A DNA stretch of 64,000 nt from Gammaproteobacteria bacterium (GCA_965230455.1 CBDDKY010000003.1:110948-174947), one strand, 5' to 3'. Shown: positions 1 to 64,000, numbered from the stretch's first letter. Notes: generated by a model from the letters alone, not told the origin. Numbers and translations: made by a program.

Positions 1-478
1 CTGGTTCATAAAATCTAAAACCAACAGGAATCGTTAACGTATCACTGACCAATAGTAAAAAAATAATGTTTTGGCCACTAAAAAAACCAGCATGCTTTTT
101 GTCACGTATTTTATGCACCTTTGCAATTTCTGTTGTGTTTTTAGAGCGCTCACTATCTGTGTCATCAATCACAAGCACGCCTGATTTAATGCCATATCGT
201 TCTATTAATTTAATAACGCTGGCTTTTAACAATAACTCCCACGCAATTCTTGCTTTTTTAAACATCCAACACATGGCTGCTGCACTATATTTTCCGCAAC
301 TAAATCGCTCAAATCGAGCCCAGCATAATGAATTAGTAATGATTAAGCCCAATATGACAAAGGATAACCAGTAACACTGTAGCTTGCTCAATTTCTGTTC
401 TGGAGAATGCTGCTTGATAGCATCATTGAGTAATTCTACATAATCTTTTATGAATGGTAATCCTTCGCCTATAATCAT
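1..478 (-). CDS. DDE transposase, IS4-superfamily-like, N-terminal part; gene runs off the window start
   Basis: Minus-strand translation from ATG ~478 gives MIIGEGLPFIKDYVELLNDAIKQ...VLVIDDTDSERSKNTTEIAKVHKIRDKKHAGFFSGQNIIFLLLVSDTLTIPVGF, the DDTD..K / HKIRDKK pattern of IS4-type transposases. Absent from the ORF track because it is truncated by the window edge. The plus ORF 66..374 on the opposite strand is judged spurious. Confidence 0.45.
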   Translation of the reverse strand, partial: MIIGEGLPFIKDYVELLNDAIKQHSPEQKLSKLQCYWLSFVILGLIITNSLCWARFERFSCGKYSAAAMCWMFKKARIAWELLLKASVIKLIERYGIKSGVLVIDDTDSERSKNTTEIAKVHKIRDKKHAGFFSGQNIIFLLLVSDTLTIPVGFRFYEP

Positions 479-538
479 CCCGTGTCGCACCCTGATATAA
501 ATTTGTGCGGAAAATAATACAGAATTCAGCCTACAGCG

Positions 539-1672
539 TCAAAAACTTGATAGTCGAGTTAAACGGTAATCCACCGTCTGATTGATATGCTGATAAGGTA
601 CACTGTAGTAGTGTCCCTCAATGCAAACATGATAATCAAGTCCGACTTTAACGCGTTTTATGATGGCATGCTCATACCGTTGACTAGGTAGTGGTGCTAA
701 GGTTGATTTTTCTAGTGCTTCAAACTGTGAACGTCGGCTGCCCGTCAATTTTTGAAAGGGTTTATCATTGAGTTGTTTGAGTAAAGGCTTAATCGCGTCA
801 TTGAGTTCATCAATAGAGAAGAACTTTTGATGGCGTAACGGTGCCATGATAGCGCTTTCTACAAGCTTAACAGCCGCTTCTACTTTGGCTTTATCTTGTG
901 GTTTGCCGGGACGTGTTGGTAGCACGGTGGTATGATAATGACTGGCCCAAGCGGTGTAATGTGGATTTTTTTCTGGGTCATAATAACAAGCGTGAGTAAC
1001 ACCGGCTTTTTCATTATCAGGGATTATCAATTGGGGTACGCCGCCAAAGAACTCCAACATCTTAGTATGGCTTTCTAGCCAGTCAGGTATGCTACGCGTT
1101 AACGTGGCATAGACAAAGGTGAAATTGCTAGCGCCTAAGGTTGCTACAAATATTTTTGCTTGTAGGCTTTCTCCTGATTGTGGATGATAAATCGTGAGGG
1201 TGGGACCTGCGTAATCAACAAAACATTTTTCGCCGGCTTTGTGTACCTGACGCATGACAGGATTAAGTTGTTTGGCAAACTCACGATAACGTCGACAGAA
1301 CTCCGTATAACTGTAAGCTGCGCGTTGATAACGTGCCTTATACTCTTGCCACAACAGCTGTAAAGTGACACCTTTTTGTTTAAGCTCATGATGCACCGTT
1401 TCAAAGCAGGGTAACTGTTTGCTTTTGGATGAACTCAAGGTTAGTTGCTTACAATAAGGCTCTAATGCAGCCACCAGGGCTGAGTCTGTCATCTGCTCAG
1501 GTAGTGGCCATGTTAACCCAGCGTCGGTAAACGCTCGCGTGTAGTAGCTGACGGTACTTGCCGAAATACTAATGGATTTACTGATATCTCGGTTGGATAA
1601 TTTGCAGCTAAACTTGAGCCGCAATACGTCTTTTAATCTTCTCATCGTTAATCTCTTTGGGTTCATAACCAC
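539..1672 (-). CDS. istA: IS21 family transposase IstA (helix-turn-helix plus integrase core); no istB follows, so the element is truncated
   Basis: 377-aa ORF with an N-terminal HTH (RLKDVLRLKF, SNRDISKSISISASTV) and an rve-like core (VDYAGPTL..IFVATLGASNFTF). Architecture typical of IstA. The expected downstream istB is replaced by the IS4-like gene at 1..478. Confidence 0.75.
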   Translation of the reverse strand: MVMNPKRLTMRRLKDVLRLKFSCKLSNRDISKSISISASTVSYYTRAFTDAGLTWPLPEQMTDSALVAALEPYCKQLTLSSSKSKQLPCFETVHHELKQKGVTLQLLWQEYKARYQRAAYSYTEFCRRYREFAKQLNPVMRQVHKAGEKCFVDYAGPTLTIYHPQSGESLQAKIFVATLGASNFTFVYATLTRSIPDWLESHTKMLEFFGGVPQLIIPDNEKAGVTHACYYDPEKNPHYTAWASHYHTTVLPTRPGKPQDKAKVEAAVKLVESAIMAPLRHQKFFSIDELNDAIKPLLKQLNDKPFQKLTGSRRSQFEALEKSTLAPLPSQRYEHAIIKRVKVGLDYHVCIEGHYYSVPYQHINQTVDYRLTRLSSF

Positions 1673-1759
1673 CAGTCCTGCTTATGTTGAGTACAGGCTG
1701 ATAATTTATTACACGGAGAAGATAAAATACAGTGTTAAGTTATTGTTATTATTAGACTA

Positions 1760-1905
1760 TTATTTTGTCGATCGCTTGTTATTGGTTGTCGATCACTTAT
1801 TCTTAAACTCTTTAAAAAGTGATCGACAAAATAATAATGGTTGATCGATAAAAATCATAATAACCGATCGACTACATAATAATGACTGATCGATTCAATG
1901 GGAAT
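1760..1905. repeat. Cluster of short repeats with a CGATCG/TGATCGA core upstream of istA; putative multi-repeat terminus of the IS21 element
   Basis: gtcgatcgcttg, gtcgatcactta, gtgatcgacaaaataataatgg, ttgatcgataaaaatcataataa, ccgatcgactacataataatgactgatcgatt. IS21-family ends carry multiple IstA-binding repeats. Confidence 0.4.
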
Positions 1906-2196
1906 ATACACCTTTATCGGCGGAAGGCGAAGGCCAAGCGTTTAAGGCCTTTGCCTGGCGTTTCGTCAATATCATTGTGCGTGCCTTAGTGGCCTTGGGA
2001 CGCAAGCCGCGTTACAGCGAGATTGCCCGATTCATTGTAGATATCGAGCCGTTGTTATGGGATTACGTGGCGGTATTATTACAAGACGTTGAGGAAGATT
2101 GGCGACGTGTTGTGGCCCATGCCGCCACTAAAATCAATCTACGTGATATTCCCTTTAATCTTAAAGGCCGCAGTAAAGAGACGGTGTAAATTCACC

Positions 2197-2445
2197 TCAT
2201 AAATACGCCAAGACCTGCTATCGTCTCTCCCCAAGAAACGAATAGCTTGCCCTTAAGGCATAACGAACGTATTCAATAGGACTATTGAACGGGAATGTTC
2301 TTCATGCCATGGAGAACGTGTTTATTTTTTTGCTCGCCTCAACACTTACCCCCATTAATACACAGCCTATTGCGCAATAGGGAGGGTTGCTTCATGGCTG
2401 TGGATAATGGGGATAAGGCGCTGGCGGAGCAAATGGTGAAATGAT
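2197..2445. repeat. ~250-bp noncoding repeat, copy 1 (about 80 percent identical to 5095..5340), downstream of the ankyrin-like gene
   Basis: Shared blocks: ctccccaagaaacgaatagcttgcccttaaggcataa, ggagaacgtgtttatttttttg, ttaccc.cattaat.cacagcctattgcgcaata, gataatgggg. No conserved reading frame between the copies. Confidence 0.6.
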
Positions 2446-2550
2446 GTTTTGTCTAGAAGGCTGCGGTAAGTAACCCGCAGCAAGAAAGCCAAGTCGTGCA
2501 AGTCTACACGAAAACTTGGCTTCCACCCAACCGATGTCCATACACTGCTC

Positions 2551-4737
2551 TTAGCGAGAAGAGCCTGGCTGACAAATAATTATTTCTGACAAATCAGAGT
2601 CTTCCTCATCTGAATAAGCAGAGTCTTCACTATCAGATTCATTGTCACCAATACCATAGACGCTTGAAAGATTCCGATACATGGTTGAGCGACCTTGTAT
2701 TACTGCGGCAGTTCCAGCGGGATTATCAGCAAAATACTCCTCTTTCACCTCCGACTTGATAGCTGCCTGATTGAAAAGCGCATTAAGCCTGCAGAATTTT
2801 TCATCTATGACATCAAGATTATCTATGGTATTCCGGCCAGTGACTATGCCATAGCGAGCACGGTGAAGCTTTGCATCTCCTTTATAGCACTTACTTTCAC
2901 CCATAAAATCAGTGAAGCTTATTTTTTGGCCCATGAGCAATAACAAACTTCTTGCTTGTGCTACAGCGATAGGCAGTGAATCACTTTCGCTACCTTTCTT
3001 ATCATCATAGTCATGCACATTACCTTCTTCGTCTCGATAAAGACGAACCAACACCTCAACGATAGAAACTAAAAACAACCATGCATTCAACAAATGAACA
3101 GAACTTTGTTGCTTTTCACGAGCAGTTTTTTGCTCCTTTTTACCAGATAAGCTTTCAAATGAAGCATCTTCCTCCAATTTTATATTTCCATAATTATTGA
3201 CTTCATTCACATCAAAAGGAGATAGTTGATTAAGCTTTCCTCTCATCAGTGTTAGTAGCTTTTGCTTTCTATTGATGTTTGCTTTCTCCCAAGTAGCCCC
3301 CAATAAATATTGTATTCTAGCGATAAGGCCTGCACCATATTTCAAGTCATATTTAGAAGGGAATTCCATTTTGAAGTTTCCCATTTGCCTATATGTATAA
3401 GAGTTTTCTGTAGAAAATGTGATGTCCGTTACGCCTAGCCTAAAATTAATATTTGGCATTTGCTTATCTTTACTCAAGATTTTTGATAAGGCGATGAGAA
3501 AACTGCGTCGCACAAGCCCATCGACAACGAATGGTTGATTAGCATTATTAGCAAGATGCTCCCTAATCCGATTATAAATAGTATTTGACTGAGAGTTTGG
3601 CTTCATAGGGCGCCCCACTCTCAAAAATTTTTCAGTAACACGCCTTAACCACTTCCGCTCTACGCGTTGGGCTAAGTCTTTAGCTGGAATACCATAAGCT
3701 GCTCTGCCTTTATTATCTTGAAACTTAATTGTTTTTTCTAGATATTTGGATACATCTATTTTATCTGAAGCTAACATATTAGTGAGTTCGTCAACTGATG
3801 TCCCATCTGATTCGATACTAGATAGGTCTTCAGAAGGCTCATTTTTGACTTCTTTTGGAGTTAATTCATCTAGCCAATTTCCAAATATATTTACTTGTTT
3901 CATCAGCGCCTGTAGCACAGGCTTGAGCTCATTTATTTTAAGGCTTTTACTGTCTTTCAAACTACTGTCTACCCGGAGTAGCCATTGCTCAATAGCCGCT
4001 TTATTTTTAAAATTCTCTTTCTCTGCATTTCTATCAGTTATTCTAGCTAATTTGTACAGACTATTTATAAGCTTGCTTCGCTGTTCCTCTGTGATGAGAG
4101 CTCCATTCACTTCTTGAAATGCTGTTATATGTTTTGATAATATTTCAGCCATACTCTCCAGTGTATATACGGCAGCGGGAATGGTCTCTCCTGCTAGCAA
4201 TGCAAGGATGTGAGGATTATTGGTACGTTGTGCAATCTCTTGTGTTTTATCGTCGCTAGTCCGCCGATAGACTTCATGCATTTCTCCGTAGTGAGATGTG
4301 CATGCAAACATTCCACTACTATCATCTATTTGCCGCTGCTCTCGAACTGATTCTGTGCTTTTTAGTATTTCTTTATCAATACCAGCTTTCAATAGTTTAT
4401 CAACTGCACAGATGTTTTGACATTGGATTGCAATATGCAATAGAGTGCTGCGTGTTGTTGTCGTATACCAATTTTCATAAGAACTAGAGTCATGAGAGTC
4501 ATATTTTGTACCAATATCCAATGTGCTAATATCAAAATCAAATAGCTCAGGATTGATATCTTTTCCAGCAACAATAAGCTCTTTTGCTTGCACAAAGCTA
4601 ATCTTATTGGGAGTAGTAGAGCTTGCTACTATCTTTTCATCTATCTTACTGTTTGTTCTTTTCTTCTTTGAGTTTCCCATGATGATTCCTTCTTTGTTGC
4701 TGTCAACGTCAACTAAGCCTAAAGCTTCGTTAAGCAT
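2551..4737 (-). CDS. Large hypothetical protein (728 aa) with at least one ankyrin-like repeat; candidate secreted or host-interaction protein
   Basis: Long ORF. The motif TLLHIAIQCQNICAVDKLLKAGIDKE resembles an ankyrin repeat. No other recognisable domain; Ser/Asp/Glu-rich C-terminus. Confidence 0.45.
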   Translation of the reverse strand: MLNEALGLVDVDSNKEGIIMGNSKKKRTNSKIDEKIVASSTTPNKISFVQAKELIVAGKDINPELFDFDISTLDIGTKYDSHDSSSYENWYTTTTRSTLLHIAIQCQNICAVDKLLKAGIDKEILKSTESVREQRQIDDSSGMFACTSHYGEMHEVYRRTSDDKTQEIAQRTNNPHILALLAGETIPAAVYTLESMAEILSKHITAFQEVNGALITEEQRSKLINSLYKLARITDRNAEKENFKNKAAIEQWLLRVDSSLKDSKSLKINELKPVLQALMKQVNIFGNWLDELTPKEVKNEPSEDLSSIESDGTSVDELTNMLASDKIDVSKYLEKTIKFQDNKGRAAYGIPAKDLAQRVERKWLRRVTEKFLRVGRPMKPNSQSNTIYNRIREHLANNANQPFVVDGLVRRSFLIALSKILSKDKQMPNINFRLGVTDITFSTENSYTYRQMGNFKMEFPSKYDLKYGAGLIARIQYLLGATWEKANINRKQKLLTLMRGKLNQLSPFDVNEVNNYGNIKLEEDASFESLSGKKEQKTAREKQQSSVHLLNAWLFLVSIVEVLVRLYRDEEGNVHDYDDKKGSESDSLPIAVAQARSLLLLMGQKISFTDFMGESKCYKGDAKLHRARYGIVTGRNTIDNLDVIDEKFCRLNALFNQAAIKSEVKEEYFADNPAGTAAVIQGRSTMYRNLSSVYGIGDNESDSEDSAYSDEEDSDLSEIIICQPGSSR

Positions 4738-4786
4738 CGGTAGATTATGCTAGATTTGATTACTATCATTTATATCTGGGGCAATA

Positions 4787-4967
4787 ATCCTAAAATCCTC
4801 AGTTGAAATCTACTGCGGCCGCCTAACTCACCGAATCTAAAGGATTTTTCTCAATATTTTTTATTCACCGTATGGGTGATACGCTTTCACAAAAAATATT
4901 GAGAAAAATCCTTTATCTTCAGCAACTAAGTCGGCCTCGCGACGATTTCAACTGAGGATTTTAGGAT
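4787..4967. repeat. MITE-like palindromic element, family A, copy 1 (181 bp)
   Basis: Terminal inverted repeats atcctaaaatcctcagttgaaatc ... gatttcaactgaggattttaggat with a palindromic core (..cctttagattcggtgagttaggcggcc.. type arms). The same element recurs at 33730, 37018, 41158 and 45075. Confidence 0.7.
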
Positions 4968-5094
4968 AATAGTAAAGTAGCCAGAATATAACATGATAAT
5001 AAACAGCTAAGAAGAGTAGTAGTAAAATGCTAACTTCACTAGTTTGCATGGTTTCATGCCTTGTGATGTGCGTGGATGCTATACTCACACGATA

Positions 5095-5340
5095 TGCTAT
5101 ATCGGGACTCGCTATTGTTTCTCCCCGAGAAACGGATAGCTTGCCCTTAAGGCATAATGGATGCATTCAATAGAACTATTGGATGGAAGTTTTCTCCAGT
5201 CCTGGAGAACATGTTTGCTTTTTTGTTTGCCTTTCTAATACTTACCCTCATTAATGCACAACCTACTGCGCAATATGGGGGCTTCATGACTATAGATAAT
5301 GGGGTGGTGGAGCTAAAATGGTTTGACAATACTCTTTTGG
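5095..5340. repeat. ~250-bp noncoding repeat, copy 2 (pairs with 2197..2445), upstream of the ankyrin-like gene and MITE A1
   Basis: See copy 1. Same orientation, so together the two copies form direct repeats bracketing 2551..4967. Confidence 0.6.
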
Positions 5341-5689
5341 ATAGGTTTTATTTGACGTTATTTTCTTTTCTCGAACTCAGTGGATGGTAATTGAACACTA
5401 GTAGTACATGTTTTTATCTCATCTTGGTTTTTTTTCAATCTTTTGCAAACCCTGGCGAGATTTTATCACGCCCTACACTATTTTAAGAGCTTATTGGCGC
5501 TTCCTTCTCACGCTGAAGTTTGTGGAGCATGAAATGAATTGTCAATAAAATATACAGAGTAGGCTCAAACACATAAGCAGAAAGTTACCCTGAAAAATTT
5601 ATCAGCAATTCCCGCTGGCCTTGAATAGTTAAAAATATCAACATGTTACGACCCATTAAGTAATTATTTTTCGCAATAATTTTGCGGGA

Positions 5690-5835
5690 ATAGCTTCCTG
5701 TTATTGATTTCGCCTACGCGGAGCAAGTCCGCGTGGACGGCGATTCAAGGGGAGCTTACGCTTACTCCCCTTGAAAATCCCCAGGCGGTTTGTGAGCAAT
5801 TCCCTGCGGGAATTGCTGAAAATTTATAATAGAGC
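5690..5835. repeat. Small hairpin-rich repeat, family C (inverted relative to copy 25195..25290, with a ~65-bp internal insertion)
   Basis: Shares gcaattcccgcagggaattgctcacaaa and cgaaatcaataaca..attcc.gcaa.attgcgaaaaata with 25195..25290. The extra segment gatttcgcctacgcggagcaagtccgcgtggacggcgattcaaggggagcttacgcttactccccttgaa is itself hairpin-rich and resembles 36640..36700. Confidence 0.5.
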
Positions 5836-5998
5836 TTTCAAAGAGCCTTCTTACTCTGGTAAACTCTCCTTCGGTTGCTAACTAGATAGATAACTATTTA
5901 ATCTTTATTTAATTTCCCAGCCAAATGCTTAAAAGTGACTTTTATCGCTAAAGATTTTTTGGGCACAGTGGTATATAAAATTTTAAGTGAGGTGAGAC

Positions 5999-6304
5999 AT
6001 GGAATATATATATAACGATGTGGTGGAATTTTTTTTTGCTTCAGCTCTGTTTATTAATGCAATGCTTTTTTTACCTCAAGCTTGGAAGGTTTTTAAACAT
6101 AAACGCTCAGGAGAAGTTTCATTAATCACCTTTGGTGGTTTTTTGATCACTCAATTATTAACCGTTATCCATGCCTCGATTAAAAATGATTATGTATTAC
6201 TCGGAGGTTATATTTTAGCCATGTCCTCTTGTGGTTTAGTTGTTGCTCTAGCTTTATATTATCGAATTAAAAATAAATTCTTAACTAAAAAAGCAAGGAT
6301 ATAA
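5999..6304 (+). CDS. Small 3-TM membrane protein, PQ-loop / SemiSWEET-like
   Basis: 101 aa with three predicted TM helices and an LPQ motif in TM1 (FLPQAWKVFKHKRSGEVSLITF), as in SemiSWEET/PQ-loop proteins. Reasonable upstream region. Confidence 0.45.
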   Translation: MEYIYNDVVEFFFASALFINAMLFLPQAWKVFKHKRSGEVSLITFGGFLITQLLTVIHASIKNDYVLLGGYILAMSSCGLVVALALYYRIKNKFLTKKARI

Positions 6305-6307
6305 AAT

Positions 6308-7561
6308 ATGCAAAGCAGAAAAATGTTTATTGACCTTTTGCCTTATAAACCATCGATCATTTTAACATGCAAGCATACTAAAAAAAGAGTCTTGCAGTTA
6401 GCTTATAAGTTATTAGCAGAAGTCATAGAGAGTATAGATGACTTCTACCGCGCTAGAAATTTTTCATGCTTTGACCCACATGTTGGTGAAAACTTATGCC
6501 AAATCAGAGCGTGTCAATTTTTTGCACTACTTCAAGACTATGAGAGTAATCAATTTATTGTTAAACAGTCCTATAGTAAAGAACGCCAACTGTGTAAAGC
6601 AAAGCTTTTAACACTTGAAGAGCTCTCACAGCAAGAAGCGAGTAATAATGAGCCAATAAATATTGTAGATTTTTTGGAAAGCTTTAAGCTAAATATTTCG
6701 CTCTCAGAGACTACTGCTTTTTTAACTATCTCTCATTTTTTGACTAAATTTAGAATTTTTAATGAGCATGAAAATACGGTGATAGACTATTCTTCACTTA
6801 TAGGCGATTGGCAAATTTCAAAGAATTTAGCCCGAAGAATGGTGCATGAATACCAAAAATATATTTCTGAGACTTCTTCTAAGTTTGTGGCAGCTAAACT
6901 GCCTGGGTGTCAGCAGCTTGATATTGATCCAGACATTTTGAGGTTATTAAATTTTCGAGATGATGATGGACGTTATACATCTCCCAACTTTTTAGCAACA
7001 GCAATTTTGTTGGACTATTTGATTAAGTTTAAAGTGAGTATTTTTTTATCTATAAGGAGTGATGCAGGTCATGAAATTATAGGACTTTTATTTGAGGTGA
7101 ACAAAAAATCATCAGGCTATGTTTTGTCTGAGGTAAATGGAAAAAGTAAACATTTGCCTTGTATTGTAATGAGTGCTATAACTAAAACCAGTATCAGAAG
7201 CCAGGTTGATAAAGCTCACTTTAGACAGTATTTACTTAATGTCGGCTTAATTAAAACTATTATGTTGAATATGGCTGGGCACCCCCAATATAGTGGTAAA
7301 AAATTGAGACCTATGGCAAATAACCCTTTTATTCCTCTAATTTCCAGTGGTAATACAAAAATATCAAGCAATGCCATATTGTTAAGCCAACATTTCCAAA
7401 AGTTGAAAACTCTTTCTACAGTAATTGGTTGTAAACAAAATGACTATCGACTGCTATGTATTAGACATATTTACTTTGATAACTTAGGCAACCAACTTAA
7501 TATGCTTAAAGATAATAAGTTTTACTCAGACATACTCAGTGAAATCACTGAAATAGCTTAG
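6308..7561 (+). CDS. Hypothetical protein (417 aa), no recognisable domain
   Basis: Long uninterrupted ORF, co-oriented and tightly spaced between 5999..6304 and the kinase gene at 7593. Confidence 0.5.
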   Translation: MQSRKMFIDLLPYKPSIILTCKHTKKRVLQLAYKLLAEVIESIDDFYRARNFSCFDPHVGENLCQIRACQFFALLQDYESNQFIVKQSYSKERQLCKAKLLTLEELSQQEASNNEPINIVDFLESFKLNISLSETTAFLTISHFLTKFRIFNEHENTVIDYSSLIGDWQISKNLARRMVHEYQKYISETSSKFVAAKLPGCQQLDIDPDILRLLNFRDDDGRYTSPNFLATAILLDYLIKFKVSIFLSIRSDAGHEIIGLLFEVNKKSSGYVLSEVNGKSKHLPCIVMSAITKTSIRSQVDKAHFRQYLLNVGLIKTIMLNMAGHPQYSGKKLRPMANNPFIPLISSGNTKISSNAILLSQHFQKLKTLSTVIGCKQNDYRLLCIRHIYFDNLGNQLNMLKDNKFYSDILSEITEIA

Positions 7562-7592
7562 CAATAATAAAGCCTGATGTCTGATTTTCATA

Positions 7593-9560
7593 ATGTTTAA
7601 ATGGATTTATTCAATGAAAAATTTATCAATTAATGATGCAAATAGTGTGCGCGAGTATTTTGAAAATATTATCGCTCTACTACCTGGGCATATTTTTTGG
7701 AAGGATTTAGAGTGCCGATTTTTAGGTTGTAACGACAAGCAAGCACAGATAGCAGGTCTTTCTTCTAGGCATGAAATTATCGGATTAAATTCTATAGATG
7801 TTATTTCTAAAAACCAACCTAAAGAGCTAAGAAAAAAACAAGCTATGGCAATTGATGCTATTGACATGAAAATCATGCGTAGCGGAATACCTGAAACCAT
7901 AGAAGAACCTTTTGTCACTGAAGAGGGAGAAGAAAGAATTTTCTTATCACAAAAAGTTCCTATAAAAGATAGCGAGGATAAAGTCATTGGGCTGCTAGGA
8001 ATAGCCATTGATATAACTGAACAAAAGAGAATGGAGAGAGAGCTCAGTAGAGCTCGAGACCAAGCTGAATTAGCCAACAAAGCTAAATCAGCTTTTTTAG
8101 CCAATATTAGTCATGATACACGAACACCATTATCTGGCATCATTACTTTGTCAGAAGCTATGATGAAGGATTCTAAGTTACTAACAATAGAGAATATCAT
8201 ACATATTAATAAGTCTAGTCAATCATTGCTTGACATGATGAATAAAGTGTTAGACTTTATTCGTATAGAGTCACCAGATTTTAGGGAGCTACAAAAAGCA
8301 GAGTTATTTTCTATATCACAATTAGTTGATGATGTTTTTTCTCTGTATAGGCCAAGTTTTAATACTAAGAAAATAAAGTTCAAAATAAACATTGCCAAGA
8401 ATATGCCACCTTGCCTTTTCAGTAAACCTTTTTTTATTTATAAGATATTTGTTAATCTTATTGGTAATGCTCTCAAATTCACTGAGAAAGGGTATGTCTC
8501 GCTTGATGTTTGGCTAAAAGGGCGTAAGTTTTGTTTTTCTATAACAGATACGGGGTCCGGAATTCCAGATAAAGAAAAAGCAAAGATTTTTGAATGGTTT
8601 GAAAAATTAAATCCATCTTACAAAAGCACTCTTGATGGGATGGGGCTTGGCTTAGCCTTAGTTAAAACAGCTTTAGAAGACTTAAATGGCAACATTCAAG
8701 TGCTGGATAACAAGGATGGAGGGACTATTTTTTCTGGCGAGATTCCTATTGAAATACCTTCTTCAGTTGATAAGAAAAATACTGATATTCCCCCCATTGG
8801 AAGTAGTAGACTACAACAAAATAATACTTTTAAAGAAATAAAGCTTGAATCAAAAAAGTATATTTTGCTTGTAGAAGATAGTGAAATAGCTGGTATGGCC
8901 GCTAAACTGGTTTTAGAGCAAGTAGGATTTGTTGTGGACTGGGTTAAAACAGGGCAAGATGGCTTAGCTGCTATCTTGGCTGGAAAGTATAATATGTTCA
9001 TATTAGATATAGGCTTACCTGATATGGCTGGTGATGAGGTAATAGTTCAAGCAAGGATAGCTGGTACTAAAGAGCCTGCTTATGCTTTAACAGGGCATGC
9101 TGACATAGATAGGGAGGAGTTAATAGCTAAAGGATTTACCGAGGTTATGGTTAAGCCATTGGATATCAAAAGCTTTTTAGATTTTATAAAGGAAAACGAT
9201 GATGAATTTGAACTAGGGAAAAGTGACATAAAAATAGTTGATTTAAATTTAGGTGAAAATTTTGGTTTTGATAAAAGACAAGCAAAAGAAATATTAGCCA
9301 CCTTTATTGCAGGTTTAGATATTGATGTGCAAGACTTAAAAAAAGCCATTGAAAAAACAGATATAAAAAAATTACAAAATATTTTACATCGTATAAAGGG
9401 TGGCGCTAGTTATGCTTGTGTACCCAAGTTAGATACAGAATTGAAAATAGCACATTCTGCAATAAAAGCGGGTGATGTCCTAAATTTGGAAGAACTATTT
9501 AATCCACTTTTTTTAGCCATTGAGGAGTTAATAGAAGTATTTGAGAAGGGCTCCTTCTGA
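7593..9560 (+). CDS. Hybrid sensor histidine kinase (PAS - HisKA - HATPase - receiver - HPt)
   Basis: H-box ISHDTRTPLSGII. N/G boxes LIGNALKFT and DTGSGIPDKEKAKIFEWF. Receiver ILLVEDSEIAG...FILDIGLPDMAG. C-terminal HPt HRIKGGASYACVPKL. Confidence 0.85.
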   Translation: MFKWIYSMKNLSINDANSVREYFENIIALLPGHIFWKDLECRFLGCNDKQAQIAGLSSRHEIIGLNSIDVISKNQPKELRKKQAMAIDAIDMKIMRSGIPETIEEPFVTEEGEERIFLSQKVPIKDSEDKVIGLLGIAIDITEQKRMERELSRARDQAELANKAKSAFLANISHDTRTPLSGIITLSEAMMKDSKLLTIENIIHINKSSQSLLDMMNKVLDFIRIESPDFRELQKAELFSISQLVDDVFSLYRPSFNTKKIKFKINIAKNMPPCLFSKPFFIYKIFVNLIGNALKFTEKGYVSLDVWLKGRKFCFSITDTGSGIPDKEKAKIFEWFEKLNPSYKSTLDGMGLGLALVKTALEDLNGNIQVLDNKDGGTIFSGEIPIEIPSSVDKKNTDIPPIGSSRLQQNNTFKEIKLESKKYILLVEDSEIAGMAAKLVLEQVGFVVDWVKTGQDGLAAILAGKYNMFILDIGLPDMAGDEVIVQARIAGTKEPAYALTGHADIDREELIAKGFTEVMVKPLDIKSFLDFIKENDDEFELGKSDIKIVDLNLGENFGFDKRQAKEILATFIAGLDIDVQDLKKAIEKTDIKKLQNILHRIKGGASYACVPKLDTELKIAHSAIKAGDVLNLEELFNPLFLAIEELIEVFEKGSF

Positions 9561-9618
9561 TTAAATGTAAAAGCCAAAACTTAATCTGACAATCAGTAGT
9601 TATCAGGCAGGTTGCTTG

Positions 9619-10166
9619 TCAGTTAACTGTTGGATATTTTTCATGCTCACAAAGCGTCGCGCTCTGTGAGTCTTGATTCTTATGCGCGTCATCGGATAGC
9701 GCGATGCTGCCTGCGCCTGTTGTACCACCGCTCGGTGATACAACATTCTCGGCCAGCTCAAATAAAGTATCAAGCTGTTTCTCACGTGCTAACGGTTTAG
9801 CCTCTAAAAAAGTTTGCCAAGGTGTTTTACCATAGCAGTACTTGCCAGAATGCGGGCGAAACTCATTATATTGCTTTAACCAGTTACTCACATCTTGCTG
9901 CAACTCATCCACGCTTTGATAAACCTTTTTCCTAAAAGCAACATCATAAAACTCTTGCTTCATGGTACGATGAAACCGTTCACAAATCCCATTGGTCTGC
10001 GGAGAGCGGGCCTTTGTCTTGCTATGGTCAATATTTTCAATGGCTATAAAAAGCTGATAGGCATGCTCTTGCACTTTACCACAATATTCAGTCCCTCTGT
10101 CGGTTAAAATACGGAGTAAATCAACACCCTGCTCTTGAAACCAAGGAACAACGGTTTCATTCAGCA
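9619..10166 (-). pseudogene. IS481-family transposase, C-terminal integrase-core fragment, truncated by the IS630 insertion at 10167
   Basis: LRILTDRGTEYCG...KARSPQTNGICERFHRTMKQEF is the conserved DDE E-region of IS481-type transposases. The reading frame runs straight into the IS630 left end at 10167. Confidence 0.7.
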
Positions 10167-20156: not shown

Positions 20157-20474
20157 ATGACCACAAAAACTTACACCCAAGAGCAACGCCAAGCCTTACT
20201 GACCGCTCAAGCTGCCAGCGGCCTGTCAAAACCTGCTTTTTGTAAACGGGAAAATATTCGTTACTCTACCTTTAAAAACTGGGGTCGACGCAAGCCGACC
20301 AATAGTAACAAAAAAATATTAACAAGCAACAATAAATTTCAGCCCATCAAACTATCTGCACCCACGCCACCCGCTATGCTGCGGTTACGCAAACCCTGTG
20401 GCTTGCTTATCGAATTACCCTTGGATATTCCTCATCAGCAATTAAAATCTTTATTGACAGCATTAGAAATTTAG
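20157..20474 (+). CDS. tnpA: IS66 family accessory protein TnpA (orf1)
   Basis: 105 aa, first gene of the IS66 triplet. Confidence 0.7.
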   Translation: MTTKTYTQEQRQALLTAQAASGLSKPAFCKRENIRYSTFKNWGRRKPTNSNKKILTSNNKFQPIKLSAPTPPAMLRLRKPCGLLIELPLDIPHQQLKSLLTALEI

Positions 20475-20476
20475 TC

Positions 20477-20830
20477 ATGATAACGTTCAACGACAAACTA
20501 ACTATTATGGTGGCCATGGCACCCATCGACATGCGCTGCTCCATCGATGGCTTAACCTTAAAAATAATTTCAACCTTTGAACAAACACCGCAGTCGCCAA
20601 CGCTATTTTTATTTCATAACAAAAAAGGCGATAAAGTCAAAATGCTACTGTGGCACAAAAATGGTTTTGTGATGCTGTATAAACGGCTAGAGCAAGGACG
20701 CTTTAAGTTTCCTCGGCACCACGACGACATTCTGAATATCAGTCATGCACAACTCTACGGTTTGCTAGCTGGTTTTGATTTCATGCGTATGGCCGATTAT
20801 CCCGAGCTTGACTTTAGTCATTATTGTTAA
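20477..20830 (+). CDS. tnpB: IS66 family TnpB (IS66 Orf2-like)
   Basis: 117 aa. Conserved PIDMRCSIDGL..LFLFHNKKGDKVKMLLWHKNGF..YKRLEQGRF motif family. Confidence 0.8.
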   Translation: MITFNDKLTIMVAMAPIDMRCSIDGLTLKIISTFEQTPQSPTLFLFHNKKGDKVKMLLWHKNGFVMLYKRLEQGRFKFPRHHDDILNISHAQLYGLLAGFDFMRMADYPELDFSHYC

Positions 20831-20872
20831 AAAATAATAGGATTTCATGGGGGTATTTGGTATAATAACCCC

Positions 20873-22453
20873 ATGAAATCAAAGACAAAAAAAGAAAAAA
20901 CAACCAACGCCGCACTCTTGCAGCGCGTTCAATCGCTTGAAGAAAAACTTAAAAAATCTGACGAACAATTAAAAAAAATTGACGACAAATACCAGCGCCT
21001 ACTTGAACATTATAACCTTCTAAAGCATTTTCGCTTTGCCCGTAAAACAGAAAAAAATAGCCAACAGTTAGGACTATTCGATGAAGCAGGGATTAGCTTA
21101 GAAACCGACAACCCGCCTGAAGACAAAAAAGCCGCTGCAACACCCAAACAAAATGCCAAACCCAAAAAACGAGGTAAGCGTAAACCATTACCTACGGATT
21201 TGCCCCGTGAAGATATCATCGTTGATGTCAGTGACGCAGAAAAGAATTGTGATTGCTGTGGCAAACAACGCCCCTGTCTTGGTGAAGAAACCACTGAAAA
21301 GTTAGACATTGAACCCATTAAGATTAAAGTCATTTGCTACCGCCGCCCTAAATATGGCAATTGTTGCGAAGATAAAACAAATGGCCATGAAGGCGTGCTC
21401 ACCGCCAAGTTGCCCAATCTTTTTTTACCTAAATCGATTGCAGCCCCAGGATTGGCCGCACAGATTATCACGTCAAAATTTGAAGACCACCTGCCACTCT
21501 ATCGACAAACCGCCATTTGGAAACGTTACCACGTTGATTTAAGTCGCGCAACGCTTGGTAGGATTGTGATTAATAGCATGGCACACTGTCAGCCTTTGTA
21601 TGAATTGCTCAAAGAAAAAATTCTCAATCAATCCTATACGCAAGTAGATGAAACCCCACTTAAGATACTTAAGAAAAATAAACAAGCTTACATGTGGGTG
21701 TATGCCGCCGGCCCACCTGATAAAAGAACCATCGTTTTTGATTATCAGCCCTCACGTTCGGGCCAACACGCCAAGGATTTCTTGGAAGGCTTCAAGGGCC
21801 ATGTGCAATGTGATGGTTACAGCGGTTATCATTGGCTAGCTAACAGCACCAACATGAGTCGCGGCGGTTGCATGGCGCACGCCCGGCGCAAATTCCATGA
21901 CGTGTTAAAAATCAGCAAAGCCGAAGGACTGGCGCAACAAGCCATGGACATTATTGGCAGGCTGTACGACATTGAAAAAATAGCCAGAGAAAACGCATAC
22001 AGCGAACAACAGCGTTACCAACTACGTCAAGAAAAAGCGCTGCCGATTATTGAAGAATTAAAAACCTTCTTGGACACAAACAAAGACAAAGTACCGCCAC
22101 GTCATAAGCTAGGTGAAGCCTTTACCTACGCACTGAACCAATGGCAATATTTGGTTGCGTATTTAGATAACGGTGCTTATGAAATCGATAACAATATCGT
22201 GGAAAACCTTATTAGACCCTTTGCCATTGGCCGAAAAAACTGGCTATTCCACGGTAGTGACGAAGGCGCCAAAGCCGGCGCCATGTGTTACAGCTTAATT
22301 GCCACCGCCAAAGCCCACGGCCTGGAACCCTTTGCTTATCTTAATTATGTCTTTAACCACATCGCTCAATGCCAGAGCCGTGATGACATTGAAAAACTGC
22401 TGCCACACAATCTAACCACCGACATCATCACCCCAGCGGTCTCTAACAATTAA
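20873..22453 (+). CDS. tnpC: IS66 family transposase TnpC
   Basis: 526 aa with a leucine-zipper N-terminus, a CxxC zinc-ribbon (CDCCGKQ...CYRRPKYGNCC) and a DDE domain. Confidence 0.85.
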   Translation: MKSKTKKEKTTNAALLQRVQSLEEKLKKSDEQLKKIDDKYQRLLEHYNLLKHFRFARKTEKNSQQLGLFDEAGISLETDNPPEDKKAAATPKQNAKPKKRGKRKPLPTDLPREDIIVDVSDAEKNCDCCGKQRPCLGEETTEKLDIEPIKIKVICYRRPKYGNCCEDKTNGHEGVLTAKLPNLFLPKSIAAPGLAAQIITSKFEDHLPLYRQTAIWKRYHVDLSRATLGRIVINSMAHCQPLYELLKEKILNQSYTQVDETPLKILKKNKQAYMWVYAAGPPDKRTIVFDYQPSRSGQHAKDFLEGFKGHVQCDGYSGYHWLANSTNMSRGGCMAHARRKFHDVLKISKAEGLAQQAMDIIGRLYDIEKIARENAYSEQQRYQLRQEKALPIIEELKTFLDTNKDKVPPRHKLGEAFTYALNQWQYLVAYLDNGAYEIDNNIVENLIRPFAIGRKNWLFHGSDEGAKAGAMCYSLIATAKAHGLEPFAYLNYVFNHIAQCQSRDDIEKLLPHNLTTDIITPAVSNN

Positions 22454-23107
22454 TATTCGAAAAGTTAAGATGGGTTCGTGAGACGTTTACCTGGCTTTAC
22501 TCAGAACCAACCCTGATAACATGACTGAAAACAAGATAAAAAAAAGGGATGACTTCTTAAAAAGCCATCCCGCTATCGAGGCCATTTATCAATTTCAACA
22601 GCACCTCTATCAACTCTTAATGCATAAAACCCTCAATCGTAACAAAGCCGCTACCTTGGTTCCTGAACTCCTCGAGAGCATTCAGCAACTCAAAAACAGT
22701 CCCTTTAAATCACTGGCTACTCTGGGGAACACCTTGATCAATGGCGGGAGGAAATAGCCAGAATGTGGCGCTTTACCAAATCTAATGGCATCACTGAGGG
22801 CTTCCATCGTAAAATGAAATTGATTCAACGAAGAGCCTATGGCTTTAGAAATTTTGAAAACTACAGACTACGTGTTAGAGTCCTATGTCGATAAATAAGT
22901 GCCCCCTAAAGTGGGAAAGACCCAACTTATAGATTGCTTGTTAGAGCTCTATACCAAGGATAAATGCTACCCTAAAGTAAGGAAGGCTCCCATAGCATTA
23001 TCCATTAGTTTAGAGACAAAGCTAGAACAAGTGCCGTCTATTTGCCGTCTGTTTTGAAATTATCAATATAGGGATGGAGAAAAAATTTCGTAAGCCTTTG
23101 ATTTAAT

Positions 23108-23184
<77 letters not shown>

Positions 23185-23190
23185 TTATGA

Positions 23191-25056
23191 TTACTCTTCT
23201 TGTTCAAGGAAGCTGCGCAACACTTCAGAACGAGTAGGATGGCGCAGTTTACGCAAAGCCTTGGCTTCAATTTGACGAATGCGCTCTCGTGTCACGTCAA
23301 ACTGCTTTCCAACTTCTTCCAATGTGTGATCGGTATTCATGCCGATACCAAAACGCATTCTCAATACTTTCGCTTCTCTCGGAGTTAAACCAGATAATAT
23401 AAGATTTGTAGCTTCTTGTAAATTCTCTAACGTGGCGCTATCCACCGGAGAGGCCACATTAACGTCTTCAATGAAGTCACCCAGATGCGAATCTTCATCA
23501 TCACCGATGGGTGTCTCCATGGAAATAGGTTCTTTCGCAATTTTAAGGACTTTGCGAATTTTGTCTTCCGGCATTTCCATGTGTATAGCTAACTCTTCAG
23601 GCGTTGGCTCTTCTCCACGCTCTTGCAAAATTTGACGTGAGATACGATTAAGTTTATTGATGGTTTCTATCATATGCACAGGTATACGAATCGTTCTTGC
23701 TTGGTCTGCAATAGAGCGAGTAATGGCTTGTCTAATCCACCATGTCGCATAGGTTGAGAATTTGTATCCACGTCGATATTCAAATTTATCCACTGCTTTC
23801 ATCAGACCAACGTTGCCTTCTTGAATTAAATCAAGGAATTGTAGACCGCGATTAGTGTACTTTTTCGCGATGGAAATCACTAAACGAAGATTGGCTTCCA
23901 CCATTTCTTTCTTGGCATGTCGCGCTTTTGCTTCGCCATGTGACATTTGACGATTAATTTCTTTAATTTCAGCAATGGATAAATCTGTACTACGTTCTAA
24001 CGCTAAAAGTTTTCTTTGAGCGCGCAAAATCTCAGGTCGATAATCCAACAAAATATCGCGATAAAGCTCATTGCTGGGAAGATAAACTTCATCAAACCAA
24101 TTTAGATTCACTTCATTCCCTGGAAAAGCATCAATGAACTGTTTACGCGGTAAACGGGGCTTGACGATACAATACTCCATAATAATGCGCTCTTGTGCGC
24201 GCACGCTTTCTAAAAAGCTTCGTATTCTACGACAAAGCTTATCGAATTGCTTCGGCGTTAACTTAAGTTTCATAAAGGCCGCAGACATCGTTTCTAAAGC
24301 ACGCTTTGTTGTTTTATGAGATCTGTCCTGCTTAGCTAAAGCAGTAGCAGCCTTCTTATAGGCTTTAGCAAGTTCATCAAAATGCTTACGCACTTCTTCA
24401 GGATCAGGGCCTCTCGGCTGTTCATCCGAGTCTTCCTCACGGGCTGCTGCAGCGGGAGTAGAAGCATCAGCACTATTTTCTCCTGCACTTGCCGTATCCA
24501 GCATAGATCCTACATTGGCAGGAGCGGCCTCATCGGGAGAATCAGGATCAATGAAGCCTGAAACCAGGTCTCCAAATGATTGAGGCTCATCTTTAATGGC
24601 ATCATATTGATTTAAAATATCTTCAACAATACCAGGATAGAAACTAATGGCCGATAGGACTTGACGAATCCCCTCTTCGATTCGCTTAGCAATCTCAATT
24701 TCGCCTTTGCGCGTTAGAAGCTCAACAGAGCCCATTTCACGCATATACATACGCACAGGATCGGTGGTCCGACCAAATTCATTATCAGCAACAGAAAGCA
24801 AATCCGTAGCTGCTTCTACCAATTCTTCTTCATCAGGCGCTTCAGATTGCAGCTGTTCTAGTACATGCTCATCTGGTTTGGTTTCGTAAACAGGGATACC
24901 CATTTCACTGATGGTGTGAATAATCTCTTCAAAACGCTCTGGATCGATAATTTCAGGAGGTAGATGATCATTAACATCTGCATAGGTTAAATAACGCTGC
25001 TCTCGACCTAATGCAATCAAACTAGCGATTTGGGATTTTTGTTCCGCGTCACTCAA
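23191..25056 (-). CDS. rpoD: RNA polymerase sigma-70 factor RpoD
   Basis: 621 aa with conserved regions 1.1-4.2 ([32 protein letters not shown], acidic spacer, C-terminal HTH). Confidence 0.95.
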
Positions 25057-25194
25057 TGTTACAAGCCCTATTGATTTTGTTTTACTGTTTATAAGAATTG
25101 GATTAATTCAGCTTGTTGCCTGGCTTCACCCTAAGGAAACATAACAGCACATTCTAAAATAAAATTGAATAAAAATCTAGTTATTATTACAACA

Positions 25195-25290
25195 ACCAGC
25201 AACAATTCCCGCTAGGAATTGCTCACAAATCGCGTGGGCGAAATCAATAACACAAAACTATTCCTGCAACATTGCTGCGAAAAATATTTG
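25195..25290. repeat. Family C small repeat (short form)
   Basis: caattcccgctaggaattgctcacaaatcgcgtgggcgaaatcaataacacaaaactattcctgcaacattgctgcgaaaaatat matches the inverted copy at 5690..5835. Confidence 0.5.
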
Positions 25291-25475
25291 CTTAAGTAAT
25301 TATCCTAAAATCAGCAGTAAATCGCGTCTTTTTGGTGTAACAGATTGATTTAGATAAGGAAACTAAAAAAGCGGTATACACCTTATTGGTGATGGAGACT
25401 TTTTTTGTTTTCTTAGATGAATCAAGATGTTATCGCCAAAAACGTGATTTAACTGCTGATTTTAGGATTATAACC
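25290..25475. repeat. MITE-like element, family B, complete copy (~185 bp)
   Basis: Termini atcctaaaatcagcagtaaatcgcg ... cgtgatttaactgctgattttaggat. Left half recurs at 40108 and both halves (split) at 52215-52505. Confidence 0.65.
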
Positions 25476-25519
25476 TGCTGATAATTATAATTAGTTAAAG
25501 CTAGCGGGCATCGGGCATT

Positions 25520-25560
25520 GCTAAAAAAAGCAAAAAAAAAGCCCGTACGTTACGGGCTTT
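25520..25560 (-). terminator. Rho-independent terminator downstream of the 5S rRNA
   Basis: Hairpin aaagcccgtacgttacgggcttt flanked by A/T runs; on the minus strand it gives a stem followed by a U-tract. Confidence 0.6.
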
Positions 25561-25561
25561 C

Positions 25562-25678
25562 CAAATTAAAACCTGGTAATGTCCTACTTTCACATGGGGA
25601 AACCCCACACTATCATCGGCGCTGAGTAGTTTCACTTCTGAGGTCGAAATGGGGTCAGGTGGGACCTACTCGCTATGA
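25562..25678 (-). rRNA. rrf: 5S ribosomal RNA
   Basis: Reverse complement matches 5S consensus (..cctggtgatcatagcgagtaggtcccacctgaccccatttcgacctcagaagtgaaac..gccgatgatagtgtggggtttccccatgtgaaagtaggacattaccaggt). Confidence 0.85.
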
Positions 25679-25769
25679 TCACCAGGAAAATCATTAACAC
25701 AAAAACTACAAACTTCTTCATTTCTCAATACAACTCGACAATAACCCAACATATACTCAACTATATGGT

Positions 25770-28672
<2,903 letters not shown>

Positions 28673-28924
28673 TCTTGACCATATAATTCAATATACGTTC
28701 CCTCTGGCCCTTTTAAACCAGAGACTAGAAATTATTCTCTTCGTCATACTTCGTTACTTGGAAACCCATTTGAACACACTTCTCAGTATGCACAACGGTA
28801 CTCGTGTTTCCAAGCTTAACGCTTGTAGTTTTTGTGTCCTAATTTTTAATGAGCTAATCACAAAAAGTGATAAAAAAATCAGCTTGGCTGACTTTTTTAT
28901 GACTTCTTTTCAAATATCCAGATG

Positions 28925-29000
28925 TGGTGGAGCTAGGCGGGATCGAACCGCCGACCCCCTGCGTGCAAAGCAGGTGCTCTCCCAGCTGAGCTACAGCCCC
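28925..29000 (-). tRNA. tRNA-Ala (UGC) in the 16S-23S spacer
   Basis: Reverse complement GGGGCTGTAGCTCAGCTGGGAGAGCACCTGCTTTGCACGCAGGGGGTCGGCGGTTCGATCCCGCCTAGCTCCACCA. Confidence 0.9.
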
Positions 29001-29022
29001 ATTTCTCGATAAATCAACAAAC

Positions 29023-29046
29023 AATCTGTGTGGGCCCAAGGTCACG
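29023..29046 (-). other. 16S processing stem, 3-prime half (pairs with 30938..30960); likely RNase III site
   Basis: caatctgtgtgggcccaaggtcac is complementary to accttgggcccacacagattgtc, and the two halves flank the 16S. Confidence 0.55.
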
Positions 29047-29237
29047 AACCTATTGATAAGTCATCTTTTTGTCCAAATACTTCGTTAAATTATTAGCTCC
29101 GCTGATCATGTATTAATATACACTCCTCCGCTTGCTAACAATTTGCCTCGTCTTTGAACAAAATTCTCTAACTCTCAACAGCTCCGTTAGAACCACCGCC
29201 AAAGATTGGTTATTCTCTAGCATAACTAGCAATAACT

Positions 29238-30782
<1,545 letters not shown>

Positions 30783-31009
30783 TATGTTGTTAAGTTCGAC
30801 CCTAAGCAATCAGTCTGCACTGTTTGCTTAAGTTAATCTTTACATCAGGCTTCTCTAGCTGAAAAACATGACGCAAGACTGTTTTTTTAGGTTTCTCTTT
30901 GACGGTGGTCCCAATTTACTGCCTAAACAGCTTTAACCTTGGGCCCACACAGATTGTCTATTTTCTCGTTGTTAAGGAACTCTGCTTACCGCTTTCTGCG
31001 GCAAGGACG

Positions 31010-31045
31010 TGCAATTCTATACTCCTACACGATAATGTCAAGACT
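31010..31045 (-). promoter_or_regulatory. Candidate rRNA operon promoter (sigma-70 type)
   Basis: Minus strand reads cTTGACAttatcgtgtaggagtaTAGAATtgcacgtccttgccgc: -35 TTGACA, 16-nt spacer, -10 TAGAAT, GC-rich discriminator, AT-rich upstream. Confidence 0.5.
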
Positions 31046-31116
31046 TATTCTGAAAAAAGGTTAAAATATTTTTGATAACCGGAAAAATAGATCAAAAAAA
31101 GACTTTTTGTTGACTT

Positions 31117-32334
31117 TTAAACCTCTATTTTGACGCGCGCGAAACGACGTTTACCCACTTGATAAACATGTTCTGCTCCGCTTTCTGCTATAAAATGCGT
31201 ATCAGCAATCTTTTCCCCATCACACCGAACAGCGCCTTGACGAATCATGCGCATCCCTTCAGAAGAGCTAGCCACAAGTCCCACCTCTTTCAGCAGATTC
31301 GCAATAGGCAAGCCTCCCGCATCAGATGCTTTCAGCACATATTCAGGCATATCATCAGGCATAGCACCTTGCTGAAAGCGTTGAATAAAATCAGCATGAG
31401 CAGCTTCAGCTGCCTGTTTATCATGAAAACGCTGAATAATTTCCATAGCAAAAGCAATTTTAACATCCCGAGGATTGCCACCATCATGCACCTGATCATG
31501 CCATTGTTGAATATCTGCTTCTGGCTTCAAACTCAATAACTCAATATAACGCCACATTAATTCATCAGACAAGGACATGATTTTACCAAACATACTTTCT
31601 GCAGGCTCTTGTATTCCAATGTAATTATCTAAAGATTTCGACATTTTCTTCACGCCATCTAACCCTTCGATCAATGGCAAGGTAATGATAACCTGTGGTT
31701 CTTGACCTGCTTGCTTTTGCAACTCTCGCCCCATCAACAAATTAAATTTCTGGTCGGTTCCTCCCAGCTCAACATCTGCTTTTAGCTCAACAGAATCATG
31801 CCCTTGCATCAACGGATACAAAAATTCGTGGATGGCAATGGGCTGCCCTGATTGATAGCGTTTATGGAAATCATCTCGTTCCAACATGCGTGCAACGGTG
31901 TGGCTTGCAGCTAAACGAATCAAATCAGCAGCTGATAGGTTATCCATCCAGGTGGAATTAAACATCACTTGGGTCTTTTCTTTATCTAGGACACGAAAGA
32001 CTTGCTCTTGATAAGTCTTAGCATTGGCCTGTACCTGCTCTTTTGTTAGTGGCTTTCGGGTTACATTTTTTCCCGTAGGGTCACCGATTAACCCTGTAAA
32101 GTCACCGATAAGAAAAATAACCTCGTGTCCTAAGTCCTGAAATTGACGTAGTTTATTCAATAAAACCGTATGCCCGAGATGCAAATCCGGTGCTGTGGGG
32201 TCAAAACCCGCCTTAATTCGCAAAGGTCTTCCTTGTCGAAGTTTTGCGATTAACCCCTCTTCTTGTATAATTTCCTCTGCACCACGTTTTATAATGGCTA
32301 AAGACTTATCGGTCATCATAAAAAAATCTCCCAC
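31117..32334 (-). CDS. tyrS: Tyrosine--tRNA ligase
   Basis: HIGH motif [17 protein letters not shown] motif [11 protein letters not shown]-terminal S4 domain. Confidence 0.95.
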
Positions 32335-32376
32335 TATCGCGGTGGTCTAATAGTTCTAATAATTTTAAGTATTGCT

Positions 32377-33717
32377 ATGAATTCAAATACAAAAGCCCTA
32401 AGGCGCTTTATCTCTCACTTGCACCTTTATCAATTTCGTTACCTATTTTTACTCTGTTTAGTAGCCTTATTAGCTTTTGCTACTACCTATTGGCTAATTC
32501 CAAGCACTGAAAACCCGCATTCTATCATCACTCCTTCTGTAACCGCAAAATCAACCCCTCCTGAAAGAGAGGGCCAAGTAGCGCCTCAAGATAATCTGTT
32601 AACGAGAACAGAAGACAACATAAGTCCACCCTGGCATAAGGTTATTGTCAAATCAGGTGATAATCTTTCTCTGATTTTCAAAAAAAATAAACTTTCACAG
32701 CAACAATTGGCTGAGATTTTAAAACTTGGAAAAGCTGTTAAACCTTTAAAAAACTTAAAACCAGGGCAGGTCCTCAGTTTTCAAATTGATGAAAACGGCC
32801 AATTACAGGCCCTGCGTTACAACCCCCAGATCAATGAAACATTACTTATCTCTCAAGCACCTACAGGTTTTAAAGCAGAACAAAAAAAAGAACCTTTAAC
32901 TCACCGCCTAGTTCAAACTGAAGGCACCGTCCACCACTCCCTTTATGTTGCAGGCGTGAAAGCTGGTTTGTCTGATGTGCTTATCATGGAGTTTGCCAAC
33001 ATTTTTGCCTGGGATATTGATTTAGCCCGCGAGGTACAAAAGGGAGACCAGTTCAAACTAATATATGATGCCTATTATTACGATGGCAAATGGATTAAAA
33101 ATGGGGATATCTTAGCGGCTGAATTAGACCACGATGGCAAAGATATTGAGGCCATACGCTATACGGACCAAAAAGGCAGAACCAGCTATTACACCCCCAA
33201 GGGCTATAATTTGCAAAAAGCTTTTTTACGAACACCATTACATTATCAACGCATTAGCTCGCTATTCAACCCGCACCGAAAACACCCCATCCTCAATCGC
33301 ATTCGTGCTCACCAGGGTGTTGATTACGCCGCACCTCGCGGAACGCCCATCAAAGCGGCAGGGGACGGTCGAATAATTTTTCGGGGCCGCAAAGGCGGAT
33401 ATGGTAATACTATTATTTTGAGCCACGGCAACCGTTACACCACGCTTTACGGACATATGCAACGTTTTTCAAAGAAATTTCATCGTGGAAGTTATGTAAA
33501 ACAAGGACAAATAATTGGATATGTCGGGAGCACGGGCCTTGCTACTGGGCCACATTTACACTACGAATTCCGCATCAATGGCAAGCATTATGACCCGCTA
33601 AAAGTAAAGCTGCCTCAGGCAAAGCCTATACCTATATCAGAACGGGAACGCTTTCAAAAACAAGCACAAAAAATGCTCGCGCTCCTGAAAAACGATAAAT
33701 ATAAGGTGTTAAGCTAG
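32377..33717 (+). CDS. LysM / M23 family murein endopeptidase (MepM/YebA-like)
   Basis: N-terminal TM, LysM-like segment (HKVIVKSGDNLSLIFKK), M23 catalytic motifs HQGVDYAAPRGTPIKAAGDG and GPHLHYEF. Confidence 0.85.
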   Translation: MNSNTKALRRFISHLHLYQFRYLFLLCLVALLAFATTYWLIPSTENPHSIITPSVTAKSTPPEREGQVAPQDNLLTRTEDNISPPWHKVIVKSGDNLSLIFKKNKLSQQQLAEILKLGKAVKPLKNLKPGQVLSFQIDENGQLQALRYNPQINETLLISQAPTGFKAEQKKEPLTHRLVQTEGTVHHSLYVAGVKAGLSDVLIMEFANIFAWDIDLAREVQKGDQFKLIYDAYYYDGKWIKNGDILAAELDHDGKDIEAIRYTDQKGRTSYYTPKGYNLQKAFLRTPLHYQRISSLFNPHRKHPILNRIRAHQGVDYAAPRGTPIKAAGDGRIIFRGRKGGYGNTIILSHGNRYTTLYGHMQRFSKKFHRGSYVKQGQIIGYVGSTGLATGPHLHYEFRINGKHYDPLKVKLPQAKPIPISERERFQKQAQKMLALLKNDKYKVLS

Positions 33718-33729
33718 GATCTGTTGATA

Positions 33730-33845
33730 ATCCTAAAATCCTCAGTTGAAATCGTCGCGAGGCCGACTTAGTTGCTGAAAAAAAATCCTTTAGATTCAGT
33801 GAGTTAGGCGGCCGCAGTAGATTTCAACTGCGGAATTTAGGATAA
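33730..33845. repeat. MITE family A, short variant (copy 2, ~116 bp) with an inverted core
   Basis: atcctaaaatcctcagttgaaatcgtcgcgaggccgacttagttgctgaa...gtgagttaggcggccgcagtagatttcaactgcggaatttaggata. Confidence 0.65.
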
Positions 33846-33925
33846 TCTTAAATTCCACCGTTCAACAACTCAGTCGCTTGCGATCGCGTTGTCGGTTGGA
33901 CAAAAAGATGAATGGTCAATAGACC

Positions 33926-34330
33926 CTAAACCGAAAAAGACGACCCGCACCCACAGGTAGTCTGTGCATTAGGATTGCGAATAACGAATTGCTCACCATA
34001 GAGGTCTTTCTTATAGTCGATTTCAGCGCCCATCAGATATTGGTAACTCATAGGATCAATGACTAATCGGACAACACCGCCACCTTCGTCACCCTCGTCT
34101 TCATCATCCTGGCATTTTTTTTCAATAACCGTATCTCCATCATTGATGGATTCATCAAAGGTAAAGCCATACTGAAGTCCAGAGCAACCGCCACCGGTGA
34201 CAAAAACACGCAGCTTAAGGTCATGATTCTGCTCTTCTTTAATGAGTGCTAACACCTTACAGGCCGCTTGATCAGTAAAAACTAAAGCCGTCTCTTGTGC
34301 CGAAAATTGCTGTACAGCAGAGGTACTCAT
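33926..34330 (-). CDS. erpA: Iron-sulfur cluster insertion protein, ErpA/IscA family (start taken at the internal Met)
   Basis: [36 protein letters not shown]...CGCGSSF (three conserved Cys of A-type carriers). Carries an unusual acidic insert [12 protein letters not shown]. The longer track ORF adds 18 poorly supported residues. Confidence 0.8.
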
Positions 34331-34472
34331 TATTGCGATGTCTCCAAAGGAAAGCTCATATCTTAACCAATAGACGATTATCACCTATTGAGCAAGCTCC
34401 AGTCAAGCACTCTCATTTGCAATAGAGAGTTTTTTCCTATACTCTCAGAGAGTTACACAAAAGGAGCCTACT

Positions 34473-34889
34473 ATGCTTTGGGTTAAGAGTTTTCATATAT
34501 TCTTTGTTGTTTGCTGGTTTGCTGGTATTTTCTATTTACCACGACTTTTTGTCTATCATGCCAACACTGAGGACCAGGCAGGGCAGGAACGTTTCTGTAT
34601 CATGGAACGCAAGCTCTACCGCGGCATCATGATGCCCTGCGGTATTTTGGCTACGTTACTTGGCATCTGGCTCATTATGCTCTTACCCGCCTACGCGAAA
34701 GCCGGCTGGTTTCACGCCAAAATGCTATTAGTTATTTTGGTCTGGGCCTATCACCTTTATTGTGGATGCCTTAGGAAAGCTTTTGCTAAAGGGCAGAATA
34801 AACACAGCCATATTTTTTATCGCTGGTTTAATGAAATTCCTGTCATCTTTTTGTTGGGCATCATTATTTTTACGGTAGTCAAACCTTAG
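34473..34889 (+). CDS. hemJ: Protoporphyrinogen IX oxidase HemJ-type membrane protein (UPF0093/CopD-like)
   Basis: 138 aa. FHIFFVVCWFAGIFYLPRLFVYHA and 4 TMs typical of HemJ. Neighbours are heme genes (hemL). Confidence 0.75.
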   Translation: MLWVKSFHIFFVVCWFAGIFYLPRLFVYHANTEDQAGQERFCIMERKLYRGIMMPCGILATLLGIWLIMLLPAYAKAGWFHAKMLLVILVWAYHLYCGCLRKAFAKGQNKHSHIFYRWFNEIPVIFLLGIIIFTVVKP

Positions 34890-34978
34890 GAACTGTTGAC
34901 AAAACACCCCCCCTCGGCGTTTAATACGCTTAAATTTTAACTTATTTAATGACATTCATCCCCGCTGGGAGGCTCAAA

Positions 34979-35173
34979 ATGACCCAAGAAACTAAAACAG
35001 ATATCCAATACAAACAGTACATGTGTTTGCTTTGTGGTTATATTTATGATGAAGCTGTTGGCTGGCCAGACGATGGTATTGCCGCTGGAACACGCTGGGA
35101 AGATGTACCCATGACCTGGGTTTGCCCTGACTGTGGTGGCTGTAAAGAAGATTTTGATATGGTAGAAATTTAG
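34979..35173 (+). CDS. Rubredoxin
   Basis: [46 protein letters not shown] carries two CxxCG knuckles. GGGAGG RBS before the ATG at 34979 (track ORF 34949 is extended). Confidence 0.85.
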
Positions 35174-35182
35174 GAACAATCA

Positions 35183-36502
35183 ATGAGCAATGAAACACCC
35201 AGCTTGGCTAAACCAATAACCCAACAAGCCACCTTATTTGAGCGAGCTAAAGCCTTTATTCCAGGTGGGGTTAACTCGCCGGTGAGAGCCTTTGGCGGTG
35301 TCGGCGGAACGCCTGTTTTTTTTCAGCGGGCAGAGGGTGCTTATCTCTTTGATGTAGAAGGAAAATCCTATATTGACTATGTGGGTTCCTGGGGACCCAT
35401 GATATTAGGGCATGCGTACCCTGAAGTCATTCAAGCTGTGCAAAAGACAGCGACTAATAGTTTAAGCTTTGGAGCTCCAACGGCTTTAGAGGTTGATTTA
35501 GCAGAGAAAATTTGCACCTTGATGCCAAATATCGAGCAAGTGCGTATGGTCAACTCTGGTACTGAAGCAACCATGTCAGCCATTCGTCTGGCGAGAGGGT
35601 TTACTGGGCGTTCCAAAATCATTAAATTTGAAGGCTGCTATCATGGCCATTCTGATGCACTGTTGGTCAAAGCAGGCTCTGGAGGGCTTACCTTTGGTGT
35701 GCCTAATTCGGCTGGCGTTCCCTCCAGCACAGTGGAACACACATTAACAGCAACCTTCAATGATTTGAGCAGCGTAGAAGCTTTATTCCAACAAGCGGGG
35801 GCTGATATTGCAGCCATCATCATCGAACCCATTGCGGGGAATATGAATTGCATTCCTGCTGACCCCGATTTTCTCATGGGTCTCAGAACGTTATGTAATG
35901 AAAATGAAAGTTTACTGATTTTTGATGAAGTAATGACTGGCTTTCGTGTGGCTTTAGGTGGTGCTCAAGCTCTCTACGGTATTAAGCCTGACATAACGAC
36001 ATTGGGTAAAGTTATTGGTGGTGGCATGCCGGTGGGTGCCTTTGGTGGACGCAAAGCCATCATGGAGAAACTATCTCCGTTAGGGCCCGTCTATCAAGCG
36101 GGCACGTTGTCTGGAAACCCTGTGGCGATGGCAGCGGGGTTAGCCACCTTAAACACTATTAGTCAACCAGGTTTTTTTGAAACAATAACAAAGCAATGCA
36201 AACAATTGACCCTTGGATTATCCCAAATAGCTAAAGAAAAAGGTATTCCCTTTTGCACTAATCAAGTGGGCGGTATGTTTGGCTTTTTCTTCTCGGATGA
36301 AGCTCCCATCAGCCAATTTGCACAGGTAGAACGCTGTGACGGGAAGCGCTTTCGGCAGTTTTTCCATGGCATGCTAGAACAAGGCGTCTACCTCGCACCT
36401 TCAGCTTTTGAAGCCGGATTTATCTCCAATGCACATAGCGATGAGATTATCAATAAGACCTTAGAAGCGGCTGCTGTTGTTTTTGATTCATTAATAAATT
36501 AG
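35183..36502 (+). CDS. hemL: Glutamate-1-semialdehyde 2,1-aminomutase
   Basis: 439 aa class III aminotransferase with hallmark [13 protein letters not shown] and a PLP lysine in [10 protein letters not shown]. Confidence 0.95.
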
Positions 36503-36619
36503 GGCGTGCCATCAAATCAATCAATTGTTCATCGTTAACCTGAGTCCGACATAAGAACGGCTAAAACCTGCGATAAATCCAGGGGAACGGTGTTCAACAA
36601 CTCGGCCGTTCGCTCCCGA

Positions 36620-36890
36620 GATTGTCTCCTGGTTTGATTTCGCCTACGCGGGTTTCCCGCGTAGGCTCCCAAAGGGGAAAATTGCATTTTTCCCCTGCCT
36701 GTGCCCCCTTGGGTACCTGTGCCCCCTTGGGTATGGAAACCCCATCGCCTTTGCCTCGGGGGCTAGCCCCCGAGATTTCTCACTTTTAACCTAAATTCCG
36801 CTGTTGAAATCTACTGCGGAATTTAGGTTAAAAGCTCAAAAAAATACTCGCATTCGCGGTGCTAGTACTGCGTTTTTTTGAGCTTTTGCC
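36620..36890. repeat. Composite hairpin-rich intergenic repeats: family C-like segment, 42-bp mini-palindrome made of two family A termini, and a long A/T-flanked hairpin
   Basis: tgatttcgcctacgcgggtttcccgcgtaggc...aaggggaaaattgcatttttcccctg; aacctaaattccgctgttgaaatctactgcggaatttaggtt; aaaagctcaaaaaaatactcgcattcgcggtgctagtactgcgtttttttgagctttt. Confidence 0.55.
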
Positions 36891-37017
36891 TTGTCCCCCT
36901 GGATTTCTCTGGGTTTTACCACCTTCTTATGTCGAGCCCAGGTTAGTTACCCCAATAGAATGGCAGTAAGTATACCCAACAACGGGAAAAATGAAAGGTA
37001 CACCTTGATCCTAAAAT

Positions 37018-37186
37018 CCTCAGTTGAAATCTACTGCGGCCGCCTAACTCACCGAATCTAAAGGATTTTTCTCAATATTTTTTATTCACCGTATGGGTGA
37101 TACGCTTTCACAAAAAATATTGAGAAAAATCCTTTATCTTCAGCAACTAAGTCGGCCTCGCGACGATTTCAACTGAGGATTTTAGG
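37018..37186. repeat. MITE family A, copy 3
   Basis: Near-identical to copy 1 (gatcctaaaatcctcagttgaaatctactgcggccgcc...gatttcaactgaggattttagg). Confidence 0.7.
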
Positions 37187-37314
37187 TTGATGAATGTACT
37201 TGTGCATTCAGCAGGCGTACCTTCACCACACGGAATGATCGAATGATCCAGCACGCACGGTCAGCAATTCAAGATAAATTGCCACCCGCGGCCACAAACA
37301 GACTGTTGGATAGG

Positions 37315-37551
37315 TTATTTAAACTTTGTGTTCTCAACAAACTCAACGTACATACCACATCTTCCCGTAACGGCATTATAAGCTCTGGGATCGTACTTTC
37401 TAAGCTTTAATTTGCCGTTGGCGTAACGGCCACTGGCGGCAAGATTCGCTTTGCAACGGCGTGTTACTTTAAAGTAGCCTGTCGGTTTACCACTTTTCGT
37501 TTTACCTGTGGAATTAAGGCGGATGATGTCACTATTGCGCTTCTTAGCCAT
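37315..37551 (-). CDS. rpmG: 50S ribosomal protein L33, long form
   Basis: MAKK..IRLNSTGKT..GYFKVT...KLKLRKYDP parallels L33 (MAKGIREKIKLVS..GHFYTTT..KLELRKFDP) with a ~20-aa internal extension. Immediately downstream of rpmB, as in many bacteria. Confidence 0.65.
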   Translation of the reverse strand: MAKKRNSDIIRLNSTGKTKSGKPTGYFKVTRRCKANLAASGRYANGKLKLRKYDPRAYNAVTGRCGMYVEFVENTKFK

Positions 37552-37561
37552 GGTCTACCCC

Positions 37562-37807
37562 TTATTTAGCCTTTTTTTTCTCTTTTCGAAGCGCTGCCAT
37601 CGCCAAGGCTGCTTCAATACCTAGTTTATCAATAATGCGCATGGCTTTGGCGCTAACACGCAATTTAATAAAACGCTTTTGTGCTTCTAACCAAAAACGG
37701 TGCTCATGCAAATTAGGAACGAAGCGACGCTTGGTTTTATTGTTGGCGTGGGATACGTTATTACCCGTTATCACACGTTTGCCTGTTATTTGGCACTCTC
37801 GAGACAT
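37562..37807 (-). CDS. rpmB: 50S ribosomal protein L28
   Basis: [53 protein letters not shown] is near-collinear with L28. Confidence 0.9.
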
Positions 37808-37924
37808 GGTTTAACTCCAAACTGTATTTAAATTGTTCACACGGGCAGAGACTCTAATCGCCTTTATACCGCTATCTCATCATGTAGCCAGACTTTATAT
37901 CAAAAATTGGGGCATAATGCAATC

Positions 37925-38599
37925 TTATAGCATCCTCCGCTGCGCAAAAGAAGAGCATGCTTCGGCTCCCACAATGATATGGTCCAATACCTCCACATCA
38001 ATGGCCCGTAATGCCTGCTTGAGATACTGGGTCGTTGATTTATCCATCTCGCTAGGCTCGCTACTTCCACCAGGGTGATTATGGGCCAAAATAACCGATG
38101 CCGCATTGAAAAATAAGGCTTTTTTGATAACTTCGCGGGGATGAATAGCTGTCTGCTGTAAGGTGCCTCTAAACAAAATTTGAAAATCAATCAGTCGATG
38201 CTGTGAATTGAGGAATAACAGTCCAAATACCTCATAGGCAAGCGGCCGCAATTGACTGATTAAAAAATGCTCTACCTCCCGCGCACTTTGGCAGCTAATG
38301 CCTTGCTCTAGACCTTGCTTTAAGTGGCGGCGCTGGATTTCGAGGATGGCTTGCCATTGTATGTATTTTGTTTCTCCTAACCCTTTTATTGCACAAAAGC
38401 GTGACTCATCGGCCGAAAAAATGCCCGACAGTCCCCCACAATGGGCGATGAGTTCCCTCGCTAAATCAATGGCACTTTTACCTCTAACACCAGACCCCAA
38501 AAAAATTGCCAATAGCTCAATATCTGTGAGGTTGTGAGCCCCAAAGCGCCTTAATTTTTCCCGTGGTCTTTCTGTTGCAGGCCAATTTGTTATCGTCAT
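37925..38599 (-). CDS. radC: RadC-like JAB/MPN domain protein (UPF0758)
   Basis: N-terminal HhH (RPREKL..GAHNLTDIELLAIFLGSG) and JAMM motif ILAHNHPGGSSEPSEMD. Confidence 0.85.
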   Translation of the reverse strand: MTITNWPATERPREKLRRFGAHNLTDIELLAIFLGSGVRGKSAIDLARELIAHCGGLSGIFSADESRFCAIKGLGETKYIQWQAILEIQRRHLKQGLEQGISCQSAREVEHFLISQLRPLAYEVFGLLFLNSQHRLIDFQILFRGTLQQTAIHPREVIKKALFFNAASVILAHNHPGGSSEPSEMDKSTTQYLKQALRAIDVEVLDHIIVGAEACSSFAQRRML

Positions 38600-38665
38600 A
38601 TTTTTGTTTTATGATGAAAGCAGCAGCATACATTAAATTCTATAATACATTTTTTAAAAATTCAA

Positions 38666-39121
38666 ATGAAAACCATCCACGTTAAACAATTAGACCCTCG
38701 TATTGGTCATGAAATACCTCTCCCACAATACGCCACTGAAGGCTCAGCGGGCCTCGACCTGCGGGCCTGTTTAGATGAACCACTGCTACTAGCACCCAAA
38801 GAGACAGAACTTATTCCTACAGGCCTTGCCATTCATATTGATGATCCTGGGCTCGCCGCGGTTATTTTGCCTCGTTCTGGCCTAGGGCATAAACACGGTC
38901 TTGTTTTGGGAAATTTGGTAGGATTAATTGATTCTGATTATCAAGGACCACTGATGATCTCTGCCTGGAACCGCAGCAACACCGCCTTTACTATCGAACC
39001 TGGCGTTCGTCTCGCACAGCTTGTCTTTGTACCCATTATTGCTGTGCAACTAGAACAGGTAAATGAATTTACAACCACGCGGCGCGGTGAGGGAGGCTTT
39101 GGTTCCTCAGGATTGACATAA
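38666..39121 (+). CDS. dut: dUTP diphosphatase
   Basis: 151 aa. [16 protein letters not shown] and IDSDYQG motifs of trimeric dUTPase. Confidence 0.9.
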
Positions 39122-39125
39122 CCCT

Positions 39126-40100
39126 ATGTCATGCGTCAACCTTTTTGCCATTGCCTCCAGGCTGTTATTAGGTTTGATCCTCAATACGCTACCCATAACA
39201 GCCTTTGCAACCTTCAGCCTCAAAGGTCGACTCGATGCTGCTCCTGCCTCGCAACAACCCCCATCAGGGCCTGTCATCCATATCAGCAATGAACCCACGC
39301 CGCCTCTTGCGCCCATTATAAAGGTTACACCCAAAAGCTATCCTCTCGGCCCGGCTCATTCAGCCAGCAACATCATTAAAGTCGTCAAAGACAGCGCTTA
39401 TCCCATTAGCGTACATCGCGGTGCTTGGCATAACAATGTCATTCGGTCTGAACCGGGCAACGCACCACAAAAAAAACCACCTCCCCTTGGCCCACCTTTG
39501 CGTCTCACGGCCCAACAAGGTGTGCTAATGACTCATTTACTCAAACAAACCAAAAGGCTGCGGCCTCGAGTCCTCGCCTTGGCCTTGACCGCTTACCAAA
39601 AAGCACGCCAACACGGCTTAGATAAAAAAGAAATTTTAACCATTGTTGATTTTTCAAAACCTTCTTCTAAAAAGCGTCTCTGGGTTTTAGATTTAAAACA
39701 TCAAAAATTACTGTTTGAACAATGGGTGGCCCATGGTTATGCCAGCGGCCGACAAAACTATGCCTTACGCTTTTCTAACCGTATTAATAGTCATGAATCT
39801 AGCATTGGCCTTTATCGCACCGGGGGATCTTATGTGGGAAAACTTGGCTACTCCATGCGTTTGTATGGTTTAGAAAAAGGCTTTAATAATAATGCTTATG
39901 TTCGGGATATTGTTTTTCATGGCTCAAATTACGTAACCCCCAAATTTCTCGCTTATCATGGGCGCATCGGTCATACGTGGGGGTGCTTCGGATTAAGCCC
40001 TCACTTTATTAAGCCCATCGTAAATACCATTCGGCATGATACGCTGGTTTTTGCTTACTTTCCTGAAAAAAGCTGGCTTACGCAGTCGCATTACCTATAA
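39126..40100 (+). CDS. Secreted L,D-transpeptidase (YkuD) domain protein; EnhA-like possibility
   Basis: Signal peptide, Pro-rich linker, C-terminal HGS..//..IGHTWGCFGL resembling the YkuD catalytic His/Gly-Cys motif. Confidence 0.5.
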   Translation: MSCVNLFAIASRLLLGLILNTLPITAFATFSLKGRLDAAPASQQPPSGPVIHISNEPTPPLAPIIKVTPKSYPLGPAHSASNIIKVVKDSAYPISVHRGAWHNNVIRSEPGNAPQKKPPPLGPPLRLTAQQGVLMTHLLKQTKRLRPRVLALALTAYQKARQHGLDKKEILTIVDFSKPSSKKRLWVLDLKHQKLLFEQWVAHGYASGRQNYALRFSNRINSHESSIGLYRTGGSYVGKLGYSMRLYGLEKGFNNNAYVRDIVFHGSNYVTPKFLAYHGRIGHTWGCFGLSPHFIKPIVNTIRHDTLVFAYFPEKSWLTQSHYL

Positions 40101-40107
40101 CTGTCTT

Positions 40108-40320
40108 TAACCTAAAATCAGCAGTAAATCGCGCTTTTTTGGTCTAACAGATTGATTTAGATCAGGAATCCTCTGTTTAGGGCCTGTTGGCAGCTCATTT
40201 TTGCAAGCGACAAGCGAAATTTGAAAGGACGCAAATCTGCACCCGCTTTATTCAAATTGCAGCGTAAAAATGACTGCTCAACAGCCCCTAACCTAAAACC
40301 AGCAATAAATCACTTTTTAG
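40108..40320. repeat. Degenerate MITE family B remnant (left half plus divergent terminus)
   Basis: aacctaaaatcagcagtaaatcgcgcttttttggtctaacagattgatttaga at 40108, and cctaaaaccagcaataaatcac at ~40290. Confidence 0.45.
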
Positions 40321-40322
40321 GT

Positions 40323-41042
40323 TTACGCTTCTTGTTTCGTGGGGCCAATGACAATTTCACGCACACAAACACGTTGCGGCATGCTGTAGGCAAAGTACAT
40401 ACTCTCAGCAATATCCTCCGGCAATAAAGGCTCGATGGTTGCTTTCCAGTCTTTATAACCAGACTTAATGTCTTCAGAGGTTGTATGGCCTAACAATTCT
40501 GTTTCCACAACCCCAGGCGCAATAGTCACGAGACGCACGTTACTGCTGGCCACTTCTTCACGAATATTTTCTGTGAGTGCATGAACGGCAAACTTTGTTG
40601 CGCAATAAGCTGCATGGCTGGGAAAAGTCTTACGACCGGCAATGGAACTTACATTGATAATCGTACCACTCTGACGCGCCATCATGCCCTGTAAAACAGT
40701 TTGAATACCATTCAACACGCCCATCACGTTGACATTAAGCATGCTTTGCCACTCTTTGGGGCTTTGCTCATGAATCTGTCCTAACAACATAACGCCAGCA
40801 TTGTTCACCAATACATCGGTGGGACCATACAATGCTTCTGCCTCTGCAATGGCTTTTTGTATGGCGTCAATATCGGTCACGTCAACTTTTGCACACAGCG
40901 TATTGGGTAGATCCAACGCTGTTAAACGTTCCACACGACGCGCCAATAATAATAGGGGGTGGCCTTTGCCGGAAAAAAGCCGTGCGACTGCTTCGCCAAT
41001 GCCTGAACTTGCACCTGTAATTACAATAAGTGGTTTATCCAT
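40323..41042 (-). CDS. SDR family NAD(P)-dependent oxidoreductase
   Basis: TGASSGIG cofactor motif, NNAG, catalytic Y..K (YCATKFAV). Confidence 0.85.
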   Translation of the reverse strand: MDKPLIVITGASSGIGEAVARLFSGKGHPLLLLARRVERLTALDLPNTLCAKVDVTDIDAIQKAIAEAEALYGPTDVLVNNAGVMLLGQIHEQSPKEWQSMLNVNVMGVLNGIQTVLQGMMARQSGTIINVSSIAGRKTFPSHAAYCATKFAVHALTENIREEVASSNVRLVTIAPGVVETELLGHTTSEDIKSGYKDWKATIEPLLPEDIAESMYFAYSMPQRVCVREIVIGPTKQEA

Positions 41043-41157
41043 AACTGTTCTCTTTTTTTAGTTGAAATCTGTTGGAAACCCAACGGCTGAAAAAGCATAC
41101 TACATTTTGTAGGGCAACTCAAAAATTGAATATGCTCAGCAAAACTGAGCATATTCA

Positions 41158-41338
41158 ACCTAAATTCCGCAGTTGAAATCGTCGCGAGGCCGACTAAGCC
41201 GCTGAAGATAAAGGATTTTTTTTCATCTTTTTTGTGAAAGCGTATCACCCATACGGTGAATAAAAAAGATGGAAAAAAATCCTTTAGATTCGGTGAGTTA
41301 GGCGGCCTCGCGACGATTTCAACTGCGGAATTTAGGTT
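41158..41338. repeat. MITE family A, copy 4 (ccgcag variant termini)
   Basis: aacctaaattccgcagttgaaatcgtcgcgaggccgac...cgacgatttcaactgcggaatttaggtt. Confidence 0.7.
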
Positions 41339-41377
41339 CAACCAGGAGAACACTTCCTGCCGGAAGTCTAGACGTGG

Positions 41378-43663
41378 TTATTCAATCTCGCAAGCACCGC
41401 CGGCGCAAGCTAATTCCTTTTTCACTTCCGTTTCATCACGTTTTTCATAGGCAGCAATTTTACCGTAATCTACATGCTCAAAACGCTCTTTGAGCGCTAA
41501 GTAACGTGCTTCATCAATTTCCTCATAGGGAGGCAACTGATAAACATGCTGCTGGCGAGGAAGGAAAGATAAACCACCAATAATATCCCAATGGCTGTAA
41601 AGCCAATTGGCAACGGCTATCCATTCATTTTCACCCACAGAAATAGTCACGGAAGGATTATGCTCGGTGAAATTTTCTTTAACCACTTTCCAGTGATTCA
41701 ATTGGTCTAAAGCACTTAAGTCGTCTTTATAAATAGCGCCTTCCGGTGCTTTCACCGGAAAATCGATAACAAATGTCGTTGCATCTTCTTCTGTTTGCCC
41801 CACTTCTGGATGGTAAGGAACCTGTTGGTCTTTTAACATCTTAAATAGCGCATCCGTGGCTGAAATACGAATGCGACGAATATGATAAGGTGAATGACGT
41901 GGATGCATACCGGAAGCACAGTCTACCGTTTGTGACACTGTACCCGATGGCTTCACACACGTTGTACAAGTAGAAGCATTAATACCAAAACGCTTACTAT
42001 AAAATTCATTCGCCTCGATGGTGGCTTTTCGTAAGCGCTGCAACACGTCAGGCTGTCTTGCGGCTTCACAATCCCATTGGCCTGTGACAGAAACACCCAG
42101 CAAACGTTCTGCTTCACAGTTTTTTTGCCAAGCTTCAGACAAATAAGGAAACTTCGTCAGTGACGACTGGTAGGTTCCAAGTAAGGTTGCTACACGAATT
42201 TTGCGTAACAATGTGGCTTCGTCATCGTCAGCGCGCGCAACCACTTCTGATAAATTACAAAATTGCTTAGATTGCAAAATAATTTCCGCACAAGGATTGG
42301 TGCCAATAATACCGGTAATGCGTCCACCTTGCATAAGTCCTGCCTCTTTTAAAACGCTCAAGCGACGTTCAGGCAAGGTTTTGACTAAGCTGCCACGGTT
42401 AAAAATACCACGCTCACCAGAGCCACCTTTCATTAAGGATAACCATTCATCCAGAAAAACGGTATTGCTGGGCTTTTCTTCATACACCGCCGAGTTATTG
42501 GCCATACAACGCTGTGGTTCTGTATAGTAGAATTGGCCACTTTTAGCGTCACGCATGGCGTAATCGTCTAAGTCGGAAAGCGAAATCATCGCACTACGAC
42601 GCACACCACCGGATACAACCACCTCACCAATTTTACATAAAATATCATGGGCGTTGAGGTTAGTTAAACGGCGTCCTTGGCGAGACAAAATCACAGAGCG
42701 CGAGAACTCTAATAACGAACGTAAAGGATCAGGACCTGAGCTTTTCCCACCCATGGTTTTTAAGCGCGCGCCCGCTGGACGAAGTTGGCTGTAATCAAAC
42801 TCAATGTCGTCACCATTAAACCACGTTTCTAGACCTAAAAGTAACGCATCACACCAGCCTTCTTTACTGTCATCCACTACATGGGTCGGTAACTTTTTAC
42901 CGCTTTGGATTTTAATTTGTGGGAGTGCTTGAATGTTTTGGCTTTCCACTGAAAAACCCACACCCGAACCGCACATAGAGACATACATGACTTCCGCAAA
43001 ATCACGCAATGCTGTGGGCGCAATAAAAGAACAATTATAGGCGCAGACACTAGACGCACGCGCTGCCGGACCTGCAAATTGCAAAAGACGCATAGAAGGC
43101 ATAACTTCTTGGTTTAAAATAGCTTGGCGTACTTCAGCATATTCTTCGGCGGATAATTTATCGCCTAAGTTTTCTTGCATAAAATCCACATAGCGCTGCA
43201 CAGTCTCTATCCAGGTTTCACGACGGCCTTCGCTTTCAATCCAACGCGCGTAAGTGCGCAAATAAACAAACTCATTCAATTCATTACGAAAATACTGTTT
43301 ACTTTCTTCGGCAAGTTTTTTCACATGTTCTGGCACGTGCATTTCTTTTGCGCGTCGTTCTGCCTGTTTTTGACGATATAAAATATAGGCTTTTGCCGTC
43401 TCGGCAAAATTACGTTGAATGAGCTCTTTTTCTACAGCGTCCTGTACCCCTTCTACATTCGGTGTAAAATTACGATGGCTGGCTTTAATGGTCAATAAAT
43501 CATCCTGGATACAATAAGCAATATTTTCGGCATCTTTACGAGAACCTTCTCCCGTAGCCGCCATGGCATTAAAGATTGCATCAACAATGCGCGTTACATC
43601 GAAGTTAACTAAAGCACCGTCACGTTTATGAATTTCTACGAGGGGTTGAGGTTGTTCAGACAT
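41378..43663 (-). CDS. nrdJ: Adenosylcobalamin-dependent ribonucleotide reductase (class II, NrdJ-type) with N-terminal ATP-cone
   Basis: 761 aa. ATP-cone (VIKRDGALVNFDVTRI-type). Active-site TNPCAEIIL characteristic of class II RNR. C-terminal Cys pair CAGGACEIE. Confidence 0.8.
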   Translation of the reverse strand: MSEQPQPLVEIHKRDGALVNFDVTRIVDAIFNAMAATGEGSRKDAENIAYCIQDDLLTIKASHRNFTPNVEGVQDAVEKELIQRNFAETAKAYILYRQKQAERRAKEMHVPEHVKKLAEESKQYFRNELNEFVYLRTYARWIESEGRRETWIETVQRYVDFMQENLGDKLSAEEYAEVRQAILNQEVMPSMRLLQFAGPAARASSVCAYNCSFIAPTALRDFAEVMYVSMCGSGVGFSVESQNIQALPQIKIQSGKKLPTHVVDDSKEGWCDALLLGLETWFNGDDIEFDYSQLRPAGARLKTMGGKSSGPDPLRSLLEFSRSVILSRQGRRLTNLNAHDILCKIGEVVVSGGVRRSAMISLSDLDDYAMRDAKSGQFYYTEPQRCMANNSAVYEEKPSNTVFLDEWLSLMKGGSGERGIFNRGSLVKTLPERRLSVLKEAGLMQGGRITGIIGTNPCAEIILQSKQFCNLSEVVARADDDEATLLRKIRVATLLGTYQSSLTKFPYLSEAWQKNCEAERLLGVSVTGQWDCEAARQPDVLQRLRKATIEANEFYSKRFGINASTCTTCVKPSGTVSQTVDCASGMHPRHSPYHIRRIRISATDALFKMLKDQQVPYHPEVGQTEEDATTFVIDFPVKAPEGAIYKDDLSALDQLNHWKVVKENFTEHNPSVTISVGENEWIAVANWLYSHWDIIGGLSFLPRQQHVYQLPPYEEIDEARYLALKERFEHVDYGKIAAYEKRDETEVKKELACAGGACEIE

Positions 43664-43704
43664 TAGCGTTCCCTTATTAATTAGCTAAAAAGTGCGTTGT
43701 TGCT

Positions 43705-43757
43705 AAATACAATATCTGGTATTTCTCTTACTGTCAAGACACTATATGTGGTATTTT
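43705..43757. promoter_or_regulatory. Two NrdR-box-like repeats spaced ~32 bp upstream of nrdJ
   Basis: acaatatctggtattt (43709-43724) and cactatatgtggtattt (43740-43756), about three helical turns apart in the nrdJ-fba divergent promoter region. Confidence 0.4.
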
Positions 43758-43877
43758 TTAGTATAGCACACCTCAATTTGACCCTTGACAAAAACACTGA
43801 AAATGTTATGAAAACAACCATGGCCTAGCAAGGCTATCTCCTGTTATAATCAGTCCTGAATTTGCCCCAATGACTAT

Positions 43878-44954
43878 ATGGAGAAAACCATGGCTCTTAT
43901 TTCTATGCGCCAATTGCTTGATCACGCAGCAGAACACAACTACGGTGTTCCCGCCTTTAATGTGAATAATCTTGAACAAATGCAGGCCATTATGGAAGCG
44001 GCTCACGCCACAGACAGCCCCGTCATTGTACAAGCATCAGCCGGTGCACGTACCTATGCCGGCCCTGAATTTTTGCGGCATTTGATTTTGGCTGCCACAG
44101 AAGCTTATCCCCATATTCCTGTCTGTATGCATCAAGATCACGGCGCATCGCCTGCCATTTGTCAACGCTCTATTCAGTTAGGCTTTTCTTCCGTCATGAT
44201 GGATGGCTCACTCAAAGAAGACATGAAAACGCCAAGTGATTACAATTATAACGTCGATGTCACACGCCGCACTGTGGAAATGGCTCACGCCTGTGGGGTC
44301 TCTGTGGAAGGCGAACTGGGCTGCTTAGGTTCTTTGGAAACCGGTAAAGCTGGCGAGGAAGACGGTTCCGGTGCTGAAGGTGTCTTAAGCCATGAACAGT
44401 TATTAACTGACCCCGATGAAGCGGCTAACTTTGTCCGTGATACGCAAGTAGATGCCCTGGCCATTGCCATTGGTACAAGTCACGGTGCTTACAAATTCAC
44501 CCGCCCACCTACGGGAGATGTATTAGCCATTGACCGTATCAAAGCCATTCATGCACGCATTCCCGATACTCATTTGGTGATGCATGGCTCTTCAGCGGTT
44601 CCTCAAGACTGGTTGGCCATTATTAATGAATACGGTGGTGAAATGGGTGAAACCTATGGCGTTCCCGTAGAAGAATGCCAAGAAGGCATCAAGCATGGTG
44701 TTAGAAAAATCAACATTGATACGGATTTGCGCATGGCATCCACTGGCGCTATTCGTCGTTATTTGGCTAAAAACCCAACAGTCTTTGACCCACGCAAATA
44801 TTTAGACGCAGCCAAAAGCGCTATGTCTGATATCTGTAAAAATCGTTATGAAGCCTTTGGCACAGCAGGACAAGCCCATAAAATAAAAGTCATTAGCTTA
44901 GACAACATGCACACCAGATACACATCAGGTGAACTAGACCCACAAGTGCGCTAG
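43878..44954 (+). CDS. fba: Class II fructose-bisphosphate aldolase
   Basis: 358 aa. Class II FBA motifs ([29 protein letters not shown]). Confidence 0.9.
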
Positions 44955-44974
44955 CAAGTAATCGGGCATCAAAG

Positions 44975-45005
44975 AGGAGAGTAGGCCAAGCCCCTCTCCT
45001 TTTTG
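44975..45005 (+). terminator. Rho-independent terminator after fba
   Basis: aaagaggagagtaggccaagcccctctcctttttgatg forms a stem followed by a T-tract. Confidence 0.55.
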
Positions 45006-45074
45006 ATGATCAAAATTCAACCTAAAACTCAAACGCTACGGGTATACATTGCGCAATATGGGGGTCACTTCATG

Positions 45075-45255
45075 ATCCTAAATTCCGCAGTTGAAATCTA
45101 CTGCGGCCGCCTAACTCACCGAATCTAAAGGATTTTTTTCCATCTTTTTTATTCACCGTATGGGTGATACGCTTTCACAAAAAAGATGGAAAAAAATCCT
45201 TTAGATTCGGTGAGTTAGTCAGCCTCGCGACGATTTCAACTGCGGAATTTAGGAT
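45075..45255. repeat. MITE family A, copy 5
   Basis: atcctaaattccgcagttgaaatctactgcggccgcc...gatttcaactgcggaatttaggat. Confidence 0.7.
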
Positions 45256-45340
45256 GATTGTGGATAAGAATATCCTGCTGAGATTACAGGTGATTTTTTT
45301 TAAGTTATAGTGCCGTGTTAATAACGCTAACACATTGAAG

Positions 45341-47194
45341 CTACTTCTTCCTAATGTACCGCTTTAAAATAGACTCTATTTCTGAAGGCTGGGCTGGTTT
45401 ACTTAAAACATCTTGTATACCGGCTTCTGCCGCTTTCTTGCACATCTCTTCATCATCAGCATGACCAGAAAGTGTAATGATAGGAGTTTCTGCTTTTTGC
45501 TTATCAGGAAGCAGTCGGATATTTTTACTCAACTCAATGCCATTAATATCTGGCAAACCAATATCCATAAAAATGAGATTATACTCCTTGCTATTTATCA
45601 TAGTGATAGCGTGAGCCCCACTTTCAGCTATATCTACTTCACACTGAAAAGCTTCTAGCATTTTCTTCACAGCAAAAGCAGCTAATTGGCTATCTTCAAT
45701 GACGAGAATAGAAGCATACGTAGTGTGTTGAGTATTTGATATTTGGATATCTGGTAGTTTTCGTTTAGTTGTAATAGAGGTATGCTTGGCAGAGATGCTA
45801 TTATTTATAGGTATCTCAGAAGAACGAGACATAATAAAAGGTAACGTTACCGTGAAGCAACTTCCCTTGGATACTGTACTACTGATTTCAATAGACCCTT
45901 TCATTGCTGCAACATAACGTTTAACGGTATATAAGCCAAGCCCCGCTCCTTTGTACAAACCTTGATAAGCGGGTGTTAATCGAGAAAAATGTTCAAAAAT
46001 TGTATCAAATTTATCTGAAGGAATGCCTGGCCCCGTATCACTCACGCATATTTGTAACATAACTTTTTTACCGAGGCTTGGTATATTATCTTTAGAAGAT
46101 ATAGGTTGAACGAAAACCGCCACTTTTCCCTTTTCTGTGAACTTTAGCGCATTACTAATCAAATTTAATAATACACGATCTGTATAGATACGAAGCCCTT
46201 TTAGATAGCGTGGCACAGCTTCATCTATTTCATACGTAAATGCTATATCTTTATGCTGTGCTATTGGTTGTAGTAAATTAAAATTATGTTCAATCAATGT
46301 AAAAAAATCAAAAGTTTCGCTATTGCCTTCCTGGTAACCACTTTCTAACTTTACAACCTCCAAGACCTCATTACATAATTGTAAAAGCTCATCTGCAGCT
46401 CCTTTGAGGTATGAGCTATCATTTTGCACCGTTTCAAGAAATCTGCCAAGCGCTTGCTTTGTTTCCTTTAAGTCATGGCTTTCTAATACGACTTGAACGC
46501 TGTCCGCAGCATCTAGCATATCTTGAACCATACCCAAGATCCCCGTAATGGGTGTGCGAATATCATGGCTTATATTGGCTATAAATTCAGACTTTGTCTT
46601 GCTTACTTCAGCCTTAACTCTTAGCCTCTTCTCATGAGAGCTCTGCTTGTTTTTGGCGAAGAGTATCCCAAAAAACAAGACCGAAAAATAGGAAACCAAG
46701 ATACCTACTATTCCAATGCTCCCTGTATATTGAAAATCAAAACCAAACAGAAAGTAAGTGACCATGCCCAAAAAAATGCCTAGGGGCAATATGACTAACA
46801 AAGATGCAACATCGAGCAAGAGGATTAGTAATACAACAAGACACAGTGTGTTTAAGGCCCAGGCGTCAGAAATATGATTATGTAATATCAGAATGGTAAA
46901 TAAATAAGGTACAGAGTATAAAACAGTTGTATACCAATAAAGTGCTAAATACTTCCTAAATTGAGCTGGCCAGTATTTATTAAAAACCAAACCTAAACAA
47001 AGTAAAACAGCAATTAGTCTTAAATAAAAACTGTCATAGCTAGCAAGATCAGAAAACACCCAAATAAAATAATAAAGCGGATAAGTAATAGCGCCAAACA
47101 GGCCGAATATAGCATAGGGATAATCATATTTATCAGCATGCGCCCTTATCTTTTCATGGATAGCGCTCACAAAGGACATACTTGACTTTAACAT
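45341..47194 (-). CDS. Membrane hybrid sensor histidine kinase / response regulator
   Basis: About 6 N-terminal TMs. H-box ISHDIRTPITGILGM. HATPase N/G boxes LISNALKFTEKG and DTGPGIP. C-terminal receiver ILVIEDSQLAA..IFMDIGLPDINGIEL. Confidence 0.85.
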   Translation of the reverse strand: MLKSSMSFVSAIHEKIRAHADKYDYPYAIFGLFGAITYPLYYFIWVFSDLASYDSFYLRLIAVLLCLGLVFNKYWPAQFRKYLALYWYTTVLYSVPYLFTILILHNHISDAWALNTLCLVVLLILLLDVASLLVILPLGIFLGMVTYFLFGFDFQYTGSIGIVGILVSYFSVLFFGILFAKNKQSSHEKRLRVKAEVSKTKSEFIANISHDIRTPITGILGMVQDMLDAADSVQVVLESHDLKETKQALGRFLETVQNDSSYLKGAADELLQLCNEVLEVVKLESGYQEGNSETFDFFTLIEHNFNLLQPIAQHKDIAFTYEIDEAVPRYLKGLRIYTDRVLLNLISNALKFTEKGKVAVFVQPISSKDNIPSLGKKVMLQICVSDTGPGIPSDKFDTIFEHFSRLTPAYQGLYKGAGLGLYTVKRYVAAMKGSIEISSTVSKGSCFTVTLPFIMSRSSEIPINNSISAKHTSITTKRKLPDIQISNTQHTTYASILVIEDSQLAAFAVKKMLEAFQCEVDIAESGAHAITMINSKEYNLIFMDIGLPDINGIELSKNIRLLPDKQKAETPIITLSGHADDEEMCKKAAEAGIQDVLSKPAQPSEIESILKRYIRKK

Positions 47195-48053
47195 TAACCC
47201 ATCCGTTGTATTTAGTTCACTTCTTGCTCTACAAACTCTGAAATCTTATCACGGCTGGCTTGTGCATGACCATCTTTGAGATAAAACCCAATAATCAGCA
47301 TAAGCGCTTTTTTAAAGTGTACGCTACAGTGCTCATGAAAGTCATGGACTAATATTTCGTTAGTAAACTGTAAGTTGCACATATAAACAAGCTCATCCAA
47401 ATCAGCAATGAAACCGCCAAACGCCTGAACCACATCAGCCTTATCAAGACCTGCACTTAAAACGATATGAAGCTGGCCATTAGGCTTTAATGCGCGTTAG
47501 ATATAATTCATAAGCTGGGCTTATTATCTGCGGAGTATCAGAAAAACAGCTATCACTGCTTTCTGCATAAAGTAGTTTTCCCCGTTCAATGTTTTTAGTA
47601 CATAGGCGATTATAATTTATGGCCCCAAATTCTGAAAATACAGCACAACCCATTGTTTTTGCAACCTTAACCTGGCTTTGGTGAGAACGAGAGTATCACA
47701 CCTCTTTCATTTGTCAATATTCCCCATGCCACTGAAGGTCTTTCCATAGTGCTGCAATAAACAGCGCATGCCGCACTCGTACCACATCATCCGGCACCGA
47801 ACGATGCGCTGATAATTTAGCCCACACGCCCAAGTGCCGCTCAAATACCACCACGGTCTCACGTGCACCAAGAACCCCCTAATTCTATTATTTCACAAGC
47901 GGTTCCCACTCAGACAAGATAAATCTGAGCTAACGACGCCATTAATTTCAGGGCATAAAGCTCCTCCCAGAGAAAACCCGGTTACTATTTGGTCAAGTTT
48001 TCGTAGTGAAATGAAACGTTTTATGAGAACTGAAAAAAGACAAGACATCAATC

Positions 48054-48360
48054 CTATCCACTATCAATAGGCAACCTAAAATCAGGCGGCGTGGCAAGCG
48101 CAGAAAAAAACGCTTCCCAAGAATCAATGAAAAATGTCATAAACCAATTACGCATATGTTCCCACAACCGAATTCGCTTTTTACATTTTTTTAGTGCGGC
48201 TTGAAATTGCGGGCAACAAAGTTGTTGGATTTGATCTATTAAAAACGCAAGCATCATAAGATAACTCATGATAGTACTTAAGTTTTTATAACCACGCCCA
48301 TAGTTGTGCTCAAAGTTATAACCTTGGGTTTTCAGTGTGTTGAACGTTTCATGGTGAGTA
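48054..48360 (-). pseudogene. IS4-family transposase C-terminal fragment
   Basis: TFNTLKTQGYNFEHNYGRGYKNLSTIMSYLMMLAFLIDQIQQL resembles the IS4-type C-terminus (..FEHNFGHGK..L.). The upstream part of the track ORF is antisense read-through of the hcp fragment. Confidence 0.5.
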
Positions 48361-48365
48361 AGCCG

Positions 48366-48426
48366 TCCGTTGAGGATATGTTGACCCGTTATATCGATTC
48401 TGTTGCACCCGGACATTGTAATGATA
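48366..48426 (+). repeat. Orphan 61-bp internal fragment of the hcp gene (duplicate of 48869..48928)
   Basis: ccgttgaggatatgttgacccgttatatcgattctgttgcacccggacattgtaatgata versus the hcp segment ccgttgagggtatgttgacc..gtaatgata. Flanks are unrelated. Confidence 0.8.
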
Positions 48427-48428
48427 AA

Positions 48429-48681
48429 GTCTTGGGCCAACTTGCTGCAAAGTGCTGAAATCAAGAACTTTCGTTGGCATGATATGCGACATGATTTTGC
48501 CAGCAATCTAATTATGAAAGGCATTGACCTCTATACGGTCTCAAAGCTGCTGGGTCATGCCAGCATTAAAACTACTGAGCGCTATGCACATTTAGCTGAA
48601 GGCCATGTCGCTAATGCTGTTGAAATCTTGTCTGAAGATTACGCAACAGTTTACCGAAAGACAGTAAAGTTGGCGCCATAA
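48429..48681 (+). pseudogene. Tyrosine recombinase (phage-type integrase) C-terminal catalytic fragment
   Basis: WHDMRHDFASNLIMKGIDLYTVSKLLGHASIKTTERYAHL carries the H-x-x-R box and catalytic Y of Int-family recombinases. The N-terminal ~300 aa are missing. Confidence 0.65.
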
Positions 48682-48789
48682 CTTGTTTACAACGCCAGTA
48701 AACCATCTTCATACAAAAACACTTGCTTTTAATTTTTTTTGCCCGTATCCTTGTCACAGTTTTAGCTTACCGTATAGAGGAATGTATCC

Positions 48790-49272
48790 ATGAGTATTTA
48801 TATGACCATTGCAGACGTCACTGGCAGCGTTAGTCGAACAGGCCACGAAGGCGCTATTCAACTGGAATCCGTTGAGGGTATGTTGACCCGTTATATCGAT
48901 TCTGTTGCACCCGGACATTGTAATGATAGGGATTTATCACTGCCCATTCACAGTGAAATAACCATCACCAAATCACCCGATAGCTCCTTCATCCCCTTGT
49001 ATAAAGCTGCTCACGATGGCCACGTCTATCCCCTGGTTAAGATTGACTTTACTCGCACCGGTAAACAACAAGCAGAAAGCTACATGACCTATGAATTGAG
49101 TAATGTCCTTATCGGTGGTTATCGCATACTGACAGAAGGCGCTCATCCGCTTGAAGTCATCCAGCTCAATTATACCCAAATAGAAAAACGCTTCATCAGC
49201 TCCAATGCCAATCACAGTGTAGGCACACCAAGCTCCATGCTCTATAACCTAGAAACTGGCGTGGCAAGCTAA
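48790..49272 (+). CDS. hcp: Hcp-family protein (T6SS tube-protein fold)
   Basis: 160 aa. Collinear with Hcp1 as recalled: MSIYMTIADVTGSV ~ MAVDMFIKIGDVKGES. ITITKSPDSSFIPLYKAAHDGHVYPLVKIDFTR ~ LSFTKYIDKSTPNLMMACSSGKHYPQAKLTIRK. YMTYELSNVLIGGYRI ~ EYLIITLKEVLVSSVS. EVIQLNYTQIEKRF ~ ENVTLNFAQVQVDY. Confidence 0.6.
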   Translation: MSIYMTIADVTGSVSRTGHEGAIQLESVEGMLTRYIDSVAPGHCNDRDLSLPIHSEITITKSPDSSFIPLYKAAHDGHVYPLVKIDFTRTGKQQAESYMTYELSNVLIGGYRILTEGAHPLEVIQLNYTQIEKRFISSNANHSVGTPSSMLYNLETGVAS

Positions 49273-49320
49273 ACCCTCTTCAATAACTGACGGGCACACC
49301 AAGCGCCAAGCGAGACGAGT

Positions 49321-50448
49321 ATGTTACATTTAACGGATGAAAAAGATGATTTAGAATCCGTGTGTCGGTATCGTTACCAGACACACGCCCACCGGGAATT
49401 GCGGGATTACATGGGACGTGTGCTGGATGCCAATCCCGATAAACGCGCTTTTGTGGGAGGCAGCCGCCCTAGTGCTCATCAAGGCTATATTCCGCTCACG
49501 CCCAATACCTTTATTTGGTTACCGAACAAGGATGTGGACAGCGTCGACCCCTTTGTGGCCCAAGACTACCAAACTGCCTGTATCCATATGAATTATTCAT
49601 CGCCCATGAAACGCTTTAAATTTAGGCGCTTACTCAAAAATACCCGGATTGATTTAGCCTTAGCCGCAAGCCAGGCGCGGGTGCATATTGAACAAGCATC
49701 CCTCTATTTGCATCATGCCGCTAACAAAGCAGTCAATGATTTGCATCATGCCGCTAACAAAGCGGTCAATGAGCTGAAAGCCTATGAAACAGAAGAGAAA
49801 GCCTCTGTTTGGAGCTCTGTCGACCACAGTCTTGAGCACATCGGTAAAGAAGCCCGTGAGCTCCATGAGGCTATTAGCGAATTTACTAAAGGCTTGTTTG
49901 AGTTTTCAGCCTACCTTGATAGCGCAACAGAGGCAGAGCTTAAAGAGCATATCAGTGCTTCTTATGCCCGAATGATTAGAAAATATACCGCATCCATGCG
50001 CGTCGCTGGCCGCTATGCCAAAGCTAGCACCCGTCTTATCATCAGTCGCAACCTTTTTCATGCCTATGACTCTGTGAATGAAGGCCCTTTTTGGGAAACC
50101 TCCCCTTTCTCGCTGGATCATTTAACCAAAATTATGCGCTATACCAAAAGCATCACCCGCGGTATGCTGGTTGTTGAATTGGCCAGTGATTTTTATGAGG
50201 TTTATAAAACTTATGAGGAGCACGGTGATTGGGGCAAGAAGCTTATTGACATCGGCGCGGAAATAGTCGGGGGAATAGCATTTACTGGGCTTGCTGCGTT
50301 GCTACTACCAGAGACCCTGGTGGGTGCTGTGATTGCCGGGGCAATTGGTGGGGTTGCTGGTGTTAAAGCCGGTAAATTTACTGATAGAATAGATTTCAAG
50401 CAGATTTTGGCCACTCATGTACAGGAAAGCCACCCATGGATACGTTAA
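49321..50448 (+). CDS. Candidate polymorphic toxin/effector: helical N-terminal region plus glycine-zipper membrane C-terminal tip
   Basis: 375 aa, no known domain. Contains a 33-nt in-frame tandem duplication (LHHAANKAVND/E x2). C-terminal ~75 aa after the EEHGDWGKK junction (IDIGAEIVGGIAFTGLAALLLPETLVGAVIAGAIGGVAGV) is duplicated twice downstream as start-less fragments. Its stop overlaps the start of the immunity-like gene. Confidence 0.5.
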   Translation: MLHLTDEKDDLESVCRYRYQTHAHRELRDYMGRVLDANPDKRAFVGGSRPSAHQGYIPLTPNTFIWLPNKDVDSVDPFVAQDYQTACIHMNYSSPMKRFKFRRLLKNTRIDLALAASQARVHIEQASLYLHHAANKAVNDLHHAANKAVNELKAYETEEKASVWSSVDHSLEHIGKEARELHEAISEFTKGLFEFSAYLDSATEAELKEHISASYARMIRKYTASMRVAGRYAKASTRLIISRNLFHAYDSVNEGPFWETSPFSLDHLTKIMRYTKSITRGMLVVELASDFYEVYKTYEEHGDWGKKLIDIGAEIVGGIAFTGLAALLLPETLVGAVIAGAIGGVAGVKAGKFTDRIDFKQILATHVQESHPWIR

Positions 50449-50840
50449 TTGAATTGACCAATTGGCTACAATTCCTCACCTTACCACTACTCGGCATTAC
50501 TGCCATTCTGATGCCTTATATCTTTTTTTCAGTGAGACGGCGCTTCGACCCATTATTTGGCAATGTGAGTGGTTCGAAGGGGGAAATGTTCCATCCCATG
50601 CAAAGAGCCATGGGTTACTCTCTTTGCTTGGCGGCCCCCTGGTGGGCTATTAGAAATAAATACATGGTTAAGCTGTATCAAGGCTATGATTTCAGAGCCG
50701 ATAGCACGAAATTTCAGATCACCCTGGCGTGGATATTCTCCTACTCTACCTTTCTTTCCTTTGTTTTTTTATTCACTTCGATAGGCATTCGCTACTGTCT
50801 AGGCCTGCCAACCGAGGGAATGATAAGCCCATCCCACTGA
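50436..50840 (+). CDS. Putative immunity protein 1 (134-aa membrane protein)
   Basis: ATG overlaps the toxin stop (ccATGgatacgtTAA). 3 predicted TMs. First of three 85-90 percent identical paralogs. Confidence 0.5.
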   Translation: MDTLIELTNWLQFLTLPLLGITAILMPYIFFSVRRRFDPLFGNVSGSKGEMFHPMQRAMGYSLCLAAPWWAIRNKYMVKLYQGYDFRADSTKFQITLAWIFSYSTFLSFVFLFTSIGIRYCLGLPTEGMISPSH

Positions 50841-51072
50841 AGAGCACGGTGATTGGGGTAAGAAGCTCATTGACATCGGCGCGGAAATAGCCGGGGGAAT
50901 AGTTGCAACTGGGCTTGCTGCGTTGCTACTGCCAGAGACCCTGGTGGGCGCCGTGATTGCCGGGGCAATTGGTGGGGTTGGTGGTGTTGAACTCAGTAAA
51001 CAGGTTGATAAAATAGATTTCAAGCAGATTTTGGCCACTCATGTACAGGAAAGCCACCCATGGATACGCTAA
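50839..51072 (+). pseudogene. Orphan toxin C-terminal fragment 1 (no start codon)
   Basis: Frame opens after tga taa and encodes ..TEEHGDWGKKLIDIGAEIAGGIVATGLAALLLPETLVGAVIAGAIGGVGGVELSKQVDKIDFKQILATHVQESHPWIR, homologous to toxin residues ~299-375. Confidence 0.7.
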
Positions 51073-51464
51073 TTGAATTAACTAATTGGTTATTATTCCT
51101 TGTCTTCCTACTATTCGGCATTACTGTCATCCTGATGCCTTATATCTTTTTTTCAATGAGACGGCGCTTCGACCCTTTATTTGGTAATGTGAGTGGCGCA
51201 AAGGGGGAAATGTTTCATCCCATGCAAAGAGCCATGGGTTATGCCCTTTGTTTAGCCGCCCCCTGGTGGGCCGCTAGAAATAAATACATACTCAAACTAT
51301 ATCAAGGCTATGATTTCAGGGCCAATAGTACGAAACTTCAGATCACCCTGGCGTGGATATTCTCCTACTCTACCTTTCTTTCCTTTGTTTTTTTATTCAC
51401 TTCGATAGGCATTCGCTACTGTCTAGGCCTGCCAACCGAGGGAATGATAAGCCCATCCCACTGA
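51060..51464 (+). CDS. Putative immunity protein 2
   Basis: Paralog of 50436..50840. Start overlaps the orphan fragment stop in the same coupled arrangement. Confidence 0.5.
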   Translation: MDTLIELTNWLLFLVFLLFGITVILMPYIFFSMRRRFDPLFGNVSGAKGEMFHPMQRAMGYALCLAAPWWAARNKYILKLYQGYDFRANSTKLQITLAWIFSYSTFLSFVFLFTSIGIRYCLGLPTEGMISPSH

Positions 51465-51696
51465 AGAGCACGGTGATTGGGGTAAGAAGCTCATTGACAT
51501 CGGTGCGGAAATAGCCGGGGGAATAGTTGCAACTGGGATTGCTGCGTTTCTACTGCCAGAAACCCTGGTGGGCGCTGTGATTGCCGGGGCAATTGGTGGG
51601 GTTGCTGGTGTTAAAGCCGGTAAATTTACTGATAGAATAGATTTTAAGCAGATTTTAGCCACTCATGTACAGGAAAGCCACCCATGGATACGTTAA
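51463..51696 (+). pseudogene. Orphan toxin C-terminal fragment 2 (no start codon)
   Basis: ..EEHGDWGKKLIDIGAEIAGGIVATGIAAFLLPETLVGAVIAGAIGGVAGVKAGKFTDRIDFKQILATHVQESHPWIR. Closer to the full-length toxin tip than fragment 1 is. Confidence 0.7.
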
Positions 51697-52088
51697 TTGA
51701 ATTGACCAATTGGCTACAATTCCTCACCTTACCACTACTCGGCATTGCTGTCATCCTGATGCCTTATATCTTTTTTTCAGTGAGACGGCGCTTCGACCCA
51801 TTATTTGGCAATGTAAGTGGATCGATGAATGAAATGTTTCATCCCATGCAAAGAGCCATGGGCTATGCCTTTTGTTTGGCGGCCCCCTGGTGGGCCGTTA
51901 GACATAAATACACCTTTAAGCTCTATAAAGGCTATGATTTCAGGGCTAATAGTACGAAACTTCAGATCACTTTGGCGTGGATATTTTCCTACTCTGCCTT
52001 TCTTTTTACTGTTTTTTTATTCACTTCGATAGGTATTCGCTACTGTCTAGGCCTGCCAACCGAGGGAATGATAAACCCATCCCACTAA
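51684..52088 (+). CDS. Putative immunity protein 3
   Basis: Third paralog; the most divergent (AVRHKYTFKLYKGYDF..). Confidence 0.5.
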   Translation: MDTLIELTNWLQFLTLPLLGIAVILMPYIFFSVRRRFDPLFGNVSGSMNEMFHPMQRAMGYAFCLAAPWWAVRHKYTFKLYKGYDFRANSTKLQITLAWIFSYSAFLFTVFLFTSIGIRYCLGLPTEGMINPSH

Positions 52089-52214
52089 TCAATATCACTC
52101 AATAAAACTACAAAGCCGCAGCATTATACTGCGGCCTGGGTGTTATAGTTCTTCATCTGATTTAAAAGGATCTTGAGGCATAATTTTATGTCTTGCAAGC
52201 CATTCATCTAAATC

Positions 52215-52505
52215 AGCTTTAACCTAAAATCAGCAGTAAATCGCGCTTTTTTGGTGTAACAGATTGATTTAGATAAGGAAACTAAAAAGAGAAATAAGCA
52301 ATGACTGCGACAGACATCCTGTCGCAAGGCTCTTGTTCTTATCACTCCCAGCTCGGACATCCTGTCCTCGCGCTCACCAGACTGCGATGTGCCACTGGCA
52401 CATCGTTCTGGTTCACCCTTATTGGTAATGGAGACTTTTTTTGTTTTCTTAGATGAATCAAGATGTTATCGCCAAAAACGTGATTTAACTGCTGATTTTA
52501 GGTTT
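52215..52505. repeat. MITE family B copy split by a ~130-bp internal insertion
   Basis: Left half aacctaaaatcagcagtaaatcgcgcttttttggtgtaacagattgatttagataaggaaactaaaaa (52225-52290). Right half ccttattggtaatggagactttttttgttttcttagatgaatcaagatgttatcgccaaaaacgtgatttaactgctgattttagg (52419-52505). Confidence 0.6.
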
Positions 52506-52640
52506 AAAGTACATATGACGATTACTGATCCTCACATAGGGCACACTAATTCCTTTTCCACGCAAAACTCCATCTTTACGACACTGTACTAAAAAGCTAC
52601 GACTCATATTAAGATACTCTGCTGCTTTTTGTTCCGTTAG
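52506..52640 (-). pseudogene. AlpA-like (prophage excisionase/regulator type) HTH remnant without a proper start
   Basis: Minus frame ..IDSPLLTEQKAAEYLNMSRSFLVQCRKDGVLRGKGISVPYVRISNRHMYFKP resembles AlpA-family HTH proteins. The only in-frame ATG leaves 40 aa. Confidence 0.3.
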
Positions 52641-52764
52641 CAGCGGACTATCTATTTTTTTCTCTCATAATTTTTCTCCAATGAGATATAGCACTTTTAC
52701 AACCCAGCAACTGAGTCCACTGCGCGTAGCCACATAAAACCATGATACCTTGCTTTGCAGCACT

Positions 52765-52899
52765 TTACATAGCACCTTTTTCTTTATTCAATGCTGAACA
52801 AATCGCATGGATGCTGGTTTGGTAAAAGCCACGCTCTAAAAATAAATCAGTCGCAACGGTTAAAATACGGGTTTTCATTAATGCGGCATAAGCTGTCAT
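52765..52899 (-). pseudogene. TetR-family regulator N-terminal (HTH) fragment
   Basis: MTAYAALMKTRILTVATDLFLERGFYQTSIHAICSALNKEKGAM followed by a stop. Typical TetR N-terminus without a ligand-binding domain. Confidence 0.4.
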
Positions 52900-53039
52900 T
52901 ACGGTGTCTCCTTGTTAAATGATAATTAAATGACGTGAACGTCTATCACGCTCTCTATGGCTTCTTCCGTAAAGATACTGTTCTGCCTGCCCGCAGTAAC
53001 AGCTTGATACACCTTGTCGCATTTAATGTTAAAAGCCAA

Positions 53040-53231
53040 TCAATGAACTAATTTAAGCTCAACGTAACACGTTAATAACTTACAAAATATAGGATGGCTT
53101 ATATCACGCCCTTTCCAAATAGCGTATAACGTACTCGGTGACACTTGTAGCGTTCTTGCCAGTTCTTTTTTAGACTGTTGCGATAAACGATGAATTTCAT
53201 TAAGCAGCTTAATCTCTATATTATGCGGCAT
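53040..53231 (-). CDS. Small HTH (XRE/Cro-like) protein
   Basis: 63 aa. LSQQSKKELARTLQVSPSTLYAIWKG resembles an HTH_XRE helix. Overlaps the TetR gene start by 11 nt. Confidence 0.35.
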   Translation of the reverse strand: MPHNIEIKLLNEIHRLSQQSKKELARTLQVSPSTLYAIWKGRDISHPIFCKLLTCYVELKLVH

Positions 53232-53835
53232 GACAGACTCCTTTAAGATGATAGTCTAATAATGCCGCCTTACTCCAGATGGCTTGCTTATCTAATAGAG
53301 AAGACCAAAATGGGAAGCCCAAACAATAAGTCAAGATAATATGCGACATGCCTTCCGCATGCGATTTGCCTAAAGCGCCAGCTAGCATAGACGATAATCC
53401 CTGCTGCCAATAACGTGCATAACGCTGTATTACGTTTGCTAAGCGCCCTTCCCCTTGTGAAAATTCAATAAATAGTCGCGGTAATAAAGAAGCGTAAACA
53501 TCATTCTCTTGGAATTTTAAAAAACCATAAAGCCTGTCTAACACCGCTGCTTTATTTATACAAGTACAGTCTTTAAGCTGCGCACAGTAGGCCGCGTACA
53601 AATGGCGATGCACCTGCTTTAAAACAGAGCGAATAATCGCCTCCTTAGAAGAGAAATGGCAATATACTGTCGCCTTGCTAATTCCACATGCTTGAGCAAT
53701 ATCGGCAATGGATGTTTGCTGATAACCTTTTGCGGCAAATAACTCACTACTCTTATTAAGGATAAGTTGCATGCCTTTAGTGCGGTCACTCTTCTGCACG
53801 TTCTGTTTTATTACTACTTCAGCTGTTTGTAACAT
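53221..53835 (-). CDS. TetR/AcrR family transcriptional regulator
   Basis: 204 aa. N-terminal HTH LFAAKGYQQTSIADIAQACGISKATVYCHFSSKEAI. Confidence 0.8.
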   Translation of the reverse strand: MLQTAEVVIKQNVQKSDRTKGMQLILNKSSELFAAKGYQQTSIADIAQACGISKATVYCHFSSKEAIIRSVLKQVHRHLYAAYCAQLKDCTCINKAAVLDRLYGFLKFQENDVYASLLPRLFIEFSQGEGRLANVIQRYARYWQQGLSSMLAGALGKSHAEGMSHIILTYCLGFPFWSSLLDKQAIWSKAALLDYHLKGVCHAA

Positions 53836-53872
53836 AATTGTAATCCTTTAGTTTTGAGTTTTATAAAAATAT

Positions 53873-54994
53873 ATAGTCCCCGCAGTTGAAACCTCGGGTT
53901 TTTGTAGTAAAATAGTCTAATAGAAAAATTTAGGACATGGTTGTGCTAGAGTATAAATTATCAGAACGAGAATTAATCGAATTAAAATCTCGCCATCAAG
54001 GTAGTAAAAAACGTAAAGAAGCTGATCGCTTAAAAGCGGTGTATTTGCTAGGTAGTGGCTGGAAAATATCAGCAGTAAGAGAAGCCTTACTCTTAAGCGA
54101 AGATACAATACGGGGTTATTATAATAATTACAAGCAAGAGGGGCTGGATGGTTTATTGAAAAGTAAATATTCTGGACGGCAGTCAGAAATGACAAGCTCG
54201 GAAAAAGAAGCTTTATTTTTACATCTTGAATCAGTAACCTATCAACGTGTATCTGATATTATTTTATACGTTGCCAAAGAGTTTGATATTGTCTATTCAG
54301 ATAGCGGTATGCGCTTGATATTGAAAGAGCTAGGTTTTGTTTATAAAAAACCAGAGAAAATTCCCTACAAGGTGAACAAACAGTCCCAAGAAGCATTTAT
54401 TAAGGCTTATAAGTCTCTCAAGAATACTGTAGATAAAGAAGATGGCCTTTATTTTATGGATGCAACGCATCCTGAGCACAATGCTGTCCCTGCGCATGGC
54501 TGGATGAAAAAAGGTGAGCGCATAGTCATGAAGTCAAACCCACAACCAAGACGTTTAAACATTAATGGTGCGATTAATATAGACAGTTTAGATATGGTTG
54601 TTAGATTTGAGGAGCGTTTAAATAAAGAAACAACAAAAGATTTTTTAGAATCTTTACGGAAACATCAGCCAAAAGGTTATATTTATTTAATATGTGACAA
54701 TGCAGGTTATTACCAATCTCCAGAGGTACAAAGTTTAGCTGAGGCGATGGCGATTAAATTAATATTTTTACCAGCCTACTCACCAAATTTAAACTTAATA
54801 GAGCGAGTATGGAAGTTTTTTAAGAAAAAAGTACTGTACAATAAGTACTATGAAGAATTTGAAGAAATGGAAAAGGCTTGTAAAAAATTCTTTAGGCATA
54901 TTTCTTATTATAAAGAAGAGCTGTCATCATTGATGACAGAAAACTTTCAAGTTATAGAGATTTAAAACCCGAATTTCATACTGCACTGACTATA
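53873..54994 (+). mobile_element. IS630-family insertion sequence, copy 3 (tnp 53937..54965; protein identical to copy 2)
   Basis: Same IRs (tatagtccccgcagttgaaacctcgggttttt / aaaacccgaatttcatactgcactgactata). Confidence 0.85.
53937..54965 (+). CDS. IS630 family transposase
   Basis: 342 aa, identical to 11353..12381. Confidence 0.85.
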   Translation: MVVLEYKLSERELIELKSRHQGSKKRKEADRLKAVYLLGSGWKISAVREALLLSEDTIRGYYNNYKQEGLDGLLKSKYSGRQSEMTSSEKEALFLHLESVTYQRVSDIILYVAKEFDIVYSDSGMRLILKELGFVYKKPEKIPYKVNKQSQEAFIKAYKSLKNTVDKEDGLYFMDATHPEHNAVPAHGWMKKGERIVMKSNPQPRRLNINGAINIDSLDMVVRFEERLNKETTKDFLESLRKHQPKGYIYLICDNAGYYQSPEVQSLAEAMAIKLIFLPAYSPNLNLIERVWKFFKKKVLYNKYYEEFEEMEKACKKFFRHISYYKEELSSLMTENFQVIEI

Positions 54995-55209
54995 TAGTCC
55001 CCGCAGTTGAAAGTTCGGGAAATTATTTGTTAATGTGATAACATAAGTTTTATATTTTAGCGCCTGGATGTTAGTCAGATTTGGACAATTTTTACTGAAA
55101 AAACGAGGATTTTAGCTATTCTAAATGACAAGTTTTTTCAGTAAAAATTGTTCAAAGATGGCTGGCAGACAGACAGCTAAAACCCGAGGTTTCAACTGCG
55201 GGGACTATA
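54995..55209. mobile_element. IS630-derived MITE (internal-deletion derivative, ~215 bp) abutting copy 3
   Basis: Left IR tagtccccgcagttgaaagttcggg. Right IR aaaacccgaggtttcaactgcggggactata, a perfect inverse of the IS630 left IR. No transposase between them. Confidence 0.65.
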
Positions 55210-55537
55210 TACCCTTAATTTTTACAAGCCTATTTTTACTCAGCTTTTCAATCTATTTTGCCCTGCAGCTATTTAGAGATAATTATTTATTAACTACCCA
55301 GTCCAATAATCTCAGTGAAGCAGCTGCTTTTTCTGCTATCGCAAACTTCCAAAATTATATTGTTTGCTTCATTTCACCTTTACTAATAGTGCTACTATCG
55401 AATCACTTTTCTAGCTTAGAAGCAATAGTTGCAGCGCTAAGTTTACAGGTGACATTTATTATACTCAGTATACGTGGCAAATCATATTTACAATTAAATT
55501 TTAATAACCAAGGCTAAATTTTGGCCCTCACCCATTG

Positions 55538-56180
55538 AAGGGGCATTTTAATCAACGTTAGGCTACCCTGACACCTTGATTTAGCGATCATAAAGGAGAT
55601 TAAAATGCCCAAGACTAATAATATCCTAGATTTACCCGGCTTTTCCATCAAGAAAGTCACTAAAAGCACCTCGTTAGTACCCGATGTCCATTACCGCCAT
55701 TTACCTCACTGCAACAGTAAACACGCGTGTAAAAAAGACCGCTTCTTAAGGCAGGTTAAACATGAATTCTTTGGTCATCGACCTACGCTCTTACAATTCA
55801 CCGCTTACAAGCTCTATTGTCATGACTGTAAACGCTATAGCAACCAATGCTTCCCAGGCATTGGCAAGCATCAACGCGCTACACAGCGACTTAAAAAATA
55901 AGTCTTCCATCAACATACCGATGACATCTCACAAAAGTCCCTAGCTAAAAACTTTAAGCTCAGCAAAGCCATCATTGAAATATGGTATCAACAACTCTAC
56001 CGACTGGAAAACTAAGAACATGATAATGACCCATGCCCAACAGTACTCAGCACTGATGAGCATTCCTTTAATCGCAAAACGAGCTATGGCTTATGTCCTG
56101 AGGGACCGACACAAATTCATTTTTAAAAACAAAGGGTTGAGAAATAATTATAGGTTTCTTGCTTTAAGAAGCTAAGCGCT
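55538..56180 (+). pseudogene. ISL3-family element remnant: left IR plus N-terminal zinc-finger part of the transposase, frameshifted
   Basis: IR ggggcattttaatcaacgttagg. ORF 55605..55901 has a CxxC...H..C N-terminus like ISL3 transposases, and the next fragment follows in another frame. Confidence 0.5.
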
Positions 56181-57305
56181 TCCCTATATTGTTCATTGGT
56201 TATTTGATAACGCTTATAAATTAATTCACAACCTAAAAAGAAACGCGATAGCACTCGCCTATGTTTCGTTGAGTTTGCTTGAAAGTGCCATTGTAAATTA
56301 TTCATCTCACCAACCGTGCCTATCAAATAAGCAAATAAGGACGCTAAGGCTGCAATGATGAGTATCACCCGATATCGGCTTTTGCTCTTTGAAAAAGTCT
56401 CTCGAAGCCCAAGACCATAGCGTCCACTTTTCATGTCACGGAACCCCTATTCTATACTCATCCGTAACTGATAAGCACCAACAATGTACTTTGCAGGAGC
56501 TTCTAAGGATGATATTAATAACCAAGGTTCTATCACTGACGCTTTGTGGCGATTACTTTTTTGCGTGCGGCTAGGGCGACCTGTTCGCGTATGTGCATGA
56601 CGTCCTTGGCCTGGCTTTTTATACAAGTAAAAGAAACCTGGAAATTCTTTTTGTCGACAATAATAGCCTTCCCCTAGATACTTAGGCTTCTTCGTCGCCT
56701 TACCCCACACATCATGCCAATCGTCCGGTTGCAAATCCTCATCTGTAGAGATATTACTGTGCCCCCTCAGACGACCAATAAAGTCCCACCCTAATTTACG
56801 CACTAACGTGAACCAAGACAAACGAAACTCCACGTCTGTCACTAAAATGGGGTGACACGTTTCTGGAAGAACATGCTTTAGTTTATTTAAAAAGTAACGA
56901 TATAAACGAACACTAAACTGTTCGCTTCGCTCATATATATGCTCATATAATGTGATGGCACGTCCAGCACTTACAACACTCGCTCGCAAGATATACCAAT
57001 CACTATTAGGGAGTTTGCTGCCATCAATCACAATAAAGGGCTGCTCAGTTTGAATCACTTCATGACAGATAGCTCGGTATATCAGGTCTGTTTCTGTCAT
57101 TAGATTAGTATTACTATACAAACGCTCAACCTTACGAATATTGCTTCCGTGTTTGGTTGTTGTTCTCCAGCTTCCGACCCAGACCAATGACTGAAAGCGT
57201 CTTAGCTTTGGTCACCGTTGCGACAATATCACTCAACGAACTTAAGCGTCTTTTATGAATACTCGTCTTTGATAGTAATTTATGACATAATTCGCCTACA
57301 CACAT
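56123..57305 (-). pseudogene. IS10-like (IS4 family) transposase, two frameshifts
   Basis: Three frames together are collinear with IS10 transposase as recalled: MCVGELCHKLL..KRRLSSL ~ MCELDILHDSLYQF..KRLNSL. IVIDGSKLPNSDWYILRASV..ITLYEHIY ~ IVLVDWSDIREQKRLMVLRASV..VTLYEKAF. IEEGFRDMKSGRYGLGLRET...WHFQANSTKHRRVLS ~ IEETFRDLKSPAYGLGLRHS...HFQANTVRNRNVLS. Confidence 0.7.
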
Positions 57306-57428
57306 AATGAATTCCTTATGAAGCACTTATTTTTTCGTAGTAGTTAAATTAAGGCCTCATTAGATCATACTTCATTATGTGTGTCTATCCTTTCTTATTG
57401 ATTCCCAGGGCAACCAGGGCAATCGACT

Positions 57429-57639
57429 CTAAATTGCATTACAAATAATCTTAGTTCTGAATTTATCATCAAGGGCAGCCATACTGCGCTTACGTTTAAC
57501 GCTCGCCTTTAAGCTTGTGTCGCGTTTAATGATGTTGAGCGCTATATGTCTTATAATGGCATAATTCTCTGGCGACGCTGCTGTTCTGATCCGTGAGCCA
57601 TCTTCACCAAAGGTAACGTCTAACGTCCAGTGCAAAGAG
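57429..57639 (-). pseudogene. ISAs1-family transposase C-terminal exon, downstream of the group II intron insertion point
   Basis: SLHWTLDVTFGEDGSRIR..ENYAIIRHIALNIIKRD matches the ISAs1 C-terminal signature (compare NSLHWVLDVTMGEDLSRVR at 63237..). The N-terminal 40 aa of the track ORF are intron read-through. Confidence 0.65.
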
Positions 57640-60564
57640 TGGTGAGTAAGCCGACGGAACCTCCCCATCGGCTTCTCGCAGAACCGGACGTGACAGTCTC
57701 CCGTCATCCGGCTCCCATCAGGCAAACGCACCTCGCATACCTGCTCGCCAGTGTACAAATAAGTGGGGTTCCTTCTCTGCTATATTTTCCAGAAACCTTG
57801 ATGCCCACGTTTTACGATGTCGGAATCGTTTGTATTTCCTCATCGCCCAAGCTACTAACGTTTTATTAAAGTGACGCCAAACCGGATATAGAGCCGATCG
57901 TTGATACTGCCCATAGTAATATAGCCACCCGCTCAATACGGGGTTATATCTCTTTGCAATATCATTGAGGCTTAAATCTGCTCTGTTACGCCAATTGAAT
58001 TTCTTAGTTGTCGCCCGCATCGATTTTAATGCCGCTTTACTAACCGCAGGAGTAAAACTAACAAACAGACTATTGCGTTTGCTGTTCTTTACTAATCGCG
58101 GCCTGAACGTATATCCCAAAAAATCAAATGATGTTTGGTGATACTTGCCCTTGCGGCTCCCATCTTTGCAGTAGACTATCTTTGTTTTATCAGGATGTAG
58201 TTCCAATCCACACTCTGTAAATCGTCTCGTTAACGCAGACAATAGTGCCTGCGCTTCTTGTTCTGTTCTACAGTGTGCTAATCCATCATCTGCGTAGCGG
58301 CACCAGGGGGTTGCTTCATAATTTCGTTGCATCCAATGGTCATAAACATAGTGTAAAAATAGGTTGCTTAACACCGGACCAATCAGAGACCCTTGTGGAA
58401 CACCGGAGATACGCTCTTGTAGCTTACCATCCGGCAATTGCATCGGGGCAACTAGCCAGCGTCTTATATACAACTTCACCCATTTGCACTGTATACGCTG
58501 TGCTCAACTTTTTGAAGGGATAAAAAATAATCAGATAAATCCTTGAGCAAAGACATAACTCTCTGATAGATTAAGATTTTTTGCGAAACCACTTGATCAA
58601 GGAGAGAGTCATGTCCGAAGGAGAGTTTATCATTTCTGTGTATTGTTGGGTAGCTGCTATTTATGAGCAAATAGTTGGCAATATTAAATTAAGACCACGG
58701 GGTTTTCCCCCAAAACTCAGCGCTCCCGAGTTAATCACAATGGAATTGGTGGGTGAGTTTCTTGGAAAAGACAGTGACAAAGCGATTTGGTACTATTTCA
58801 AAACCCACTGGTCTCACTATTTTCCAACGCTGGGTTCTCGTAGCAATTTTGCAAAACAGTCTGCAAATTTGTGGCATGTTAAACAATTAATTCATCAGCA
58901 CCTGCTGAGCACATTGCAACTAAAAAAAGTGTCCACGCATTTGATTGATGGTTTTCCTATACCTGTTTGTCATTACGCGAGGAGCAAACGTCATCGATTA
59001 TTTAACACGACAGCAGCCTTTGGTTATTGTGCATCAAAAGACGAAAAGTACTATGGATTTAAGGGTAATTTGTTAACGACAGACGCGGGACTCATTGTTA
59101 ATTTTACCTTAACGGCCGCGAATGTTGACGAGCGTACTTCATTATTTGATGTTATCGATGGCATTGAAAATAATTTATTAGGTGACATGGGATTTATTGG
59201 TGAAGACTTACAACAAGAGCTAGCTGAAAATTTTCATATTCACTTGCAAACACCCAAACGAAAAAATATGTTTGATGACCGAGACAAACAATTTCTAAAA
59301 CATATGAAAGACAAACGTCGTCTTATTGAAACGGTTATTGGTCAACTTGTTGAGCGATTTTCAATAACAAAAATCAGAGCCCGAGACCTTTGGCATTTGA
59401 CGAATCGTATAGGGAGAAAATTGCTGGCCCATACCGTCACCGCCATTATTAACATGAACAACAGGAATAAAACTATTCAGTTTGATGGCCTTATTGGGGC
59501 GTAAAGTTGAGCACGGCGTACTGTATATGTTTCTCTACCGCTTTCATCAGCAGTTCATGAGATAAGTTGTCGAATAATCCCTTAATATCAAACTCTAAGA
59601 CCCAATTGTATTGCCAGCAACGTTTCCTGGTAATACCTATCGCGTCTAGCGCTGATTTGTTAGGCCGGTAACCATAAGAATCAGGTAAAAAGTACTTTTC
59701 TACCTGCGGTTCAAAAACCAGCTTAACCACGGCTTGACATATCCGATCGCTAACCGTGGGGACTCCGAGGATCCTTACACCTCCTGCTTTCTTCGGGATA
59801 GGCACTGCTTTCACCGGTGGTGGAAAATAACACCCCGATGACATCCGATTCCAAAGTTTATAAAGATTGTCTTTGAGATTTCTTTCAAAATCTCTTATCG
59901 ACTCTTGGTCAACACCAGCCACTCCAGCATTCGCCTTTACCTGTTTATAGGCTTGGACAAATAACTGTTTCGGTATATTAAATGGTTTTGTCTTTTCCAA
60001 TATTTCCTCCTGAAAAAAAATCAGTTGAATATTAAAATTAACTACCTGACGCAACCCCTTCGCTCCACTGCCATTACAGCAGTTTCATCACTACTACGAG
60101 TTGCCCCGCCCCAGTGCTTTGCATCGGTACTCTGGCTCTCATGGTTTCGCCCATTTGAGTTTCTCCCTTAGCATCAAAACGACTGGTTCCCGCAGTTCCC
60201 TGTAAAAGCCTAGATCAGTCTCATGCCATCTATACGCCGGACACCGTTCACCCAATAACCAGATAACCGATGAACTTATCCCAGGGTATGGAAACGCCCC
60301 TGGTTTTGATGCCTCGTCTCTGGATTACGACGCGTCAACAATGGTTCAGGTCTATTCGTCTTTCTGATCCTCACCTGCCGGACTAAAGTCCGCGCTTTAC
60401 TTCAACGCTGATGACCACCACTCTTAATAGCAGCCACTTGAAGTGGTTTGAAACCCGCTTCTGGAAGCCGATTTCGGAGAGCCTTCCTCCATCTTTCACA
60501 GAGCTTATCCATAAGTTCTTAGTTCATCTTCATTCAGAACCTCCTTCTTATGTGCCTGCGGCAC
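57640..60564 (-). mobile_element. Group II intron inserted in an ISAs1 transposase gene, itself disrupted by an IS982 element
   Basis: Domain V-like gagccggatgacgggagactgtcacgtccggttc at ~57650-57690 (minus). RT/maturase ORF in two pieces (59491..60054 N-terminal RT, 57718..58479 C-terminal RT plus X domain with YADDG). Boundaries inferred from restoring the ISAs1 frame HWRVES|SLHW; 5-prime end GUGCCG.., 3-prime end ..CAC. Confidence 0.65.
58488..59529 (+). mobile_element. IS982-family insertion sequence inside the intron RT gene (tnp 58581..59504)
   Basis: 307-aa DDE transposase of IS982 length and type. IRs gtatacgctgtgctcaacttt / aaagttgagcacggcgtactgtatat. Confidence 0.6.
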
Positions 60565-61485
60565 ACTTTCTACCCGCCAATGTTTGCGAATAATCGGCAT
60601 CATTGATTTGGCATCGGGTACACAGGATGAAATATAAAAGCGTGTATCTTGTGTGTTGTGTGTTTTCATCTGACGTTGAGTTTTCACCATTATAATGCTG
60701 GTTAGCTTTTTCCATTTACCTGTGTCTCTAAAGCAGCCCGATTGTTTGGCGATAGGAACAGCCCAGACTTGTCGGTGCTCAATGCGCCCGTGTCCTTTAT
60801 CGCTTTCTTCATGGAAATCAACATCCACCCCTTTAAAATCAGACTCTAACGCACTTTCAAAAAAAGACTTAACATCAGCATGTAGGTTTCCTTGATTGCC
60901 TTTTAACGCCAAAACATAATCAGATTTCTTTTTTATAATTTGTTCTGCAATCCCTTTTTGGCATCCCATGGCATCAATCGTTACGATACACCCTTTTAGT
61001 GCTAATGAATTTAAAAGTTCTGGAATGGCTGTGATTTCATTACTCTTTTCCGTCGTTTTTTCTTGTCCCAAGACAATACCATTAGCACAACTCCAAGCAC
61101 TAACCATGTGAATGGGGGACTTTGATGACGCTTTATCATAACTACGGCGCACCGTTTTGCCATCAATGGCGACAATATCCCCGGCCGTTGCTGCCGTGAC
61201 GGCCTCTATCCAGTTGATAAAGCATTGCTGAAATTGTTTCGTATCTAACCGCCTCATAACACGGGCAATTGTGTCGTCAACGGGGATCCCGTTCTCGTAA
61301 GGCAGAAATTGCCGCAACCAATCCAGCTTTAAATCGCCAAAATCCTTGATGGCTTTCCAGCCATCACAGCCCGATACAGCCGCGCTGACAACTAAAAAGA
61401 CGATTTCTATTAACGGGTAGGCTTTGGTTCGTTCAATACGTGGGTCTTCTAATTCATTGAAATGGCTTAAAAAATCAATCTTCAT
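60565..61485 (-). pseudogene. ISAs1-family transposase, N-terminal and core part (exon 1 upstream of the intron)
   Basis: FNELEDPRIERTKAYPL.. ISAs1 N-terminus and DDE core. The last 19 aa of the track ORF are intron-encoded. Confidence 0.65.
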
Positions 61486-61559
61486 CGGGCGGCTCCTTGG
61501 GGTGTGAACCGCTATTTGATCATAATAATTGCCGTTTGTCGATCCCTATTACTATCGAT

Positions 61560-62668
61560 TGTCATAGGACTTACGCATTGACAACGGCATCATTTTTTGA
61601 ACGGGCGTTGATGTATTCACGAATGACTTTGACATATAATTCCTTCTTCACCTGATACCAATGTGAAATTTCCTTGTTTAACCGCATAAATTCTAGCTTC
61701 ACATAAGCCTTTATGGCGCAAATATGATTTTTTATAGGATTTTCGTTACGTACTTGAAAGCGTTCAACGTTACACACTTGTTTAATGGCACGATGAAATC
61801 TCTCTATATTCCAGTGCGCATCATGTACTCTAGTGAAATCAACCTTCGTGATACTTTCCAGGTTAGCACGCTCAAATGTGCTCATGATATAATAGCGATA
61901 TGATTTTTTGTATATCTGTCTAAATATCTTCACCATGCCATAATCCTTTAAGTAAAGTGTTGCAGAATCATCAGATGACCAGCCTTCAAATTTTTGTATT
62001 TGAATGTACTCACCACGCGTTTCTGAAATGACACGGTTGCTTTCAATCCCAAACATGAAATTTAGGTTTTGCTTACGAATAAACTTTAAATTGTTCAAGC
62101 TTGAATACCAGCTATCGCCAGTTACCCAGGCGGGCTTTAGTCCCCAAGACAGCACCTCTAGCAGCATGTCTTTAAAATAATCATTCTTAGTTTTACCCAC
62201 TTTCTTATTAACAAGTCTGAAATTAACCGGCACAGAAACACCTTTTATATCAGTGTAAAATAGCGTTATTAAATTTATTCCTTTGACAGACCGTTTATGC
62301 TTCCCAGACCAAAACCAATCTATAAATACAGCCTTGCTTGGGTCACTATAAGGCTTATCCAGCACTGAATCATCAACACTGAGTACGCCGCCTGTTAATT
62401 CAATTTTATTTTTTTCTTCATCATATAAATCTTTTGGCTCAAATCGTTCGCGTGCTAAAAATCGGTTTACGCTATCGTGCGAAACAGTTTCCATAATATC
62501 CCCCAGCCGTGTACAACTTGTGTATTGCGGGTCGCTAAGTAGATAGGAAATGTAAATATCTTCGTTACAACGCGCCGTTGATGGCTTCTTTTTGAGCAGC
62601 ACACCCACCTCCTTGCAAAAAGGAGGCATTTTAACAGAATATTGTCAATGCGTAAGTCCTATGTCAAT
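61560..62668 (-). mobile_element. IS element with 25-bp terminal inverted repeats and an IS4/IS701-like DDE transposase (61571..62629)
   Basis: IRs tgtcataggacttacgcattgacaa (61560) and ttgtcaatgcgtaagtcctatgtca (62643). 352-aa transposase with a C-terminal HWNIERFHRAIKQ motif. Confidence 0.6.
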
Positions 62669-62924
62669 ACTTTTTAGATAATCTTGCCCTGCTTTTGGAG
62701 TCTGTACATTGAAAATGAAGGTCATCACGTCTTTACCCGGGAATAATTGATGAACCGCCCTTTCACCACCCCTTCTGGGGTGGTGATCCTTTATAAATCG
62801 CCCTATCGCAATGCCGCCTACGCTCTACCTGTTCTGATACAAAAAACAGACTTATTAATACCCTCACTCCAGCACATCAAGTGTTACAGGCATAGATAAA
62901 AGGATACAAAAAAATATTTATAGT

Positions 62925-62975
62925 GTAGTCGTTCTGTAGTCGATTTAGATTCTGTAGTCGATTTTTTGAAGGGAA
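62925..62975. repeat. Three direct repeats of (c)tgtagtcg(a)ttt next to the tRNA-Met gene
   Basis: gtgtagtcgttctgtagtcgatttagattctgtagtcgatttttt. Confidence 0.5.
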
Positions 62976-63000
62976 AAGGAATATAACTTATTGATTTATA

Positions 63001-63077
63001 TGGTGGCTATGGGTGGACTCGAACCACCGACTCCAGCATTATGAATGCTGTGCTCTAACCGACTGAGCTACATAGCC
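63001..63077 (-). tRNA. tRNA-Met (CAU), elongator type
   Basis: Reverse complement GGCTATGTAGCTCAGTCGGTTAGAGCACAGCATTCATAATGCTGGAGTCGGTGGTTCGAGTCCACCCATAGCCACCA. Close to E. coli elongator tRNA-Met as recalled. Confidence 0.8.
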
Positions 63078-63236
63078 ACGGCAGGCTGCATATTGTGTAA
63101 TGTTATGCCGTATTTGTCAATAACATGATGCAAATTTCTCAGCCCGTTGACTCATAGGAAAAGGTAACCCAATTTAGCCTACTCATTGATTCATAAGGAG
63201 GGTAACCTCAAATGAGTCAACGGGGGCTGTGTCCCA

Positions 63237-64000
63237 TTAAAATTCCTGCATAAGGATGGTATTGAGGGTTTTTTCACCCCATCCAGCTTTATTTTGTAGG
63301 CCTTTGAGGCTCATATCCTTTCGGAACTGGAGTTTGGCACCTCGGAGTAAATTCAAAACAACATGGCGAACCATAGCCATGTTTTCAGGCGCATTATCTT
63401 TTCGCACTCGTGATAAGTCTTCTCCCATCGTGACATCTAAAACCCAATGCAAACTATTCTTAATAGCCCAATAACTACGTATGGCTTGTGCTAATTCTTT
63501 TGCATTCGCAGCCAAACTGCTGCAGCGTCAAAACTTTTTCGTAGACACTTGCCATCAATAGCCATGATTTCCTTTAACGCTGATTGAAAAGACTAAACCC
63601 AGGCAATAAAACATGATTTAAAAGCCTCTGGGTCTAAAGCTGACATGGCCCTAGCGAAGGTGTTCTTTGACGGAATGCCCTGCTCAAAGGGTAGAAAACG
63701 CCGAAGATAGTCCAGTTTTTCTTCGCCAAACGTTACAAAGTCCCACAAGCTTTGTGCCCCACAAATGCTTACACATAAAACAGTGAGTAAGATTTCGTTC
63801 AGCGGATAAAGTTTCTTTCATTCAACTCTTGGGTCTTCCAGTCTATCAAAATGATAAAGAAAGGTGAATTGCTTTGATGTGGCCACCACTAACCTATTGT
63901 TTTGTAAATAAAAAATATAATCGCTTTGTAAACGTTTACCAACCCCTTTTAGCATACTTTTAATGGAACAGCCCTGGCAAATTTCTCCCAAACTGTTCAA
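63237..64000 (-). pseudogene. Second ISAs1-family transposase copy, frameshifted; runs off the window end
   Basis: C-terminal piece 63237..63515 (YWAIKNSLHWVLDVTMGEDLSRVRKDNAPENMAMVRH). N-terminal piece 63818..64000 (..LYHFDRLEDPRVE). The middle is in other frames. Confidence 0.6.

Follow-up and report, generated by a model that had tools for sequence, protein, structure and literature searches.

Miniature elements with a common 22-bp terminus in a gammaproteobacterial genome are probably substrates of an IS1380-family transposase rather than of the resident IS630

We analysed a window of 64,000 nucleotides (the whole stretch of gammaproteobacterial DNA under study), in which a family of short palindromic repeats, here called family A, is dispersed between genes. 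Every copy is intergenic. Copy 4789 lies 51 nt upstream of the start of a minus-strand gene (2551-4737), copy 33732 lies 14 nt past the stop of an M23 peptidase gene, copy 37010 sits in the spacer of the convergent genes hemL and rpmG, and copy 45077 in that of fba and a convergent histidine kinase gene. Copy 41159 had been placed before nrdJ in a preliminary description of this DNA; because nrdJ and the neighbouring short-chain dehydrogenase gene (40323-41042) are both on the minus strand, it in fact lies 3' of nrdJ and 5' of the dehydrogenase gene, while the M23 peptidase, hemL/rpmG and fba sites stand as described. The window also contains a sister family of MITEs (family B), an IS630-family element and a MITE derived from it:

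4789-4965, plus strand: family A MITE, full, subtype A1, 177 bp; target duplication ATAAT at 4784-4788 and 4966-4970
10169-11287, plus strand: IS630-family element, 1119 bp, encoding a 342-aa DDE_3 transposase; TA flanks; rejected below as the driver of family A
25304-25466, no strand assigned: family B MITE; outer terminus CCTAAAATCAGCAGT as in family A; target duplication ATTAT
33732-33841, minus strand: family A MITE, internally deleted, 110 bp; target duplication ATAAT on both sides
36790-36827, no strand assigned: family A mini form, 38 bp, found as a match to the terminus pattern
37010-37186, plus strand: family A MITE, full, subtype A1, 177 bp; target duplication TTGAT
40111-40322, no strand assigned: degenerate family B copy; left terminus intact, right end decayed; flanks TTTAA and TTTAC
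41159-41336, minus strand: family A MITE, full, subtype A2, 178 bp, in opposite orientation; target duplication TTCAA
45077-45253, plus strand: family A MITE, full, subtype A2, 177 bp; target duplication ATGAT
52223-52502, no strand assigned: longer family B copy; 5-bp target duplication TTTAA
54995-55207, no strand assigned: IS630-derived MITE, 213 bp, both ends TAGTCCCCGCAGTTGAAA and both flanks TA; used as an internal control

The repeated palindromes of about 180 bp noticed earlier are real, and comprise four full copies, one internally deleted copy and one mini form. All six have in common a 22-bp terminus, CCTAAA(A/T)TCC(T/G)CAGTTGAAATC, which is found inverted at both ends of every full copy, the true ends being CC...GG. 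The terminus pattern matches 12 times in the window, against 0.01 matches expected from shuffled sequence. Subtype A1 carries the terminus CCTAAAATCCTCAGTTGAAATC (copy 4789-4965) and subtype A2 the terminus CCTAAATTCCGCAGTTGAAATC (copy 41159-41336). The shared terminal repeat and the copy coordinates of the preliminary description were largely borne out; the third copy listed there, a full one, starts at 37010 and not at 37018, and the leading '(a)at' assigned to the terminus lies outside the element and, in three copies, forms part of the target duplication. The short copy (33732-33841) has lost about 68 bp of its centre, bears one A1 and one A2 terminus and is oriented opposite to the full copies. 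Its inner arms had been read as inverted, an impression that arises because of this opposite orientation: its reverse complement is colinear with the full copies except for the central deletion. The mini form consists of the left terminus and the last 15 nt of the right terminus, joined via the heptamer ACTGCGG that is common to both parts.

Copies 4789 and 37010, separated by 32 kb, are identical at 177/177 positions, and the remaining pairs of copies show 89-93% identity; within each of these two copies the two arms differ. Family A elements range in size from 38 to 178 bp, below the limit of ~600 bp for MITEs, and no ORF lies entirely within any of them, the longest overlapping ORFs (56 aa at 36891-37061 and 110 aa at 41021-41353) both extending outside the element. 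Small size, lack of coding capacity, terminal inverted repeats, target duplications, multiple copies and the presence of two identical copies agree with the earlier classification as non-autonomous MITEs. Since a motif from the family A centre gave 0 matches in our metagenome scan, the interior appears to be private to the source lineage within the scanned collection. For the RpoD of this lineage, P0126 is a 100% match and the sequence next to it in similarity is 64% identical.

A TA target had been set beforehand as the test at the insertion sites. The flanks are instead 5-bp duplications: perfect direct repeats surround 5/5 non-mini copies (ATAAT, ATAAT, TTGAT, TTCAA and ATGAT), and three of them have no TA. 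The flanks of the mini form, TTTAA and TTAAA, are imperfect as a duplication. An alternative parse with a 3-bp duplication and a longer inverted repeat was rejected, as the extended palindrome is broken in copies 37010 and 41159. Taking together the window and all loci examined, 29 elements with the 22-bp terminus carry perfect 5-bp duplications, whose consensus is WTNAW, with T at position 2 and A at position 4 in 29/29 cases each. A filled and empty site is also available: two copies of a 1729-bp element, apparently both belonging to a single MAG assembly of a betaproteobacterium, agree at 1722/1729 positions and differ by one 250-bp MITE with the 22-bp terminus, the insertion of which was accompanied by a duplicated TTTAT.

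The terminus is not confined to this genome. A scan of reference genomes showed the 22-mer bounding unrelated elements of 60-511 bp in MAGs of Endozoicomonadaceae, Betaproteobacteria, Nitrosomonas, Coxiellaceae and Fibrobacterota, and a metagenome scan with the terminus added further families. Interiors are wholly different among the genomes that have the terminus in common. Mini forms of 60-69 bp occur elsewhere (loci L018 and L040), that in L040 with a perfect duplication. At locus L002 an ORF follows the 22-bp terminus and is cut by the contig end. A scan of viral contigs with the terminus gave 0 matches, and BLAST of plasmids with a 36-nt terminus gave a single irrelevant match of 19 nt. 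The terminus was also considered as a CRISPR repeat and rejected, with one or two matches per locus and no arrays.

Some of the elements with such ends contain transposase sequence of IS1380 type. The 511-bp element at L023 (5986-6496), whose ends agree with the MITE terminus at 21/22 and 18/22 positions, encloses an IS1380-type transposase remnant (NF033539, E = 1.4e-4) that aligns with residues 303-438 of P0001 at 34% identity (E = 2e-17). Homology search with this remnant returned fragments only and no intact parent with the exact terminus. At L054, L055 and L056, fragments of related transposases lie inside or abut ends matching at 16-19/22; one of these fragments is assigned to PF13701, one weakly to PF01609 and one has no Pfam match, and the PF13701 fragment in L054 ends in a related terminus. 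Intact 1729-bp elements were found at L016 (after removal of a nested MITE), L025, L031 and L057, with target duplications TTGAA, ATGAA, TTTAT and ATTAT and with the ends CCTATTTTCCTCAGTTGAAC and CCTAAATTCCTC. They encode a 543-aa transposase that scores 60.9 bits against PF13701 (cut-off 34.7) and matches NF033539 at E = 1e-43, the score of 149 bits being below the curated NCBIfam IS1380 cut-off of 180; tblastn against ISEcp1 gave E ~1e-10 at ~23% identity. NCBI lists one homologue under the name of a Nitrosomonas sp. Nm33 transposase; searching viral sequences with the L016 transposase yielded no relative. A full-length element with the exact 22-mer at both ends was not found, the nearest intact elements matching at 14-17/22.

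Family A resembles the substrates of IS1380 transposases in the length of its duplications, in its similar ends starting with CC and in the IS1380-type transposase found inside like ends. We consider it very probable that these elements are non-autonomous MITEs whose 22-bp ends are recognised by an IS1380-family (PF13701) transposase encoded elsewhere in the genome. The partner is inferred because the 64-kb window has no IS1380-type gene (tblastn, no match at E <= 1). The predicted DDE transposase, of the family of ISEcp1, would be encoded elsewhere in this gammaproteobacterial genome, would bind the CCTAAA(A/T)TCC(T/G)CAGTTGAAATC ends and would insert family A at WTNAW targets by a 5-bp staggered cut, hence the 5-bp duplications. 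A matching active enzyme acting in trans is presumed, and the identity of copies 4789 and 37010, together with the five perfect duplications, suggests from sequence comparison that movement was recent.

The preliminary description had proposed a different driver, namely the resident IS630 transposase acting in trans through recognition of a CCGCAGTTGAAA core. The core itself is confirmed: the 12-nt CCGCAGTTGAAA matches the IS630 left end (TAGTCCCCGCAGTTGAAACC), an identity between the A2 terminus and that end which is improbable by naive chance, counts against the IS1380 reading and extends to 15/22 when the flanking TA is counted. CAGT(A)TGAAA is moreover present in both IS630 ends (the right end, read inward, is TAGTCAGCACAGTATGAAAT), and with further copies at 11290-12408 and 53874-54992 the window holds at least three IS630 elements. 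However, the resemblance is limited to this internal core, which reaches its full 12 nt in the IS630 left end only and is there 2 nt out of register relative to the element end. Aligned at the first base, the family A and IS630 ends agree at 4/22 and 7/22 positions, the outer 8 nt, where cleavage falls, agree at 0-2/8, and the IS630 right end matches the family A terminus at only 7-9/22. IS630/Tc1 elements duplicate TA, and all IS630 copies in the window as well as the genuine IS630 MITE at 54995-55207 keep TA flanks, whereas family A has 5-bp duplications, three without TA. In distant phyla, moreover, the identical 22-mer encloses remnants of IS1380-type transposases. Mobilisation by IS630 is therefore, in our judgement, very improbable. 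A rather unlikely possibility is that a common host factor or promoter element, and not chance, accounts for the CAGTTGAAA core that the terminus shares with the IS630 ends.

Two other explanations dispense with a functional transposase or with transposition altogether. The copies could be fossils of past IS1380-type movement with no functional partner left in the genome; the window has no partner gene, one copy is internally deleted and another is a mini form, and copies 4789 and 37010 each have two differing arms, all of which would fit. Against this, the pair of copies separated by 32 kb agrees at 177/177 positions and five duplications are all still perfect, and we regard a purely fossil family as improbable. 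That the repeats are primarily structures selected by the host (terminators, RNA-stability hairpins or REP/ERIC-like sequences) and not transposons could be argued from the highly stable hairpins, -81.3 kcal/mol (z = -14.65) for the RNA fold of copy 4789 and -108.8 kcal/mol (z = -19.76) for that of copy 45077, and from the position of 4/5 non-mini copies directly 3' of a gene. This view is scarcely credible given that perfect duplications and the filled/empty site demonstrate transposition and that other genomes have unrelated interiors within the common terminus. In addition, the hairpins have no U tract, the terminator scan predicted none on family A elements (a canonical terminator-like hairpin belonging to hemL itself lies at 36855-36872) and Rfam gave no match; a REP or intrinsic terminator was rejected on the lack of a predicted terminator and the presence of duplications. 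The simplest account of the long internal palindrome is that it is a by-product, with two similar arms growing more alike within each element. An effect on transcripts, if any, would be secondary, and an exapted role is possible.

A broader reading, which goes beyond the IS1380 partnership of family A and which we think rather unlikely, is that the invariant 22-bp terminus defines a MITE superfamily spanning at least two phyla, an optimised 'super-substrate' that parasitises IS1380-type transposases and has no autonomous carrier of both ends. The superfamily would extend over Gamma- and Betaproteobacteria and Fibrobacterota and would have many origins with unrelated interiors. Its terminus would be chimera-like, joining the outermost 12 nt of the 1729-bp element's right end to CAGTTGAA of its left end.

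Family A is an ordinary family of mobile DNA that was previously assigned the wrong driver. In annotation, its members are best described as MITEs of IS1380 type that target WTNAW and not as IS630 derivatives, and the same window offers a genuine IS630-derived MITE for comparison. ISEcp1, a member of the IS1380 family, is a main mobiliser of blaCTX-M genes. A large natural set of such miniature substrates, having a fixed 22-bp end together with a sharp consensus at the target, could help to establish what IS1380 transposases recognise; the family is tolerant in its right-end recognition (PMC9330008). No description of IS1380-derived MITEs was found in the literature that we searched, and an earlier description is possible.

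Among known systems, MITEs derived from IS630/Tc1, such as that at 54995-55207, are likewise small, palindromic, non-coding and multicopy and have the internal CAGTTGAAA motif in common with family A, but they show TA duplications and TAGTCC ends, as against the 5-bp duplications and CCTAAA ends of family A. The Tn3 family makes 5-bp duplications, as does family A. Tn3-derived inverted-repeat miniature elements (TIMEs; PMC4133298) are, like family A, small and non-autonomous; Tn3-family ends, however, measure ~38 bp and open with GGGG, and such an origin was ruled out by the CCTAAA ends. The IS1380 family duplicates 4-5 bp. Like those of family A, the ends of ISEcp1, whose DDE transposase belongs to PF13701 (DDE_Tnp_1_4), start with CC (CCTAGATTCTACGT and CCTAAATTCCACGT, read from plasmid NZ_CP093550.1). 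Over its outer 10 nt (CCTAAATTCC) the ISEcp1 right end agrees fully with the A2 terminus (10/10), and the two diverge beyond position 10. Both make 5-bp duplications (for ISEcp1, PMC7864471), although the single ISEcp1 duplication that we read, TCATA, falls outside WTNAW. ISEcp1 measures 1656 bp, whereas family A measures 177 bp and has no transposase, and the nearest intact relatives of family A form the 543-aa clade, only ~23% identical to the ISEcp1 transposase. PF13701 transposases are carried by relatives whose ends are near-identical. The 1729-bp betaproteobacterial element is known here from other genomes, and neither of its ends alone equals the MITE terminus (14-17/22); jointly, CCTATTTTCCTCAGTTGAAC and CCTAAATTCCTC cover that terminus, and its duplications fit WTNAW. 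By contig names it seemingly belongs to the same MAG assembly as the 250-bp MITE with the exact 22-mer, and one of its copies contains that very MITE.

The repeat family set out in the preliminary description held up when its sites were read individually: a scan of the window found the terminus pattern 12 times, where shuffled sequence would give 0.01 matches. Family A is a real miniature transposon family. Alignment of the copies together with their flanks places the element limits at CC...GG, with CCTAAAWTCCKCAGTTGAAATC as the terminus, and a perfect 5-bp direct repeat brackets every copy other than the mini form. The 'at' formerly included in the terminus has to be removed from it, being part of the duplication in three copies and missing from the palindrome of the remaining pair. 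A hidden Markov model built from the four full copies found no additional copies within the window. A sister family, B, has a different interior but the outer terminus, CCTAAAATC..CAGT (CCTAAAATCAGCAGT), in common with family A.

Miniature elements of the window and their flanking duplications
4789-4965, family A, full copy, duplication ATAAT
33732-33841, family A, short copy of 110 bp, duplication ATAAT
36790-36827, family A, mini form of 38 bp
37010-37186, family A, full copy, duplication TTGAT
41159-41336, family A, full copy in the opposite orientation, duplication TTCAA
45077-45253, family A, full copy, duplication ATGAT
25304-25466, family B, 5-bp duplication ATTAT
40111-40322, family B, decayed at its right end
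52223-52502, family B, 5-bp duplication TTTAA
54995-55207, IS630-derived MITE of 213 bp, each terminus a complete IS630 left end, TA flanks

All 177 positions agree between copies 4789 and 37010, and this identity is recent; the remaining pairs are 89-93% identical. The copies are intergenic throughout, judging from the gene positions around each. Copy 4789 is upstream of the 2551-4737 gene, 51 nt from its start, the short copy follows the M23 peptidase stop codon at a distance of 14 nt, copy 37010 is flanked by the convergent hemL and rpmG, copy 41159 occupies the span from the nrdJ stop to the start of the next minus-strand gene, and copy 45077 has fba on one side and a convergent histidine kinase gene on the other. 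A 93-nt direct repeat (2212-2304 and 5106-5198, 82% identical) brackets the 728-aa gene at 2551-4737 together with copy 4789. Every family A element is a long imperfect palindrome, and the two copies that were folded as RNA, 4789 and 45077, gave -81 and -109 kcal/mol (z = -14.6 and -19.8). An effect of these predicted hairpins on transcripts is possible; an Rfam search returned no family match to the elements, a simple terminator scan placed none on them, and hemL has a terminator-like hairpin of its own at 36855-36872.

Inverted inner arms had been proposed for the short copy; its reverse complement is colinear with the full copies except for a deletion of about 68 bp between two T runs, so no arm inversion is necessary. 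The mini form consists of the left terminus and the last 15 nt of the right terminus joined via the heptamer ACTGCGG, which is present in both the inner arm and the terminus, and would fit an origin by microhomology deletion. Alignment distinguishes two forms of the inner arm, TACTGCGGCCGCC... and GTCGCGAGGCCGAC..., with partial homogenisation between them in copies 41159 and 45077. Five nucleotides past the short copy, a decayed terminus-like sequence (CTTAAATTCCACCGT, 33847-33861, two mismatches to the 15-nt pattern) may be the relic of an older insertion.

The preliminary description had family A mobilised in trans by the resident IS630, a 1119-bp element that encodes a 342-aa DDE_3 transposase, ends in TAGTCCCCGCAGTTGAAACC and TAGTCAGCACAGTATGAAAT, and has TA on both sides. 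In favour of this, the family A ends and IS630 have the core CAGTTGAAA in common, and the 12-mer CCGCAGTTGAAA is found in both the family A terminus and the IS630 left end. The 12-mer is, however, 2 nt out of register relative to the element end, the outer 8 nt match IS630 at only 0-2/8 positions, and the duplications are 5 bp rather than TA. The window also holds a MITE that does derive from IS630 (54995-55207), directly adjoining one of the IS630 copies (53874-54992); family A is unlike this MITE in both its ends and its flanks. Because family A lacks TA duplications and its outer ends are those of neither IS630 nor this MITE, its assignment to IS630 was wrong; absence of TA duplications was among the refuting results named in the preliminary description. 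The common core is a coincidence for which we found no explanation. CAGT(A)TGAAA is present in both IS630 ends, and in the left end TTGAAA stands 16 nt upstream of TAAAAT; one possibility is therefore that the core represents a promoter -35 element.

Other repeats and mobile elements were also noted in the window. Two IS630 copies stand in tandem at 10169-12408 with only a common TA between them, and two more 342-aa ORFs on the minus strand (17312-18340 and 18381-19409) are without this IS630 end. An IS66-family element occupies 20157-22453, with a 526-aa ORF matching DDE_Tnp_IS66 and two small ORFs upstream. Three tandem 624-bp units at 50214-52088 are 88-93% identical and carry one 134-aa ORF each; immediately upstream of them, a 375-aa ORF (49321-50448) matches nothing in Pfam. 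Rfam group II intron domain matches about 2.8 kb apart on the minus strand (57641-57716 and 60373-60490) point to a group II intron, whose ORF probably lies between them.

When reference genomes were scanned for the 22-mer terminal repeat of family A, at least 24 loci were found. Among the matches listed, it bounds elements of 60, 162, 250 and 511 bp in MAGs of Endozoicomonadaceae, a betaproteobacterium, Nitrosomonas, Coxiellaceae and Fibrobacterota; the interiors are mutually unrelated and most have perfect 5-bp duplications. Scanning metagenomes added more families with this terminus, some of which have subterminal TACTGC and GTCRCGA in common with family A of the window. Pooling the window and all loci gives 29 elements with perfect 5-bp duplications, in which position 2 is T in 29/29 and position 4 is A in 29/29 (consensus WTNAW). 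In the Endozoicomonadaceae MAG, an IS66-type element interrupts one MITE (L019:~3942-6941) and another MITE has its internal 9-bp unit GGGTGACTT expanded to five copies (L007:5604-5801). At L002:1-380, 46 nt separate an exact 22-mer from a downstream ORF, at least 104 aa long and without recognisable similarity, that overruns the end of the 122-kb contig, and this may be a larger element using the same ends.

One pair of copies documents insertion directly. In L016 a 250-bp MITE with the exact 22-mer is nested in a larger element; taking it out along with one ATAAA (plus strand of L016) gives back a 1729-bp insertion sequence with ends CCTATTTTCCTCAGTTGAACC and CCTAAATTCCTCTTTT, a TTGAA duplication and a 543-aa ORF. 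The copies at L016:2184-4167 and L057:1418-3146 are identical at 1722/1729 positions, and the contig names suggest a single betaproteobacterial MAG assembly, which also contains intact IS1380-type elements. The L057 copy reads ...CCAACCTTTTATTTGACTTCC... and the L016 copy ...CCAACCTTTTAT[250-bp MITE]TTTATTTGACTTCC..., a filled and empty pair with the 5-bp duplication TTTAT. The 543-aa protein matches NF033539 (IS1380) at E = 1e-43 and 149 bits, below the curated 180; a 99% identical protein (P0001) scores 60.9 bits against PF13701, for which the cut-off is 34.7. Its clade is large, with at least 7591 proteins at E <= 1e-10 among 8000 candidates scored. Sampled copies of the 1729-bp element have the same ends and the duplications ATGAA, TTTAT and ATTAT, and a Polaromonas plasmid carries a 53% identical element with ends CCTATTTTCGGCAGTTAGC and CCTAGAAACGGCAGTTAGC and duplication TTAAA. 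The 511-bp Fibrobacterota element (L023:5986-6496), whose ends match the 22-mer at 21/22 and 18/22, holds a remnant ORF matching NF033539 (E = 1.4e-4) and 34% identical to residues 303-438 of a full-length transposase (E = 2e-17). Three more transposase fragments, related to this remnant, lie within or abut ends matching the MITE terminus at 16-19/22; one matches PF13701 and one, weakly, PF01609.

Mobilisation by an IS1380-type transposase is the best-supported account of families A and B, given their ends, duplications and target, the recent identity of copies 4789 and 37010, the homologous ends elsewhere and the filled and empty site. Both families would be substrates of an IS1380-type DDE transposase making 5-bp staggered cuts at WTNAW, family B probably of the same transposase family as A. 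No IS1380-type transposase gene was found within the 64-kb window, and we infer that one is present and active elsewhere in the source genome, that of a gammaproteobacterium whose RpoD has a next-best match, after the 100% one, of 64% identity. In the literature searched, MITEs derived from IS1380-type elements were not found to be described. The interest of the finding is modest, and lies in a 22-bp end conserved widely across phyla and in the sharp WTNAW target.

Among the closest known systems is ISEcp1, for which ends and 5-bp direct repeats have been described (PMC7864471). The L016 protein matches annotated ISEcp1 transposases by tblastn at E about 1e-10, and the ISEcp1 transposase itself scores 188 bits against PF13701. 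As read from plasmid NZ_CP093550.1, ISEcp1 has ends CCTAGATTCTACGT and CCTAAATTCCACGT. Over its outer 10 nt the right end is identical to the terminus of family A2, one of the two subtypes of family A distinguished by terminus.

Follow-up and report, generated by a model that had tools for sequence, protein, structure and literature searches.

[quoted passage not shown] Both effectors are about 1085 aa long, belong to the MIX class and have a PH domain; their genes follow vgrG, and VgrG is their presumed carrier. Their toxicity is carried by the C-terminal region. A second group, comprising Tse4, Ssp6 and the Ssp4 family, consists of small pore-forming cargo effectors that attack the inner membrane from its periplasmic side; their genes often lie outside the main T6SS cluster, and sometimes adjoin hcp. 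Among the immunity proteins, Sip4 is integral to the membrane and that of Ssp4 has four TM helices; Ssp4 itself is reported to lack any convincing homologue whose function or structure is known. Arrays of orphan toxin tips and immunity genes are found in Rhs and CDI (CdiA-CT/CdiI) systems and in the T6SS auxiliary clusters of Vibrio cholerae. The colicin pore domain is a ten-helix bundle around a hydrophobic hairpin (PMC2585860).

The locus described here lies within the window, the whole 64-kb stretch of DNA that was analysed, and comprises an hcp gene, a toxin gene and three tandem units with an immunity gene in each; these, and the hcp relic and integrase fragment upstream, are all on the plus strand. 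The island is of the hcp-effector-immunity type, and its toxin, one of a rare family, probably acts against bacteria by depolarising their membranes. It has in common with VasX and TpeX a T6SS link, C-terminal colicin-like hydrophobic helices and a membrane immunity gene directly downstream. In contrast to VasX and TpeX, the members of the toxin family are only 340-378 aa long, have a LysM-like N-terminus and are encoded directly after hcp; and their immunity proteins, of 118-162 aa, have two to three hydrophobic segments, whereas the VasX/TpeX type has four. No sequence match was found between VasX or TpeX and the toxin family. The toxin would resemble the Tse4, Ssp6 and Ssp4 effectors as a small cargo directed at the inner membrane from the periplasm, a comparison made by description only, and orphan tip arrays are unreported for those families.

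The hcp gene (48790-49272) encodes a protein of 160 aa, a divergent T6SS tube or effector-carrier protein. Its product matched the Pfam family T6SS_HCP (PF05638) with an E-value of 4.9e-23 and 82.3 bits (curated cut-off 23.5), the alignment spanning positions 1-126 of the 129 in the profile, and the closest solved chain in the PDB was 4w64_A of the Hcp1 family (E = 4.6e-5). These matches bear out the Hcp fold proposed for this gene in a preliminary description of the locus. The tube-protein model TIGR03344 of NCBIfam gave 41.4 bits, under its cut-off of 58.9, and the product is therefore regarded as a divergent Hcp; divergence of this kind is common for effector-dedicated orphan Hcps. In alignment, the window Hcp was colinear with the Hcps from five related loci.

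Directly 5′ of hcp is the C-terminal fragment of a phage-type integrase (48403-48681), matching positions 113-170 only of the 172 in the Pfam Phage_integrase profile (E = 1.4e-14), which marks a mobile-element boundary. A 61-nt hcp relic (48366-48426), identical at 60 of 61 bases to hcp codons ~27-47, is flanked by this fragment and a fragment of an IS4-like transposase; according to the Hcp alignment, the segment found in the relic is native Hcp sequence. The window as a whole contains at least five IS630 copies, IS66, IS701 and IS4 elements, and a group II intron.

The toxin gene (49321-50448) follows hcp, as initially reported, and encodes a protein of 375 aa (42.3 kDa) built like the rest of its family: the N-terminus is LysM-like, the middle helical, and the C-terminal part, which resembles colicins, includes a glycine-zipper hydrophobic hairpin at aa 308-351, as seen by hydropathy. 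The gene contains a private 33-nt in-frame duplication. Three further full-length toxin paralogues and three further immunity paralogues were found elsewhere in the same genome. A search for other copies of the scaffold revealed detectable remote relatives; the family is rare, with about 22 cluster representatives of similar length among 1.8 billion, and is previously uncharacterised and unannotated, with nothing above threshold in Pfam, NCBIfam or PHROGs. The LysM-like region covers approximately aa 1-68: the two best PDB matches of the N-terminal profile were LysM folds, P2 tail protein X (2ltf, E = 0.41) and 4uz2 (E = 0.6), and a consensus pattern TEPGD(T/S)...IA...N...LP was seen in the family, which was not matched by the Pfam LysM model. 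The AF2 model of the toxin was all-helical, but with a pLDDT of only 40 it was unusable for the fold.

At profile level, the C-terminal part of the toxin resembles the channel-forming domain of colicins, including a G(D/N)W motif. The similarity core (50095-50376, toxin aa 259-352) aligns to colicin helices ~5-10. In hhalign, the C-terminal profile of the toxin matched an alignment of 11 colicin pore domains with a probability of 93.3% and a score of 52 over 91 columns, compared with a maximum score of 27.9 and probability of 13.8% among 42 reversed, column-shuffled and block-shuffled controls. When the PDB was searched with a profile of the family, colicin N was the best match among 177,635 sequences (E = 0.013), and colicins N, B, S4 and A were in the top 21, all four colinear with the query. 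The likeness to the pore-forming colicins (N, A, B, S4, E1 and Ia; PF01024) extends to the TGNW-type motif, with which the toxin G(D/N)W was aligned, and to the H8-H9 hairpin which that motif precedes. It strengthens the earlier guess of a membrane-targeting or pore-forming toxin. That the protein has no recognisable domains, as was also stated, holds for Pfam and NCBIfam but not for profile methods, by which the remote colicin similarity is detected. No match to the Pfam Colicin model (PF01024) was found in any of 21-23 family members, even at E ≤ 10. HMMER E-values of the family against colicins were individually marginal.

The 3′ part of the locus is repetitive: three 624-bp units (50215-50838, 50839-51462 and 51463-52086), each made up of a toxin tip and an immunity gene, follow one another in exact register with a pairwise identity of 89-91%, and the two additional copies are those already proposed. 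The junction motif GAGCACGGTGATTGGGG.AAGAAGCT occurs three times versus none expected; TRF did not detect the array because its longest period is 500. The expressed tip (50215-50448) consists of the EEHGDW junction, the glycine-zipper hairpin and a terminal helix. The orphan tips 2 (50839-51072) and 3 (51463-51696) are start-less stretches of 77 open codons, in the toxin frame and with stop codons ahead of them, and no ATG, GTG or TTG precedes the hydrophobic segment in either. Because the G(D/N)W aligns with the TGNW that precedes the colicin hairpin, each repeated tip is taken as hairpin plus last helix and not as a whole toxin domain. The 77-aa tip thus appears to cover only the hydrophobic hairpin and final helix of a colicin-like domain of roughly 200 aa, and the swapped piece would be about one third of a single pore domain. 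Across the three tips only 12 of 77 residues vary, so that differences in immunity specificity among them are no more than putative. Within the orphan tips, synonymous and non-synonymous changes occur equally often. The unit copies differ at 90 of 624 sites, and the site patterns fall into 34 runs where 62.9 are expected (P < 5e-5). Such mosaicism indicates recombination among the three units, which by these patterns have evidently exchanged segments.

The start of immunity gene 1 (50436-50840) overlaps the toxin stop by 13 nt, in agreement with the overlap described before. Immunity genes 2 (51060-51464) and 3 (51684-52088) are intact, so that each repeat does carry a start-less toxin fragment and a diverged immunity paralogue. 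All three encode proteins of 134 aa, predicted from hydropathy and family alignments to be inner-membrane proteins; the second, which has its own ATG and Shine-Dalgarno sequence, is 90% identical to the first, and the third 87%. An AGGAAAG Shine-Dalgarno sequence is found ahead of every immunity ATG. The proteins were at first labelled as 3-TM, a number that is uncertain: hydropathy shows strong hydrophobic segments at 11-34 and 95-124 and only a weak one between them (KD15 maximum 1.19). The AF2 model of immunity 1 had a pLDDT of 73.5, and the protein gave no Pfam match and no similarity to any solved fold. As with the colicins, immunity is assigned to a small inner-membrane protein. Unlike the colicin immunity gene, which is convergent, the window gene is on the same strand as the toxin gene and overlaps it, and its product is unrelated to colicin immunity proteins of the E1 type (3 TM) and the A type (4 TM), with an hhalign probability of 0.2% for each. 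Other colicin features, namely receptor-binding and translocation domains and a lysis gene, are absent here.

Comparison of independent loci found hcp immediately upstream of the toxin gene in eight of nine (the window, L002, L003, L004/L029, L005, L008, L027 and L028), while in L001 no hcp was found beside the toxin relative. The Hcp linkage initially noted is thus conserved across the family. A homologous small membrane protein is encoded downstream in the four other loci compared (L001-L004), with the motifs RRFDPLF and LYxGYDFR in common, and L004 has tandem immunity paralogues too. In two lineages, toxin paralogues are 94-98% identical up to the G(D/N)W and only 34-55% identical beyond it; the corresponding immunity proteins are 60-77% identical and the Hcps 96%. 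This break between a conserved N-terminal and a variable C-terminal part falls exactly at the EEHGDW-type junction and, with the mosaic units, upholds the polymorphic-toxin architecture first suggested. The sharp break, the co-varying immunity proteins and the start-less fragments, all read from sequence, support the view that the locus is a polymorphic toxin system with orphan modules. A constant N-terminal part, a sharp motif junction, start-less C-terminal fragments with immunity genes, and recombination are likewise features of Rhs and CDI arrays. In contrast to those, the carrier here is a 300-aa scaffold that is neither Rhs nor CdiA, and the swapped piece is a non-autonomous part of a toxin.

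No T6SS core gene (TssA-M, VgrG or PAAR) was found within the 64-kb window, and we therefore infer, rather than observe, delivery by a type VI system; nor was any found within 6 kb of two MAG loci. The toxin is within the known cargo range of Hcp, since Tse3, at 44.4 kDa, is delivered by Hcp1 (PMC8262886). In the mechanism we propose, the Hcp ring would bind and stabilise the toxin, which a T6SS encoded elsewhere would fire into the periplasm of neighbouring bacteria; the hairpin would then insert into the target inner membrane and the domain would open an ion channel, as for pore-forming colicins and VasX. The immunity protein may block this channel through helix-helix contact with the hairpin inside the membrane. 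Intramembrane contact of this type determines the immunity specificity of A-type colicins. If the same contact is made here, the orphan units would therefore act as 'specificity cassettes': homologous recombination, with the near-identical junction on one side and the immunity gene's conserved 3′ end on the other, could put another hairpin behind the constant scaffold, and the retained immunity genes, presumably co-transcribed and with their own ribosome-binding sites, could protect the cell against relatives using other tips. Since gene fragments border the island and the genome is rich in IS elements, the island could be in decay.

It is also conceivable, if rather unlikely, that the locus is phage or mobile-element cargo working without a T6SS, with the Hcp-like protein as a carrier of the tail-tube type, the pore-former delivered by a contractile phage tail or acting as a bacteriocin or ejection protein, and the small membrane protein serving in superinfection exclusion or self-protection. 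In the closest external relative, L002, the hcp-toxin-immunity trio is located between gpV (spike) and gpW (gp25-like) of a P2-like prophage with terminase, portal, capsid, baseplate J/I, fibre and sheath genes, and its Hcp matches a PHROG family of phage proteins; P2 tail protein X as best match of the toxin N-terminus, the integrase fragment adjoining hcp and the lack of T6SS genes seen near any locus point the same way. However, this is the only one of nine loci in a phage, and prophage-borne T6SS effector modules are an ordinary travel route for such cargo. No match was found when 2.9 million viral contigs were scanned with the Hcp and toxin alignments, or by tblastn of P0012 against 50,697 phage genomes; the toxin and immunity protein had no PHROG match, the Hcps are well above the threshold for the T6SS Hcp family, and a weak TssG-like ORF end was found just 5′ of the L004 hcp (E = 0.0018). 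We also think it improbable that the island is a former effector island now stranded and disused in a reduced, IS-ridden genome, its units being duplication leftovers with no role in switching. The relic and the integrase and transposase fragments upstream, the IS elements and intron of the window, the private duplication in the toxin gene and the absence of T6SS genes nearby would fit such decay, but none of the five full-length ORFs is disrupted, neither start-less tip has acquired a stop despite ~10% nucleotide divergence, synonymous and non-synonymous differences are equally common where neutral decay predicts about 1:3, and the toxin and immunity paralogues have been kept elsewhere in the genome.

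Two other explanations concern the target and the assembly. A toxin aimed at the membranes of a eukaryotic host, and not at rival bacteria, seems very unlikely to us: the tightly coupled, co-varying membrane immunity gene, the immunity arrays and the polymorphic tips are hallmarks of toxins used by bacteria against bacteria, although the genome looks host-associated (IS-dense, with a source contig of 1.52 Mb), one relative comes from a Legionellales-like genome with genes for an ankyrin protein and a Dot/Icm effector of the Ceg14 type, and VasX is reported to be active on bacteria and eukaryotes alike. Tandem repeats in general are a known weak point of assembly. No point in support of an artefact was found for this array, whose differing sites allow each copy to be placed uniquely and are clustered as a mosaic that respects the reading frames; such an origin is hardly credible.

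If the antibacterial reading is correct, the locus represents a rare toxin family not described before, pore-forming and linked to Hcp, with a channel domain distantly related to colicins, and little-known gammaproteobacteria that seem to be host-associated, as well as a prophage, carry weaponry of this kind. The expressed and spare units, which differ only in the hairpin and the membrane immunity protein, would provide a natural experiment on immunity specificity, and the residues of toxin-immunity recognition inside the bilayer, an old question still poorly resolved for pore-forming colicins, could be read off 12 substitutions in the toxin and 24 in the immunity protein. In Rhs and CDI systems the orphan-module logic concerns a whole domain; here it would be extended to a piece of one. 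A bolder reading, decidedly improbable on present evidence, is that the cell keeps a library of alternative channel hairpins (H8-H10) with matching intramembrane immunity proteins and uses recombination at the G(D/N)W to re-tip one constant colicin-like domain; the gpX/LysM-like N-terminus might, besides, be a 'tube-lumen address' common to the T6SS Hcp and P2-type phage tails, so that the same Hcp-toxin pair could be launched by either machine, T6SS or phage tail, as the gpV-gpW position in L002 hints. Just 3′ of the last immunity gene is a G+C-rich hairpin (52113-52137), which has a terminator score on the minus strand only and is possibly the end of the operon.

ORF calling revealed five head-to-tail ORFs on the plus strand of the window (48790-52088). 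The first, hcp (48790-49272, 160 aa), matches the Pfam T6SS_HCP model well above threshold (E=4.9e-23), and comparison with the PDB found an Hcp1-family protein as the nearest solved chain of its product; the product fell below the threshold of NCBI's stricter tube-protein model (NCBIfam), and is therefore regarded as a divergent Hcp. The second (49321-50448) encodes the 375-aa toxin, a member of a rare family, and is followed by three immunity genes (50436-50840, 51060-51464 and 51684-52088), each encoding a 134-aa membrane protein. The end of the toxin gene and the start of the first immunity gene share 13 nt; every one of the three immunity genes, including the two downstream copies, retains its own ATG and an AGGAAAG ribosome-binding site, and a G + C-rich hairpin is located 3′ of the last. 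Promoter-like sites showed no excess in the island (7, versus 7.5 in shuffled sequence), so that internal promoters are unsupported. Within the toxin gene, an in-frame 33-nt tandem duplication (49706-49771; HHAANKAVN[D/E]L twice) was noted, which is not found in the three toxin paralogues of the same genome.

A 624-bp unit, which extends from toxin codon 299 (EEHGDW) as far as the first immunity gene's stop, is present three times in exact register, starting at 50215, 50839 and 51463, with pairwise identities of 89-91%; three copies of the junction sequence were counted where none is expected. The tips of units 2 and 3, which correspond to the last 77 residues of the toxin, lie in the toxin frame behind stop codons and have 77 open codons each but no start codon. 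These data bear out the preliminary description, which had proposed an Hcp gene followed by tandem toxin-tip and immunity units with start-less tips. A programmed frameshift from the immunity frame into the orphan tip was rejected upon reading the sequence, as there is no slippery site and only four codons are available past the last stop. The 90 variable sites of the unit are arranged in blocks, and the odd-one-out copy changes from block to block: units 1 and 2 are identical over the 3′ ~95 nt, and other blocks pair units 1 and 3 or units 2 and 3. Only 34 site-pattern runs were counted along the unit, whereas 62.9 are expected; a count this low never arose in 20,000 permutations. The units have exchanged segments, giving a mosaic pattern.

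The toxin family is rare. A word-indexed search of 5.8 billion proteins found only the window toxin and two 365-aa proteins of the same 1.52-Mb contig, and a fourth paralogue was found within a cluster of one 365-aa protein; relatives of the 134-aa immunity protein, six in all, came only from the same genome. When the paralogue profile was run with HMMER against 1.84 billion cluster representatives, 22 proteins were recovered at E<=0.001, nearly all of 340-378 aa. Their alignment revealed a common core, GRG...EVYExYKxGGDWxKE, followed by a Gly/Ala-rich hydrophobic stretch and then LTPxGWV. The EEHGDW junction of the preliminary description is therefore a conserved family motif. No family member had a convincing match in Pfam, the window toxin had none near threshold in NCBIfam, and the four members scanned had none in PHROG. 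Hits to NCBIfam NudE (17.8 bits versus a cut-off of 169) and, over the helical region of the toxin, to PADLOC LeoBC (E=0.0014) were judged to be noise. The genome-collection scan gave no match with the toxin alignment and a single MAG with an alignment of four Hcps. In a word-indexed protein search over a capped set of candidates, the family alignment matched at least 5 proteins. No match was found for the window toxin among plasmids by tblastn, nor for either alignment among viral contigs. One further protein of 62 aa (P0015), encoded outside the window, is a fragment of a toxin like the same-genome paralogue P0004, extending from ~16 residues before the junction to inside the hairpin; more orphan or truncated tips are therefore present elsewhere.

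When the family profile was compared with all PDB sequences, the top match was the colicin N pore-forming domain (E=0.027 at full length, and E=0.013 for the profile of the C-terminal part). The 21 matches listed also include colicins B, S4 and A, and all four colicins were colinear with the query. Profile-profile comparison with a reference alignment of eleven colicin pore domains from plasmid records gave a probability of 93.3% and a score of 52 over 91 columns, against a maximum of 13.8% and 27.9 in the controls (reversed profiles, 20 column shuffles and 20 block shuffles). In this alignment G(D/N)W falls on the invariant colicin TGNW, and the Gly/Ala-rich hairpin that follows coincides with colicin helices 8-9, which form the buried hydrophobic hairpin of the ten-helix bundle (PMC2585860). 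The Pfam Colicin model did not match the family, and the AF2 model of the toxin, built from a 4-sequence alignment, was too poor for fold search (pLDDT 40); hence we consider the C-terminal part a probable remote homologue of the colicin pore domain, rather than a member of that family. The N-terminal ~70 residues carry a LysM-like pattern (TEPGDT..IA...N...LP), and their two best PDB matches, P2 tail protein X (E=0.41) and a LysM endopeptidase (E=0.6), both have a LysM fold; this is only suggestive of a LysM-like domain.

The repeated 77-aa piece begins exactly at the motif before the hairpin, and consists of hairpin and terminal helix, roughly a third of the putative channel domain. The tip is thus unlikely to be toxic by itself. 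In A-type colicins, the hairpin and terminal helix govern intramembrane recognition by the immunity proteins. Among the three tips 12 positions vary, 5 in the first hairpin helix and 7 just past the second, which is consistent with hairpin-based immunity recognition. In the immunity protein, two segments are strongly hydrophobic (residues 11-34 and 95-124), and the central loop is basic and conserved; the density of variable positions is a little higher in the hydrophobic segments (0.56-0.57) than it is in this loop (0.40). The protein showed no detectable similarity to the immunity proteins of colicins, and Foldseek comparison of the immunity model with the PDB gave nothing below E=1.

Among nine loci, the window included, hcp is found directly 5′ of the toxin gene or its homologue in the window and at L002, L003, L004 (and L029, grouped with it), L005, L008, L027 and L028. 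Only L001 has no adjoining hcp; its 1.45-Mb genome encodes a Ceg14-type Dot/Icm effector and is thus Legionellales-like. The small downstream proteins of L001-L004 are homologous, sharing the motifs RRFDPLF, R..GY and LYxGYDFR. In L004, three tandem immunity paralogues (1733-2915), 67-71% identical in nucleotide sequence and spaced 400-465 nt apart, lie 3′ of the toxin gene with no toxin-tip fragments, and a 65-aa ORF end just 5′ of hcp weakly matches the TssG C-terminus (E=0.0018). L027 and L028 are two loci of a single gammaproteobacterial MAG. Between their toxins, identity is 94% as far as GKNW and 55% beyond it, with Hcps 96% and immunity proteins 60% identical; likewise, the other toxin paralogues of the window genome show 96-98% identity before the break versus 34-54% after it. 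By sequence, a break at the same motif in two lineages is a polymorphic-toxin signature. A small conserved ORF of 94-124 aa (L027 4913-5287, L028 5504-5788; motif KLIDE.LELP.Y....IA.EL...IY.G.TKKP), with no Pfam match, precedes hcp at both MAG loci and may encode a dedicated regulator.

We propose that Hcp carries the 42.3-kDa toxin, a size within the known range of Hcp cargo since Tse3 (44.4 kDa) rides Hcp1 (PMC8262886). A T6SS encoded elsewhere would deliver it into the periplasm of neighbours, where the hairpin would insert into the inner membrane and the channel dissipate the membrane potential, as with colicins and VasX/TpeX, and the immunity protein would neutralise it inside the membrane. 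The toxin could be re-tipped through recombination between the conserved junction and the conserved immunity-gene end, and the retained immunity genes may protect against relatives with other tips.

No T6SS core genes were found in the 64-kb window or near the MAG loci. The context of L002 allows a phage-tail-linked or T6SS-independent function: on this 28-kb metagenomic contig a P2-like prophage carries the trio of hcp, toxin homologue P0012 and a 136-aa membrane protein (8877-11869) inserted between its gpV-like spike gene and its gp25/gpW-like baseplate gene, together with genes for terminase, portal, capsid, baseplate J/I, fibre and sheath. However, no further example was found in the phage collections, and P0012 had no tblastn match among 50,697 phage genomes. 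The island in the window may instead be decaying, since it is edged by fragments of an integrase and a transposase and by an hcp relic, in a very IS-dense region. Yet synonymous and non-synonymous codon differences are equally frequent in the start-less tips (7:10, 9:5 and 6:9), and free decay therefore does not fit. That the tandem units arose in assembly is very unlikely, because the copies show 10% structured divergence.

Colicin-like T6SS effectors (VasX, TpeX), small Hcp-carried pore formers (Tse4, Ssp6, Ssp4) and orphan tip/immunity arrays (Rhs, CDI, Vibrio auxiliary clusters) are already established. New in the proposed Hcp-carried toxin are a rare unannotated family combining LysM-like and colicin-like parts with a dedicated hcp, a swapped cassette that would comprise a sub-domain, the hairpin, and its membrane immunity protein, and the presence both in a prophage and in obscure gammaproteobacteria that are probably host-associated.

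At the border of the island, a 61-nt hcp coding stretch (48868-48928) is copied 502 nt upstream (48366-48426) with 60 of 61 bases the same, between C-terminal fragments of an IS4-like transposase (minus strand, 48054-~48365) and a phage-type integrase (48403-48681). This copy appears to be what is left of a second hcp gene, or of an island end that was rearranged. Five 342-aa ORFs, including two adjacent pairs, are found in the window (10232-11260, 11353-12381, 17312-18340, 18381-19409 and 53937-54965); the first has a Pfam match to an IS630-type DDE_3 transposase, and the remaining four are taken as IS630 copies because of their identical length. IS66 (20873-22453), IS701 (61571-62629), IS4 fragments, a Mu-like transposase (539-1672) and a split group II intron (57641-60490) are also present, and an rRNA operon (25571-30789) adjoins this unusually IS-dense chromosome region. 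In its 16S rRNA gene (30080-30200, minus strand), the sequence around E. coli position ~641 has more than 3 mismatches to the published FISH probe of Ca. Centrionella anaeramoebae, a Legionellales symbiont rich in IS elements and with a partial T6SS including Hcp, so that this symbiont is rejected as the source. Three ORFs of 728 aa (2551-4737, minus strand), 417 aa (6308-7561, plus) and 347 aa (16133-17176, minus), without Pfam or NCBIfam match, could be lineage-specific, encoding for example host-interaction proteins.
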